This document shows, one piece after another, positions 1 through 64,000 of a DNA stretch of 64,000 nucleotides. The notes beneath the pieces were generated by a model. It made no database searches and was not told the origin of the DNA. It saw only the letters and a program-made list of their open reading frames with translations. Each line of letters starts with the position of its first letter. The stretch's first letter is position 1. Both the position numbers and the translations under genes were made by a program. This DNA comes from Octopus vulgaris (Eukaryota), in assembly GCA_951406725.2 (NCBI GenBank), contig OX597814.1, forward strand, positions 141,298,001 through 141,362,000, written 5' to 3'.

Positions 1-317
1 TGAAGAAGGAAGACAAAAAAAAAATAAATACAACACTCTAATGTACGAAATAGCCCGGCTATGGTAAATGAAAAAGGCGGAGACAGTGCCAAGTATTATT
101 GGGTCCTTGTGAACAGTATCAGAAGGCATAAAGGGGAATATAAAGGAAATTGGAACAGAGTGCCCAGGAGAACTGTTACAAAAGGTTTGCCTCATTGGCA
201 CGGCCAGAATAATCAGAAAAGTATTAAATAGGTGAAAAGAAAGAATAGTATGGTACTGGATGCAGGTAGCAAGCCTGCAAGACTCCGGGAGCTCCAACAA
301 AACCTGTGATAAAAAGA

Positions 318-318
<1 letters not shown>
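1..318 (+). mobile_element. 3' end of R4/Dong-like RLE non-LTR retrotransposon (degenerate), followed by (AAT)n
   Basis: Manual translation gives KYNTLMYEIARLW*MKKAETVPSIIGSL*TVSEGIKGNIKEIGTECPGELLQKVCLIGTARIIRKVLNR* (ends ~235), the typical C-terminus of an RLE domain. A short 3' UTR runs into (AAT)n at 319-393, the known Dong target. Confidence 0.8.
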
Positions 319-386
<68 letters not shown>

Positions 387-594
387 TAATAATAGTGAGA
401 ACTGTTGCTGCTCATGTATTTTAATTTAACTTTAAAAAAAAAAAAAAAAAAAATGAACGAACTACTGAGTTTGGTTTAATGGCCTACCAATATATACTAT
501 GAGTTTCTTTGCCCTAGGAGTCGGGAAGACACTCGGCAAGAAATGGAAGAAAATAAATAAAAAAAAAAAAAATAATAATAATAATAATAATCCT

Positions 595-771
595 TCCTGC
601 TAAAAGAAATTTTTTGGAAGGGGGCTAGTCGATTACATCGACCCCAGTGTTTCATTGGTACTTAATTTATCGACTTCGAAAGGTTAAAAGGCAAAGTCGA
701 TCCCGGCGGAAATTGAATTCAGAACTTAAGAAATGCCGCTGAGAATTTTTCCCGGCGTGCTAACGATTCTA
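595..771 (-). mobile_element. tRNA-derived SINE family A (Nin/Deu-like domain)
   Basis: Reverse complement matches the family A copy at 25782-26015. Confidence 0.8.
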
Positions 772-877
772 CTAGGTCATAGTGTATGTGTTTGTTACTG
801 GTATAAGGCCTCACCCAATATACAACAGAAATAATTATCATCATCATCAAAGTTTGGCATTTACATCGAAGTTTTAG

Positions 878-1035
878 GAATTCTAAAAACAGAATTCGAT
901 GTTTCACTTCCAAGATTTCAACCAGAACTAACAGAGGTAATTTTGCTTTTGCGTATTCGTTCAGCGAAACTGATGTAGGAGGAATTACTGCGAAGACAGC
1001 AGCAGCTATGATCAACTTAAATTCTATAGATGTAG
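878..1035 (+). other. possible coding exon of an unidentified host gene
   Basis: gttttag| acceptor and g|gtaagt donor enclose an open frame NSKNRIRCFTSKISTRTNRGNFAFAYSFSETDVGGITAKTAAAMINLNSIDV. No homology recognised. Confidence 0.25.
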
Positions 1036-1573
1036 GTAAGTTAATTAATGCTACAAAGCGATATGGAATTAAAACGAAGACACCTAGATTCCAACTTTCT
1101 GAAATTAGTTTCAGTTAAGAAATACTCAAATATTTAAAAAAACATAAAAGCTATAAGTTATTTTTGAAGACATGTTTACCTTCCACTAAATTTGTAAAGC
1201 ATTGTTCTATTACATGAATATAACGAAATTTAAACCAAGAAATGTTTTAACAAACGAACACCTAGAAAATTGTTTACCATCAATCGTTGTGAAATTATAT
1301 ACCATAATACAAATATTTAACTATTTGCAATGTATATGTGCACGTGATTGATTTCTTTGAATCCATCATTTTCTTTTTTTTTTCTATTCTTTCGAATAAA
1401 TACATTCAAAATAAATTATTGATGTATAATAGAGACACACTGCTGATTCCCAAACGGTTAATTAAAATGGTGGTAATTGACTATTAATGTCGGTTTCTTG
1501 AATTCATTATATAGAGTTTAAATTCTTCGATTCCTTTTTAACAAGAATAATTTTTATTTTGTTGCAACTCTCA

Positions 1574-2360
1574 AGGGTCATAACGCAGGTAATAAGCACA
1601 CGCGCCGGTTTAGTTTCACTTTATCACCCGTCAATTTATTAGTTACTAGCAGTATCGCCCGGCGTTGCTCGGGTTTGTAAGGGAAATAGCTATATAAGCA
1701 TTTTTAGAGATGTAAAGTATAATAGCCATCTCAATATGTCTAACCACAAATGGGGGGAGGGGGTGTTACTGTAGCTTTTCACGTTCTGAGATTTAATAAT
1801 AAATTTTTAGAGAGTTACTTCCCTTATATAGGCCAAAAATGCATTAAAAATGGGAAAAATTGATGGTAATTTTTTTTAAAATCGTAGACTCATCGTAGAC
1901 GCGCGCTAATACCCAGAAGGGCTCGATATGGATCACGACTATAAGATATCCGGTTTTGGTTAAACTGCACCGCAAAATGTGGGAGTAGTTAGGAATCTAA
2001 ATCGTAGGAGACAGACAGCACACAACCTCCCTTTTATATATAAAGATTTAACCAAGTAACTAATCGATTGCTTGCTTATTCAGTCTGTTAATCAGTCAAT
2101 CAGTTGTTTGTAAAAGTCCTTTCGTTGCCATTCGCGATCTCATTAATGACATACCTTTTCTAATCTAGTTCAGCTTTTAGATCTATCTCAGATTAGATGA
2201 GGTCGCGAATTGCGACGAAAGGATTTTGGCAAACAATTGGTTGATTAACCAAGTGATTAATCAAACAATCGATTAGTTAGTTGTTTGAATAACTAATCAA
2301 TTGACTAATAATAAAGAGAAATTGAATCAGTGCGTGTGTTTATAATTGCATAATGACCCT
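1574..2360. mobile_element. foldback/palindromic MITE-like element (~390 bp) interrupted by a Helitron
   Basis: agggtcataacgca...taactaatcgattg...cctttcgttgccattcgcgatctcat is mirrored by atgaggtcgcgaattgcgacgaaagg...caatcgattagtta...tgcataatgaccct. Confidence 0.65.
1646..2046 (-). mobile_element. non-autonomous Helitron
   Basis: On the minus strand: 5' TC(tttatatataaaag), subterminal hairpin cccgagcaacgccggg, 3' CTAG. Inserted between A and T with no TSD. Confidence 0.8.
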
Positions 2361-2896
2361 CCTGCGATACAACGAAATCTGCTTCAACACAAGATTTCAC
2401 ATCGAGAATTTTGCAAACCAAATACAAAAACGAAATAATTTTTATGCTAGTGAAATAACAACTACAAAAAAACAAACAAACAAAAACAAAAACAAAACCC
2501 CAAACAAACCAAACGTTTCAATATTTGTTCAGGATGGAAAACTTATATCATCTCTTGCTGTGTTTTCGTAGCTAAGCTGAGGCTTGGATTTAAATAGTCT
2601 CAAATCGAGCTTTTCATTGGGTAGATTTTCAAGAATAAACATTAGTTTATTTAACTTCAACGATGTTATTAAAAATACTACAAAATATTGGGTCCTATAA
2701 AGAAATTCTATTTAAAGTAGCCGTGCACTATAGTAAACAGATGTTGCAGTGTGAGTGTTTGCTAAACTGATATCAATGAAAATACTTGAGCAAATGTAAT
2801 AAGATATCACCATAACAGCAACGGACACCATAATAATTGCTAACTACAGTTTGCACGCCATTATTCATTATAATTTTTATAATTCGTTCTCGTGGT

Positions 2897-2963
2897 GGCT
2901 TCGTAGCTCAGTTGTTTGAAAGGTCACTTTAGTATGCTGAAAATCAAAAGTTCGAAACCTTCC
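2897..2963 (+). pseudogene. highly degenerate tRNA-like sequence (Thr-AGT-like)
   Basis: ggcttcgtagctcagttg A-box, ttAGTat loop and agttcgaaacc B-box; stems are broken. Confidence 0.3.
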
Positions 2964-3770
2964 TAACAATCGTGAACCCAATACTCCTAACCACAAAGCC
3001 ACGCGTCATCGAGTAACGAGGACGCCACAAAGCCCGAGGATCTAATCTTCGTTATAATGATCACGAGCCTAACAACTCACAACCACAAGACCACGAACCT
3101 TCATCCCTGTAGATATAGGAGGCAAGAAATAGTTTCCTCTTGGAAAAAACAAATCCAAGCAAACATGTGATCAAAGACATTCCTATAAAATAACGTTCCA
3201 TCTTCCATTTAAACCAGACATGGGCAATCTTGTTCGAGAAGCGGGCCACAAGAGATTTAGCTCGTCACTAGGCGAGCCGGACTATTAAAATAATTTATGA
3301 TATTTTTTCGTTAGGCGCGCTATTCAGAAATACCTGAGGGCTGCAGTTCTTCTGCGACTGACTTACACAATACATATAGGAACACATTTTGTCGAATTAC
3401 ATGTTCTTCTTTAACACTATAATTTAAGATGTGACAGAGATTTGGCTGTTAATTCTAACAGATCGATTGACCACTCGTAGTAGTATTTCAGAATAGGAAC
3501 TTACTGCATTAACAATAATCAGATAATATATTTGATCGAATCCGAAAATACGAAAGGTAAAGATTGCTTCAAATATAGAGACAGAATAAGAATAACGGTT
3601 AATATCTGCAGAAAAGTTTCATGTCCCATCAAGGTCAGTTTTGACGCTTGCCTTTCAAATTTCTGAAATATCCTTATGTACCTTCTACCAAATTTTAGGT
3701 GATACTCTCATGAAAAAATTTGTATCAATGTCACTTATTTTAGGCGGGGAAAAAATCTATTGAGCCACGA

Positions 3771-3843
3771 GGCTCCTGAATGATTCGAACCTTCGATCTC
3801 CAGTTTACTAGACTGGAGCTGTAACCAACTGATCTATGGAGTC
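3771..3843 (-). pseudogene. tRNA-Thr(AGT), probably a pseudogene
   Basis: GACTCCATAGATCAGTTGGTTACAGCTCCAGTCT-AGT-AAACTGGAGATCGAAGGTTCGAATCATTCAGGAGCC. Perfect anticodon arm, A/B boxes and a downstream T-run; mismatches in the acceptor, D and T stems. Confidence 0.75.
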
Positions 3844-4140
3844 ATACAAGAGAGGTTATTTATAATATTTGATATGATGTTGACAGCTATAACATAAAGC
3901 AATATTCTATCTGATGTTCAAACTATCAAAAACTGATAAGGGAAAATATGTTTAATGACAACAAACAAATAAAAACAGTAGGTTTAGGACTGACAAAGAA
4001 GAATAAATGTCATGAACGGGATAATTCCACTGAACGATAAGAGCAGTGGGTTAAGGGATGAAAGAGAAGGATAAGCCTCGTGTGTTAATTGCTGGAATCA
4101 AAATGGGTTTCTAAAGGTAATATAGGCAGTGAACAAGATA

Positions 4141-4305
4141 TCGAGCTGGCAGATTCGTTAGCACTCCGGGCAAACTCCTTAGCGGCATTTCGTCCGTCTT
4201 TACTTCCTGAGTTCAAATTTCGCCGAGGTCGAATTTGCCTTTCATCCTTTCGTTGTCGATAAAATAAGTACCAGTTGATTACTGGTAAGTCGATCCCATC
4301 AACTT
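4141..4305 (+). mobile_element. SINE family A (partial)
   Basis: cgagctggcagattcgttagcac...gaggtcgaatttgcctttcatcctttcg matches family A. Confidence 0.75.
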
Positions 4306-4379
4306 ACCTTCTACTCTGACCCTTAAACTTATTCTATATTTCCTCTATCCCCTCTCCGTCAATCTAAAAAGAAAAAAAA

Positions 4380-5075
4380 ACCCTTGTGTGACTTGATGTC
4401 GGTACCTTTAAATTCTTACGTTCTCTATACTTCATTTACCCTTGTATCGCTTAGTATGCTATCTTGTAAAACCGTCCCATCAAGACCAAGTTCATATTAC
4501 CAACCACTTCGACTGAATCTCTACCAACTTTATTTACTGTATCCTATGAAAACTCGCAAATCTCCGGTTGTCATCTAGTTGATGGTTGGTATCTAGTTGA
4601 TGGCATTGCGATTACTAGATCGATGTTTGTAACAACACACACTCTCCAAACCCATAGTCGGACATTTAGATTCACCAAGTCACTTCTTTGTTTCCTTTTT
4701 ATTTTCTGGAGTCACATTACATCCTTCTCCGCGTTACTCTCACCAGCACTAGGAATATTCTTGCCCTAAGACATTGATGAATGTTTCATATTCTCAAAAC
4801 TCAACCACATTCTTTTTAATATGCTTGAATTTGGCAAACTCCTATTATATTATATATTAGCTTTACTTTTTCTGTCCTTAACTCTTTTCTTCGCTTTTAA
4901 ATTTGTTCCTGCTGACCATAGTTTAGTTCTCTTCCTGATCTTTAGCACTTACCTTCCTCATTTTCTAATATGCTACAATTCCTGTTGGTTATCTCTCCCT
5001 TTGTTCGCTGATCCTCTGCCAACACGCAACTCGCATTGAATGAAATTCCTTTCTACCCTACCATTTATTCCTTAC

Positions 5076-5124
<49 letters not shown>

Positions 5125-5240
5125 TCTCTCATTACTCCCATTGTATATATTTGGTATCATAAAAATAAAGCAATACTCTCCTACGAAGAGTCGATGCCTG
5201 AAGTTTTAGATTTTCTCCTTCTTCATGGTAAACGAATTTA
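4380..5240 (+). pseudogene. ancient PLE 3' relic (GIY-YIG end + pyrimidine-rich 3' UTR)
   Basis: HFD*ISTNFIYCIL*K and KPIVGHLDSPSH align by eye with FTCTSSNVIYCIS and TPVSRHFCSTSH of the PLE at 21594-21930. Confidence 0.45.
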
Positions 5241-6293
5241 TGCCACTTTTGAAATGTTTCTGAGAAATTAGTTATATCATTTCATTAAGGCCTACTGAGC
5301 GCCATAAACTATAAGAAATATTTTGGTGGTGAATAAGAACACACAATGTTTTATATTCATACATGAATTACTTTGGCTGTTAGTTGTTAACTATATTATA
5401 CAATTCTGAAGGGGTTAAAGGCTCTCATTAGCTCATCGACAGGAGTTTTCAAATGAGGAAAAAAATTAATTTAGTTTCGTTTCTTGTTTACAAACTTACT
5501 GATTCACTACAGAAAAGTCAACAATCAAACTGAATAAAGAGGGAAGTTCCTGGTAACGAAGCCAGAATGTGTATATAAGAGCGACATTATTGGAAAAGCT
5601 GGTAATTGGAAGAAATTACCACCTTCCGGCATCACTCAGTGAAATACAATATTTACATAATTCTTCACGGAGCTCTATTTCTCTCTCAACTATTTCTCGT
5701 GTTTTATGCAATGCATCTCATTCAGCATTTCACTTCCAATATTAAAATTCCCCAAAGGAAATAGTCATTGCTGATTTGGTTAAATGTACGAAATGCACCT
5801 TTCAAGAAAGAAAACACTTCCTTTCACCGCTCTATTGAATATGGACGTAATCTAATAGAAGATTTATAGTTATTTTATTCTTGTCTGCCTTTAGCGATAT
5901 TCGTGAAATTAACCAGACAAAATATGTTAATATTTGCAACAATATTGCTTGATTCATTTAAATGGATAAAACATGGTAAATTTCATATAAAAACAACAAA
6001 TTTTCCATGAAATTGATCCTATGATTACAACAGTCGCAGGCATGTGGTTAAGAAGTGCTCTTCAGGACTTCATAATCCTGGGTTCGATCCCGCTACGCGC
6101 CACATTGCGCAAGTATTATTCGCAAAAGACTTAAGACGACCAACGCTTTGGGAGTGAAATTCGGTTGACAGAAAGTGTATGGAAACATGTTATATGTTTG
6201 TTTGGTATATATATATTTTATTAATATACATATAAACTCTGTCTTTACTATGCATCGAACTGAACGTGTTTTGATTTTCGCTATTTAACTGCT

Positions 6294-6380
6294 ATATACA
6301 TACATACATACATACATACATACATACATACATACATACATACATACATACATACATACATACATACATACATACATACA

Positions 6381-6412
<32 letters not shown>

Positions 6413-6425
6413 CATATATATATAT
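6294..6425. repeat. (TACA)n/(TA)n microsatellite
   Basis: Direct reading of the sequence. Confidence 0.95.
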
Positions 6426-6571
6426 AGTTAATCCAAACAAGAAAGCACAAAAAAACACAACGCGAGGACGTGGAAAGAAGGAAAGAAGGAGGGTTTAACG
6501 TTTCGAGCGGAGCTCTTCGTCGGAAACATAGGAGAAGGAAAGATCCAGAGAAGGGAAGACAGAGGAAAAAA
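6426..6571 (-). mobile_element. PLE terminal-repeat (pLTR) fragment with minimal hammerhead
   Basis: Near-identical copy at 59123-59350; both sit in (TA)n and contain the motif at 6493-6527. Confidence 0.65.
6493..6527 (-). ncRNA. minimal type I hammerhead ribozyme-like motif (variant core CCGACGA)
   Basis: gttt-CCGACGA-a-gagc(tcc)gctc-GAAAC-GTT-aaac: stem I gttt/aaac, stem II gagc/gctc, palindromic ACGT stem III. Confidence 0.6.
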
Positions 6572-6606
6572 TATATATACATACACAAACATATATATCT
6601 ATATAC

Positions 6607-6637
<31 letters not shown>

Positions 6638-6642
6638 CATAT

Positions 6643-7212
6643 ATACAAAATAAGAAAATGGAGAATTACATCTAAATCAAATATCGATTACCAGATAATA
6701 CTCAATCACATACTTTATTAAGCCACCATATGAGAAACTGTAAGGACAAACATAATGAAGTAGAACAAAATAGTGTACATAAAGGATGGCCGAAACAGCT
6801 GTAAGATGTAGTCTATATCTATACTTATATTTACTTATTTTTACATTATCTTATACATATTGTACTTACTGTATAACATTACTCCTTTATGTACACTCCT
6901 TTATGTACACTATTTTGTTCTACTTTATTATGTTTGTCCTTACAGTTTCTTATGTGGTGGCTTAATAAAGTATGTGATTGAGTATTATCTGGTAATCGAT
7001 ATTTGATTTAGATGTAATTCTCCATTTTCTTATTTTGTATTATGAATTTGTGGTAAAACATTTTACCTTTGCCCATATAATACAGTAAGTGAATTAATTG
7101 CATCACAATTATTAACATTTATGTATTAACTTTGATGGGTACTTAACTAGCGGTAAATTGGATATATGTTATCCCATGGAGGGTTGCATTTACAACCCCT
7201 ATCTCAATTTGT
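6643..7212. mobile_element. non-autonomous PLE-type insertion with inverted arms
   Basis: 6643-6787 is the reverse complement of ~6897-7040. The plus arm starts with a half-hammerhead ggcc-GAAAC-AGCT-GTA. Flanked by (TA)n. Confidence 0.65.
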
Positions 7213-7215
7213 AAA

Positions 7216-7656
<441 letters not shown>

Positions 7657-10600
7657 TCCAGATATTCACTGTTTCACCGTTGCAAAAACTAAAAGCACTT
7701 TCAAATCGTAGTTTCTGTATTATCTACTTTATTGGCTCGTGGGGATGCTATCTTAATGTACGGTGTATCTTGGGCATTAGAGTCTTGGTGGAACCTTATC
7801 TCTTTCCAGATATGGCCACAGTCAATTTTATCTACAAGGAGAGAAAGCGACAGAGATCATGGAATGAGCTACGGGAAAAGAAATGAGAAAATGTGAGGTG
7901 CATGTTTTGCCTTTATACACCAGCCACATAAATAAGAGTGGTTTCTTTCACCTTTAGGGAAACAAGAATGTACTTTTGCCTACCCCAGAACACTCGCTTA
8001 AACTACAAGCATAAAAACAGAAACAGAACTAGCAGTAACAAATTAACAGCAGCCCCTCCTAGTGATGGAAATTCTAAATAACTACAAAAGGAACCAAACA
8101 TTTTAAACAGGAGTAATACAATATTAGAAAACAGACTACACAAACTGTAAAATCTCTCAGGTGATAATGTAAAACAAATGTTTTAATCAGGTTTCTGCAT
8201 TTTTTAATCAATCCGTGATTAATTATTTCCTTTGTTTTACGCTTCTTTAATCTTTAATTAATTATCATAACTATCAAGTTGGTTGGTACAAAGAAGTGAT
8301 AAAAATAGTGTTCTAAAATAGATTAAACAGAAAGATTTCGGCTGGACTTAAGGAAGAATGTATTCTTGGGATGTTAATAGAGTAATGGTTATAAAACAAA
8401 TGTATAAAAAACATTTTGGAAGAAGCTTAATAAAGGAATAAATTTTAACAGAAAACGGATAACATGGTTACCTCCTTGAAGCACCATACGATACATCAAA
8501 TATTTAAGCCATTCCTATTGTAACTTTATTTCCCTAACCTTTTTCTTTTATAACACGTTTATTTTATTTAATATATTATTCCATTTGCGATATTAATATT
8601 GCCTGCAGGAACAAGTTGTGACTGATTTGATAAATGTACAGTGACTTTACTCAATGCACTTTTAAAGAAAGAAAAACTCGTACCTTTTCGGTTTTTCGAG
8701 TGTCAGCTTAACTAATGTAAAATTCGTTTCTTTTCGTTGTTTCTGCCTTCAGGAATAGTTGTGGAAATCACTCACCAAATTACTCTTGTTTCCATCAATG
8801 TAATTTTGGCACATCAATGTAATGTTTAATTGTTAATTTCCAGTTCAAAATGGAAAAAAAAAATTACATGCATTTTTGCACAAATTTATACTTTCGTATA
8901 CATCAGGAAGCTTTTAAAGACAACTGCTATAATTCAAAAACTGCTGAAACTCCCGTAGATTTACAACGTTGCTTAAAAATAACAGTAGAACAATTCAAAT
9001 CGTCAGAAAATGTGAGAAACAAGTAACTATTCGCTTTTTTTTAATGAGAAGATTATAAGGATAATTTTCTAATAATTTCTAATACTTATGCAAAGCCACA
9101 GATCAAGAAGGAAACAATAAATTTCATTAAGCCCAGGATTTCAGCAGCTCTTATCTTCATCGAACCTGAAAGGAAGAAAAGTAAATCAAACCACGTCGGT
9201 ATTTGAAATCATGGCTTAGAAATAAAGGTAACTAGATGCGATGGCATTTTGTCTTGTATTCTACTTGTTCAGCCAAGAAACAACCTTGTTTTGTGCAATA
9301 ACGATTTCAGAACGACATAATGACTGAGAGGGTGAAGAGGTGTCTAAAGGACAATGTTTTTTTTTACAGTAAAATATAAACCCAAAGAAACAAAAAAAAA
9401 CAACAATAAAAACCCCCAAACAGAACAACATTTAAAACTAGGTAGTGTGGAAAATCTGTACATCTACAGTTGAATCAGAAAAGGATGGCTAGCGCCAATA
9501 CACGACCAATTTCAGGGTCACCAAGACTTACAGAAGGAATTGAGTGGGAGTGAAATTACCCTTAGACCGGAAACCTGCTGTCAGCAGGGTGGACGTCACT
9601 AAAGACACCGAAAGTGGACAAAATATGCGTATCACTCCAAACAACTTTCGCTCACAAGGGTTTGGTGGACTTTAGCTTTGGTAGAAGAAACTTGCCTAAA
9701 GTGCAGTGCAGTGGGGTAGAACTAGAAACCATGTAGTTGTGAAGCGAATTTGTTAACTATACAATCATTCCTGCATCTTAAACATACACCAGCAATAATC
9801 TTCCGGTCGTTTTTCAGTTTAAGGGCTGAAGAGTTGGTAACAGTTCTGATAAAAAACGGTCAGTGTCTGGCCAGAAGTTACTCCACGAAAAGCTTTCTTC
9901 TTGATTTTGGTTCCTCCTCTGCAGCTGACCTTTACAACGGGCGTCTCTAAGCATCTATGTTTTGAACATAGAAGGGAAAAACACTCAAAATGTTAACAGA
10001 TCACAGAAAATATCAGATAAAACATGACCTGCAATTATTATAAATTAATTAAATAGCAGTCACAAAGAAACAAAAATTATCTTGCTTCAGAATGCTCAGT
10101 CAACGAAAATCAGATAAATGAACTGATGCAACAGAGTTGGTTGGGACAATGTTAATATTGTAAAAAATGACACAGAAAACTGAAAATATAAATGATAAAG
10201 ACACATACCATTAAGTGTTTGAAGATTAACAGAAGCATACAAAAATATATATTATAAATGATAGAAAAATATATATTATAAATGATAGAAAAATATATAT
10301 TATATAAAAATTATATAATACAAATATTAAAAATACATATTATATAAACAAATATATATTATAAATCAAAAATACTATATTATCCTACATATCCAAGCCT
10401 ATTCCCCATTTTAGGAGGGGTAGTCACAAGACACATACCAGGCATTCCATTCATTTCGCAGGTCATGGAATGGAATAATAAAAAAATATGAAATACATAT
10501 AAATATAATTATATATTATATAAAAATTATATATTTTAATATAAAATTATGTATTATTATAAAAACGATATATCATAAAAATGATATATTGTCATACATG

Positions 10601-12127
10601 TGAACAAACAGAAATGAGAAGCAAATCTGTTAGAAATAAATATTAAAGGTCACAAAAGTTTTAAAATGTCTTTTTATGGGTGTTTCGATTTCTGAATACA
10701 AGAAGAGTTTCCTGGAAGAACTGAAAAACTGTCGAAGAATTTCCTCTCATAAAAAGAATATGTATGAAAGTACAAATATTCTGAGTAATCTTTGATTCAC
10801 ATAGTCTAATAAAAAATATAGAAATGTATAAATTGGTAAGATACGAACTACCACCCTACCATCCCCACCACCATCTTTATCATCAGCTTAACGTACGAGT
10901 AAGAACAGTTTTAGGTACATTGCACACATTAAGCATAAATCTATTATTATTTCCATATATATATATATATATACACACACATACACAAACAGAACACCCA
11001 TGAAAGACGCACACAATATATGTGCTAACCCGTTTACACATGATGTACATAGATGCGCATTTCATTCGGTGATGGAGCGGATGCATGCAAACCTGTAATA
11101 CTGTAAATAACGATGATAAAAATAATAACAATGATAATGTAAAAAAGGAGAACAAAGTCATGGAGAAAAAAAAAAAAGAAATTGAGTTAGAAGGAAAGGA
11201 AACTTTCTCATGTTAGAAAAACTGCATTAATTGCAAACAACAATCAATATTTAGCAATAAATTGCTTCTAACTTCAGAGAAATGAACTGAATACCTTTTT
11301 TTGTGTTTTTTTATATATTTCTGCCCATAACATCTGCAGAGTTAATTAAAAATTCCAGGTTGGTTTTCTTTTCCTTCTGCCGGGAACAAATAACCTGCTG
11401 GATTGAAGGGAATCGATGCGGTAGAACAGTTTGCCGCTATTTTATCTTATTTTTTTTCGTGTACAAACCGAATTTTTGTAGCTATGTCATGTCATGGCGT
11501 ATGGGGTCGCTATGTTTAATAACTTGCTAAGAGATTTGCAATGTTTTTTTCAACCAATTTCAGAGAAAGATTCTGAATCGTCCCTTTCTTTTCCTTTTGT
11601 CTTCTTGTTTTTTTAATATTTACAATTCTTCCACTCGCAGTTTCTCTTACTCTTTCCCATTCTTGCTCACTCACACACAAATTTTCTCTCTTTCACCCTC
11701 CATCTCCTTTTTCCTAAAGTATTTACGCATTATATCGCAGTCATAGTTTATATCCTAGTTACAATTATATAATAGATTCGGAATTTTTCAACCCTATAAT
11801 ATACCATGAATTTACGTTATATCACGGTCTGATGTAATATCAGTAACGCGTAAGCTTTCATGCGTTATCAATCTCACGATATTTGACGAACTGATATTAT
11901 ATAATAGGATGCTGTATGAAAGTCTTGCGTGGAGTCACATCTCTCTTTCGTACATCCGTACTAATATAACGAGTTTATGACATTCTGTAGATTCCTGCTA
12001 GTTTCAAAGCTTTGTAAGTGGATTTGATAGACGGAAACTGAAAGAAGCTCGTCGTATATATATATATATTTGGCGTAGGAGTGGCTGTGTGGTGAGTAGC
12101 TTGCTTACGAACCACATGGTTCCTGTT

Positions 12128-12318
12128 TCAGCGTGACACAGAGTGTGACAAGGCCGGCCTTTTGAAATACAGGTACAACTCATTTTTGCCAGCTGAGTGG
12201 ACTGGAGCAACGTGAAATAAAGTGTCTTGCTCAAAGACACAACGCGTCGCTGGTAATTGAACTCACAACCTTACAATCGTGTGCCAAATGCCCTAACCAC
12301 TAAGCCACGCGTCTTCAC
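12128..12318 (-). mobile_element. SINE family C (tRNA head + Meta-like domain), partial
   Basis: Reverse complement of ...gcgtggcttagtggttagg...cacgttgctccagtccactcagctggc matches 24986-25253. Confidence 0.7.
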
Positions 12319-12527
12319 GCACCTACACATCATATCCACAAGATATCACACATCAGGTGGGAAGTGCAAGATCGAATAGGCTGGCGAGTGATTACTTGGG
12401 TTTTAGATTACTTGAGAATTTAAGGATTGTTTCGGATATGTTGCGTATTCTTCGAGATAATGAACGTTTCATTTTGCTTTTCTATTTTTTTTTTGAGGAA
12501 GTTAAAGATAAAACAAGAAAGTGAAAG

Positions 12528-12990
12528 AGGAGTGACTGTGTGGTAAGGAGCTTGCTTACTAATCACATGCTTTCGGGTTCAGTCCCACTGCGTAGCAATT
12601 TGGGCAAGTGTCTTCTGTTATAGCTTCGAGCCGACTAAAGCCTTGTGAGTGGATTTAGTTGATGGAAACTGAAAGAAGCCCGTCGCGGCCTTCGGGCAAA
12701 AACCTTTTTAAGGATTTAAGGATATATATATATGTGTGTGTGTTTGTGTATATGTGTGTGTGTGTGTGCATGTTTGTGTGTCTGTGTCCCCACCCCCAAC
12801 ATCATTTGATAACATTCACTGGTGTATTTTCGTCCCCGTAACTTAGCGGTTCGGCAAAAAAACTGATAGAATAAGTACTAGGCTTACAAAGAATAAGTCC
12901 TGGGGTAGATTCGTTCGACTAAAGGTGGTGCTCCAGCATGGCCACTGTCAAAATGACTGACTCAAATAAATAGAAAAATAAAAGAATAAT
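12528..12990 (+). mobile_element. SINE family B (tRNA head, CORE-like ttgggcaagtg, internal TG/TA repeat)
   Basis: Matches the 61365-61775 copy along its length. Confidence 0.8.
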
Positions 12991-13004
12991 AACAATGAAT
13001 AATA

Positions 13005-13335
13005 CTGGCATTCCGTCGGTTTTGAGGATAAGCATTCCGGTTGAACCGATCAACGGAACGACCTGCTCGTGAAATTAACGTGCAAGTGGCTGAGGACTCC
13101 ACAGACACGCGTAAACTTAAAGAAGTTCTTAGAGTGATTCAGTGTGATACAGCATGTGACAAAGCAGGCCCTTTTTGAATTATGGGTACTAATCATTTTT
13201 GCTAGCTGAGTGGACTGGAGCAACGTGAAATAAAATATCTTGCTGAGGGACACGATAACACCGCTGAGTATCGAATTCGCGATTGTAAAATCGCGAGTCG
13301 AACACCTCCTAACCACAAAGCCACACGACTTCATA
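13005..13335 (-). mobile_element. SINE family C variant
   Basis: Shares the head and the ctgagtggactggagcaacgtgaaat segment with 12128-12318. Confidence 0.65.
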
Positions 13336-14013
13336 ATCACAATAAAGGCACTACTAAATATGTATTCGGAGAAAGTATCCACAAGTAGCCATAAATATGT
13401 ATAAAACTTTTAAACATTATGCAACAATATCCTTCCCAACAGATAAGACCTTTTTATATCTTTCCCAGTAATTTTTCATTTTATTTTTATATTTGTTCTT
13501 TATTTTCTGTATGCTAAATCTACTCCTTTTGCTCAACGTCGATATTTTAAACAAATAAATGCATAAACTTGAACACTATACAACAGATATAACACAATCC
13601 ACTATTTCAAATCTTTAGATTCCCAAGTAATCCATAACAATTTCGCTCAATAATTACATTAAAATTTTTCCCGCTCGTTAAACTTTTTCGATTTAACTTT
13701 TAACCCCTTAAATTTCGTATTTTAAATTAGTTATATTTTGAATTTAAATTTTACGTTATCAATATTCCAGCATTTTTATAGTTTAAAATTTCCTTTCGCT
13801 AAAAATTGAATGCTTAAATTCTCAACAGAGCGGACAGAGACACGTTTTAATGAGATCCACGCACGCAAACGCTAAAAGATGGCAAAGTGACTTCAACAGA
13901 TCATAAACACTCCAATATAATTTACATCAAAAATACATTTCAAAACAAATACCTCAGACCTCCACGTACAACAACCACTCCCGTCTTAATGGTTTCATGA
14001 AGTTCTTTTGAAC

Positions 14014-14015
<2 letters not shown>

Positions 14016-14052
<37 letters not shown>

Positions 14053-14192
14053 CTATATATGTATATTTGTATGTATATATTTATGAGTATGTATACGTAT
14101 GTATATAAATACTTACACATGTGTATATGTGTATATCTATCTATCTAGCTATCTATCTATCTATCTGTCTGTCTGTCTATCTATCTACCTAT

Positions 14193-14259
<67 letters not shown>

Positions 14260-14388
14260 TATATACATATATATATACATACATATATATTTATACACAC
14301 ACACACACACACACACATATATTTATACACACACACACACACACATATATATATGCATATATGTATATACATATATACATATATTTAT

Positions 14389-14434
<46 letters not shown>

Positions 14435-14844
14435 AGCTTACGAAACACATGCATTAAGTATACATGTGTTCGTGTGAATATATATATGTATGTGTGTGTA
14501 ATTATATACACACATACATATATACACATACATACATATAATTTATACATGCGTTTCGTAAGTTATCTAAACATATGTATAAAAAATAAAGAAAATAATG
14601 AAAATAGGGAAGGTTGTTGTAAGTGGAGATGCGAGATATTGTTTACTATATAAATAAATACACACACACACACACGCACTCACTCACTCACACACACACT
14701 CACTCACTCACTCACACACACACACACGCACACACACATACACACAAACACGCACACACATATATATATATATAAACAGACACAAACGTATAAATTACGT
14801 GTATATATATACAGATATACATACATATACAGTATCTCATTCTG

Positions 14845-14876
<32 letters not shown>
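14016..14876. repeat. long compound TA/CA/TCTA microsatellite tract
   Basis: Direct reading of the sequence. Confidence 0.9.
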
Positions 14877-14877
<1 letters not shown>

Positions 14878-14878
14878 G

Positions 14879-15582
14879 CAGCAAAATCAAGGAACGGCCA
14901 TAATAGGCCATTCACCCACTAGAAATAACAGCCAAGGCTTCAACCGCAAAACAACATTAATTCCGTAAACCAGGAGAAAATTAAAAAAACATTTACCCTG
15001 TAATTCTTTATACGATGCACCGTTTCGTCTATTGTTTAATGGTAAACTAACCTGATTAAATTAAATCAAGCTAGTCTTCCATAGGCCGATAGATTCATCA
15101 GTAAAGAACGGCCAGATCGGAGCAGATATTTACACGAGGCACTTCCACCACTGTCTCAGCAATATCTGACCTAAAATTTTCAAATCATCGCACTCGCGCC
15201 AAATTTATCGGCAGCAAATATAAGCCGCCGATTCCATTACGGAATTAACCAGAAAATTCATAATTAATCAATATAGGGTGGCAAAAAATTTCGCAGAATT
15301 TTTTGCCACCAGCGGTCTAGTGGGAAAAAATTAAATAGTCATAGACCATTTATAAATTCAACAGCAAAATCAAGGAACGGCCATAATAGGCCATTCACCC
15401 ACTAGAAATAACAGCCAAGGCTTCAACCGCAAAACAACATTAATTCCGTAAACCAGGAGAAAATTAAAAAAACATTTACCCTGTAATTCTTTATACGATG
15501 CACCGTTTCGTCTATTGTTTAATGGTAAACTAACCGCTGGTGGCAAAAAAATTCTGCGAAATTTTTTGCCACCCTATATTGA

Positions 15583-15587
<5 letters not shown>
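14879..15587 (-). mobile_element. non-coding hammerhead-bearing element: 483-bp monomer, 1.36 tandem units plus a 55-bp inverted cap, in (TA)n
   Basis: 14879-15052 is identical to 15362-15535 (period 483). 15533-15587 is the reverse complement of 15263-15316. Confidence 0.85.
15004..15108 (-). ncRNA. type I hammerhead ribozyme
   Basis: ttcttta-CTGATGA-atctat...atagac-GAAAC-ggtgcatc-GTA-taaagaa. 7-bp stem I, canonical core, near-palindromic stem III, GUA cleavage triplet. Confidence 0.85.
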
Positions 15588-15620
<33 letters not shown>

Positions 15621-16366
15621 TATACATATACATATACATATATGCATATATTGCATATATATATATACACATAGATATAGATATATATACGTATATGTGT
15701 GTGTGTGTGTGATATGAACATTCACACACGATTGTATAATGTGCGTGTATATATTTGCATATAATGTATTTGTGTGTTTGTGTATGTGGGTGTATTTATG
15801 TATTAAATTTTTTTTATCATTTCTTCAAATGCCTCCATTGTTTCAATTGTTTATTTTGCTAATTTTAGCTTTCCGTAACTGCTTTGAAGTTTTTAACAGA
15901 AATATTGAAATATTTCCGAATTTTCTCCAATCCTCAACATCACGTTTCAAAACAGAGTATATTTTTCTCTGCTGCATAAGGGAATGTTATCTAAATAGTA
16001 ATTTCTTTCCAACTATATTTGTAAGTAATGCTGAAATTGTATACACGTTATCTACTATATTACTCTATTATCGAAATCTTTTATCGGTCACTATTTATGG
16101 TTATATATTGTTTTGTTAGTTTATGATTTATTTTTAATGATTAAACAATGTCTTTTTCGGTTTTGTTCCTGATTTAAAACAATTTTTCAGTAGGTCTTTC
16201 CTGAGCATGAAAATACATCACATGATTTCCCGCATACGGCTTTTTTTAATGCTTTTTCTTTTTTACTTTGTATATTTTGATGTATTGGTGTTTGAAGTTA
16301 ATATTTTAACCATTATTCTATGAATTATCAATAGTAAAGCAAAGTTAGTCAAACTTGTAGTCAAGC

Positions 16367-16397
<31 letters not shown>

Positions 16398-16487
16398 TGT
16401 TGAAATTTACAGAAAAACAAAAGACGAAGACAGGTGTATAAACAACAAGCAGGTGTATTAGTTTGACGCTCGTGAAAATGAGAAAGT

Positions 16488-16523
16488 CTTTTACGTTTCG
16501 AGCCTTCGCTCTTCAACAGAAAG
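16488..16523 (-). ncRNA. minimal hammerhead-like motif (core CTGTTGA)
   Basis: cttt-CTGTTGA-a-gagc(gaag)gctc-GAAAC-GTA-aaag. Confidence 0.55.
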
Positions 16524-16880
16524 GAACACGATGAAATAAACAGAGAGAGAATATATTTCGTTCTGAAGTTTGATGGTTTAAGCAGTGACAGCCGAGGAAA
16601 GAGATGAAAAAGAAGGAGGGGAAGAAGAAGGAAGAAGCAGAGGAAGGACAAGAAAAAGTAGATGGAGAAAACGAAGAAGTAGTAGTAGTAGTAGAAGACG
16701 GGATTGGTATGACCCAGTAGTAGAAGCTGTCCGTGAAATCTAATGGTCAAGTGATCTAAAAGTGACCTGTTGTGGTTGTAGCAGTAGTAGTAGGAATTGT
16801 TCTAAATAAATTCATCGGTAGCGACTGTTCTTAATACATCTGTTGTTTTTAATATTTGCGTGGGTATTATTCTAGAATAA

Positions 16881-17098
16881 TTATGTTTGGCGGCGAGCTG
16901 GCAGAAACGTTAGCACGTCGGGCAAAATTCTTAGCGGTATTTTGTCTGCTACTACGTTCTGAATTCAAATTCTACTGAGGTCGACTTTGCGTTTCATCAT
17001 TTTGGAGTCGATAAATTAAGTATCAGTTGTATACTGAGGTCGATCTAATCGACTGGAGCCCCCCTCAAATTTCAGGCCTTGTGCCTATAGTAGAAAGG
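16881..17098 (+). mobile_element. SINE family A with 15-bp TSD
   Basis: TSD attattctagaataa at 16866-16880 and 17099-17113. Confidence 0.85.
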
Positions 17099-17369
17099 AT
17101 TATTCTAGAATAAAACGACAGATATATTAAGATCAGTCGCTAACGATGAATTTATTTAGAACAATTCCTACTACTACTGCTACAACCACAACAGGTCACT
17201 TGTAGGTCACTTGACCATTAAAGTTGATTGTACGGACAGTATCTACTTCTTTTTCTCCTCTTCCTTCTTCTTCTCCTTCTTCTTCTTCTTCTTCTTCTTC
17301 TTCTTCTCCTCCTTCTTCTTCTTCTTCTTCTTCTTCTTCTTCTTCTTCTTCTTCTTCTTCTTCTTCTTC

Positions 17370-18485
<1,116 letters not shown>

Positions 18486-21212
18486 CAATACTTATATACA
18501 AGTACACATACACACGCGGGCAGTGATTTAGAAGTCTTTATCGTTTACTTGAGACATAAAACTTACGTTTTCTTTTATCTTTGCTACTTTGTTCAGAGTA
18601 TCTTTTGATATGCAGACACAGTCACAAAAACACAAAAATACACACAAACACACACACGTATGTATGTATGTATGTATGTATGTATGTATGTATGTATGTA
18701 TGTATGTATGTATGTATGTATGTATGTATGTATGTATGTATGTATGTATGTATGTATGTGCGTTAGTGTGTAAGAACACTGTCAATATCAAAAGATGAAA
18801 TAGTATTTATTGGCAGTATATATAAGGAAATCATCTTCAATTGTCCAAGCATATCTAATATCGAGTTCAGCTGGCGGGGTGGTCCATATGACTGGCAGTA
18901 CGAACAGCAGGGAAGTAGAGCACTTCTGGAAACCCTGATCCAAAAGCTATCAACAGGGGATTGGAGTTGTTGAAGTATAATCAATGCCATGAGGGAGAGA
19001 GGGTGAAGGTTGTGGTGAGACGATCTCAATACTCAGTTGGTACTTATGTTATTGATCCCGAAAGGATGAATGGCAAAGTCGACCTTGGCGGAATTTCAAA
19101 TCAAAACGTAAAGACGGACGAAATGTTGCTAAACGTTTTGCCCGGCGGCGAATTTTTTTCCCACGAGAGTTCCGGACCTCAGGTTTGAATCATTTGCATA
19201 CATGCAATCAGAGCTCAACTATCAAACTAATTTATGAGCGCATAACAAGTGATGGGCGATTAAATAAAGTCACTTGGGTAAGAAATGACCATGCTTCTTT
19301 TCTATTTTAATAATGCTTGTTTACGTTCTGGTTTTAAATTCCGCCGAGGTCGACTTTGTCTTTCATCCTTTCGAGGTCGACAAATTAAGTACCAATTGGC
19401 CCTCTCCCCAAAAATTTCGGGCCTTTTGTCTAGAGTAGAAAAGAATAATGCTTGTTGTTTTTTTTTTTTTTTTTAACCATGGCTGCCTCTGCGTAGTTAT
19501 TTGTGTTGCTAGCACAATCACAAAAGTCTCTAAACTAGTTATTGGCGGCACAAATTAGAATATTCCAACATTTAACTGCAGTTATATTATACAGAAGTGT
19601 ACACATGTAGCTTAGTATAAGTAAAGAAAGTGAACAGGCGATAGCACCATTTGGGTTTCCCAAATATTGAACAAAGCGAAAATTGTAATCATCTATACTA
19701 TGTGGAAAGAAATGTAACTGTTAAAAAATATATTTCCTTGACAGTTACTGTGTTGCATTTTTTTTTTGCAGGTACAAGTATCATGCAACATAAAGCGAGG
19801 ACGACATAACTGTCAGTTGTGATGACTAATCCAGTTAGCTTTACAGCAGACGTCATAGAGAAAGAACGTAAAGAGCTGTCAATTCGTCAGTGACGTACAA
19901 GTTTTTGTGAACAAACAAATCGCGAGTGATTTAGCTAAAACTTCAGAAGTCCAGCAAGGAAGCAAAAACTTTTCACCGTATAATGAAGACTTATGGTCTT
20001 GTAGTTCTGAGGCCGGTTACTAAATTTTTAGCCATTGGATGGAAATAGCATCTTTGCACGATAATTGTTCAAAGCTGGTTGGAGAAAGTTCTAACACGAA
20101 TTAGGGCGTGCGTGCGTCCGACAGGCAGATATCTTGATTAAGGCATGACAAAAGTTTTGTTCTGAAAAGGATTTTGTATAAAGTGATTTACAGTACTCTC
20201 TGATTTGTCTCGGATTTCTCCAGGAAAATGATTTTTTTAAAGAATACGATCAGCTACTTTACAACATTTGAAAGCAGACAAGAATAAAGTGTGCCTAATG
20301 GCTGTCGTTGATTGGTTGAAAACTCTACCTGTAAGCGTGTCTTGAGAAGACTGGTGACAGTAATAATAATAATTATCAGAATGTTTGGTATTGTGATGAT
20401 GATGATGATGATGCAATAAATGAATAAACAAAAAGTATCACCGATCGCCCATCCATACCTTTATTTTGATATAAGATTGCCATCTCATTTAAAACTTGAT
20501 GACAAAGCAAATTTGAACAAAATTATGTTGTATCTAAGCATTAGGATAATTCAGAATCAACAATCAAATTTTAATAGCAACGAACACCAATTATTTGCAA
20601 TACCAAATTTATTTAGATAATTGACTTCATGTTTTCTAAAGATACGGATATGTTGACATTCTGTTTAAAAAGGAAATTGCCAAGAGTAGTGATGTTATAG
20701 AAAACTTTAGCAATTAGAGAAAATATTATTTGTGGCAGTGCGGTGGATAGATTTTCGGTATTACAACAAGTGTTACGAATATCTTACAACATAGCTGTTG
20801 TTAATTGTATTTATATTAAATAGCCTATTATATTTATTATATATCGGTAATTGAAAAGTCTCCAGCTTGTACGGCAACGGATATTTACGCTGAACGAAGG
20901 TTAAATCATAGAATATGTCTTGATCAGGTTTATGTTCGAAGACGTTAATGCGATTTGTGTATTGGATTATATCTATTACGAATTGAAGTACTGGACATAA
21001 ACCTCATCCGATGATAAAGTAGCCATACGATCATTAATACTGAATACTATCATAGATATCTTAATGTATAAGAGGTTCAAATTCTTGTTTATACCAAATA
21101 ATATTTCATTTGGTTTCTTATATGGGTAACGTTTATGTTTAAATATACGTGACATATGGTCTAGTGACTAGGGTGCTACACTTACAACCGCGAGATTGTG
21201 GTTTCAATTCAT

Positions 21213-23375
21213 GATGTGTGGTGTAGCATGGTGGTGCTGATGTGGTGTGTGGTGTGGTGGTGTTTGGGTGGCGGGAGGCGAGAGTGGAGAGAAGAAAGGG
21301 TGAGGTGTGGGTTGGGATGAGGGTGGAGTAGGGAAGGGGTATGTGGGGTGGGTGTGAGAAGGAGTGCAGTGTGTGGGAGTGGAATGTATGGGATGGGGTG
21401 GGGTGAGATGGGATGTATAGGGATGGTGGTGTAGGGGTGGGGTAACGATGGAGGGGTGAGAATGAAGAAAGAGGGTGAAAGGAGAAGGTGGATTGGAGTG
21501 AAGAGAGGAAGTAAGTGTCAGAGCAAGGGAGGAGAGGTGGGTGAGAGTGAAGGGAGGAAATAGGTGTGAGAGGAAGGGAGGAGAGAGGAGGGGTTAGATG
21601 AAGAGGGGAGTAAAGTTGAGCCCATGTGTCGTAAAGGAGCGAAGAGAGAAGATTAATTCCTGGTCACGGCGAAGACGGGAGTCCGGATGGCCCCTGTGCA
21701 AGGACAATTCGAACACAGACAGGTGTTGTAAAGAATGACTGGTAGAGCAGAAATGGCGCGAAACCGGAGTGTCGTTGCCGAGTCTGATGTCTCGGACGTG
21801 TTCCGCGAACCGGTCAGCCAAGCGGCATCCCGTTTGACCGATGTACAGAGAAGGACAGCGAGAGTAGGAGATGCAGTAGATGACGTTGCTAGAAGTGCAG
21901 GTGAAGAAGTCAGTGATATGATAGGGTCCATGATGGGTGTCGGTGAGGATGGTGGTGTTGGAAATGTAAGGGCAAGTGTAGCAGCGTGGGCGGGAGCAGG
22001 GGAACGAGCCGAGTTAGGAGGTTGGTTTAGGGAAAAAACTGTGGACTATGAGATCACGTAGGTTGTGGGCTCATTTGAAGGAGGGGGTCGGTTGGGGAAG
22101 ATGTGCGAAGTGGAGAAGTCGAACTGGAGTCGCCGGAAGGCTCGGAGAAGGGTGGGTTGGAGAGTTAGGGTGGAGGGGTGGTAGGCGAGGGGAAATGGGG
22201 ACGGGTGACGGCGTGGCGGGTGCGGATGGAGAGAGCAGATGCACGGGCCACGGAACGTGCTCTGGCAAGGAGGTGTGGATAGTGGTGAGGGGATATCCAC
22301 ATAGGATGAAGTGGCGAGCCATGAGTTGAGACTGAATCACAAAGTTATAGATGTCACTGTAGAGCCTGCGCAGACGGAGGAATTGAGAATAGGGGATGGA
22401 GAGCTTGGTATGTTTAAGGTGGAAGGAGGAGAAGTTGAAGTATGAGTATGAGTATGTGTGTTTGTAGTGGATGGTGTTGAGGGTGGAGTGATGAATGCTG
22501 ACCGCAATGTTGAGAAAGGTGACGGAAGTGTCGGAAATATTGCAGGAGAAGTGGCGGGCAGGATGGAAAGATTGGACAAAACAGAGGAAGGAGTCTAGTT
22601 GCTCGCGGGAGAGTGAGGTCGCACCGATACAATCGTCAATATAACGACCGTATAGTTCAGAAGTGGGACCAGTGAAACTGGAGAATATTTGGGTCTCAAC
22701 GTAGCCACGAACAGGTTCGCATAGTTGGGGGTCCATTCTCGTTCCCGTGGCCCTCCTGAGAAATGTTGGTAAAAATCACCCGCGAACGAGAAGCAGTTAA
22801 GAGAGAGAACAAGTTCGGCTAGACGAAGAAATGTGGATGTGTAAGGTTGTGGGGTTGGGTAGGAGGTCCAGGTAGTGTTGGAGTGCACGAAGACCCTCGT
22901 GGTGAGGGATCACCATGTATAGACTCTTGATGTCAAGAGTGAACAGAAGTTTAGAGGCGTCAGGAGAGAAAAAGAAAGAGTTGAACAAACGAAGAGCATG
23001 GTTGGTGTCATGGATGTGAGAGGGGAGGGAAGCCACTAAGGGGGCAAAGACACGGTTAAGATATCTGGAGATAAATTCGATTGGGCAGTTGCAGGTGGAG
23101 ACGGTGGGGCGGCCAGGGTTGTTAGGTTTGTGGATTTTTGGGGAGGAAGTAAATTGTGGTGAGAGGAGTGTGGCCAATGAGGATAGAGGCGGTGAGGGGA
23201 GACAGGAGGTTATGGATAGTGGAGGACACCGTCTGTTGGTAGCCGGGCGTGGGGTTGGAGGGCAGAGGGCAGTAGACGGAGGGTTCTTGAAGTTGGCAGA
23301 GAGCTTCGGCCTTGTAGAGGTCCGCGCGCCACACCACCACGGCTTCACCATTGTAGGCCGGTTTTATGATGATGT
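21213..23375 (-). mobile_element. Neptune-type Penelope-like element, frameshifted (RT + GIY-YIG + low-complexity 3' UTR)
   Basis: VVWRADLYKAEA, PKIHKPNNPGRPTVS, LFTLDIKSLY, YGRYIDDCIG, SIPYSQFLRLRR, C-x-R-x-x-CYTC, NVIYCIS..LYIGQTG.RLADRFAEH, spread across several frames; stop at 21594. Confidence 0.9.
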
Positions 23376-24409
23376 CTTATGCCAACACCGGTTGTCAAGC
23401 GGTGGTAGGAAACAAACAAAGAAACAAAGACATACACATACACACAAACACAAAAACACATACACACAAACACAAAAACACATACACACGAACACACAAC
23501 GGGCTTTTTCAGTTTCCGTCTACCAAAAGACTTATATACATACATATGTTTGTGTGTGTGTGTGTGTACACGCATATGCACGCGTGCGCACAGACATACT
23601 CGCGCGCACATATATATACATATATATTCCTCCTTTGTAACGTGCATTTTCCCGTACTACAAATCTGAATGAGGGAGTGATAGAGATAGGGGAGAAAAAG
23701 AGAAGGAGGGAGTGAAAGGGGGACAAAGCGATGAAACGACTTAGTGATAGAATACGAATCTAAGAATTCACGGTGGCTTATTGTGACGACTTGCAAATAG
23801 CCACGCAATAATTCACAAGGTGGGTTTTAAGCGGTTGGCTAACCGTCTAAATATACATTAGTACATTAGGCAATTTAGTTCTAAATATACAAATCATAAA
23901 AACAATGGTTATGACTGCGACGCCTTTCAGAATAGGCTTGTTCGACAAAGGCTGATTGGGGGGGGGGGGACCCAAATAGCAATAGAAGAGACATGGTTTA
24001 TTTATTGATACCACATTTCATTACGTCACTACTAGCTACTGATATGTAGTTTAACCAGTCTTGATGACATCTGCTTGGTTAGCAAGTTCTTCTCTCATCC
24101 GATGAGCCGTCTGAAATGTAGTATCCTCTCAGTCACTTCTAATTCTGCTATAACGTACCCTTCTCTTTGGAACTAGCAAGATGTTTGTTACCCTTACCCA
24201 AGCTCTCAATCAATTCAAATTCTTTCTTTCTTTGAGCAGCTCACACTGCTATAGTTTAGAATTTCTACAATCTACTCAGATTTCTCTTATAGGCATAAAC
24301 TTGCAGAAATCCGTGAATTTTATGTATCATGTTCCTTTTCGTTTCCTCGGAGTAAATATTGGATCCATTTGTTTTTTGTTTTCTCGAAATATGCCACTGG
24401 GCTGGCATT

Positions 24410-24595
24410 TTAAGGGAGGGGGAAGTCGGTTACATCAACCCCAGTACTTAACTGGTACTTTATTTTATGGACATCTAAAAGATGAAAGGCAAAGTTGACC
24501 TCGGCGGTTTTTGAACTCGGAACGTAAAGAACAAAGGAAAATGCCTGTAAGTATTTTGCCTCATGCATTAACGACTCTACCAGCTCGTCGTCTTC
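24410..24595 (-). mobile_element. SINE family A (diverged)
   Basis: gatgaaaggcaaagttgacctcggcgg...ccagctcgtcg. Confidence 0.65.
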
Positions 24596-24985
24596 CTGCC
24601 GAGTAAATAATTACTCAAGTGTCTAGGTTATTGTCGATGTATTATTGCGTGGTCAGTCTTAATTTAAAAACTGGCCATTGAAAGCGTGGGAGTAGCTTTA
24701 TTCATTGACGTCATGCTTTAGTCAAAATTCTTGTGTAGTTCACTCATTGATTTAACGTTTGATTTGAGATTATCGACGTGCCTTCTGGTTATTGGTGAAA
24801 CCTCTTTCAGTCATTGATGACGTATGATATTTTTATTTGTTTGTTACATTTTGCTTGTTGACGTTGCTCTATCAGTATTGTTATTTTGCTTATTTGTCAA
24901 AAGTGAAAAAAACAACACAAAAAAAATAAAACGGGGAAACTGGATTTTGTATTAAAGTAATTCAATGACTGTAACCTACTATGAA

Positions 24986-25253
24986 TAGTGGAGGCGCGTG
25001 GCTTCGTGGTTAGGGTGTCAGCATCATGATCATAAGATTGTGGTTTCGATTCCTGGACCGGGCGATGCCTTGTGTTCTTTAGCAAAACACATCCTTTCAC
25101 GTTGCTCCAGTCCACTCAGCTGGCGAAAATGTGTAACGCTGCGATGGACTGGCGTCCCGTCCAGCTAGGGAACACATACGCCATTGAAACCGGGAAACCG
25201 GGCCCATCAGCCTGGCTAGGCTTTAAAAGGGCGCATTTATTTATTTATTTATT
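24986..25253 (+). mobile_element. full-length SINE family C with (ATTT)n tail and TSD
   Basis: tRNA-like A/B boxes, gcgatggactggcgtcccgtccag domain, TSD taacctact(a/c)tgaa. Confidence 0.85.
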
Positions 25254-25781
25254 TAACCTACTCTGAAATTAGTAAGTATTAGGCCTTGAACCTCCAAGTC
25301 AATTTTAAGAGGCATCATAAATATCTTATAATTGCACACAAATACACAGTATATATATAGATATATAATGAAATATTATACAATATAATATATGGCGTGG
25401 ATGTGTGATAAGAAGCTTGCTTCCCAATCAGTCCCACAGCGTGGCACCTTGGGCAAGTATCTTCTACCATAGCCTAGGGCCTTTTAAAACCTTGCGAGTG
25501 GATTTGTTAGACTGAAACTAAACGATGCCTGTCGTATATCTATGCGTATATATTTGTGTTCTAACAACAGATAGACAAAAGTAACAAAGCTGATCATGTG
25601 ATTTGTTTCATAATCTGAAGTATTTATAAGAGAGTCTCTTAAGAATATCGTCGTCGTCAGCGTCGACTCATATCTGAATAGTAGATCTGTATCCAGTGAT
25701 TGAACTTCTTCATCTTAGTGGATGCGGAGGGTGCCGGTATCTAAGCTGGCTGTTCAGGCAAAGGGCGGTATAGAAGAACCG

Positions 25782-26015
25782 AAAGGCGGCGAGCTGGCAG
25801 AAACGTTAGCACGCCGGGCGAAATGCGTAGCCGTATTTCGTCTGCCGTTACGTTCTGAGTTCAACTTCCGCCGAGGTCGACTTTGCTTTTCATCCTTTCG
25901 GGGTCGATTAAATAAGTACCAGTTATGCACTGGTGTCGATGTAATCGACTTAATCCGTTTGTCTGTCCTTGTTTGTCCCCTCTGTGTTTAGCCCCTTGTG
26001 GGTAGTAAAGAAATA
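25782..26015 (+). mobile_element. full-length SINE family A with 15-bp TSD
   Basis: TSD ggtatagaagaaccg at 25767-25781 and 26016-26030. Nin/Deu-like gtcgactttgcttttcatcctttcggggtcgattaaataagtaccag. Confidence 0.9.
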
Positions 26016-26879
26016 GGTATAGAAGAACCGGGTACATATATCGCAGAGGAGAGTTGGTGAGTGACGAAGAAATGCTAGTCGTTCTTTACGTTTTCGGCAT
26101 CTGGTCTCTGCCTCTTGACTTCTATTATTTCCCATCGGGTCTGTTACCTTGACGATGACATAATCAGCTAGTTTGTGGAGAAAAGTAAGGGTTAAAACAT
26201 TGTTGCTTTATCATTGGCATACGAAAAATGAATAAGCGAGAACTAGGGATCGAAACCCGGAGTATAGAATCAGTTCACCGAGATCTTGGTTGCTAGGTTA
26301 CGGTGACAGATGGTTTAACTTAAGGCGGCAAGTTGTTAGACTCAGTCTTGGTGAGTAACAGAAAGAAAATACCTGTCTGAGACTGACTACTATAGACTGC
26401 ATGATATAAAACTTACTCCTCTTCCCCATCGCTCAAAAGTAACAAAGGGCTTTCACTAGGAAATTAATAATAGCATTCATATGCAAATGTTGCGCACAGT
26501 TGTAAGGAAAATCATATCACGGGACAGTTGAGATTTATTATTTTGTATTTCAACGTGATGCATTTGATACTGCGGTCATGACCTGCTTACAATTCAATGA
26601 TTAAGAACTAGCATTCGATCCGCTAGAGAGATTTTATAGTTTAAAAGTTGTTCTTTTTTATTAGCATGGAAAGTTGATTACAAATAGCAATAAAAATAAC
26701 AGTTTCGGCAGCAACAAGAGATTTGTTTCATGCGATTAAACACATGAATCTTAGGCGTCATCACTGAAATATGTACTATTAAACATAAAATCTCTATATT
26801 GTTATGTTATTTTGTTTCTAATGACTATTTTATTAATGTCTATTAATAGCATTAAAAAGCCGGATTACTTTCTGACCTT

Positions 26880-27420
26880 CATCCTACCCCGTATGTACTA
26901 TTAACGTGTAAATCACGAATTTTAGGCACCTCTTGGGATACAAATATGTAATAATTTATCTGCAAACTCACCTTCGTTCTCCAAGCCCTAAATTCCAACT
27001 TTAGAAATACATCATGTTTATTCCCGTAGAACCCACTATCAGTATTACTACCATCTCTTATCTGGATATCAAAATTGCTTTGACTAAAAATCTCAGAGTT
27101 CATTTGCTGTCTTTATCGCTCTCCAAAATCTCCAGCGATCAGCGTCTAACTGCCTGCTGTCCTGTATTGAGGACGACTCCCTTTAACGCTTTCGAAGTAA
27201 TCGTTCTCAGCGACTTCAGATTACACAGCATCCCTTCTTGGCTTCTCCTACTGTCCATCCACCTTGTCTTTGATAATACAAGGGCAGTATATTTTATTTT
27301 TTAAACTGTTTCCACATATTACTATTTTCACCTTCTGTATCCCTTATTATCACACTGACTCACTTGACCTCCTTCATATTTCCAAACTAATCTTTAACTC
27401 AACTGCCATCGCATAATTAC
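26880..27420 (+). pseudogene. possible very degenerate PLE RT fragment
   Basis: TISITTISYLDIKI resembles NISDTSVTFLNIAV of the 22071-22736 PLE; C/T-rich downstream. Confidence 0.3.
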
Positions 27421-27561
27421 TTCATATTGAAGGCAAATCACCTCACATGGCAGTACGTGCTCGAATCAATTGCTACTTCCGAGCAATTTACAAGTCGGAG
27501 CTCAGTCAAATCTATACCAATTGCGGCAGTAGCGAATATGTTCGCATCTTACTCATCCAGT

Positions 27562-28175
27562 AAGGTGGACGTTTTTTTAAAAGGTGGACGTTTTTTTAAA
27601 AATTCACAAAATCATTAATTTTAGCTGCAAACAAATTTTATTGACATCATTGTGTTTGTATAGAATTAGCATTTGTCAAAATCAAGTGTGGAAAACAACA
27701 TCCATCATGTGGTGTCTGTTTTCATTTGTGCATTTCTGAAGGTGTTCTTGGAAGTTGTTCTACACTCTCTCCAGCATTGATCTGTCGATTTGGGCGATTT
27801 CAACGCGATTAGCTTCCTTCAAATCGTCCAATGTACGGGGCTTATGCGCATACACACATGCCTTGAGGTTTACCCACATGAAACGGGGGCAAATCAGGGG
27901 ACCGACGGGGCCAAGGAATGTCAGCAAACCTGGAAATGAGGCGGTCACCGAAGAGATGGCGAAGAACGTCCATTGATGCTCTGGCTGTGTGGGTACGTCG
28001 AATAGCCATACGTTTTCATCGTAATTCAGGCACAAAGAAGTTGTTCATTATCTCGCTGTAACGCACGGATTTCACAGTAACAGCATTTCCATTATTGTCT
28101 TTAAAAAGTAAGGACCAATGACGGCAGGTTTTCTAGCAGCACAACAGACCGTCACTTTTGGGCCGTGCAGTCGTC
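27562..28175 (-). mobile_element. Tc1/mariner-superfamily transposase C-terminal relic
   Basis: GPKVTVCCA..IGPYFFKDNNGNAVTV, HTARASMDVLR, WPRRSPDL, FMWVNLKACVYAHKPRTLDDLKEA, with frameshifts. Confidence 0.8.
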
Positions 28176-28337
28176 CATCTATCCATCTACAATCGCGCAC
28201 GCGCACGCACACACAGTACACCACCCCTCTACACACACACATACACACAAGTAGGAAAAAGAAATGACAAAAGAGAAAGATGGTTATGATATGAACTTCC
28301 GTTGCTTATAGTTGTTTCTGCTATACGATGCAGCGGA

Positions 28338-28418
28338 CCCATAGTTGAGTACCTGAATAACATTTTATAGCTTCATAGGTACTCATAGTTGAGTACATGA
28401 ATAACAATCTATAGCTTC
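28338..28418. repeat. ~44-bp tandem duplication
   Basis: catagttgagtac(c/a)tgaataaca...tatagcttcat occurs twice. Confidence 0.75.
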
Positions 28419-28474
28419 ATGTATGTATATATATGTATGTATATATGTATGTGTATATGTATGTATATGTATGT

Positions 28475-29112
28475 AGGTTATCGTTCAGTTTTATTTCAAG
28501 ATTACTTGCCAATAGAGAACGAGCCAGTTTCTGACCTAGAATCAAGGCTCCTTCATTGGAATTTCAACATCAACAACAGGTTATTTTTGTTTGTTTGTAG
28601 CTATGTATATGTGCAGTTTTGTATGTTTTGCTTATGTATGTATTCTCATGCATATAGTTCCATACCTAGACATGCTCATATATATTTAAATGATAAACTT
28701 CTGAAAAGTTTTACTGATTTTTACAGTTCTAGTGATGGATTGGATCTGTAGTCTTCGAATTAGCTTTTTCCTTTCTGGTTTTGAGAAGCCCAATTTCTCC
28801 AGATTGGTATTTAGGCAGTGTGTTACATATCCCAGTGCCCCAATAGTAACAGGTATAAACTTGAACTTGTAATCTGGATAGAGTAACTGCAGATTTCTCC
28901 ATAGTTCAGTGTCGGTGTTCTATTTTTCACTGATCTTCAGCTTGATGTTAACATCCGTTGGGCAGCTAATTTTCACAACTATGCACAGTTTCTCTTCTCT
29001 ATCTCAAATCATTATATCAGGTCTGTTGTGCTTATATTTTATTGAGGTCTTCACTGCGACATCCCACCAGTACTCCTTTTTATTATGAGTGGCTATGGCT
29101 TCTACCGTGAGT
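28475..29112 (-). mobile_element. 5'-truncated R4/Dong-like RLE retrotransposon inside (TACA)n
   Basis: EYWWDVAVKTSIKYKHNRPDIMI*DREEKLCIVVKISCPTDVNI...FIPVTIGALGYV...KTFQKFII* (stop 28686-28688) is a PD-(D/E)xK RLE domain. TATG/TACA repeats lie on both sides. Confidence 0.85.
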
Positions 29113-29370
29113 ATGTATGTATGTATGTATGTATGTATGTATGTATGTATGTATGTATGTATGTATGTATGTATGTATGTATGTTTCCTTTCTGTAAACG
29201 AAAACCCATGTCCATGACATTCTGCTCAGGCAGTTGTATTACTCATTTAATTGTGAAAGGCGGGAAATGTAAAATTCTTTCATTGTCAGTCACATAGTAT
29301 CCATTCACTGAACAGTGAAATAATGAAAGTGGGGGAAAATGAATGGCAACATCAATTATTAAAGTATATG

Positions 29371-29471
<101 letters not shown>

Positions 29472-31752
29472 ATGTATGTATATATATATATAATGTGTAT
29501 ATAAACTGTTTGAGCGATAATATGAATATAATTTACATATTTTCTGGTGGCGCACGTGATAAGATTCGTTAATGGGTTTTGATTAATAGGGGATAGACAA
29601 ATGGAATGTGATAGAATATACTTCCTAATGCTTTTAGAGCTTAATGAGGAAACTCTTACGGTCTTGCATGGCCTGCTAAGAATAGCAGCCGAATCTCCAA
29701 TCATATTGTATTATTTTCAAAAAAAAAAAAGAAAAGGGTAACATATTTGATAATATGTTCTAGGGTACACTAAGTGATGTCAGGTCACTTGTGAGATCTC
29801 TCATGAATAATTCTAGTAACATGGAATCCAGTACAAACTGTTGCATGGTTGGGTCGTTCGCAACTAAACCGACACACCGTCCCTAAGCTTGCCTGGTGAG
29901 GAGAGTCGTTAAAAATCCAGTAGGAGTAAAGACAAGAGCTGTCAAGACGGAAGATGAACCTAGTGGAGGTTCAACGACTATCTGGCAATAGCACGATCTC
30001 TCAGAAATTCCGAGTTGGTGATCGGCATGTTGTAAGACGACTAGGAATAAGGCACTCCTTAGCTTTTGTTAAAGCTTGTCTCTAGAATCCGCTATAGATT
30101 TCACTGTCTCAAAGTAGATATGCGTGTGACTCCGAATATGAACTCTACACATCAACACCGACGCTCTTGTTCTTTCAGTGGGACATTTGTTACAGCCTCG
30201 ACTGCCGACGACCATCGGATGAAGTCAGCATTTGTGAGGAATGTGGTGAAGTCGGTGGTCAGAACCTGCTCAACCCATCCCAGGAGGTGAATGACGCCGC
30301 AATTACAAGTAAGCAAGGTACACCAAGAAAAGCGCTAGTTGTCACTTGTGAAAGAGAACGGTTAGGTTAACATGTATCATGTTTCTGCTATTTGTTTTAG
30401 GTGATTGTGTAGTCACGAACACACACAAACGCGATCTTGATTCTCTCGCTATTTGACCTATAAACATCCAGGATTTGACAACTGGAGAAAGCGATGGGTG
30501 CACTCGGGTGGTGCTCATTTCCAGTTGAATTGAACAATGTGAAATGAAATGCTTTGCTCTAGGACACACCACATCGCCGGGTCGTCCGGGAATTGAGACC
30601 ACAACTTTATGATCGCGAACCGAACACACTAACCTCTTGGCTGCATACCTTCACGAGGGTATACTACGTATTGATCATGGCTGGAATATCTTTTTTTGAC
30701 CAAAGCTCTGGTCGATTAGGGGTAAACAGTAACAATAACTTCCTAAAGCTTTTGATAAACGTATATCAAGGGAAATGCTTTCACGTGGGAATCAAACTAG
30801 ATTTTGATTGGCTGGAGAAAACGATGGCTGTCGTTGTTGTTGTTGTTGTTTAGGCTCAGGTCAGTCACTACTGTGCATATTTACGGTGAAATGTGTTGGC
30901 TATTAGGCCATTACAATTTCGTCTTCTGTACGACATTGCACACCTTCCAGTTCTTTACCAGACGAGGTATTCTTGATTTGAGGCTTTAGTTCATATAATA
31001 AAACGGGTTCTTTTTATAAGGGTTAAACTATCTGTAGGCTGGTGCCACAGCTGGGCTAAGTAAAATAGAAAAAGTTAATTATTATAAAAGTTAATGGTGT
31101 ACAAACTGAGTTCATAACTGAGCTAAGGAAAAAAGGACTCATTTTCTGAGGGTTACACAGTGTATAGGCTGTGGTCAGAAAGGGCTAAAAAACAACAAAA
31201 CATAAAGGTACTTTTTCCGCAAGGGTTGTGTGGTAAGAAGTTTGATTCCCAACCACACGGTCCCGGATTCAGTCCCACTGCGTGGCACCTTGGGCAAGGG
31301 TCTTCTGCTATAGCCTAGGGCCGACCAAAGGATGAAAGGCAAAGTCGGCCTAGGCGACTGATCTAATCAATAATGTCATCTTAAGGTGTTTATAAGAGTA
31401 TCTTGCAATTTTCTTTTAGGATGTTCATGCTATTTAAGATACAATACACAGTAAGGCCAAGAAAAGTATGAAAAATAATACCTTCTTTTTAGGCTTCCCC
31501 TAAGAGAAACACTTAGATATCTTTTTCGTGGTTTTAATAAATGAGGAGGCATAACATCCTTGAACTTTTACTAAGTCGTATCGAATGGCAGAGTAAAAAA
31601 AACTCAACCTATCAAATATAGTCTATCCGACAAGTTTCCGTCTCTATCCAATTACTCTTACATGATTTCGATCGAATATGGCAGAGCACACTTGCTTAAC
31701 GTGTCTTACAGTGGGATCAAACGGTAAAGCAAACTTTTTAAATCACTGTCAT

Positions 31753-31819
<67 letters not shown>

Positions 31820-31838
31820 AATGTGTGTATGTATGTAA

Positions 31839-31879
<41 letters not shown>

Positions 31880-31899
31880 CATATACATATGTGTATGCG

Positions 31900-32234
31900 T
31901 AGCCTTGCTTCCCAATCACATGGCTCTGAGTTCAATCCCACTGCGTAACTCATTGGGCAAGCGTCTTCTACTATAGCTTCGGGCCGACCAAATCCACTAG
32001 ACGGAAACTAAATGAAGCCCGTCGTATATGTATATATCTATGTATCTGTGTTTGACCTCCCGTTTCCGCTTGACAACCGGAGTTGGTGTGTTTACGTTCC
32101 CGTAAATTTGTGGTTCAGTAAAAGAGACTGACAGAATAAGTTCTAGGTTTCAAAATAAGTCCCGGGTCGATTTGTTCAACTGAAATCCTTCAAGGAGGTG
32201 CTCCAGCATTGTCGCAAACAAGTAAAAGAATAAA

Positions 32235-32236
<2 letters not shown>
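31900..32236 (+). mobile_element. SINE family B
   Basis: Matches 61365-61775. Confidence 0.75.
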
Positions 32237-32281
<45 letters not shown>

Positions 32282-32285
<4 letters not shown>

Positions 32286-32833
32286 GTCATCCCATAGATA
32301 ATGCGGTTTTGTTTCATTGCATGAACTAAAAATCGGAGGGGGACGGGATAAACTACCTGCATCAACTTGGTATGAAGGCAGGTAGTAATTTTACCTTGTA
32401 ATTATTCTTAGAGCAAGTTTTGAAGAGTGCAGTTCGATTCTAACAGTCATTTTTTCAAAGCTAATAATGGAAGGGACAAAGGAACATATTGAGCATATTT
32501 TGCTTCATGAGTTCAATAAAGGCACAACACAACAGAAAGAGCAAGGAATATTTATGCAGTATATGCAGGATGACATTCGAAAGGCTGGAGCAGTTTGAAT
32601 GGGAAACGATACCCCATCCAGCATATTCGCCGAACATTGTCCCATTTGATTATCATTTATTCCGCAGTCGTCAAAATCATTTCGAAGGAAAAAATCTGAA
32701 TTCTGTAGACGAGGTTAGAACAACATTGGAGAGTATTTTTCGTCACGGTCAAGTGAATTTTGGGAGAGGGGCCTTGCAAGTTTACCAGATAGATGGATGA
32801 CCATTGTAGAAAATGAAGGAGAGTATACTGTAG

Positions 32834-32836
<3 letters not shown>
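32282..32836 (+). mobile_element. internally deleted mariner element
   Basis: 5' TIR ttgtgtcatcccatagataatgcgg. MEGTKEHIEHILLHEF is fused to WETIPHPAYSPNIVPFDYHLFRS...LPDRWMTIVENEGEY. Confidence 0.85.
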
Positions 32837-32887
<51 letters not shown>

Positions 32888-32890
<3 letters not shown>

Positions 32891-32915
32891 TTATATATAT
32901 AAAACTGAGAATGCG

Positions 32916-32946
<31 letters not shown>

Positions 32947-33904
32947 GTGTTTCCCTAAAACTTGAGAACTACACAACCAATTTCATTCAAATTTTACACA
33001 TGCCTTCCTTAGGGTCCGGGGAGTGTCGCCGGCAAAAATGTTTTTAGCTTTTTGCCTAGGGCGAGCCCACAGCAATATCATATCTTCTCCACTATTTTAG
33101 TATTACGTGTTAAAAGTGAAACGAAAACGTTTCTCTATTTTATGTCAGATACTTTCACTTTAACAATAAAAATAATAATAATAATTGAATTATATGTGGT
33201 AAGTAATAATTAAAATCAAACTAAAGTATAATATAATCGTAACATAAAAAAAGTAAAAATAGCAATTGGTATAAAATTGCATCAATGACTTGAACTTGAA
33301 TAAGTAGTTTCACATGAATGGGAATAAATTAAAAATAAAATTAGCGTTCAGAAATGGAATAGTCCAGATGGATAATAAAAAATTAAATTAAAGAAAAGAC
33401 TATTGTCTATAAAGTATACAATGTAGAGAAAAAAGAAGATTTGAACATGGAGGAAACCACCTTCGAAAAGTGTCTTGGTGCGACTATGAAAGGTAAATTC
33501 GCCACAATAGAAGCAAGGTTCGAGTCAACGGAGCGTGCAAGGGAGTACTCGACTCGAACTTGCAAAGTGGAAATATTTTAATTTTACTTTTATATCGGGG
33601 ACGTAGGACGTCCCGGAAAAAAATTTTAAATGCCTCATCCCCCAGAAGTAGAGGTAGGCTGGACTGTAGCGACACTTCTATACAAGAGGGAGGGCAAGAT
33701 ACAATTGATCGAAATTACAAGAGACGGGCTAACAATTCCAGTCTGTTATATATTTTGAGTATTGTTATCACTAGCGATATCAAGATATAACCTTGTATTT
33801 TGTATTTTATGTGTAGATCTATATATATAGATGTACATGTAATATGTACACATATATACATGCACTAAGCACTATGACCCGGCAACAACGGGTCTTTAAT
33901 GCTA

Positions 33905-33905
<1 letters not shown>
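32888..33905 (+). mobile_element. non-autonomous Helitron in (TA)n
   Basis: 5' A|TCtttatatatataaa, (TCTG)n, 3' hairpin gacccg-gcaacaa-cgggtc (33877-33895), CTAG|T. Confidence 0.85.
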
Positions 33906-33951
<46 letters not shown>

Positions 33952-34109
33952 TACAAAATAAATATAAGAGAGTGGTCACTATATGGCTCACTCTAGCACC
34001 AGTTAATCCAAAAGGTTTCAACCACAAAAATACATGTTTCCCATGAAAGTCAGTACGATTGTTAGCTCACACGGACAGGGCAAATAAAAAATAACAAAAA
34101 TACAGATTA

Positions 34110-34191
34110 TTTTGGGACAATTGTTTCGCTATTAATGAATTAAATGTAATTTTACTTACAAAAAAATCCACTTGTAGCTCGTCAGCCAAAA
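34110..34191 (-). ncRNA. type I hammerhead ribozyme
   Basis: Exact reverse complement of 34793-34874. Confidence 0.85.
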
Positions 34192-34792
34192 CTATCTGGA
34201 TGAAATCCACTCAATCACACGCCAGATTTTACCATAACGATAAATACGCGTGTGGTTCAATTGATTACATCCGACGTTATAATTCAAATGCCCCAACTAA
34301 CAGCGCGCCAAACTCTCACGGAAAACAAATACTGCATTTAGAAATAAATGCAGCATAATTATAATTAATTAATAAGGGTGAGAGAATTAGATACTAATTT
34401 AATAGTATATCTATTCAATACCAAGTGGCCTAGTGCTCCGAGAAACCTGGATTATTATAATATTTTATAATATATTATAATATTTTTACAAAATAAATAT
34501 AAGAGAGTGGTCACTATATGGCTCACTCTAGCACCAGTTAATCCAAAAGGTTTCAACCACAAAAATACATGTTTCCCATGAAAGTCAGTACGATTGTTAG
34601 CTCACACGGACAGGGCAAATAAAAAATAACAAAAATACAGATTATTTTGGGACGTTTGTTTTCCGTGAGAGTTTGGCGCGCTGTTAGTTGGGGCATTTGA
34701 ATTATAACGTCGGATGTAATCAATTGAACCACACGCGTATTTATCGTTATGGTAAAATCTGGCGTGTGATTGAGTGGATTTCATCCAGATAG

Positions 34793-34874
34793 TTTTGGCT
34801 GACGAGCTACAAGTGGATTTTTTTGTAAGTAAAATTACATTTAATTCATTAATAGCGAAACAATTGTCCCAAAA
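34793..34874 (+). ncRNA. type I hammerhead ribozyme
   Basis: ttttgg-CTGACGA-gcta...tagc-GAAAC-AATT-GTC-ccaaaa. 6-bp stem I, canonical core, palindromic stem III, GUC triplet. Confidence 0.88.
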
Positions 34875-35180
34875 TAATCTGTATTTTTGTTATTTTTTAT
34901 TTGCCCTGTCCGTGTGAGCTAACAATCGTACTGACTTTCATGGGAAACATGTATTTTTGTGGTTGAAACCTTTTGGATTAACTGGTGCTAGAGTGAGCCA
35001 TATAGTGACCACTCTCTTATATTTATTTTGTAAAAATATTATAATATATTATAAAATATTATAATAATCCAGGTTTCTCGGAGCACTAGGCCACTTGGTG
35101 TTGAATAGATATACTATTAAATTAGTATCTAATTCTCTCACCCTTATTAATTAATTATATATAAATATATATATATATAT

Positions 35181-35387
35181 AAGTCAGTAAATGGTGGGAT
35201 TGTGTTAACCGCACGTGATGAAATTATAGAAGAAAAAAATAATAAGGCAGAATGCTAAATTGAAAGTACATTCTTTCTTTTTTCTTTTTTTCATTTTTTC
35301 TTTTTTAATTTTTCATACACCCACCCATTTTTATTAAATTGTACTTTCAATTTAGCATACTGCCTTATTACTTTTTCTTCTCCTATA
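35181..35387. mobile_element. short PLE 3'-terminus relic with inverted arms
   Basis: 35181-35258 resembles the reverse complement of the Neptune terminus at 44085-44165. 35225-35270 is inverted at 35340-35387. TA flanks. Confidence 0.65.
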
Positions 35388-35459
35388 TATATACAACTAT
35401 GTTTTATGTAGTCACTTTCTCTCGGACTTATGGACACTAAACCGATTATACACACACAC

Positions 35460-35553
<94 letters not shown>

Positions 35554-36687
35554 CAACGACGTGCACGCGTGTGTGTGTACTATATCACACCATATCACTT
35601 TCTACCAATGACGATTGCAACTATAACAATGACCAATGAAAGTAACATTTCATCTTAGGATGATAGATCTAACCTTTAAGCTACTCATTAGATTACTAAA
35701 ACCAAGCTGCGACTCATTACAAAGAACAGCTAACTGCCCGAGGAAGAAATGTTCTCATCATTTCCTTTTTTTTTTATCTTAAGAAAAACAATAAAACACT
35801 CCCAAAATAGGCTTGGTCATCCTTAGTTTAGTCACTTCAGGCAATATGTCTGCCAAATAATAAGTGTCGATGTTACATTTCTTTAACTTTTTTAGTTATT
35901 ATTAGTATTATTTTATTTATTTACTTTTTTGTAAGAAAAAACATCTCAAAGGAGTCAATTTAGTTGAGCAACTGCTACTTTTATCCACTCCTCATTTATT
36001 TTACTTCCGAACCCTTATCCGAGATAATCCCCACCTTTGTTATGCCTCTGCTATCCTACCTCAATTAAAATTGTTACCTGTGAATAAGAGAAATAATTGA
36101 GATACTAGAAGTCATTGTAGTTTTCTCCTGACTAATGTAGTTTGTATTTCGTATTTAACTAAACATTCGCTCTCTACTTCGAGTTTGGCCTTTCTTTTCT
36201 CCAATATTTGAATAGAATAAATTCACTTCTTTGCTTCAAGTCAGAAGTAATTATCTTTACTTGCAGCAAGATAAGGTACAAATGGTCTTGTTGCTGCTGC
36301 TGTTGTTGTTTAGACCCATGTTAACCGTGATCGAGCTCACCTGTGATCAAAACCAAGCGATTATCTTTAACAGGCACTGCAAAAAGCATTTAATTAAACT
36401 ATCACACACGCCCACACATATCCAGACACACACACATACGCGCGCTCGCATATGTATCCGTTTAATTCACTTTGGGCGAATGCCTCAGAATGTACTCTTA
36501 AAATCTGCTATGTATATATATGTACACACACATACACGCACACACATAAGTGTATGACATGTATGTATATAGTGGGTTTGAGGATATAGTGACTTTCTTA
36601 GGGATTATAAAATCCAGAGATCAACTGGTGTCATCAATGATATATTGGGAGAATTCTCTCAATATAAAGGGATAAACATCTAATATA

Positions 36688-37194
36688 CCGTAAATCCTCG
36701 AGTATAATCCGCATTTTTTCCCCCAAAATTTAAAGGCCAAAATCCCTAGTGCGTACTATATACGAGGTTAAAAATGAAAATTATTTTCTAAGCAATGTCC
36801 GAGTCACTATTTGCTGTCCGGCAATGTTTATTCAGAAGTATTTTGTGATGTCGGGCTCGAAAATACCTTAAGCTAAGCCTGGAAAGCAATGAAGTCATAA
36901 AAGGATCATCCGTATCTTGCAGTAAGCAACATTTATTAAACGTTATTACTGTTATTTCTTTATTTTCTGCAAACAAAATGCACAAAAAAGCTACACGTTT
37001 GCATTATCTTATATAATAATAAAGGACGTTACCGTATACATTTTTACAAACCAAGGACGTTATATAGACCTCCTTGACTCAAGTTAGAAAAGGGGTGCGT
37101 ATTATACACAAGGTTTAGGTTTTTCAGAGGTACAACCACCGAAAAATCCCCTGCATATTATACTCAAAGGCGGACTATACTCGAAGATTTACGG
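36688..37194. mobile_element. MITE of Tc1/mariner/pogo type
   Basis: TIRs ccgtaaatcctcgagtataatccgc / gcggactatactcgaagatttacgg with TA TSD. Confidence 0.85.
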
Positions 37195-38064
37195 TACATT
37201 TATTACTATAAGTAAACGGAGAAAAATACTGTGGATGCTAATTTTATTTGTATCACATTGAATATACATTAACATAAAAGAAGCATAAGAAGTACCTACA
37301 CATGTTTCAATCTGGTCACAATGTAAACAGTGCTTGTGTGTGTGTGTGTCTATGTTTGTCCTCCCACCGCCACTTGACGACCGATGCTGGTGTGTTTATG
37401 TCCCCGTAACTTAGCGATTCGGCAAAAGACACAGATAGAATAAGTAGTAGGCCTAAAAAGAATAAGGCCTGAGATCGATTTGCTCGACTGAAACCCCTTC
37501 ATGGTGATGTCCAGCATGGCCGCAGGCAAATGACACACAAATAAAAGAATACATATATATATTGGTATAAACTTCTGGCACAAGGTCAGCAATTAAGGGG
37601 TGGGTATAAGTCGATTACATTGGCCTTAGTGTCGGACTGGTACCTGTTTTATCTACTTTGATTGGACGAAAGGCAAAGTCGATCACAGCGGCACTTAAAC
37701 TCCGAACGTAAAGTGGGGGATGAGATGCCGCTAAGTATTTTGACCGGTGCGGTTCTTTAAAAAGATTTGTATTGACAGTGACTTCGAAGTTTCGATCAGC
37801 TAAGCTATCGACGTGTACACACACACATGCATTTATAAGTATATATATATATATATATATATATATTTACTTGTTTCGGTCATTTGATTGTGGCCATGCT
37901 GGAGCACCGACTTTGGTCGAACAATTCTTTGTAATCCTAGTACTTATTCTATCGGTGAATTTTGCTGAACCGCTAGTTTTCCCGGACGTAAACACACCAT
38001 CCTCGGTTGTCAAGCGATGATGTGGGTAGAAATATAGACACACAAATACATACACATATGTATG

Positions 38065-38110
<46 letters not shown>

Positions 38111-38163
38111 CATATATATATATACATATGTATCTATATATAAGTATGTATGTATGTATACGT

Positions 38164-38198
<35 letters not shown>

Positions 38199-38359
38199 CC
38201 AGCCAGAAATTGCAAATATAATCTGGAACTCGACTGAGGAAAGAAAACTCCGAATGACCCGTCCTTGTTTTCTTTGTATCGTCTATCTGGATGTTTTGTT
38301 GTCCTTTTTTGTATCACCTAACTCTCTGGATGTTTTACGTTCTTGTCCCATTTTAGTAT

Positions 38360-38396
<37 letters not shown>

Positions 38397-39191
38397 CACG
38401 GACTTCTTTCAGTTTCCATCTACGAAATCCACTTACAAGGCTTTGGTCGGCCCAAGGCTATAGCAGAAGACACTTGCTCAAAATGCCTCACAGTGGGACT
38501 GAACCCGGTACCATGGGGTTGGGAAGCAAGCTTCTTACCACACGGCCACGCCAATATACATACACATACACACACACACATACACACACACACAAACACA
38601 CACACATGTATATCTGTTGTAAATAATGTATATATAAGCACATCTATCTGTATATCTATGTATTGTTCGTTCATTTAGTTCACGTGGTAAGGGGACAACT
38701 CTTCTGTCACAGTTGAACACGCACGTGATAGGCACAGAAAAAAGAGGAAGTAATTTTAGAGATAGAAAAATAATAAAGACGATGAATTATATATTGAAAA
38801 CAATTTAGTCAGAGAAGAAGAGGACGGCACACATGACCGATGCAAGCACTCCTAAACTGATAACGTGATGGTGGTTACGGTGGTAGTAATCGTTATTTAT
38901 ACCAAGGTCAACCTCGATAGAACAAACTTCTGATGAAAGGTGAAACATCCCGCCATTTTCTTTAGAGTATTGCAGTGAGTCATAACACCACGTTATTCGT
39001 AACGGTAGAAAATAATGTTTTGTTCTAACCATGGTTTCACTTTTTGAACTACGACCAAACTGTGGAGCGTCATCTTCCAGGCTGTCAATCATATTCTTTC
39101 CCGCTATTAATTTTAGGCTCGTATTTGTTTCACTGATTTCTATATGATTCAAGTTTTTGACACACCATTGGTTTTTACACACACACTCACA

Positions 39192-39273
<82 letters not shown>

Positions 39274-39275
39274 TA

Positions 39276-39314
<39 letters not shown>

Positions 39315-39318
<4 letters not shown>

Positions 39319-41940
39319 AGGAAAAAATTTTTTTTAAATGCAGAATGCTCAAATGAAAGAAAATTTTAATAAAATGAGAAAATGATAAAATATATAAATA
39401 TATATATTTATTCAACCGGTTTTCGTCAATGTATGACTTGTCAAGAATATTTATGTTTTAAGAAGTTTTTTAAAAATTAGAAAGGGGAAAAAAAGAAAAT
39501 TGCAATGTTTTTTGTAAAAGAATAATGATAAAAATGTACAAAAATTAAAAAATAAGTTCTCCGATACATTGTGAGTTCGTTGTGTATCTTGAGTTTTATG
39601 GTTGTTTACCAAAAAATTACCTTGAGGTGTTAAGATCCAAAGGGATTAAGAGCATGTGATGTGTTGTGTTGTTAAATTCAGCATGTTGCAGGACAGGAAG
39701 TAGTAGTAATTGTGGTCCTGGTTCTTCAGTTCCTGTGTTGTGAGTAAGGGGAGACAACTCTTTTGAGTTCTTCAATAAAACCCAAATTATAAAACTATCA
39801 TTTTAGCTTCATTTGCATTATCTTTTTTATATAAATGCTTGTTAACTTAACTTTCAGATTTTAACACTTGATTTATATTATTTTCTAATAATATAAAACT
39901 GCATAGACAATTGCATTTCAAATTGTCATATCATTTATAATAAAAATGATAGTAGTAACAACAACAATAGTGAAAATGATATTTAAAGAATATAAGTTTT
40001 AGCTTGAAGTGGTGAATGCATGGTATCTTTATATATTTGTGTTAGTCCATCCATGAAGAGTGAGGTAGAGAAAGGAAGTTTGATCAACGAGGAGTTTGCA
40101 TATTAAGTTGTGTTTGGAATTTTTCAATAAAGAGATTCTCCTTGTTAATTCTCTCCTGTGTGGTGATCCCGTCTTTACATTGGTAGAAGGGGAATATATA
40201 GAATTTGGGGTTTAAGTCTTTAGCACATGAGTCTAAGTGGTCACTCAGTGGAATTTGTCGGTATTCCGGGAGATTTATTTGTTCTTTATGCACCGTTACT
40301 CGTTTACGTAACGGGAGACTCGTTTGTCCCACATAATTATGTTGGCAACCAGCGCATGTGAGAACGTAGATAAGGTTCTCGGAGGAACAGGAGAAGTTAG
40401 TCTTGATTTTAAACTTCGTACCTTGTTTGAAGGTAAATTCAGAGCCTTCAAGTAGAAAGGGGCAGGTACCACAGTTTGAGCGTGCACATTTTTTTACTGT
40501 TGGGGGTGGATGTGGTGTGTGAAGTTTGGCATTTGTCAAGAGTTTTTTTAAAGATTTGTGTTGCCTTTTGCATTTGAGGATTTTGTGTGTATTTATAATG
40601 TTTTTCATTTTTGGGTCTGTTGACAGTAGACTGAGGTTTTGTATGATTGTGGTGTATGCTTCGATATTTTTGGGGTTGTGGGTGGAAATGTATGGAAGTA
40701 TTTTGAGGTTGTGTGTGGTGTTAGGTTGGGTGGTTATCAGTGTAGTGTTGTCTAGTTCTTTGGCGCGTTTTATTCCATACTCTATAAGGGTGGAGGGATA
40801 TTGACGTTGTAATAGTGTTTTTTTGAGGTCTTGAAGGCGTATTTCTCGTGTTTTTGGATCCGAGACAATGGTGCATACCCTTTTAGCTAAATTGAAAGGG
40901 ATATTTGTCTTGGTGTGTTTTGGGTGGCATGAACTAAAGAGGAGGTATTGTTGTGAGTCTGTAGGTTTGTGGTAGATGTCTGTTATGATTTGGTTCTTAG
41001 GTGTTTTTATAATTAGGAGATCAAGGAATGGGAGATGATGTTTGCTTAATTCCATAGTGAATTGGATGTTGGGATGTATGTTGTTTAGTATGGTTTTGAA
41101 TTCCAGGAGTTTTTCATAAGGTTCTTTCCATATGATGAAACAATCATCTAAATACCTTTTCCAGTTTTCCATTAGGTAGGTGTGGAAAACATGTCCAAAT
41201 TTCTGGCTTGATATTTCATAGAGTGACAGTTCGAAGTAACCCATTATGAGGTTCGCAAGGACTGGTGCAGCCTTGGTACCCATCGCAATGCCACATTTTT
41301 GACGGTAGTGTGTGTCGTCGAAGAGAAAAAAATTGTTTGTCAGAATGAACTTAAGAGATTCTGTAATAAAAGACTTGTTAATGCGGTCAGGGAATGTCTC
41401 TGGGTGTTTTTCTAGCCAGAAGTCAATTGCCTCTATACCATACTCATGTGGAATGTTGGTGTAGAGGTTGATGACATCAAAGGATACCAGGAGTGCCTCC
41501 TCGTTAACTGTTTTCGGGAGGTGTTTGAGCATGTCCAGATCATCCCTAATGAAACTTTTGATGTGGGTAAGGAAAGGTTTCAAAAGGATGTCTAGGAAGT
41601 TACTCAGGCGGTGTGTTTCACAGGAGGTACCAGCCACGATGGGCCTTAGTTTTAGGTCCTCCGGTGCTTTGATGTTGATGTGGATGTCAGTGGAGAGTTT
41701 GCAGGCTTCGGTGATGTATTTGTTTTTATGGATTTTAGGAAGGCCATAAAAAAGGCTGGGCTTGCATTTGAAAATGGTGATATAATCCCTTTCTTTTTCT
41801 GTGAGTCCCTGACCGTGTTGGCGTATGAGTGTGGTGAGGTTTCTGATTGTTTTTTGCTGTTTGTAGTTGTTAATAACCTCATAGAAAATGTTATTGTTAA
41901 GCATGGAGAACACTAGGTGTTTATAAAATTCCGTTATAAA
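39315..41940 (-). mobile_element. Neptune-type Penelope-like element, left arm of palindrome (5'-truncated)
   Basis: Contains an uninterrupted RT-GIY-YIG ORF and a ~770-bp 3' UTR ending at (TA)n. Confidence 0.95.
40084..41940 (-). CDS. PLE reverse transcriptase + GIY-YIG endonuclease (N-terminally truncated, ~618 aa open)
   Basis: FYGLPKIHK, LRPIVAG, LVSFDVINLYTNIP, YRQKCGIAMGT, RYLDDCF, LPFLDL, HPKH, Neptune-type CARSNCGTC, NLIYVLTC..C...YVGQT...LRKRVTVH. The first 9 aa of the track ORF come from the antisense of the right arm. Confidence 0.95.
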   Translation of the reverse strand, partial: FITEFYKHLVFSMLNNNIFYEVINNYKQQKTIRNLTTLIRQHGQGLTEKERDYITIFKCKPSLFYGLPKIHKNKYITEACKLSTDIHINIKAPEDLKLRPIVAGTSCETHRLSNFLDILLKPFLTHIKSFIRDDLDMLKHLPKTVNEEALLVSFDVINLYTNIPHEYGIEAIDFWLEKHPETFPDRINKSFITESLKFILTNNFFLFDDTHYRQKCGIAMGTKAAPVLANLIMGYFELSLYEISSQKFGHVFHTYLMENWKRYLDDCFIIWKEPYEKLLEFKTILNNIHPNIQFTMELSKHHLPFLDLLIIKTPKNQIITDIYHKPTDSQQYLLFSSCHPKHTKTNIPFNLAKRVCTIVSDPKTREIRLQDLKKTLLQRQYPSTLIEYGIKRAKELDNTTLITTQPNTTHNLKILPYISTHNPKNIEAYTTIIQNLSLLSTDPKMKNIINTHKILKCKRQHKSLKKLLTNAKLHTPHPPPTVKKCARSNCGTCPFLLEGSEFTFKQGTKFKIKTNFSCSSENLIYVLTCAGCQHNYVGQTSLPLRKRVTVHKEQINLPEYRQIPLSDHLDSCAKDLNPKFYIFPFYQCKDGITTQERINKENLFIEKFQTQLNMQTPR

Positions 41941-44165
41941 ACTCCTGGTATCCTTTGATGTCATCAACCTCTACAACATTCCACATGAGTATGGTATAGA
42001 GGCAATTGACTTCTGGCTAGAAAAACACCCAGAGACATTCCCTGACCGCATTAACAAGTCTTTTATTACAGAATCTCTTAAGTTCATTCTGACAAACAAT
42101 TTTTTTCTCTTCGACGACACACACTACCGTCAAAAATGTGGCATTGCGATGGGTACCAAGGCTGCACCAGTCCTTGCGAACCTCATAATGGGTTACTTCG
42201 AACTGTCACTCTATGAAATATCAAGCCAGAAATTTGGACATGTTTTCCACACCTACCTAATGGAAAACTGGAAAAGGTATTTAGATGATTGTTTCATCAT
42301 ATGGAAAGAACCTTATGAAAAACTCCTGGAATTCAAAACCATACTAAACAACATACATCCCAACATCCAATTCACTATGGAATTTAAGCAAACATCATCT
42401 CCCATTCCTTGATCTCCTAATTATAAAAACACCTAAGAACCAAATCATAACAGACATCTACCACAAACCTACAGACTCACAACAATACCTCCTCTTTAGT
42501 TCATGCCACCCAAAACACACCAAGACAAATATCCCTTTCAATTTAGCTAAAAGGGTATGCACCATTGTCTCGGATCCAAAAACACGAGAAATACGCCTTC
42601 AAGACCTCAAAAAAACACTATTACAACGTCAATATCCCTCCACCCTTATAGAGTATGGAATAAAACGCGCCAAAGAACTAGACAACACTACACTGATAAC
42701 CACCCAACCTAACACCACACACAACCTCAAAATACTTCCATACATTTCCACCCACAACCCCAAAAATATCGAAGCATACACCACAATCATACAAAACCTC
42801 AGTCTACTGTCAACAGACCCAAAAATGAAAAACATTATAAATACACACAAAATCCTCAAATGCAAAAGGCAACACAAATCTTTAAAAAAACTCTTGACAA
42901 ATGCCAAACTTCACACACCACATCCACCCCCAACAGTAAAAAAATGTGCACGCTCAAACTGTGGTACCTGCCCCTTTCTACTTGAAGGCTCTGAATTTAC
43001 CTTCAAACAAGGTACGAAGTTTAAAATCAAGACTAACTTCTCCTGTTCCTCCGAGAACCTTATCTACGTTCTCACATGCGCTGGTTGCCAACATAATTAT
43101 GTGGGACAAACGAGTCTCCCGTTACGTAAACGAGTAACGGTGCATAAAGAACAAATAAATCTCCCGGAATACCGACAAATTCCACTGAGTGACCACTTAG
43201 ACTCATGTGCTAAAGACTTAAACCCCAAATTCTATATATTCCCCTTCTACCAATGTAAAGACGGGATCACCACACAGGAGAGAATTAACAAGGAGAATCT
43301 CTTTATTGAAAAATTCCAAACACAACTTAATATGCAAACTCCTCGTTGATCAAACTTCCTTTCTCTACCTCACTCTTCATGGATGGACTAACACAAATAT
43401 ATAAAGATACCATGCATTCACCACTTCAAGCTAAAACTTATATTCTTTAAATATCATTTTCACTATTGTTGTTGTTACTACTATCATTTTTATTATAAAT
43501 GATATGACAATTTGAAATGCAATTGTCTATGCAGTTTTATATTATTAGAAAATAATATAAATAAAGTGTTAAAATCTGAAAGTTAAGTTAACAAGCAATT
43601 ATATAAAAAAAGATAATGCAAATGAAGCTAAAATGATAGTTTTATAATTTGGGTTTTATTGAAGAACTCAAAAGAGTTGTCTCCCCTTACTCACAACACA
43701 GGAACTGAAGAACCAGGACCACAATTACTACTACTTCCTGTCCTGCAACATGCTGAATTTAACAACACAACACATCACATGCTCTTAATCCCTTTGGATC
43801 TTAACACCTCAAGGTAATTTTTTGGTAAACAACCATAAAACTCAAGATACACAACGAACTCACAATGTATCGGAGAACTTATTTTTTAATTTTTGTACAT
43901 TTTTATCATTATTCTTTTACAAAAAACATTGCAATTTTCTTTTTTCCCCTTTCTAATTTTTAAAAAAACTTCTTAAAACATAAATATTCTTGACAAGTCA
44001 TACATTGACGAAAACCGGTTGAATAAATATATATATTTATATATTTTATCATTTTCTCATTTTATTAAAATTTTCTTTCATTTGAGCATTCTGCATTTTA
44101 AAAAAATTTTTCCTTACTTATCATTTCTCCACGTGCGGTCAACACAACCCCACCATTTATTGATC
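41941..44165 (+). mobile_element. Neptune-type PLE, right arm (inverted near-identical copy; 3-bp deletion ~41975, +1 frameshift ~42385)
   Basis: 41941-44118 is the reverse complement of 39315-41494. ORF pieces 42149-42412 and 42825-43349 repeat the left-arm protein. Confidence 0.95.
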
Positions 44166-44650
44166 TATATATATATATATATATATATTTACATATATAT
44201 GAGTATGTGTGTGTGTGTGTGTGTTGATCTGATGATGTCTTCTTTGTGGATTCCTCTATCCCCTTCTGACACATGGTGCATGTAAGAACTTAATTTTCTC
44301 GAGGCGGTTAATGAAGGTACGTATGCTATTTAGGTTTATATTCCGACTTGATTATACGTGTCGAATTTCATGATAGCCTCTAAATCCACCGATCATAGGT
44401 GGTGTGTTCAGCCACTTTGCCGTTCAAAATCGACAGCTGTAGAAATGTACCTGAAATGAATGCGATTTTAGCCATCAGTATGCAGAACTACATCAAAACT
44501 ATATTTTTAAAAAAATAATAATCTGGTGAAAATTCGAATAACTTCAAGTGGTTGGAGGAGTTTAAACAAGATCTCTCATTGAAGCTACGAAACGGATTAT
44601 TGAAAATATGATAATTAAGGAAGCTGTAGTTGTTAATAAAATAATTTCTA

Positions 44651-45115
44651 CTGTGTGGTAAGAAGTTTGCTTCTCAACAGCGTGGTTCCGGCTTAATTGC
44701 TACAGCTTGGCACCTTGCGCGGCCATCTTCTACTATAGTCTCAGGATGACCAAAGCTTAGTGAGGGGATCTAGCAGACGGAAACTGAAAGAAGCCCGTTG
44801 AATACGTGTGTGGGTGTGCATGTGTGTGTGTACGTGTTTATGTGTCTATGTATGTGTGCATGTGTATGTGTGTGTGTGCATGTGTGTTTGCATGTGTGTG
44901 TGTCTGTATGCATGTGTATGTGTAAGGGAGGTACGTGTCTGTGTTTGTGTTTGTCTCCACCACCACTTGGCAACCGGTGTTGATTTGTTTACATCCCCAT
45001 AACAAAGCGACTCGGCAAAAAACACCAATAGAATAAGTACCAGACTTAAAAATAATAAGTACTGAGGTCAATTTGCCCCAGCATAGCAGTGGTTCACTGC
45101 CTGAAACAAGTAAAA
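44651..45115 (+). mobile_element. SINE family B (diverged)
   Basis: Matches family B. Confidence 0.7.
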
Positions 45116-45145
45116 AAAAAGGTTACAATATATATATTGTAGGAA

Positions 45146-45545
45146 AGTGGTGAGCTGGTAGAAACGTTAGCACACCGGGCGAAATGCTTAGCGGCATTTC
45201 GTCTGCCGCTACGTTCTGAGTTCAAATTCCGCCGAGGTCGACTTTGCCTTTCATCCTTTCGGGGTCGATTAAATAAGTACCAGTTATGCACTGGGGTCGA
45301 TATAATCGACTTAATCCGTTTGTCTGTCCTTGTTTGTCCCCTCGGTGTTTAGCCCCTTGTGGGTAGTAAAGAAATAGGTATTTCGTCTGTCTTTACGTTC
45401 TGAGTTCAAATTCCGTCGAGGTCGACTTTGCCTTTCATCCTTTCAGGGTCGATGAATTAAGTACCAGTTGCGTCCTGGGGACGATCTAATCGACTTGTCC
45501 CCACTCCCCAAAATTTCGGGCTTTGTGCCTAGAGTAGAAAAGAAT
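45146..45545 (+). mobile_element. SINE family A followed by a second, 5'-truncated family A copy
   Basis: Full copy 45146-45379, then restarts at ggtatttcgtctg. Confidence 0.8.
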
Positions 45546-45579
45546 ATATATGTGTGGGTGTGTGTATTGGTTTCAAATT

Positions 45580-45795
45580 TTGGTACATGGTCAGCAATTT
45601 TGGTGGAGGAGGAGGAGGAGGAGAAGGAGGGGCGGAAGTCGATTGCATCGACCCCATAACTCAACTGGTACTTATTTTACCGACCCCCGAAAAGATGAAA
45701 GGCAAAGTCTTCCCCGGTGTCATTTGAACTCAGAATGTGAAGTCGAAAGAAATGTCGCTAAGCATTTTGACCAACGCTGTAACGATTCTGCCAGT
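45580..45795 (-). mobile_element. SINE family A (inverted relative to the previous copy)
   Basis: Reverse complement match. Confidence 0.7.
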
Positions 45796-45812
45796 ATGTG
45801 TGTGTGCATACA

Positions 45813-45861
<49 letters not shown>

Positions 45862-46326
45862 GCATACAGAGGCATAGATACACACACACATATACATATA
45901 ATAGTCGTAAGTGTGACTGAATATATGTAGAGTTCAGATGAGTTGTATCTGTGACACTGTCTTAATACCCTTTTCGATTGAGTTCATTTCACGTACTTAA
46001 CACGTACCCTTCTAACCAGTCTTCCACTCATGGGTTCCACAACTTTCCGTGTTAAAACCACCATTTAAATTGTTTGCCAAACGAACAATCTAGAGGTGGT
46101 TTGGTTCCGCAAGGTTAGCTTTCCTTTCGTCACGATCAGAGAAAACAAAAGCTTTCAATGATGCCTTCCCAAAAAGCTTACGAGATACGGTACATTACTT
46201 TTAACTCATCGAGTCAAGATTCAAAGTCATTCAAAAAGTCACTCTTTAATAAACTGAATAAAGCAAAACTATAAAATGATGTTTCGGTCTCGCTCACTAC
46301 CACCTATCCTTACATCTCTTCCAAGA

Positions 46327-46336
46327 CTTCTTCATC

Positions 46337-46396
<60 letters not shown>

Positions 46397-46458
46397 TTTT
46401 CCTTTTTTTTTCTTTCTTTCTTTCTTTTTTCTTTCTTTCTTCCTTTCTTCCTTTCTTC

Positions 46459-46495
<37 letters not shown>

Positions 46496-46662
46496 TTCCT
46501 TTCTTTCTTCCTTCCTTTCTTTCTTTCTTCCTTTCTTTCTTCCTTCCTTCGTCTCTTCCTTTCTCCCTCCCTCCCTCCCTCCCTCCCTCCCTCCCTTCCT
46601 ACCTTCCTTCCTTCCTTTCTTTCTTTCTTCCTTCTTTCCTTTCTTCCTTTATTTCTATCTCT
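46327..46662. repeat. (TTTC)n/(CCTT)n/(CCCT)n polypyrimidine tract
   Basis: Direct reading of the sequence. Confidence 0.95.
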
Positions 46663-46674
46663 CTGTGTGTATAC

Positions 46675-46758
<84 letters not shown>

Positions 46759-46779
46759 ATGTGTGTGTGTATACATATA

Positions 46780-47653
46780 CAGCCTTTGCCAAAAGTATTA
46801 GGCCACCCCAATATTTTGGGGTTCTGCTATCTCAATATTAATGAAACTCGTGCACATGGTAGATTATGGTACATTTCACAATATACATTAGTTTTAATAT
46901 CTGGTTGACCCTCCTTTAGCATCAATTATCACTTTTATACTGTACTGTACATATGCAACCAATTATGAGTAAGACCAACGTCTGAAATGAACTTATGTTT
47001 CCTTGATTATTTCAGAGATTTATGCTAAAGTACATTGTAGATACAGTTAATAAACAGTAAAATGCCTAAAACAAGGGAGTTGAATGAGTGTGAGCGAGGT
47101 CAAATCGTAGCTCATCGTGAAGATGGAATGTCTCAAAGGCAAATTGCTCAGAAGATGAAATATTCTTGATGTGAAGTGCAAACGACTCTCAAGCGCTTCA
47201 GAGAGACAAAAGATGTGAAAGCAATACAAAGAACAGGTAGTAAAAAAGGTTACATCACCTCGTGATGATAGGTCCATCATCCGTCAGTTGCCCAGAAGCA
47301 GAAGAAAAACATCGTCAGAGCTCCGTGCGGACTTCAACGTGGCAAGTACTTCACAAATATCAACCAGAACTGTTAGAAGAAGGCTTGTAGAGTACGGTCT
47401 GAAAGGCTGCAAACCAGAAAGAAGCCGTGGGTTTCTGAAGCGAATATGGAAAAACGTCTTCAGTGGGCCAAAACCCGCTCAAATTGGACCAGTGAGCAAT
47501 GTTCGAGAATCATATGATCTGATGAAAGTAACTATGAAGTACAATAGTACATGTATTCAATCAACATATAAACTTAATGTAACTGGTTTGTTGCCCAAAA
47601 TATTGAAAAAAGTATCTAACATTGAGGTGGCCTAATACTTTTGGCCAAGGCTG
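46780..47653 (+). mobile_element. internally deleted Tc1-like element
   Basis: 28-bp TIRs cagcctttgccaaaagtattaggccacc / ggtggcctaatacttttggccaaggctg with TA TSD. MPKTRELNECERGQIV...STRTVRRRL..GL...SDES is the HTH region up to the first catalytic D. Confidence 0.9.
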
Positions 47654-47862
47654 TACATATATCTTTTGCGCGCGAATTTTACACGTGTAGAAGCTTTTTT
47701 GAACAATTTTTATCCTGAAAATCACCTGCGTGAATTACACAGGTGCGCAAATTACATATTTTTTTTACGGTATATAAATGTATATACATACACGTATATA
47801 TATGTATATAACACACACTCACGCACATATATACACACAAATATACGCATACGTATGCATGC

Positions 47863-47948
47863 AGGCGAGGCTGTGTGGTAAGTAGCTTGCTTCACAACTA
47901 CATGGTTTGTGAGTGGATTTGGTCGACGGAAACCGAAAGAAACTCGTC

Positions 47949-48006
<58 letters not shown>

Positions 48007-48240
48007 ATGTGTATCTGTGTGTGTGTGTGCGTGTGTGTGTGTGTTTTTCCCCTAACCATCGCTTGCCAACTGATGTTGGTGTGTTTATGTCCCCGAAATA
48101 TAGCGGTTCCGCTAAAGAAACCGATAGAATAAGTACTAGGATTACAAAGAATAAGTCCTGGGGTCGATTTGCTCGACTAAAGGGGTGCTCCAGCATGGCC
48201 GCAGCCAAATGACTGAAATAAGTAAAAGAATAAAACAATA
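47863..48240 (+). mobile_element. SINE family B
   Basis: Matches family B with an internal deletion. Confidence 0.8.
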
Positions 48241-48764
48241 AAAATATATACGGACATACACTGACAGAGAGAGGGAAAGAGAGAAAGAGAGAGAGAGAGT
48301 GCTGTTGATTCACCGAAAAGCGATAAATTACAGAACTCAATACATAAACTTAAAGCACTCTTTAATACATTTTAACTGAAAGGCTGGATATTTATGGTTA
48401 TCGTCACTGCATGTCGAAATCTTTAAAAAATGTTAACGTATAATATAGGTGCAATTTTTGATGCTGGATCCGGATTTGTTGTTCATTTATTCCAGAAAAA
48501 TTTTACTAAAATGTTACAAGTGTTCAAAGTTCGATAATTTTCAGAATTTTCAGCCAATTAGAAAACAGCTCGTTTGCTGCCTCTTCCATCATCTACCACA
48601 GTAGCGATAAGGTATGGCGGAGGGGGGCACCGGCATGTCAAAAACATTAAACTATCTGCAGTAAACGGTGAAAAACATTAAAACATTCGCTGATGCAACT
48701 TTGGCTTTGGGAAATGTTTGGAGGTACTCATCACGATCAAGCCATTGACCTGATCATTTACAGT

Positions 48765-49424
48765 TATCATAAAGGCTCCACTTTTCATCACAAGTGACTA
48801 TTCGGTCAAGAAAAGAATCATTGGTGTTTCGCAGAAAGAGCATCGATCACACTTCAAAACGCCGAACTTTTTGAATTGCATTGACCTCATGCGGTACCGA
48901 TTTATCGAGCTTTTTCATCTTACCAATTTTCCGCAGATTGCGTGATGAGACCGTTACAGTACCGACACCTGAGACATTTCTCTGACACTTTGACGTGGGT
49001 TTTGTTCAACAATTGCTTTCAATTGTTCATTATCAAGACTGCATGACCGTCCTCTACTTTCTTCATCTTCAAGGCTCTCATCACTACTACAGAATTTCTG
49101 AAAACACCTTCGTACTCAACAGTCACTTGTGGATCCCTCTCCCCATGTTCTGTTGATATTGGCAGCAGTTTGGGAGGCGTTTTGCCCAAGTTTGAACTCA
49201 CGCAAGAAAAATACGCGAAAGTCCTTTTTTTGTCATGTTCATAATTAAGGGCGCCTATGCTTCAAGGACGTCTTCTATCTGAAATAAGTAGAAAATTATT
49301 AAAGAGCATATATCAATTATTAAGTATGTCGAAATTCACCTAAAATATAATTAAAATACTATGATAAAATTGCGTTTCAAAACACAACACTCAAAGCGGC
49401 CATTAGTTTTAGAACAACCTAATA
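48765..49424 (-). mobile_element. mariner 5' half relic
   Basis: TIR tattaggttgttctaaaactaatgg; IFLREFKLGQNASQTAANIN, SLEDEESRGR, FLDRIVTCDEKW. Confidence 0.8.
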
Positions 49425-50469
49425 CAATGTTATTTGAGTAAAATTTAGCTGTTATTTCTAGTATATATTGAGCCATTTGTTTTATATTATTGTTTCTTGT
49501 TGTTGTAGATTATGATGTTCAGTTTCACATCACCTTTGGCCCACTATCAAAGGTATTCCAGCTATGACCTTCCCAGCTGTTTTGGAGGGATGGTTGGTCT
49601 ATCTAAAACTATATTACCTTATGTGCCACTCCAGTTTTTGTATAGTATAATATAGGGTGTAATCTGAGTTGGGGGATTTCACTGCTATTTCTAGCTGCTA
49701 AGTGGTTCCCTTACTGATCCATTGGCTTATTAGTTGATAACTACCTTAAACGGAGATTGCATCAAGTTAAACGGTCCTAATTTTGGCACAAAATCAAATA
49801 TAAATGAAAAGATGATTTGGTTAATTCTACAGGAATTCTCTTAGAATTAATGCAGTAACATTACAAGAGAAATTTGGTTCTGTGCTCTAACGAGGTTTCG
49901 GTAATTCAATCAGCATTATGCCACAAGAGAAATGAAGATGACCAAAACCAATGAAAGACCAAAGTCAAAGAAACGGTATTTAATTTCGTCTTTAACTTCC
50001 ATTCCTTCAAGCGTCGATTAAAACAATTATCAATCATATATTTGTATATTAGATTAGTTATACCGCATACTACCTAGCAAAATTTTATTCTATATTTAGA
50101 TAAAATTACTCAATATTTATTTTAAGCAAATATGGTGAGAAGGAACAACACCTTTAATGCAAAAATATAGGATAGTTAAATGGGACGACAATATAGTAAT
50201 ATCTAATTATGGAAGAAGTCAATAATTTTTTGAGAAGAGCTTAACCAATTAAATCTACGTTAATACTTTGTTGGTATTTTATTTTATTGACCTCAGTAAT
50301 ATTTGAACGTAGAACTTAAAGAGCCAATATAGCAGTTCATTTTGTTTTATTCGACGATCCAACGATTCTGTACCGTTCATCGTACTTAGTACAACAATGT
50401 AATGAAACAGTTATCAATATTTGGGAATCTCAGTGTAGATATTCGATCTTCTGGAGATGCCAACCAAAT

Positions 50470-50493
50470 CATATATATACATATATATATATG

Positions 50494-50552
<59 letters not shown>

Positions 50553-50560
50553 GTACATAT

Positions 50561-50610
<50 letters not shown>

Positions 50611-50611
50611 G

Positions 50612-50685
<74 letters not shown>

Positions 50686-50725
50686 TACATATATATTTAT
50701 ATGTATACATACATACATACATACA

Positions 50726-50755
<30 letters not shown>
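50470..50755. repeat. (TA)n/(TACA)n microsatellite
   Basis: Direct reading of the sequence. Confidence 0.95.
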
Positions 50756-50756
<1 letters not shown>

Positions 50757-51899
50757 CAGGTCATCCCATAAGTTCTGTTCGAATTCTGAATAAAGAAAAC
50801 AAGTGATCAAATGTTATATTTAATTGAAATTTAATCATCAATGTACTTTCCCTGGTTATCTATGACTTCCTTTCATCTATTTACAAACTTTTTAATCCCA
50901 CCAATGTAAAACTCTTTTGGTTTCAAAGCGAAGAACTCTGAAATGTCAGTTTCGACCTCCTCCTGACTTACGAAAGCTATGTCCCCCAAATGATTCTGTA
51001 AACTACGAAACAAATGGTTGTCTGAAGGAGCAGGGTCAGGAAGGAGAATAAGGTGGATGGGGAATTTTTTCCCAACCAAGCTCTTCAAACGCTCTAATTA
51101 CTGACAGTAGACTTAAGCATTGATTGTTGCATTAGGTGAATTACTCCTTTGCAATCCCACCAGATAGAGATAAGAACCTTTTTCCATGAAATTCCATTCT
51201 CGGTTGTTGTTGAGCCTTTTCCCCTTTACCAAGCCACTGTTTACGACGTTTAACATTTCGATAGAAGATCCATTTTTCGTCACCAGTCACAACTCTATCC
51301 AAAAAGAGTGAAATGAGTTCGCGAGAATGGAGATAGCAGCAGATGTCAACTCGGGATCTGCAGTTGCTTTCGAACAATTCATGAGGCATCCATTTTCCAA
51401 GTTTAGGAACCTTTCCAAGTTGTTGAAGATGACGATGAACAGTTGTATGGTTTGAACTAATCTTTATTGCCAATTCTTCAACTGATAATGCAGGATTTTC
51501 TTCAAGTAATACCTCAAGGAGCTTATCAAACCCAACTTCATCTTCAAGGCTGAAATCTCCACTTCTAAATTTTGCAAAACATCTTCTACAAGTTATTTCA
51601 TTCAAGCATTCTTTCCCATAAACTGAGTGTATGTTTCGAGTCTCTTCGGCTGCAGAGTTTCCTTTTTGTACTCATAAAGCATAATGTGCTTCAAATGCTC
51701 TTTGGATACTTCCATGTTAGAAAGGGTTTCAATCAAAGAAATTTTAATAATATTATTCTGTAAAATAATATTTAATTAGTTTAAACATACACAAATGCAT
51801 AAAAATAATTTCTAATTCCATTAGACATTCTAAAATACTATTAAAATTCATTCAATTTTAAAAAAGGTAAAATCGGACAGAACTTATGGGATGACCTCA
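50756..51899 (-). mobile_element. mariner element with both TIRs; transposase pseudogene 50831-51715
   Basis: TIRs tcaggtcatcccataagttctg / cagaacttatgggatgacct; WMPHEL, VTGDEKW, PDPAPSDNHLFRSLQNHL; frameshifts and a deletion. Confidence 0.9.
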
Positions 51900-51921
51900 C
51901 ACACACACACACGCACATATA

Positions 51922-53078
51922 CTGGCCGTTGGACTCGGCGTTGCTCGTGTTTTCCATGTTGAGGTTAAGCCCACTTCTGATCTGGTATTGAAATCTTCTA
52001 TGTTTCCCGTGCCTAAAATATATTAAGATGTTATATCTGGTTCAGCAGGGGTTTTACCCGGTTGACGCTTTCGACATACTCCTACATTATGGACCGTCTG
52101 AAATCGCAGTCAAACTCTTGGATGTAGCTCGACACGTTGAGAGTGATGTTTGTTTATTTCTTTCCCCTTAATGCCGCCCTCTGTCCAAATTTGATCAGTG
52201 TGTCCAATCTCAGAAAACTCCGAAGTCAAGTGTTAAGGTTATGCCATAAAATAGAATCCATGTGACCATTTGCATGAAAATATCCCATTGACTTTTAAAT
52301 CACAATACATTACATGAATAATCGATGTTTCATAATTCGAAGTGCTTAATTGTACTCATGGATCAATTTTCTTCAAAACCAGTTCATTATTTTATTGTGA
52401 GTGAATTTTGACGATTTCTACCTTTCACCAGTTTAATTTTAATTCTACTACATGACTCGACCATAAACTTTACCTGAGTGTCAAATTTCATCAAAATTGG
52501 ATGAATTCTGTAAGCTCTTGATATTTTATAAAATAAAAAGAACTCTCTTACCCGCTATAATCAATCTTTAAATATTTTAATCTCGTAAAATATTAATCCT
52601 ATGCGTAATTGCATACAGCATAAAATATTAATCCTATGGGTAATTGCATACAGCATAAAATTTTAGCCCTCTGGGTAATTGCATACAAAAAGTCTATTGA
52701 CTTCTTAAAATCCCCCGCTCATGTACAATTAGCGACTTTTTGCCAACTCTTCATACTGGCATCAACTAATGGACATGAACTGTAATCATTTGTAAAATTT
52801 CTACAAAATCGATAAAACTGTCTGTAAGGAAATGCTTATTTGCATTTCTGGCCTTTTCAAACCCTTTAGAATTAAATAAACTTTTACGTCTCTCTCTCTC
52901 TCTCTGTATATGTATATTTCTTTGCGCGTATGTGTGAGTGCGTGTTTGCTTCGAGTGCCAAAAAGTACTGTCACCAAAACAGGTTCTATGCCGAGTGAGC
53001 TGTGCCGAATTGCCAGCGGCCAAACATATGCGGTCAATCGTCTCTTTCTGTTAAACCGCCTCATTTCACACACACACG

Positions 53079-53139
<61 letters not shown>

Positions 53140-53200
53140 CAAATTAAAAAGGTGAAATTCTGTGTAAGCATCCCACATAACTCCTCATAACTTATTTTAT
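51922..53200 (-). mobile_element. degenerate Helitron-like element (extent uncertain)
   Basis: The end actggccgttggactcggcgttgctcgtgtt resembles the Helitron 3' end at 1645-1675; internal caaatttcatcaaaattgg motifs. Confidence 0.4.
52587..52690. repeat. 35-bp minisatellite, 3 copies
   Basis: aaaatattaatcctatg(c/g)gtaattgcatacagcat repeated. Confidence 0.85.
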
Positions 53201-54640
53201 TTTGGGAATTTTCAGAAAAGTTTTGTGAATTTGTGCTCTACACGCGGGAATTCATACCAGTATGAGCAACATACTCTCCCAACACTAAATCCTAAAAGTT
53301 TTGTTCCTTTACGGATTTTTAAAATAAGATTTTAAAATACGGACAGGCCGAAATTTTACTTAAATCTCGGCAGTGGACCACCCTTGGGTACATCATCATT
53401 CCTTTATATGTGTTTATGAAGAGAAAAAATTGAAAAACATCAACACATGGCAGAGTGGCAAAAAACAAGGACGGTTCAAGATGGCCATGAGATGTGCTAA
53501 AAACAACAGCTAAATCACCTTTAAATCACACACACACATACACACACAATTGCATAATCATATGATTCGCGTGTGATACCTCAAAAAAAAAAAAAAGAAA
53601 ATTTATGAGCGGTTATATGGGGTACTTAAGCCAGAATCCCACCATTAAAAGTTCTGTCAAAATTGAATTACTTTTACACCGATCATAGAGCAAGAACATC
53701 AGTAAACCTGATAATAGATGCAATGCACAAATACCTTGATCACACCATAGAGCAGCAGCTGCAGAAGCAACGTCACTGACATGATATTAATTGCTCTGTA
53801 GAAGTATCTTGACCCTATTGTATATTTCATATGCTCTGCCCTCAGTTATACCGACTCCCTTCTAATTAAGATCCTTTGTCATGATTTCGAGTCCCTTAAC
53901 GAGATACCATTTTGGCAGCTGTTTCATCATGGATGCCAGCTAAGTAGTTCTGTACACGGTGCCGCCAACGTCGGACGTGATGGAGCAGACTTATCTAATC
54001 AAAATCAGTGACTGGTTTATTTTTAGTAATAAATAAGAGAAACACCCTTTATCTACCAACACAGCATTATTTAAACCGGATTACAAAATATATCTTACAT
54101 CAAGCAAGAGGAATCTGACTTGTAATATTTTAACTGAAATTGATAACAACAAAACTAACATTAATACTAACAAAGCAGTACTACGATACCCATAAATCGT
54201 ATAAGACAACGTAAGCACTCTTCTCGGGAAAATTAAATAAAACGAAAGAAGAAAAATGGAAATGGATCTCCATCGGTTTCGAAGATGAGTTTTCAGTTGT
54301 TCGATCAACTGAGCTACATGCTAATTGAATTGGCCTATAAGTGACTGACTATTTTCCAGAAAGGTATGCTCTCAGCTTATATTTCGTGGATAGATTCAGC
54401 ACGACACAGGGTATGTGATAAGGCTTGCCGAGGCCATGATAAATAATGTTTGGTCAAGGTGCCACGTATTGAATCCGAACCTCCTGACAGTGAAGCGAAC
54501 TTCTTAACTATTGGACCATACTGCATCTACGTACTTCCATGTATGCATGCTTATATGAATACATACATACATTCATACATACATGCATACATACATACAT
54601 ACATACATACATACATACATACATACATACATACATACAT

Positions 54641-54684
<44 letters not shown>

Positions 54685-55539
54685 CTACAGGCGTGGCTGT
54701 GTGGTAAGAACCTTACTTCCCAATCACATGGTTCCGGGTCCAGTCCCATTGCGTGGCATCTTGAGCAAGTGGCTTCAACTATAGCATTAGCCGATCAAAG
54801 CCTTGTGGTAGACGGAAACAGAAGCCCGTCTTATATATGTATGTATATATGTGTGTGTGCGTGTGTCTGAGGGAGAGAATGAGGAAGAGAGGTACGTATA
54901 TGCATATATATATATATATATAAATAACTACATGCATATACATGTATATATGTATACGTAGAAGCACATACATATTCACAGATGCATACGCATCCATACA
55001 CACAAATTCACAAATCTCTAGAACTGTTTGGATTCAAACGTCGAAACGTTATTAGTGACCAGCTTGAAGACTTTAAATAACTTCTCTGAGAAAAAAAAAA
55101 AATATATATATATATCAATTAAAAACTCATACATAGCCAAAAGCCAGCTCTAATGTGGCCAACAAATATGACACATGACCATCCCATCGTATTTTCAGAC
55201 ATCTGCAAATACATCAGGAAATGTTGTTTTTTTTTTCTGTTTTAAGAGAGATACGATTTGAAGGAAAATTGACAAGTATTTCTATCAGATCGACTGCGAC
55301 CATGCTGGGGAACGATCTTGAAGTTTTGTTTTAGTTGAACAAATAAGCGCAATAATTATTTTCCTTTTTAGCTTGGTACTTATATGACTAAACAAACCAA
55401 CACGTAAACAAACCAACACCAGTTGTCGTGAAGACAAAAACACAGACACAAACACACATGCACCCACGCCCATAGAAGCACACATATCAGTGTAGGAATA
55501 TATACGACGGGCTTCACGCAGTAGCTTCATTTACTACGA

Positions 55540-55615
55540 CGTATGCCGTGGGCGCAGTGGTTAAGAGCGAGGGCTACTAACCCCAAGAATCTGAGTTCGA
55601 TTCCAGGCAGTGACC
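55540..55615 (+). mobile_element. tRNA-derived SINE head
   Basis: A-box gggcgcagtgg, anticodon-like arm ggg-ctACTaa-ccc, B-box gagttcgattcc; followed by (AAC)n/(AAT)n. Confidence 0.7.
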
Positions 55616-55665
55616 TCAATAACAACAACAACAACAACAACAACAACAGCAACAACAACAACAAC

Positions 55666-55703
<38 letters not shown>

Positions 55704-55707
<4 letters not shown>

Positions 55708-56259
55708 GCCCTGATGCAGTACCAGACAGTGGCTCTCGTGGCTTCTGATCTTAACTGATTGGAAGTGTTATCATGTACATTGTTTTGTCTTGGTATAAAA
55801 GATGGACTACAGCAAATATTTTGCTCAATATCACAGATTTGCTTGTCAGTTGTTTGACCTTAACTAGTTGAGCATGTCCCTAAGTGGCTGACGATATGTG
55901 CATCTCTGATCATGAGCAGAAGTAGTGGGGGACATCATAGCCGTGTGTTGAAAGGAATTCTTGGAGGTTTGGATAATTCACCTTTGGAAACACGGGTCGT
56001 TCATTCAACATCCTTAAACAATCCTCATTCATGGACCTTTTGAGCGGGATGGGCTACTCGACTTGAAGAAAATTTTAACTGGGCCCATCTGCAAGGTAAT
56101 GCGCTGTTTATCTTGATATGAGATCACCATGTCGCGCACATATGGTTGTGATGCATGTGCCTTGTGTAACCTTATCAGACGGGTAGTCATGCTGGGTATA
56201 CTGGGCTTCGTATATTTTACCCCAGTGTCAATTTGATGGCATGCACTGCTCTCTCACTC
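55704..56259. mobile_element. 556-bp non-coding element embedded in (AAT)n
   Basis: Complex, higher-GC segment bounded sharply by (AAT)n on both sides, with no ORF. Confidence 0.55.
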
Positions 56260-56321
<62 letters not shown>

Positions 56322-56345
56322 TAATAATAATAACAATAATAATAT

Positions 56346-56416
<71 letters not shown>

Positions 56417-56455
56417 TAACTTAGGAATGAGAATCCAGGTTCGAAATTTCCCCAA

Positions 56456-56501
56456 GACACTTGATGAAGGCTGGAGGGTATATCAGCCGAAACGTTGTGT
56501 T
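56456..56501 (+). ncRNA. minimal type I hammerhead (C3>U in this copy)
   Basis: gacac-TTGATGA-a-ggctg(gagggtatat)cagcc-GAAAC-GTT-gtgtt. Confidence 0.7.
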
Positions 56502-56589
56502 AGCAACAAACAAGATGAGGACACATATCCGCCAAAATGTAAATAATGTACATAATTCCTCATCTCTTAAATATAGAACTATATCCACT

Positions 56590-57750
56590 GGGTTTGACTT
56601 TTGGGAAAAAAGGCCGTGTTGGATGGTGAATTTGTTTGCATTATATAATATAATGTTTAATTATATCACATTATATTATACAGTGGGTATATGTGAAGTT
56701 CGTATGTTTGTGTGATAAGGGAGTTCATCAGTGGAGTATGTATTTTTACATGTGTGCAGTTTGTACGTTTTATTATTCAATATTCACGTCTAGGGAAAGA
56801 AGCTTTCTTTGAAATGTGGGAGTATAAATATTGCTTGTGTATGCAGGGAGACACAGTTTCATCTCTAATATTTTAAATGCTATCTGTTGACTGGTTGATA
56901 TTTAAATTTTCAGTGATGCAGAGCTCACATTTGATACACCCTCCCCGGTATTTTCTGGCGTTGGTAATGATGCTCCATATTATTTGGGGGTTGCTTGCTC
57001 CTCCTTCTTTCAATATCCATATCATACTGGATAAGGATGTCGCATGTCTTTTATCTTTGTCCCTGAATGACGTCAGGTGTTGTGTGCATCTTTCCTTGAA
57101 CGAGTTGCCCGTCATTCCGATGTACGTCTTTGTAACTCCATTGGTATCCATGATTTCGGCCTTGTATATAATTTATTTTCCAAGACAGCTACTATTTAGA
57201 GGGCTGCGGTTTGGAGATCTACAGTTATCGTACCTCTCTCGGGTCTTGGTGTGTTTATTTTTATTGTGGTTGAGTATTATTGACCCTGTATTTTTCAAAA
57301 GTGTCTTTATCGGTAGATAGATTGGAGACGCGCCTGCTAATATAATTAACTAATTGTTTAATGATTGCTGGTGGGTGGTTGGAGCGTGTGTCTATGTACG
57401 AAACATCCTCATTTGGTTTGTGGTAGGGTATACATTTGTCTGTTCTAAGGTTCATGTTATTACCTAGAAAATGGACTTCTTTAGGGTTGGTACTAATTGT
57501 GGTTCTTAGACCTGATTGTTTAAGTATATTACATCCATAGCGTGTCCGTTTTTATTCTGTACCACTCCCAGACCTTCGTCCCTATATGAAACCATGTTGG
57601 ATTCTTTTATTTCTTTTCTAAAGGGATTAGGTCAGCTATTTTGGCACCATCATAGCTCCCTCTTGCTACATCAAATAGTCCAATTCCGATATTTTTACCT
57701 AATGTGATTGGCTTGAAAAAATAAGATATTAAGATATCTTTCTTAGCATG
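56590..57750 (-). mobile_element. Penelope-like element of a second clade (Naiad-like), degenerate
   Basis: FDVARGSYDGAKIADL, SYRDEGL, YHKPN..YIDTRSNHPPAIIKQL, NCR...PLN..CL, IIYKA...TYIGMTGNSFKER..QH..SF, CIKCELC. Confidence 0.85.
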
Positions 57751-57780
57751 AAACCGAAAGTAGCCTTAATACACACACGC

Positions 57781-57881
<101 letters not shown>

Positions 57882-57901
57882 CTGCGCGTGTGTATTAAGG
57901 C

Positions 57902-57952
<51 letters not shown>

Positions 57953-58402
57953 CGCGCAGGTGTGTGTGTGTTCTTCTATTCCAAATGTTATTTAGCGTTA
58001 TAAAAAGGTAGTATTCTTCTTTAGGTGGCGTTTATTTTAATGGTGCAGAGCGCTTAGATGGAGCTTGAGAGGTATTGGGTTCGATTCTCTATAGTGGAAC
58101 ACTTGCCAATATTCTTACCCGATTTTCTACCCTGTTCTCACAGTTATTTTGAGTTTGAGAATTCCTTGACTTTCTGTAGAATACCCCAACCATACACACA
58201 GAAATTACTTTTACAAAGTAATAAATGTCTTTAAAAACTCGAAAAAAGAAGTAAGGATAACTCAGTTGGATGCGTGCAACTAACGGAGCCAATGTAGAAG
58301 TGTCCTAACAATTTCTAATAAAACTTAATTTGCTTGTGTTTTCCATTAAACTCTGCTGAGTTTTCCAATTTTTCGAATTGTAAAGCTAATTTATGGACAC
58401 AC

Positions 58403-58434
<32 letters not shown>

Positions 58435-58491
58435 ATATATATATACGTATATATATATATACATACTTGCATACATACACACACAAACACG

Positions 58492-58558
<67 letters not shown>

Positions 58559-59122
58559 GATACATTCCTTTATGTCGTCGTATTTATATTATCTAAACAT
58601 TGCGTTTTCTTCCCTGCATTCATACTTCTTTCTATTTGTGTTTCAGAAGTTTGACGTTATGTATTCCTACTTTCCCCGGCAGATTTATTTGCAATATCTG
58701 CTTACATTTACATCATAACATCAGATTTGACTATTTATTATTTTATTCTTTTACTTGTTTCTGTCATTTCACTGCGGCCGCGCTGGAGCACCGCCTCAAA
58801 GGTTTTTAGTCGAACAAATCGACCCCAGAAGTTATTTCTTAAGCCTAGTACTTATTCTATCGCTCTCTTTTGCCGAGCTGCTAAGTTACAGATACGTGAT
58901 GGGTGGGTGGGGGGCGATAAACAGAGAAACAAAGGCAATCACACACACACACATATACGACGGGATTCTTTCAGTTTCTGTCTACTAAATCCACGCATAA
59001 GGCTTTGGTCGGCCTGTTGGGGGACGTAATTACATCAGTATCCGTTGTCAAATGATGTTGGGGGACAAACACAGACACACAAACATATGCATATATATAA
59101 ATAAATAAATATATTTATATAT

Positions 59123-59347
59123 AGTTAATCCAAACAAGAAAACACAAAAAAAACAAAAAAAAAACAAAAAAAAAACACAGCAACGCGAGGACGTGGAACA
59201 AATAAAGTATTATTGGACGCTCAGGAAAGAAGGGAAGAAGGAGGGTTTAACGTTTCGAGCGGAGCTCTTCGTCGGAAACATAGGAGAAGGAAAGATCCCG
59301 AGAATGGAAGACAGAGGAAAAAAAATCGGCAGCGGTACTCATGAGGT

Positions 59348-59350
<3 letters not shown>
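59123..59350 (-). mobile_element. PLE pLTR fragment with hammerhead motif at 59245-59279
   Basis: Same family as 6426-6571, with an identical CCGACGA hammerhead; in (TA)n. Confidence 0.65.
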
Positions 59351-59388
<38 letters not shown>

Positions 59389-59389
59389 A

Positions 59390-59735
59390 CAACGAGCTTC
59401 TTTCAGTTTCCGTCTACCAAATCCACTCACAAGGCTTTAGTCATCTCGCGGCTATAGTAGAAGACACTTGCCCAAGGTGCCACGCAGTGGGACTGAACCC
59501 GGAACTATGTGGTTGGAAAACAAGCTTCTGTTTCTTTTCTACTCTAGGCACAAGACCCGAAATTTTTGGGGAGGGGGGGGAAGTCGATTAAATTGACCCC
59601 AGTACGCAACTGGTACTTAATTTATCGACCCCGAAAAGATGACAGGCAAAGACGACCTCGGCGGAATTTGAACTCAGAACGTAATACCGCTAAGCATTTC
59701 GCCAGGCGTTAACGCTTCTGCCAGCTCGCCGCTTT
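59390..59735 (-). mobile_element. SINE family B fragment joined to a family A copy
   Basis: Reverse complement matches to both families. Confidence 0.75.
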
Positions 59736-60089
59736 ACCATTTCCTTATACTGAAATAAGTTTCTTTTATAGCACATCGAAATTATAACTCTTTAAGTTAG
59801 GGACCTCGGCTAAAGAACGCCTCTAATTGGTGATTTCGATTAAAGAAATCTTACGAACCGTGACCAACACCATTCGAATGACAGTCCAGCTGAAAATCAT
59901 AAGCGCATGCACGGCTGTGTGGTTAAGAAGTTCATTTTGCAACTATATGGTTTCGGTTTCGATCCCGCTGCGTGACACCCTGGATAAATCTCTTCTACCA
60001 TAGTCCCGGGCCGACCAGTGAATGTGGTAAACGGTAACTGTGTGGAGGACCGTTATACTTGTTCTCTCCTTGCGTTTCACAACGAGAGA

Positions 60090-60150
<61 letters not shown>

Positions 60151-60220
60151 TACACACACACACGCACACACTTAAATCTATCTGTCTATCTGTCTGTCTG
60201 ACTGTCTGTCTGTATTTATA

Positions 60221-60625
60221 TTCTTTTACTAGTTTCAGTCATTTTGACTGTGGCTATGCTGAAGCACCGTCTTTTAGTCGGAGAAATCGACCCCTAGACT
60301 TATTTTTTGTAAGCCTGGTACTTATTCTATTGGTTTCTTTTGCTGAACCTTTAAGTTACGGGGACATAGACACACCAACATGGGTTGTCAAACGATGGTG
60401 GGGGGATAAACACAGACACAAACACACAAATATATACTATATATATATATGTATGTATGTATACACGAAGGGCTTCTTTCAGCTTCCGTCTACCAAATCC
60501 ACTCACAAAGCTTTATTCGGACCGAGGCTATAGTAGAAGACACTTGCTCAAGGTGCCACGTCGTGGAACCGAACCCCGAATCATATGGTTGGGATACAAG
60601 CTTCTTACCACACAGCCTGCCCCTA
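60221..60625 (-). mobile_element. SINE family B
   Basis: Reverse complement of 61365-61775. Confidence 0.8.
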
Positions 60626-61278
60626 TCAATAACAATCCTTTGTACTGAATGCACAAGGCTCTGGAATTTTAGGGGAGAGGACTAATCGATTACATCAACC
60701 CCAGTCCTTCACCGGTACTTAATTTATCGGCCCCGAAAGAATGGCAGGTAAAGTCGACCTCGGAGGAATTTGAACTCAGAACGTAAATTTAATATTAATT
60801 ATAGTAAAGTATGGAGACTTTTGCACCCACAAAATTTATTTTATACTTATATACAGCATATACCGTCCAGCGAAGAGTACACGGAATTATACCCATCGGA
60901 AGAATTCATGGAGCGTCTAACTATCAATTGTAATCATAGACGTTAGATACTGATTATTGTGGTTAGCTGTTAACTGGAACATAACTAAGGACTATTATGG
61001 TATCGGCCCAGATAACATATCATTCCATATTCATACATAAATATACATATATACATGCTTATATATTCTTAGTATATTGGGGTATTCTAACAGATCATAA
61101 TGTAATCCTTATATTGTCCTTTTTTTATGCCTTGATGATTTTCCACCCAAGTTATGTTTTGTAGGTTAAATTGGATGCGAAATGAAACAGTTCTAGGTGA
61201 AGATGTTAATTAATTAATAAATTAATTTGTATCGATTGGATCTCTCTGTTTTTCAAACTTAATAATAATAATAATAAT

Positions 61279-61364
<86 letters not shown>

Positions 61365-61366
<2 letters not shown>

Positions 61367-61775
61367 CGCAGGAGTGGATGTGTGGTAAGTAGCTTGCCTA
61401 CCAACCACATGGTTCTGGGTTCAGTCCCACTGCATGGCATCTTGGGCAAGTGTCTTCTGCTATAGCCTCGGGCCGACCAATACCTTGTGAGTGGATTTGG
61501 TAGACGGAAACTGAAAGAAGCCTGTCGTATATATGTATATGTATGTATGTATGTGTATGTATATGTTTGTGTGTCTGTGTTTGTCCCTCTAGCATTGCTT
61601 GACAACCGATGCTGGTGTGTTTACATCCCCGTCACTTAGCGGTTCGGCAAAAGAGACCGATAGAATAAGTACTGGGCTTACAAAGAATAAGTCCCGGGGT
61701 CGATTTGCTCGACTACAGGCGATGCTCCAGCATGGCCGCAGTCAAATGACTGAAACAAATAAAAGAGTAAAGAGT
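61365..61775 (+). mobile_element. full-length SINE family B
   Basis: ggcgcaggagtggatgtgtggtaag head, ggttcagtccc B-box, ttgggcaagtgtcttc, and a gtcaaatgactgaaacaaataaaagagt tail. More than 15 copies or fragments occur in the window. Confidence 0.9.
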
Positions 61776-63572
61776 ATATATATATATATATACGACGAGC
61801 TTTCAGTTTCTGGCTAGTAAATCGACTTACAAGGCTTTAGTCGGCTTGAGACTATAATAGAAGACACTTGCGCAAGGTGTCACACAGTAGGACTGAACAC
61901 GGAACCATGTGGTTGGGAAACTAACTACTTACCACACAGCCACGCCTACAAATCTTATTCCATTTTTTAAAAAGTTTTCTCTGTAGAGAAAGGATAAGCA
62001 CCCATGGCTTTTGCAGACCCTCGGATATTGCTCACAGAAAGAAACTACGACTCGTGATTGCTGCATGTAGGCAATACTACATTAATAAAATGAGTTAATT
62101 TATCAGAGCAACATAGATGTGGCTTGATTCATGCAACAGAGTAGATTCCATTGAGTCACTTTCCAGGATAAAATGGATCTAACAGAGAGGGGAGGTGGTG
62201 AATTTTCACGAAGAAAATTAATTTAGATATGAGATTATGTTTTAATTTCGAAATGAAATTAAATTTATCTGAATTTTATTTGAAATTTTTTAGCGATTAA
62301 TAATTTAATAACACACGATGGAGGAGTGGTTTAAATATATTAATTTGCACCACAAATTGCAGTGCAAAGTAAACAGGTTAGAAACGTTTATAAATATTAT
62401 TTTGATACTGGTTTATTTTACTTATAGCTAAAATAGAGTTTGTTGATATTGTTTAGCCCGTGGTCAAACCTGATCCAGAAATACTTGTCAAAAATGATAC
62501 AACCGGGGCCATTTTTTCATTTTGTATCAGACATTCTAAAATCTTTATCTTTTACTTGTTTCACTCATTAGACTGCGGTCATGCTGGGGCCCTGCCCTGG
62601 GGATTTATAGTCAAACGAACCGATTCCAATACTTAAGTTTTGTAAAGCCTGGTACTTATTGTGGCGGTATCTTTTGCCGAATCGCTAGGGGTTGTAAACA
62701 CGTCAACACCATTTGTAAAGAGGTGGTGGGACACACACACGCACACAAACACACACACATACAAACACACACACATACAAACACGCACACACAATCAGGT
62801 TTGTCAAAGTCCTTTCGACACCATCCATGGTCTCATCTACTTCAGTGGGTCTGATTATTATTAACATAATGACCATCCCGAAGCTCAACTAAGCGTGTTT
62901 CAACACACGAGACCACATCAAGAATCTTGCAAACCAAATACAAAACCGAATCATAAATTATGTACGGTGAAAATTCCATATGTAAGTGGAACAGTAGAAA
63001 TATGCAAAGAATTGACTAAAATTCAATAAATAACTTTTTATTATCGTTTGTTCTTCGTTAGATATCAACTCTTCGTCATAAAAATACTTCAAAGAATTAA
63101 AATAAAGCTAAGATACTATACAAACACAGGCAGGCAATGGCACACAAACACACATTTAAGCTCATGACTGTAGGTTTCAAACAAATATATTGCTTGATCA
63201 ACAGGCGTAAACATTAATCTAAAATCAATGAGTTGAAAACATCTGTGCACAAATAAATTGAAATTCCATTACCAGACTTAGGTACTACTCGTAATATATA
63301 AGGCACTTAACAATGTCATAGTACCACTTTTGTGGGGGCGGGCTTCAAAAGACCAACCTCACACGTGTATAAGTCTCTCTCTTCCTCTCTCGCTTTCTCA
63401 CTGAGCGTACATGCTTGCGTAAAGAGAGCAAGAGAGATCATTGGATAAGAGAGAAATGCACAACCAGATAGACATAAATAGATAAGGAGATTGATAGAGA
63501 CGTACATATATATACATGATCCCTCTCTCTCTTCATATATATATATATATATACACTCACATATACAAGCAC

Positions 63573-63752
63573 ACAGTGTGTCCGTAAAGTTATGGGGGGA
63601 TTTCAAATCTATTTATTGATGTAACGTGCAACACTGCACATTTAAAATATATGTTAAATAAGAGATAAACTAATAAAGTTTACGTACAATTTATTGCAGT
63701 TTGATGTGGCTTCTATTTGTTGGCCCACACACATTTAATTGGTACTCCAGTC
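63573..63752 (-). mobile_element. Tc1/mariner 3' terminal relic
   Basis: LEYQLNVCGPTNRSHIKLQ* C-terminus followed by a TIR-like cagtgtgtccgtaaagtt. Confidence 0.45.
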
Positions 63753-64000
63753 GGATGAGTGGAGAAAACTCTACAAACACACTGCTTATGTGTGTATGTG
63801 TGTGCATATTTGCATGTGTGAGCGAGCATATGCGTATAGGACTTTATGTAGGCGCAGGCATGTCTGTGTGGGAAGCAATTTGCTTCAACAACATGAAACC
63901 GGATTCAGTTTCACAGCGGGGCACCTTGGACAAGTACCTTCTACTTTAACATTGTTAGAGGATTTGGTAGAGAGTAATTGAAAGAAGCCCGTCATGTGTG

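Follow-up and report, generated by a model that had tools for sequence, protein, structure and literature searches.

Why should six insertions in one stretch of octopus DNA, drawn from several element families, each consist of two arms of the same element set back to back? The window analysed here is 64,000 nt of Octopus vulgaris contig OX597814.1 (141298001-141362000; contig C1), from a genome of 2.8 Gb, and at all six loci the left arm lies on the minus strand and the right arm on the plus strand, as determined by self-BLAST and by reading of the sequence. Over their common part the arms are identical at 141/144 positions at locus 1 (6643-7212), 58/60 at locus 2 (14879-15587), 209/261 (~80%) at locus 3 (16398-17369), 43/48 at locus 5 (35181-35387), and 2172/2184 at locus 6 (39315-44165), and at locus 4 (33952-35159) they are 95 to 99% identical by BLAST. 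Arm direction is set by the reverse transcriptase (RT)/GIY-YIG open reading frame (ORF) at locus 6 and by type I hammerhead motifs elsewhere. Three type I motifs, all of them in loci 2 and 4, came from a pattern scan of the window that gave zero hits in 10 shuffles, whereas a narrower pattern detected no true motif; at loci 1, 3, and 6 variant cores were identified by eye, and an Rfam scan of the window gave no hammerhead among 140 matches, most of which are microsatellite noise. Self-BLAST, the ORF, and hammerhead polarity agree with the preliminary description, in which minus-left and plus-right arms are joined at their truncated ends at all six loci.

The flanks of five loci were also described correctly, with (TA)n on both sides of all but locus 3, and loci 4 and 5 share a single TA run (35160-35180). 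Outside the microsatellites the flanks are not mirrored (~47-50% identity). At locus 3, earlier drawn as 16398-17250 and as lying between two microsatellites, the left-hand (TATG)n flank stands, whereas the (TTC)n on the right is rejected as a target flank, since it matches TTC-rich sequence within the left arm and abuts the (GAA)n 3' end of a minus-strand LINE remnant, which we take to be RTE-like. The right arm of locus 3 contains no hammerhead, and its outer end was not found. Elsewhere in the window there are further degenerate palindromes at 2046-2290 and 45380-45753, the second of which consists of the abundant SINE-like repeat, as well as Tc1/mariner transposase remnants at 47219-47635 (+) and 51141-51671 (-) and a tRNA-like match above the Rfam cut-off at 3770-3843 (-).

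Table 1. Arms, motifs, and flanks of the six insertions, in window positions; N and T are the short and tail end sites described in the text
Feature	Position	Strand	Remarks
Locus 1 left arm, family F1	6643..6786	-	Ends at short (N) site
Locus 1 right arm, F1	6786..7213	+	Begins with 3' half of hammerhead motif; ends ~173 nt on, at tail (T) site
Locus 2 left arm	14879..15535	-	~1.35 units of 484-bp tandem retrozyme M2; N end
M2 type I hammerhead motif	15003..15101	-	Predicted cut after 15011
Locus 2 right arm	15534..15587	+	T end; junction microhomology 2 nt
Locus 3 left arm	16398..16875	-	Hammerhead-like motif 16488-16519; (TATG)n flank, other copies mostly TA
Locus 3 centre, SINE-like repeat	16866..17113		Between 15-bp direct repeats 16866-16880 and 17099-17113
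Locus 3 right arm	17112..17369	+	80% identical to left arm; ends in TTC tract
Locus 4 left arm	33955..34653	-	~1.3 units of 535-bp tandem retrozyme M4; N end; hammerhead 34109-34185
Locus 4 right arm	34655..35159	+	T end ~130 nt past N; hammerhead motif 34799-34875
Locus 5 left arm, 3' end of sibling PLE subfamily	35181..35272	-	T end
Locus 5 right arm	35340..35387	+	N end
Locus 6 left flank, (TA)n	39279..39314
Locus 6 left arm, PLE monomer positions 1949-4568	39315..41934	-	N end; 5'-truncated
Locus 6 left-arm open frame, RT + linker + GIY-YIG	within 40084-41970	-	5'-truncated
Locus 6 junction insert, 6 nt	41935..41940		Copy of neighbouring sequence
Locus 6 right arm, monomer positions 2389-4615	41941..44165	+	T end; one frameshift near 42350-42400
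Locus 6 minimal hammerhead motif, U3-A8 core variant	43985..44025	+	Mirrored in left arm; read from sequence
Locus 6 47-nt tail	44119..44165	+	Right arm only
Locus 6 right flank, (TA)n	44166..44187

Several families contribute to the six loci: the Penelope-like element (PLE) of locus 6, its sibling subfamily, a distant PLE lineage represented by its 3' end, two retrozymes, and a long noncoding family. From its predicted features, locus 6 is assigned to the EN+ PLEs, with an RT followed by a C-terminal GIY-YIG domain, partial tandems (pLTR), an inverted copy, and a tail. Its left arm matches Pfam RVT_1 (E=7e-8) and its right arm matches GIY-YIG at E=5e-4, under the curated cut-off, and its homologues carry both domains, none of the homologue hits being named by clade. 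The unit is 4,615 bp long and occurs in partial tandems, a tandem unit being seen in L033; a U3-A8 minimal hammerhead motif is predicted in the pLTR. The family is young, and the genome contains 703 exact matches to one 20-mer of its 3' end. A C-X4-C-X2-C linker is present at residue 495, and the endonuclease has a CxxC inside the GIY-YIG core and downstream histidines that together form a CCHH-type motif, so that both Neptune features, a CX2-5CxxC linker and a CCHH motif, are found. The 24-residue spacer after the linker is of Neptune-like length, compared by eye with four rows only of the PMC8557442 supplement, in which it is ~25-27 residues in two Neptune rows and 7 in two Nematis rows. Judged by these motifs, the linker and endonuclease are classed as Neptune-type. 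The Hydra clade, which is marked by the absence of CCHH, a CxCX5C linker, and a DKT motif (PMC8557442), was rejected, with a CCHH-type motif present and DKG in a full-length unit, as was Naiad, whose endonuclease is N-terminal.

The Neptune-type character of this element had been proposed together with its autonomy, and the latter does not stand. Its arms start at monomer positions 1949 and 2389 of 4615 and both lack the 5' end, and none of seven full-length units (L031, L033, L036, L040, L043, L044, and L047) has a single unbroken ORF. The position of the breaks varies, homopolymer runs being hit in some cases, and assembly noise may account for them; RT slippage and programmed shifting are, with assembly error, candidate sources of the frameshifts present in all seven. 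Six of these units have a frame starting near unit position 1538, just upstream of the RT.

Nor is one element with passengers an adequate description, as at least two PLE lineages are involved. Locus 5, taken earlier for an unrelated passenger, derives from the 3' end of a sibling PLE subfamily that matches locus 6 at 77-79% and has longer copies encoding a GIY-YIG end. In 2 of 25 loci, the 3' end of locus 3 is common with a distant PLE lineage. A decayed fragment of that lineage lies in the window (21594-23363, minus strand; 25% protein identity to locus 6), and relatives of this fragment end in the locus 3 hammerhead end. M2 (locus 2) and M4 (locus 4) are tandem arrays of noncoding units, 484 and 535 bp long, that each contain a type I hammerhead, features by which they are putatively classed as non-LTR retrozymes; the longest array has ~11 units, and an M4 20-mer has 1,107 exact genome matches. 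In a long M4 arm (C28:10732667-10739031; L079/L080/L284), variants recur every four units, a pattern that a circular template of four units or a block duplication would leave. F1 (locus 1) is a noncoding family of at least 1.18 kb in other copies. Of its 28 hammerhead motif occurrences, 18 have the core CCGAAGA, a U4-to-C variant, in place of CUGANGA, and 10 were left unparsed; around 30 F1 loci, no PLE ORF was detected by tblastn within 1.5 kb.

The geometry extends beyond the window. In a census by exact 20-mers, with the matches listed covering all of C1 and the start of C2, the 98 M4 matches on C1 form 40 clusters with 17 strand switches, every one of them minus-then-plus; for the PLE, all 22 switches within 10 kb among the matches listed (16 on C1 and 6 on C2) run the same way, and arm polarity is evidently nonrandom. 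Arms end at two fixed internal sites per family, a short site (N) and a tail site (T), which are 47 nt apart in the PLE, ~100 in M2, 130 in M4, and ~173 in F1. A TA run is present at 77 of 81 PLE ends at either site, versus 4% of 5,000 random window positions, and within 30 nt of 26 of 34 candidate M4 N ends; of the M4 N candidates without TA, four are internal to an array and no true ends, and three are copies of a single duplicated locus. One M4 insertion has been duplicated with its flanks at four places on C1 (L094, L140, L141, and L142), three of them within 0.7 Mb.

Some loci depart from the common layout. A plus-then-minus piece is present at one F1 locus (L230), and L035 and L168 are complex. 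L168 (C1:94340838-94344412) consists of four short inverted units in a row with TA between them, and its right arms end at an internal AT-rich site. The T ends of L045, L173, L206, and L087 run into (TC)n and not (TA)n, extending the terminal TC of the element.

The preliminary description had missed that the two arms end at different fixed sites: the arms of one insertion nearly always end at one N and one T site. The full set of 58 PLE clusters on C1 includes 19 N+T pairs and a further 4 in which the partner arm, of the complementary type, is 11-23 nt long. Counting these, N+T makes up 23 of the 24 pairs whose ends are both canonical, against about one half expected if the arms chose their sites independently. 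The remaining pair, an old cluster (L155), looks N+N; in 7 of the 58 the partner arm ends at a noncanonical internal site, and 27 have a single orientation (16 N and 11 T). All 22 pairs among the 40 M4 clusters are N+T, which amounts to 19 independent events once the four copies of one segmental duplication are counted as one, and the single-orientation clusters comprise 9 N and 9 T. The top-hit sets for the other families, which are biased by query, agree with the census: M2 has 14 N+T among 17 junctions, F1 has 9 adjacent N+T among 30 loci, and the locus 5 family (F5) has 10 N+T and 4 T-plus-other among 30 loci, with zero back-to-back T+T in F1 or F5.

In the predicted folds of an M2 monomer (L249) and an M4 monomer (L079), N lies at the loop end of a small hairpin within an enclosing stem. 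M2 and M4 also have 26 nt in common at the T site (88%, with a weak E-value), and a poorly designed pattern for a common M2/M4 tail site gave zero matches.

Junctions between N and T arms are blunt, have 1-3 nt of microhomology, have longer microhomology, or carry an insert in 8, 13, 2, and 14 cases for the PLE; the corresponding numbers are 11, 11, 2, and 14 for M4 and 0, 6, 0, and 8 for M2, the retrozyme insert counts being up to five too high since the classification does not wrap past unit position 1. Microhomology of at least 2 nt is present in 14 of 33 PLE junctions without an insert, versus 15% by chance. Several inserts repeat nearby sequence, and inserts of this kind are known for host end-joining. 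Searches with the locus 4 right arm against two raw-read runs recovered very few reads (1 and 13), with no strand-change joints among them, and contig runs gave fragments, one of which has a TA loose end at the N site (35027).

The two arms of an insertion also share family variants. With homopolymers and 8 terminal bases masked, and for pairs with enough overlap, arms differ less within than between insertions in 27/27 PLE, 31/32 M4, and 11/12 M2 pairs, although three of the 12 M2 pairs (L245, L265, and L271) are near-ties that differ about equally within and between loci. At sites that segregate in the family, discordance is 8/776 for the PLE (184.5 expected), 2/363 for M4 (75.5 expected), and 12/126 for M2 (51.0 expected). 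Gene conversion between arms may add to this concordance, and 57 private differences separate PLE arms. The arms overlap by up to 3,202 scored positions, and in about half of the pairs neither is nested in the other, each holding sequence absent from its partner.

We favour, with moderate confidence, a mechanism of two-ended priming in (TA)n by one complex, in which the two ends of the break prime separate cDNAs, both copied from the same source transcript. In its favour, beside the counts above, is an anole Poseidon PLE that, in vitro, cuts and extends both strands and uses two internal RT start sites that bound the tail (PMC11167929), and that has a predicted dimer and an AT-rich target (PMC11167929). 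The enzyme, with its GIY-YIG domain as the probable cutter, would cut both strands of a TA repeat, and each 3' end of the break would prime its own antisense cDNA, so that the left arm reads minus and the right arm plus. A two-subunit ribonucleoprotein would direct one DNA end to site N and the opposite end to site T; as the (TA)n target is symmetric, the N/T split must originate in the protein-RNA complex. The RNA would extend past both sites, as tandem read-through or as a circle, in keeping with arms longer than one unit, which imply a tandem or circular template. Host end-joining would then join the two cDNA ends, and single-arm copies would be events in which the second cDNA was nil or lost. 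That both ends of a break prime reverse transcription and that the two cDNAs are joined had been proposed from the window alone, and the idea accords with arm direction and flanks, with the lack of nesting, and with the brief microhomologies and inserts at junctions, but it is favoured only in this modified form. Counting against it are the PLE clusters with a noncanonical partner end (7/58), the N+N-like L155, the L230 piece, the complex L035 and L168, and, from M2, the three near-tie pairs and the lack of a reach correlation.

The published self-priming explanation, in which a strand turns back at a palindrome (PMC3846280) and a one-sided tail arises from staggered endonuclease resolution (PMC8557442), accounts directly for arm concordance, and a few junctions do lie at natural palindromes with equal 5' ends (within 5 nt in 3/37 PLE and 1/38 M4 pairs). 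The correlated reach of the two arms in census pairs is also in its favour (rho 0.76, n=22, for the PLE and 0.50, n=20, for M4), M2 showing no such correlation (rho -0.33). However, turning back predicts nested arms, or a tail consistently on the longer or the shorter arm, whereas the N arm reaches further 5' in 15/37 PLE, 18/38 M4, and 8/14 M2 pairs and the T arm in 19, 19, and 6, respectively (pooling census and top-hit loci and excluding two of the four duplicated M4 loci), and PLE 5' ends lie up to 2,329 nt apart (median 440). The self-priming route is contradicted by these counts unless cut polarity is random and the loop is later trimmed, and we regard it as distinctly unlikely. Priming from both ends on two separate RNAs of one active source locus, held together by an asymmetric enzyme dimer, seems to us somewhat less improbable, though still unlikely. 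It fits the polarity, the pairing, and most of the concordance without strand displacement, and it also fits the few M2 and PLE pairs that have segregating differences, but an extra source of asymmetry is needed on symmetric (TA)n. It further has to contend with 14 multi-unit loci in which every unit shares the variant at 42 of the 86 variant positions, and with L052, where one unit-specific variant is in register in both arms.

Independent insertions at one TA hotspot, later homogenized by gene conversion, would agree with the reuse of TA runs, such as the one run at loci 4 and 5, but there is no TA between the arms, the polarity is one-way, and the private PLE arm differences persist; the N+T pairing rule as it stands refutes this explanation, to which we give very little credence. 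An assembly or library fold-back artefact is scarcely believable. No reads spanning a junction were recovered from the two raw-read runs, and the homopolymer frameshifts of the full-length copies suggest assembly noise, but the ends are family specific and asymmetric, the flanks are not mirrored, the arms diverge by up to 20%, and one junction recurs with its flanks at four places by segmental duplication.

Within two-ended priming by one complex, a stricter version can be put forward tentatively, and may well not hold: one dimer on one RNA would deliver the short start site to one break end and the tail start site to the other, both RTs would copy the same stretch at once, and unrelated ribozyme RNAs would have kept the same two-site handle to ride the machine. 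This one-RNA version would require the trailing RT to displace the first cDNA. If it is true, the tail, the inversion, and the partial tandem are three marks of one reaction. The notion of a hairpin-generating system is not supported, and the hairpins read as by-products.

The origin of the tandem and inverted PLE structures and of the tail is named as an open question in PMC8557442, and self-priming was left untested where it was proposed, in the account given in PMC3846280. The young and numerous octopus families provide counts that separate the models, namely one-of-each ends, shared variants, and non-nested arms; because of these counts the open mechanistic question becomes directly testable, and they predict sharply what the established in vitro PLE system (PMC11167929) should show. 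Mobilization of retrozymes by PLEs has been proposed (PMC7229834; bioRxiv 10.64898/2026.07.22.740005), and the same footprint on two retrozyme families supports their movement by PLE enzymes, an insertion footprint that we read from the sequences as direct genomic support for PLE-type copying. The word "inverted" is absent from the main text of PMC7229834, and in that of bioRxiv 10.64898/2026.07.22.740005 it occurs once, in a reference title, while "tail" is absent. M2 and M4 otherwise resemble animal non-LTR retrozymes in their unit size, tandem noncoding organization, and hammerhead type.

Among known systems, L1 twin priming is the obvious comparison: two DNA ends prime two cDNAs on one RNA, leaving an inversion with short microhomology, in segments that are nonoverlapping and with a variable second site. 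Here, in contrast, the two arms cover a common 3' region and end at sites that are both fixed and internal, and membership in L1-type twin priming was rejected on the extent of arm overlap. The term "twin priming" was not found in the PLE literature searched. The anole Poseidon PLE, although of a different clade, resembles the octopus PLE in that both strands are extended and two sites bound the tail; its start sites lie inside the ORF start, whereas the octopus T site is 29 nt before the first ATG. The two anole start sites show no strand preference in vitro (PMC11167929), which leaves that system unable as yet to account for the pairing rule, and no description of inverted insertions or site pairing was found in the parts of that paper available to us.

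The layout and the element classes are already known, and the elements are ordinary members of those classes; the recurring geometry is not new, being the published PLE insertion unit. In EN+ PLEs this unit has partial tandems, and an inverted 5'-truncated copy adjoins the 5' end (PMC8557442 and PMC3846280); the tail is often one-sided, the target is (TA)n or AT-rich, and a hammerhead lies near the 3' end (PMC8557442 and PMC3846280), with the insertion mechanism left open in the relevant passages of both papers. The U3-A8 hammerhead variant and opposite-strand hammerhead pairs 100-700 bp apart have also been reported (PMC4209133), and siRNAs arise from inverted PLE copies (PMC3681739). Neither the one-of-each pairing rule nor counts of arm concordance and non-nesting were found in the PLE and retrozyme literature consulted, and older reviews or supplements may state them. 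The octopus insertions share with the published unit the partial tandems, the inverted truncated copy, the one-sided tail, the (TA)n target, and the hammerhead near the 3' end. They differ from it in the tail, which is optional and 30-40 bp in the published unit (PMC8557442 and PMC3846280) and 47 to ~173 nt in the octopus, and in the near-strict combination of one tail-less and one tailed arm, with the two arms concordant and non-nested.

Follow-up and report, generated by a model that had tools for sequence, protein, structure and literature searches.

An inverted, 5'-truncated copy and a tail of 30-40 bp on one side only are typical of Penelope-like element (PLE) insertions (Craig et al., 2021, PMC8557442), and among inverted forms the head-to-head one is seen most often (Arkhipova et al., 2013, PMC3846280). 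A purified PLE protein was able to cleave and extend both strands, with two internal start sites marking the limits of the tail; in this protein, from the sole PLE studied in vitro, residues 27-173 are predicted to form a dimer helix (Frangieh et al., 2024, PMC11167929). The element behind these in vitro data on two-strand priming belongs to the Poseidon clade, not to Neptune. Arkhipova et al. (2013) instead explain head-to-head forms by self-priming, with an antisense RNA as template. How tandem and inverted PLE insertions form was named an open question by Craig et al. (2021), and the later insertion steps were left unvalidated by Frangieh et al. (2024).

Within the window (the whole 64,000-nucleotide stretch of DNA analysed), we identified a locus best read as a pair of 5'-truncated copies of one young PLE of Neptune type, lying head to head between (TA)n tracts and probably laid down in a single insertion, with reverse transcription primed from both cut ends of the microsatellite. 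The palindromic layout is ordinary for PLEs and already described, and most of what follows is known biology. The features of the locus are:

39281..39314, no strand: (TA)n tract, target remnant, adjoining the left 3' end
39315..41934, minus strand: left copy, 2,620 nt, 5'-truncated; its 3' terminus is the 'short' end of the family
39409..39449, minus strand: hammerhead-like motif of the left copy, U3-A8 core variant with one extra A
40084..41934, minus strand: open frame, 616 element codons (41934 to 40087) with an RT, linker and GIY-YIG core
41495..41934, minus strand: spacer, the part of the ORF reached by the left copy only; public contigs carry spacer and arm as one linear element
41935..41940, no strand: junction filler, 6 nt, at the 5'-5' joint of the two copies
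41941..44165, plus strand: right copy, 2,225 nt, with deeper 5' truncation, a frameshift at 42383 and the 'long' (tailed) 3' end
43985..44025, plus strand: hammerhead-like motif of the right copy, with a 5-bp helix I, U3-A8 core, 4-bp helix II and palindromic helix III
44119..44165, plus strand: PLE tail, 47 nt, at one end only; element sequence, not flank
44166..44186, no strand: (TA)n tract adjoining the right 3' end

The original prediction of a palindrome with arms at 39315-41494 (2,180 nt) and 41941-44118 (2,178 nt) around a 446-nt spacer (41495-41940) was confirmed. The arms are 99.5% identical over 2,183 columns, and their length and identity exclude a chance origin. The spacer, described earlier as simply further 5' ORF sequence, is that for 440 nt but not for the 6-nt filler. 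Alignment of the arms gave 12 differing columns in 2,187, the final one beyond the arm end. The right arm has lost 3 nt at 41974 and carries one added base at 42383, a frameshift that leaves frames of 156 and 333 aa; the other differences, two clear substitutions within 36 nt of each other and several homopolymer-length changes, are all in 3' non-coding sequence. Each arm has private differences from the public contig X1, and four right-copy indels are absent from most of the public contigs compared. Homopolymer indels are the usual long-read error type, and the true divergence of the arms is uncertain because most of their differences are of this kind.

Near-identical arms that differ mostly in homopolymers would also fit an assembly or library artefact, either a chimera formed by foldback or amplification, or two loci wrongly joined. 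Among the pieces listed from 4 public runs, no contig bridges both sides of the 41934/41941 junction on one strand, so the locus copy is unconfirmed outside the assembly; the 7 joints listed from these runs, with 3,049 pieces and 192 loose ends falling outside the listing, include no other strand switch. The boundaries of the palindrome argue against such an artefact. Mirror symmetry stops at the natural 3' end of the element, the two ends differ in the way typical of the family, and the flanks are not mirrored: their best alignment is microsatellite to microsatellite, 600 nt out of register. Moreover, an older, diverged copy 4 kb away (44 of 48 columns matching between its arms) has the same layout. 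A foldback as the source of the palindrome is unlikely, and we consider artefacts of all these kinds improbable.

Both 3' ends of the locus abut (TA)n, within which a target-site duplication is unreadable. The short end recurs in other copies of the family: runs X18 and X1 pass into (TA)n there (loose ends at 44099), in keeping with the microsatellite insertion bias of Neptune elements. The tail region matches an older relative at 35172-35272 in 85 of 108 columns, with the tail matched in that relative at 35184-35272. (TA)n does draw repeated insertions, as where the insertions at 33952-35159 and 35184-35383 sit in one common tract, and the clustering of the two arm substitutions would suit repeated insertion or later recombination. 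Two independent insertions into one tract, or later recombination between copies, nevertheless seem very improbable: only 6 nt and no (TA)n lie between the arms, and a second insertion would meet the (TA)n cut with its 3' end rather than its 5' end.

The joint bears on a further route, by which the locus is real and a single cDNA or antisense RNA gave rise to its inverted copy through fold-back self-priming or a switch of template. Palindromes at the inverted junctions of rotifer Penelopes had led to the proposal of self-priming (Arkhipova et al., 2013, PMC3846280), and short overlaps occur at the junctions of two neighbouring hammerhead elements. The main joint, in contrast, has no palindrome, but a 446-nt spacer and a filler that, with its flanking bases, repeats an 8-mer at 41921-41928 (0.9% of 200,000 random fillers match an 8-mer within 30 nt); the AT-rich filler could alternatively be a target remnant. 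The right copy also has 47 nt missing from the left, and therefore cannot have been copied from the left cDNA. We judge this route unlikely.

In the preferred reading, a single insertion primed from both cut ends, a full-length copy elsewhere would have supplied the RT-GIY-YIG protein, which would have cut both strands of a (TA)n tract that reads alike on either strand. Priming from each cut end would then have begun cDNA synthesis at one or other of two internal start sites. The two cDNAs would have halted early, one at 2,620 nt and the other at 2,225 nt, and their 5' ends may have been fused through end-joining by the host.

Protein motifs support the assignment of the element to the Neptune type, as had been predicted. 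The stop-to-stop frame spans 628 aa (40084-41970, minus strand); its first 12 codons cross the junction, and the remaining 616, against the roughly 618 open codons reported earlier, are element sequence. The frame carries the RT motifs SFDV (151), GIAMGT (215) and RYLDD (260) and matched Pfam RVT_1 above the cut-off (E=7e-8). The GIY-YIG match was below the cut-off (E=0.0012), but the motifs and the precomputed PF01541 annotation of relatives agree with it. EN+ PLEs are organised in this way, as a single ORF in which GIY-YIG follows an RT that bears PLE motifs. CCHH and catalytic residues (C527, C530, H549, H566, R545, E599 and N611) are invariant in all 13 aligned sequences. The linker reads C483-X4-C488-XX-C491 followed by 24 residues to C516, a Neptune-type CX2-5CxxC pattern whose spacing, by eye, agrees with the rows for Neptune/Naiad but not with the short one of Nematis (Craig et al., 2021, Fig. 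S2 text). The C-terminal GIY-YIG separates the element from Naiad/Chlamys, where it is N-terminal, and the joint presence of linker and CCHH separates it from Penelope/Poseidon (no linker) and Hydra (no CCHH, CxCX5C linker). A tail at one end and an inverted 5'-truncated copy are likewise PLE traits. Neptune itself is paraphyletic (Craig et al., 2021, PMC8557442). A sequence search of the PDB with the protein alignment returned no matches.

The locus copy is probably non-autonomous. Homology to relatives begins at 41934/41931, corresponding to residue ~145 of ~755-aa proteins, and truncation has removed ~145 N-terminal residues including DKG from the left-copy frame; the region equivalent to the predicted dimer helix of Frangieh et al. 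(2024) is absent. Neither copy has an upstream pLTR, and tblastn found no N-terminal ORF sequence in the 3' region of the element. The GxKF motif is seen in relatives only, and three public runs go on beyond 41934 into DKG-coding sequence, which continues in the X18, X1 and X6 contigs (read by hand). One public contig matches 1,566 nt without a substitution and extends ~1 kb further 5'; contig X1 extends ~998 nt further 5' (30 letters of the extension seen). The family is thus young, as originally proposed on the basis of near-identical arms and a long open frame; the suggested activity is not supported for the locus copy, which lacks the N-terminal part. No database protein matches the family above 80% identity: the nearest named ones are Octopus sinensis and Octopus bimaculoides fragments at 71-80%, and named bivalve matches reach at most 61%, which fits a probable octopod host. 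Among the runs listed, 20 of 24 (9 studies), all contigs, contain half or more of the element's sequence words.

Each arm also contains a hammerhead-like motif, a feature absent from the earlier description of the locus. Cleavage of the right-copy motif is predicted after 44020, ~98 and ~145 nt before the two 3' ends. None of 1000 shuffles matched the hammerhead descriptor, which was written after the motif had been seen. In an X18 variant with a loose end at 43971, helix I and the core are kept and position 7 and loop II are changed. Rfam at gathering score returned one tRNA-like match only (3770-3843) and no hammerhead; at E<=5 over 33800-44300, its 55 sub-cut-off matches, mostly microsatellite-driven, included no hammerhead family. 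The terminal-repeat hammerhead of EN+ PLEs is represented here by this candidate variant motif. A second candidate site for a hammerhead, at 38930, was rejected because it did not pass the stem test.

The head-to-head layout with one short and one long end recurs in three more (TA)n-flanked insertions (33952-35159, 14880-15585 and 35184-35383) and at an unrelated locus, L039. The tail is on the shorter arm in 5 of 5 callable insertions, four in the window plus L039; locus L056 was not callable, 6 further inverted-repeat loci lie outside the count, and the pattern was noticed after the fact. Such a polarity suggests that two start sites for reverse transcription are used in order.

The two neighbouring hammerhead elements, here h1 and h2, are partial tandems, and a similar 13-14-nt motif stands at the tailed ends of both, resembling the last ~14 nt of the main tail. 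The main motif matches that of h2 at 13 of 15 positions (6 of 5000 shuffles as good), h1 and h2 are similar at a level reached by 21 of 5000 shuffles, and the main-h1 comparison is not significant alone (1014 of 5000). For the triple, 55 of 20,000 random flank triples did as well, for a motif that was noticed after the fact. The short ends of the elements show no similarity (2453, 2875 and 964 of 3000), and four comparisons of the main 3' region with the two hammerhead elements detected no extended homology (20, 21, 93 and 194 of 200 shuffles). A terminal-motif DNA search (3 matches against 0.54 expected) and a regex null (6 against 0.12) are not evidence: both counts are circular, since the patterns were taken from the matches. 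A GTTGAAT motif present in all three elements was dropped for its inconsistent position relative to the ends.

A general polarity rule is conceivable, if doubtful: the short-site arm would always reach further 5' and the tailed-site arm trail behind it, as if the two halves of a dimeric RT-endonuclease followed each other along one RNA, each starting from its own end of a cut (TA)n tract, and the 13-14-nt motif would be a start signal that octopod hammerhead retrozymes carry to hijack the Neptune family. At the level of the family, trans-mobilisation of the hammerhead elements is plausible from the similar terminal motif at the tailed ends of both. The locus copy, originally put forward as the best candidate trans-mobiliser, is probably not the mobiliser, because the ~145 N-terminal residues including DKG are missing, as is a pLTR.

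A functional role of the locus, compatible with any of the models of its origin, would have it transcribed through into a long hairpin that feeds siRNA or ADAR hyper-editing, and would make the locus copy the mobiliser of the hammerhead elements. In its favour, pairing of the arms would span 2.18 kb, an octopod is the probable host, family sequence is present in runs guessed to be RNA, and in rotifers the polarity of small RNAs is reported to change between the inverted halves of Penelope elements (Arkhipova et al., 2013, PMC3846280). Against it, none of 195 ORFs (>=55 aa) matched a host family in Pfam, a search that short exons would escape (two matched transposases), both copies lack an upstream pLTR, and the protein lacks its N-terminal ~145 residues. 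Sense transcription driven by a pLTR would run away from the palindrome centre. None of the runs listed as containing element words is recorded as RNA, a listing of contigs that counts neither for nor against expression. A>G plus T>C changes made up 3/10 (X1) and 10/43 (X6) in RNA-guess runs and 11/41 (X2) and 10/30 (X18) in DNA-guess runs, counts that say nothing on editing since contigs drop rare variants. Taken as a whole, such a role is unlikely. The locus is likely a dead insertion that would form a 2.2-kb hairpin only with an outside or antisense promoter reading through it.

The locus is valuable as a clean test case, with a young family, near-identical longer public copies, a (TA)n target and two neighbouring hammerhead elements of matching insertion anatomy. 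A genome-wide count of tail arm and terminal motif would test the two-start-site model and name the start signal borrowed by retrozymes; if the locus is transcribed, the 446-nt spacer offers a built-in control for hairpin siRNA or ADAR editing.

Compared with described systems, the locus is closest to Neptune-clade PLEs. As described by Craig et al. (2021, PMC8557442, citing Arkhipova, 2006), these share with it a single ORF of RT and C-terminal GIY-YIG, CCHH, a CX2-5CxxC linker with long Neptune/Naiad spacing, a microsatellite target, 5' truncation, an inverted truncated copy at the 5' end, a one-end tail and a hammerhead motif in the 3' repeat; relative to that description, the inverted copy here is long, taking in most of the ORF with its 2.2 kb, and the tail has 47 nt rather than 30-40. 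The hammerhead-like motifs resemble the minimal PLE hammerheads of the U3-A8 variant (Cervera and de la Pena, 2014, PMC4209133) in being type I with a short helix I, G10.1-C11.1, U3-A8 covariation and a palindromic helix III, here predicted to pair as a dimer, but they have no bulged base between 9 and 10.1 and carry one more A ahead of helix III. Adineta vaga Penelope inverted repeats (Arkhipova et al., 2013, PMC3846280) are likewise head to head with an optional tail and microhomology-type 5' joints, whereas what is inverted there is mostly of pLTR size, and the joint bears palindromes in place of a 446-nt spacer and filler. PAc/Poseidon of Anolis carolinensis (Frangieh et al., 2024, PMC11167929) also has two 3' ends split by a tail, an AC-rich tail region, an AT-rich target and a hammerhead upstream of the ends; it belongs to another clade that has no linker, and its ends lie inside the ORF start, unlike the 3' region here, where no N-terminal homology was found. 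Finally, the two neighbours resemble non-LTR retrozymes, non-autonomous PLE derivatives (bioRxiv 10.64898/2026.07.22.740005), as hammerhead-bearing partial tandems that insert like a PLE, but they share with the Neptune family only the short terminal motif and no extended pLTR homology.

The palindrome anticipated in the original prediction was borne out, with arms at 39315-41494 and 41941-44118 around 446 nt. These belong to two head-to-head Neptune-type PLE copies, left (39315-41934, minus strand) and right (41941-44165, plus strand). Arm identity is 99.5% over 2,183 columns, and 12 of 2,187 columns differ, one of them beyond the arm end. In the right arm, 3 nt are missing at 41974 and an extra base at 42383 splits the frame into 156 + 333 aa; the other differences, all of which fall in non-coding sequence, comprise two substitutions plus changes in homopolymer length. 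The left-copy frame measures 628 aa from stop to stop, and Pfam placed RVT_1 above and GIY-YIG below the cut-off. Pfam found no host exon among 195 window ORFs of at least 55 aa, no transcript of the locus emerged, and the proposed read-through hairpin has no support yet.

In the encoded protein the endonuclease sits at the C-terminus; a CX4CxxC linker is followed, 24 residues on, by the next conserved cysteine, and the CCHH and R, E and N residues are present. By eye, these features fit the Neptune rows of the Craig 2021 supplement (PMC8557442), as had been predicted; the assignment is one of motifs rather than of a tree of named references. Nematis, in the rows of that supplement, differs by eye in its short linker. 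Some Neptune-like ORFs (L081, L082, P0028, P0042, P0062) are filed under bacteria, in genome bins of SUP05, Bacteroidota and Candidatus Thiodiazotropha, most likely as animal host contamination. Elsewhere in the window, ~21600-23376 (minus strand) holds an old PLE with frameshifts that belongs to another family (23-27% to relatives of the main family; CX2-5CxxC linker), and 56876-57551 (minus strand), with weak tblastn matches from two PLE relatives (E about 9e-4), is perhaps another decayed PLE. Tc1/mariner transposase remnants (PF01498, PF17906) lie at 47219-47632 (plus strand) and 51144-51671 (minus strand); the latter's terminal repeats may be a 28-nt inverted pair at 50758-50785/51870-51897. 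A tRNA-like Rfam match (3770-3843, minus strand, 35 bits) is possibly a SINE head.

Among 8,000 candidates scored, 1,712 relatives were found, the best full-length ones being 59% identical. Their alignment begins at 41934, residue ~145 of ~755, and the left copy is therefore 5'-truncated; DKG is absent from it. Apart from six bases at its end, the 446-nt spacer is further 5' ORF, as had been proposed: contigs of three public sequencing runs (X18, X1 and X6) carry spacer and arm as a single linear element and extend beyond 41934 into sequence coding for the DKG region (hand translation). The 2,564-nt X1 contig showed zero substitutions over 1,566 nt, in keeping with the predicted youth of the family, and has ~998 nt extra on the 5' side; those of X6 and X18 have several fixed differences. 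At least half of the sequence words are present in 20 of 24 runs among those listed, from 9 studies. Together, the contig matches and run counts indicate a young, multi-copy family with longer members. Among named proteins the nearest are fragments from Octopus (71-80% identity), which suggests an octopod host. Another X1 contig (record 3; 2,046 nt, tenfold the depth of the ORF contig) matches part of the 3' region only, at ~90% (43366-43626), and is possibly a related non-autonomous element.

The 3' ends of both copies face outward and adjoin (TA)n. The left copy ends at 39315, the same stop, followed by (TA)n, as in other family copies (X18 and X1 contigs). At its 3' end the right copy goes on for another 47 nt. 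Alignment of this stretch to an older relative (35172-35272) gives 85 matching columns out of 108, which marks it as the PLE tail. Simple fold-back of one cDNA, which would also give an inverted copy, fits badly because these 47 nt are missing from the left copy. Six bases (41935-41940) link the two 5' ends; together with the bases beside them they match an 8-mer close by, as did 0.9% of 200,000 random fillers. We take them to resemble templated end-joining filler, or a target remnant. Both arms contain a hammerhead-like motif:

39409-39449, left arm: hammerhead-like motif, U3-A8 core with an extra A
43985-44025, right arm: hammerhead-like motif, U3-A8 core with an extra A

None of 1000 shuffles matched a descriptor composed after the motif was seen, and Rfam did not call either motif. 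For PLEs, a U3-A8 variant was described by Cervera and de la Pena 2014 (PMC4209133). Of 82 loci, 13 carry minimal hammerhead motifs 3' of their PLE ORFs, in every case in sense orientation (L072:2216, L004:1993 and 12 more matches), L072 having a U3-A8 core.

An assembly or library artefact could in principle yield such a palindrome, and among the contig pieces listed for the 4 runs compared (of the 20 above) none spans the junction, although the list covers a minority of the pieces and the insertion may be private. We regard an artefact as improbable: the mirror symmetry ends at natural element ends, with none in the flanks, the two ends differ in a family-typical manner, and the layout repeats in three further window insertions, all between (TA)n tracts, and in the unrelated PLE locus L039. 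A 200-nt miniature at 35184-35383 comes from an older relative of the family, inserted head to head (arms 44/48, tail on the left arm) and sharing one (TA)n tract with the retrozyme-like element at 33952-35159. Two unrelated PLE copies from long contigs, L039:3305-5596 and L056:3774-5796, each bear an inverted 3' piece at the 5' end; in L039 the tail sits on the short inverted arm.

The original prediction made the main copy the best candidate to mobilise its hammerhead neighbours; such a role is unlikely because the N-terminus and upstream pLTR of this copy are missing; the main family might do so instead. The authors of bioRxiv 10.64898/2026.07.22.740005 argue that retrozymes derive from PLEs and are non-autonomous. 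No extended homology was found between the main element and these neighbours. Their tailed ends have a 13-14-nt motif in common (main versus 14880-15585, 13/15, 6/5000 shuffles; 33952-35159 versus 14880-15585, 21/5000), but main versus 33952-35159 was not significant (1014/5000), and the unrelated L039 end gave 4421/5000. Naiad-clade PLEs also occur in octopus genomes (Craig 2021 supplement rows, PMC8557442), and 31 young PLE families are given for O. vulgaris in PMC13282606; the partner of the hammerhead elements is therefore not fixed. The 33952-35159 element is a young retrozyme-like insertion, flanked by (TA)n tracts, in which ~1.3 and ~1 monomers stand head to head, with canonical type I hammerhead cores at 34799 (plus strand) and 34185 (minus strand), a 51-nt stem II, and a left arm whose 5' boundary precedes the predicted cut site by 3-11 nt. 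The 14880-15585 element, likewise between (TA)n tracts, is a hammerhead-like partial tandem with a period of 483 nt; its core lies near 15101 on the minus strand, and its inverted 3' piece measures ~55 nt.

All four of the window insertions, and L039 as well, have one short end and one tailed end (tails of ~47, ~44, ~125, ~98 and ~44 nt), and the short-ended arm extends further 5' in 5 of 5, a pattern spotted post hoc in a count that excludes L056 (not callable) and the inverted-repeat loci L010, L017, L019, L021, L022, L035 and L037 (the last at contig ends). Such an order is expected if two RTs copy one RNA in file; as a general polarity, with the tail on the other arm, it is tentative. No statement of it was found in the literature passages retrieved, a scope outside which lie figures and subscription papers; Craig 2021 Fig. 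2 may show it.

By analogy with a Poseidon-clade element, from which the steps are drawn while the insertion products are observed, the palindrome probably arose by two-ended priming. A full-length copy elsewhere would supply the protein, both ends of a cut (TA)n would prime cDNA, one per start site, and both cDNAs would end early and be fused by end-joining. Craig 2021 (PMC8557442) treats an inverted 5'-truncated copy with a 30-40-bp tail on one side as typical of PLEs. In Frangieh 2024 (PMC11167929), a PLE protein cuts and extends both strands, two internal start sites bound the tail, and a dimer is predicted. Head-to-head is the commonest form in Arkhipova 2013 (PMC3846280), where self-priming is proposed. 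Given these published inverted layouts, the palindrome belongs to a type already known for PLEs, to which the main element adds one more case.
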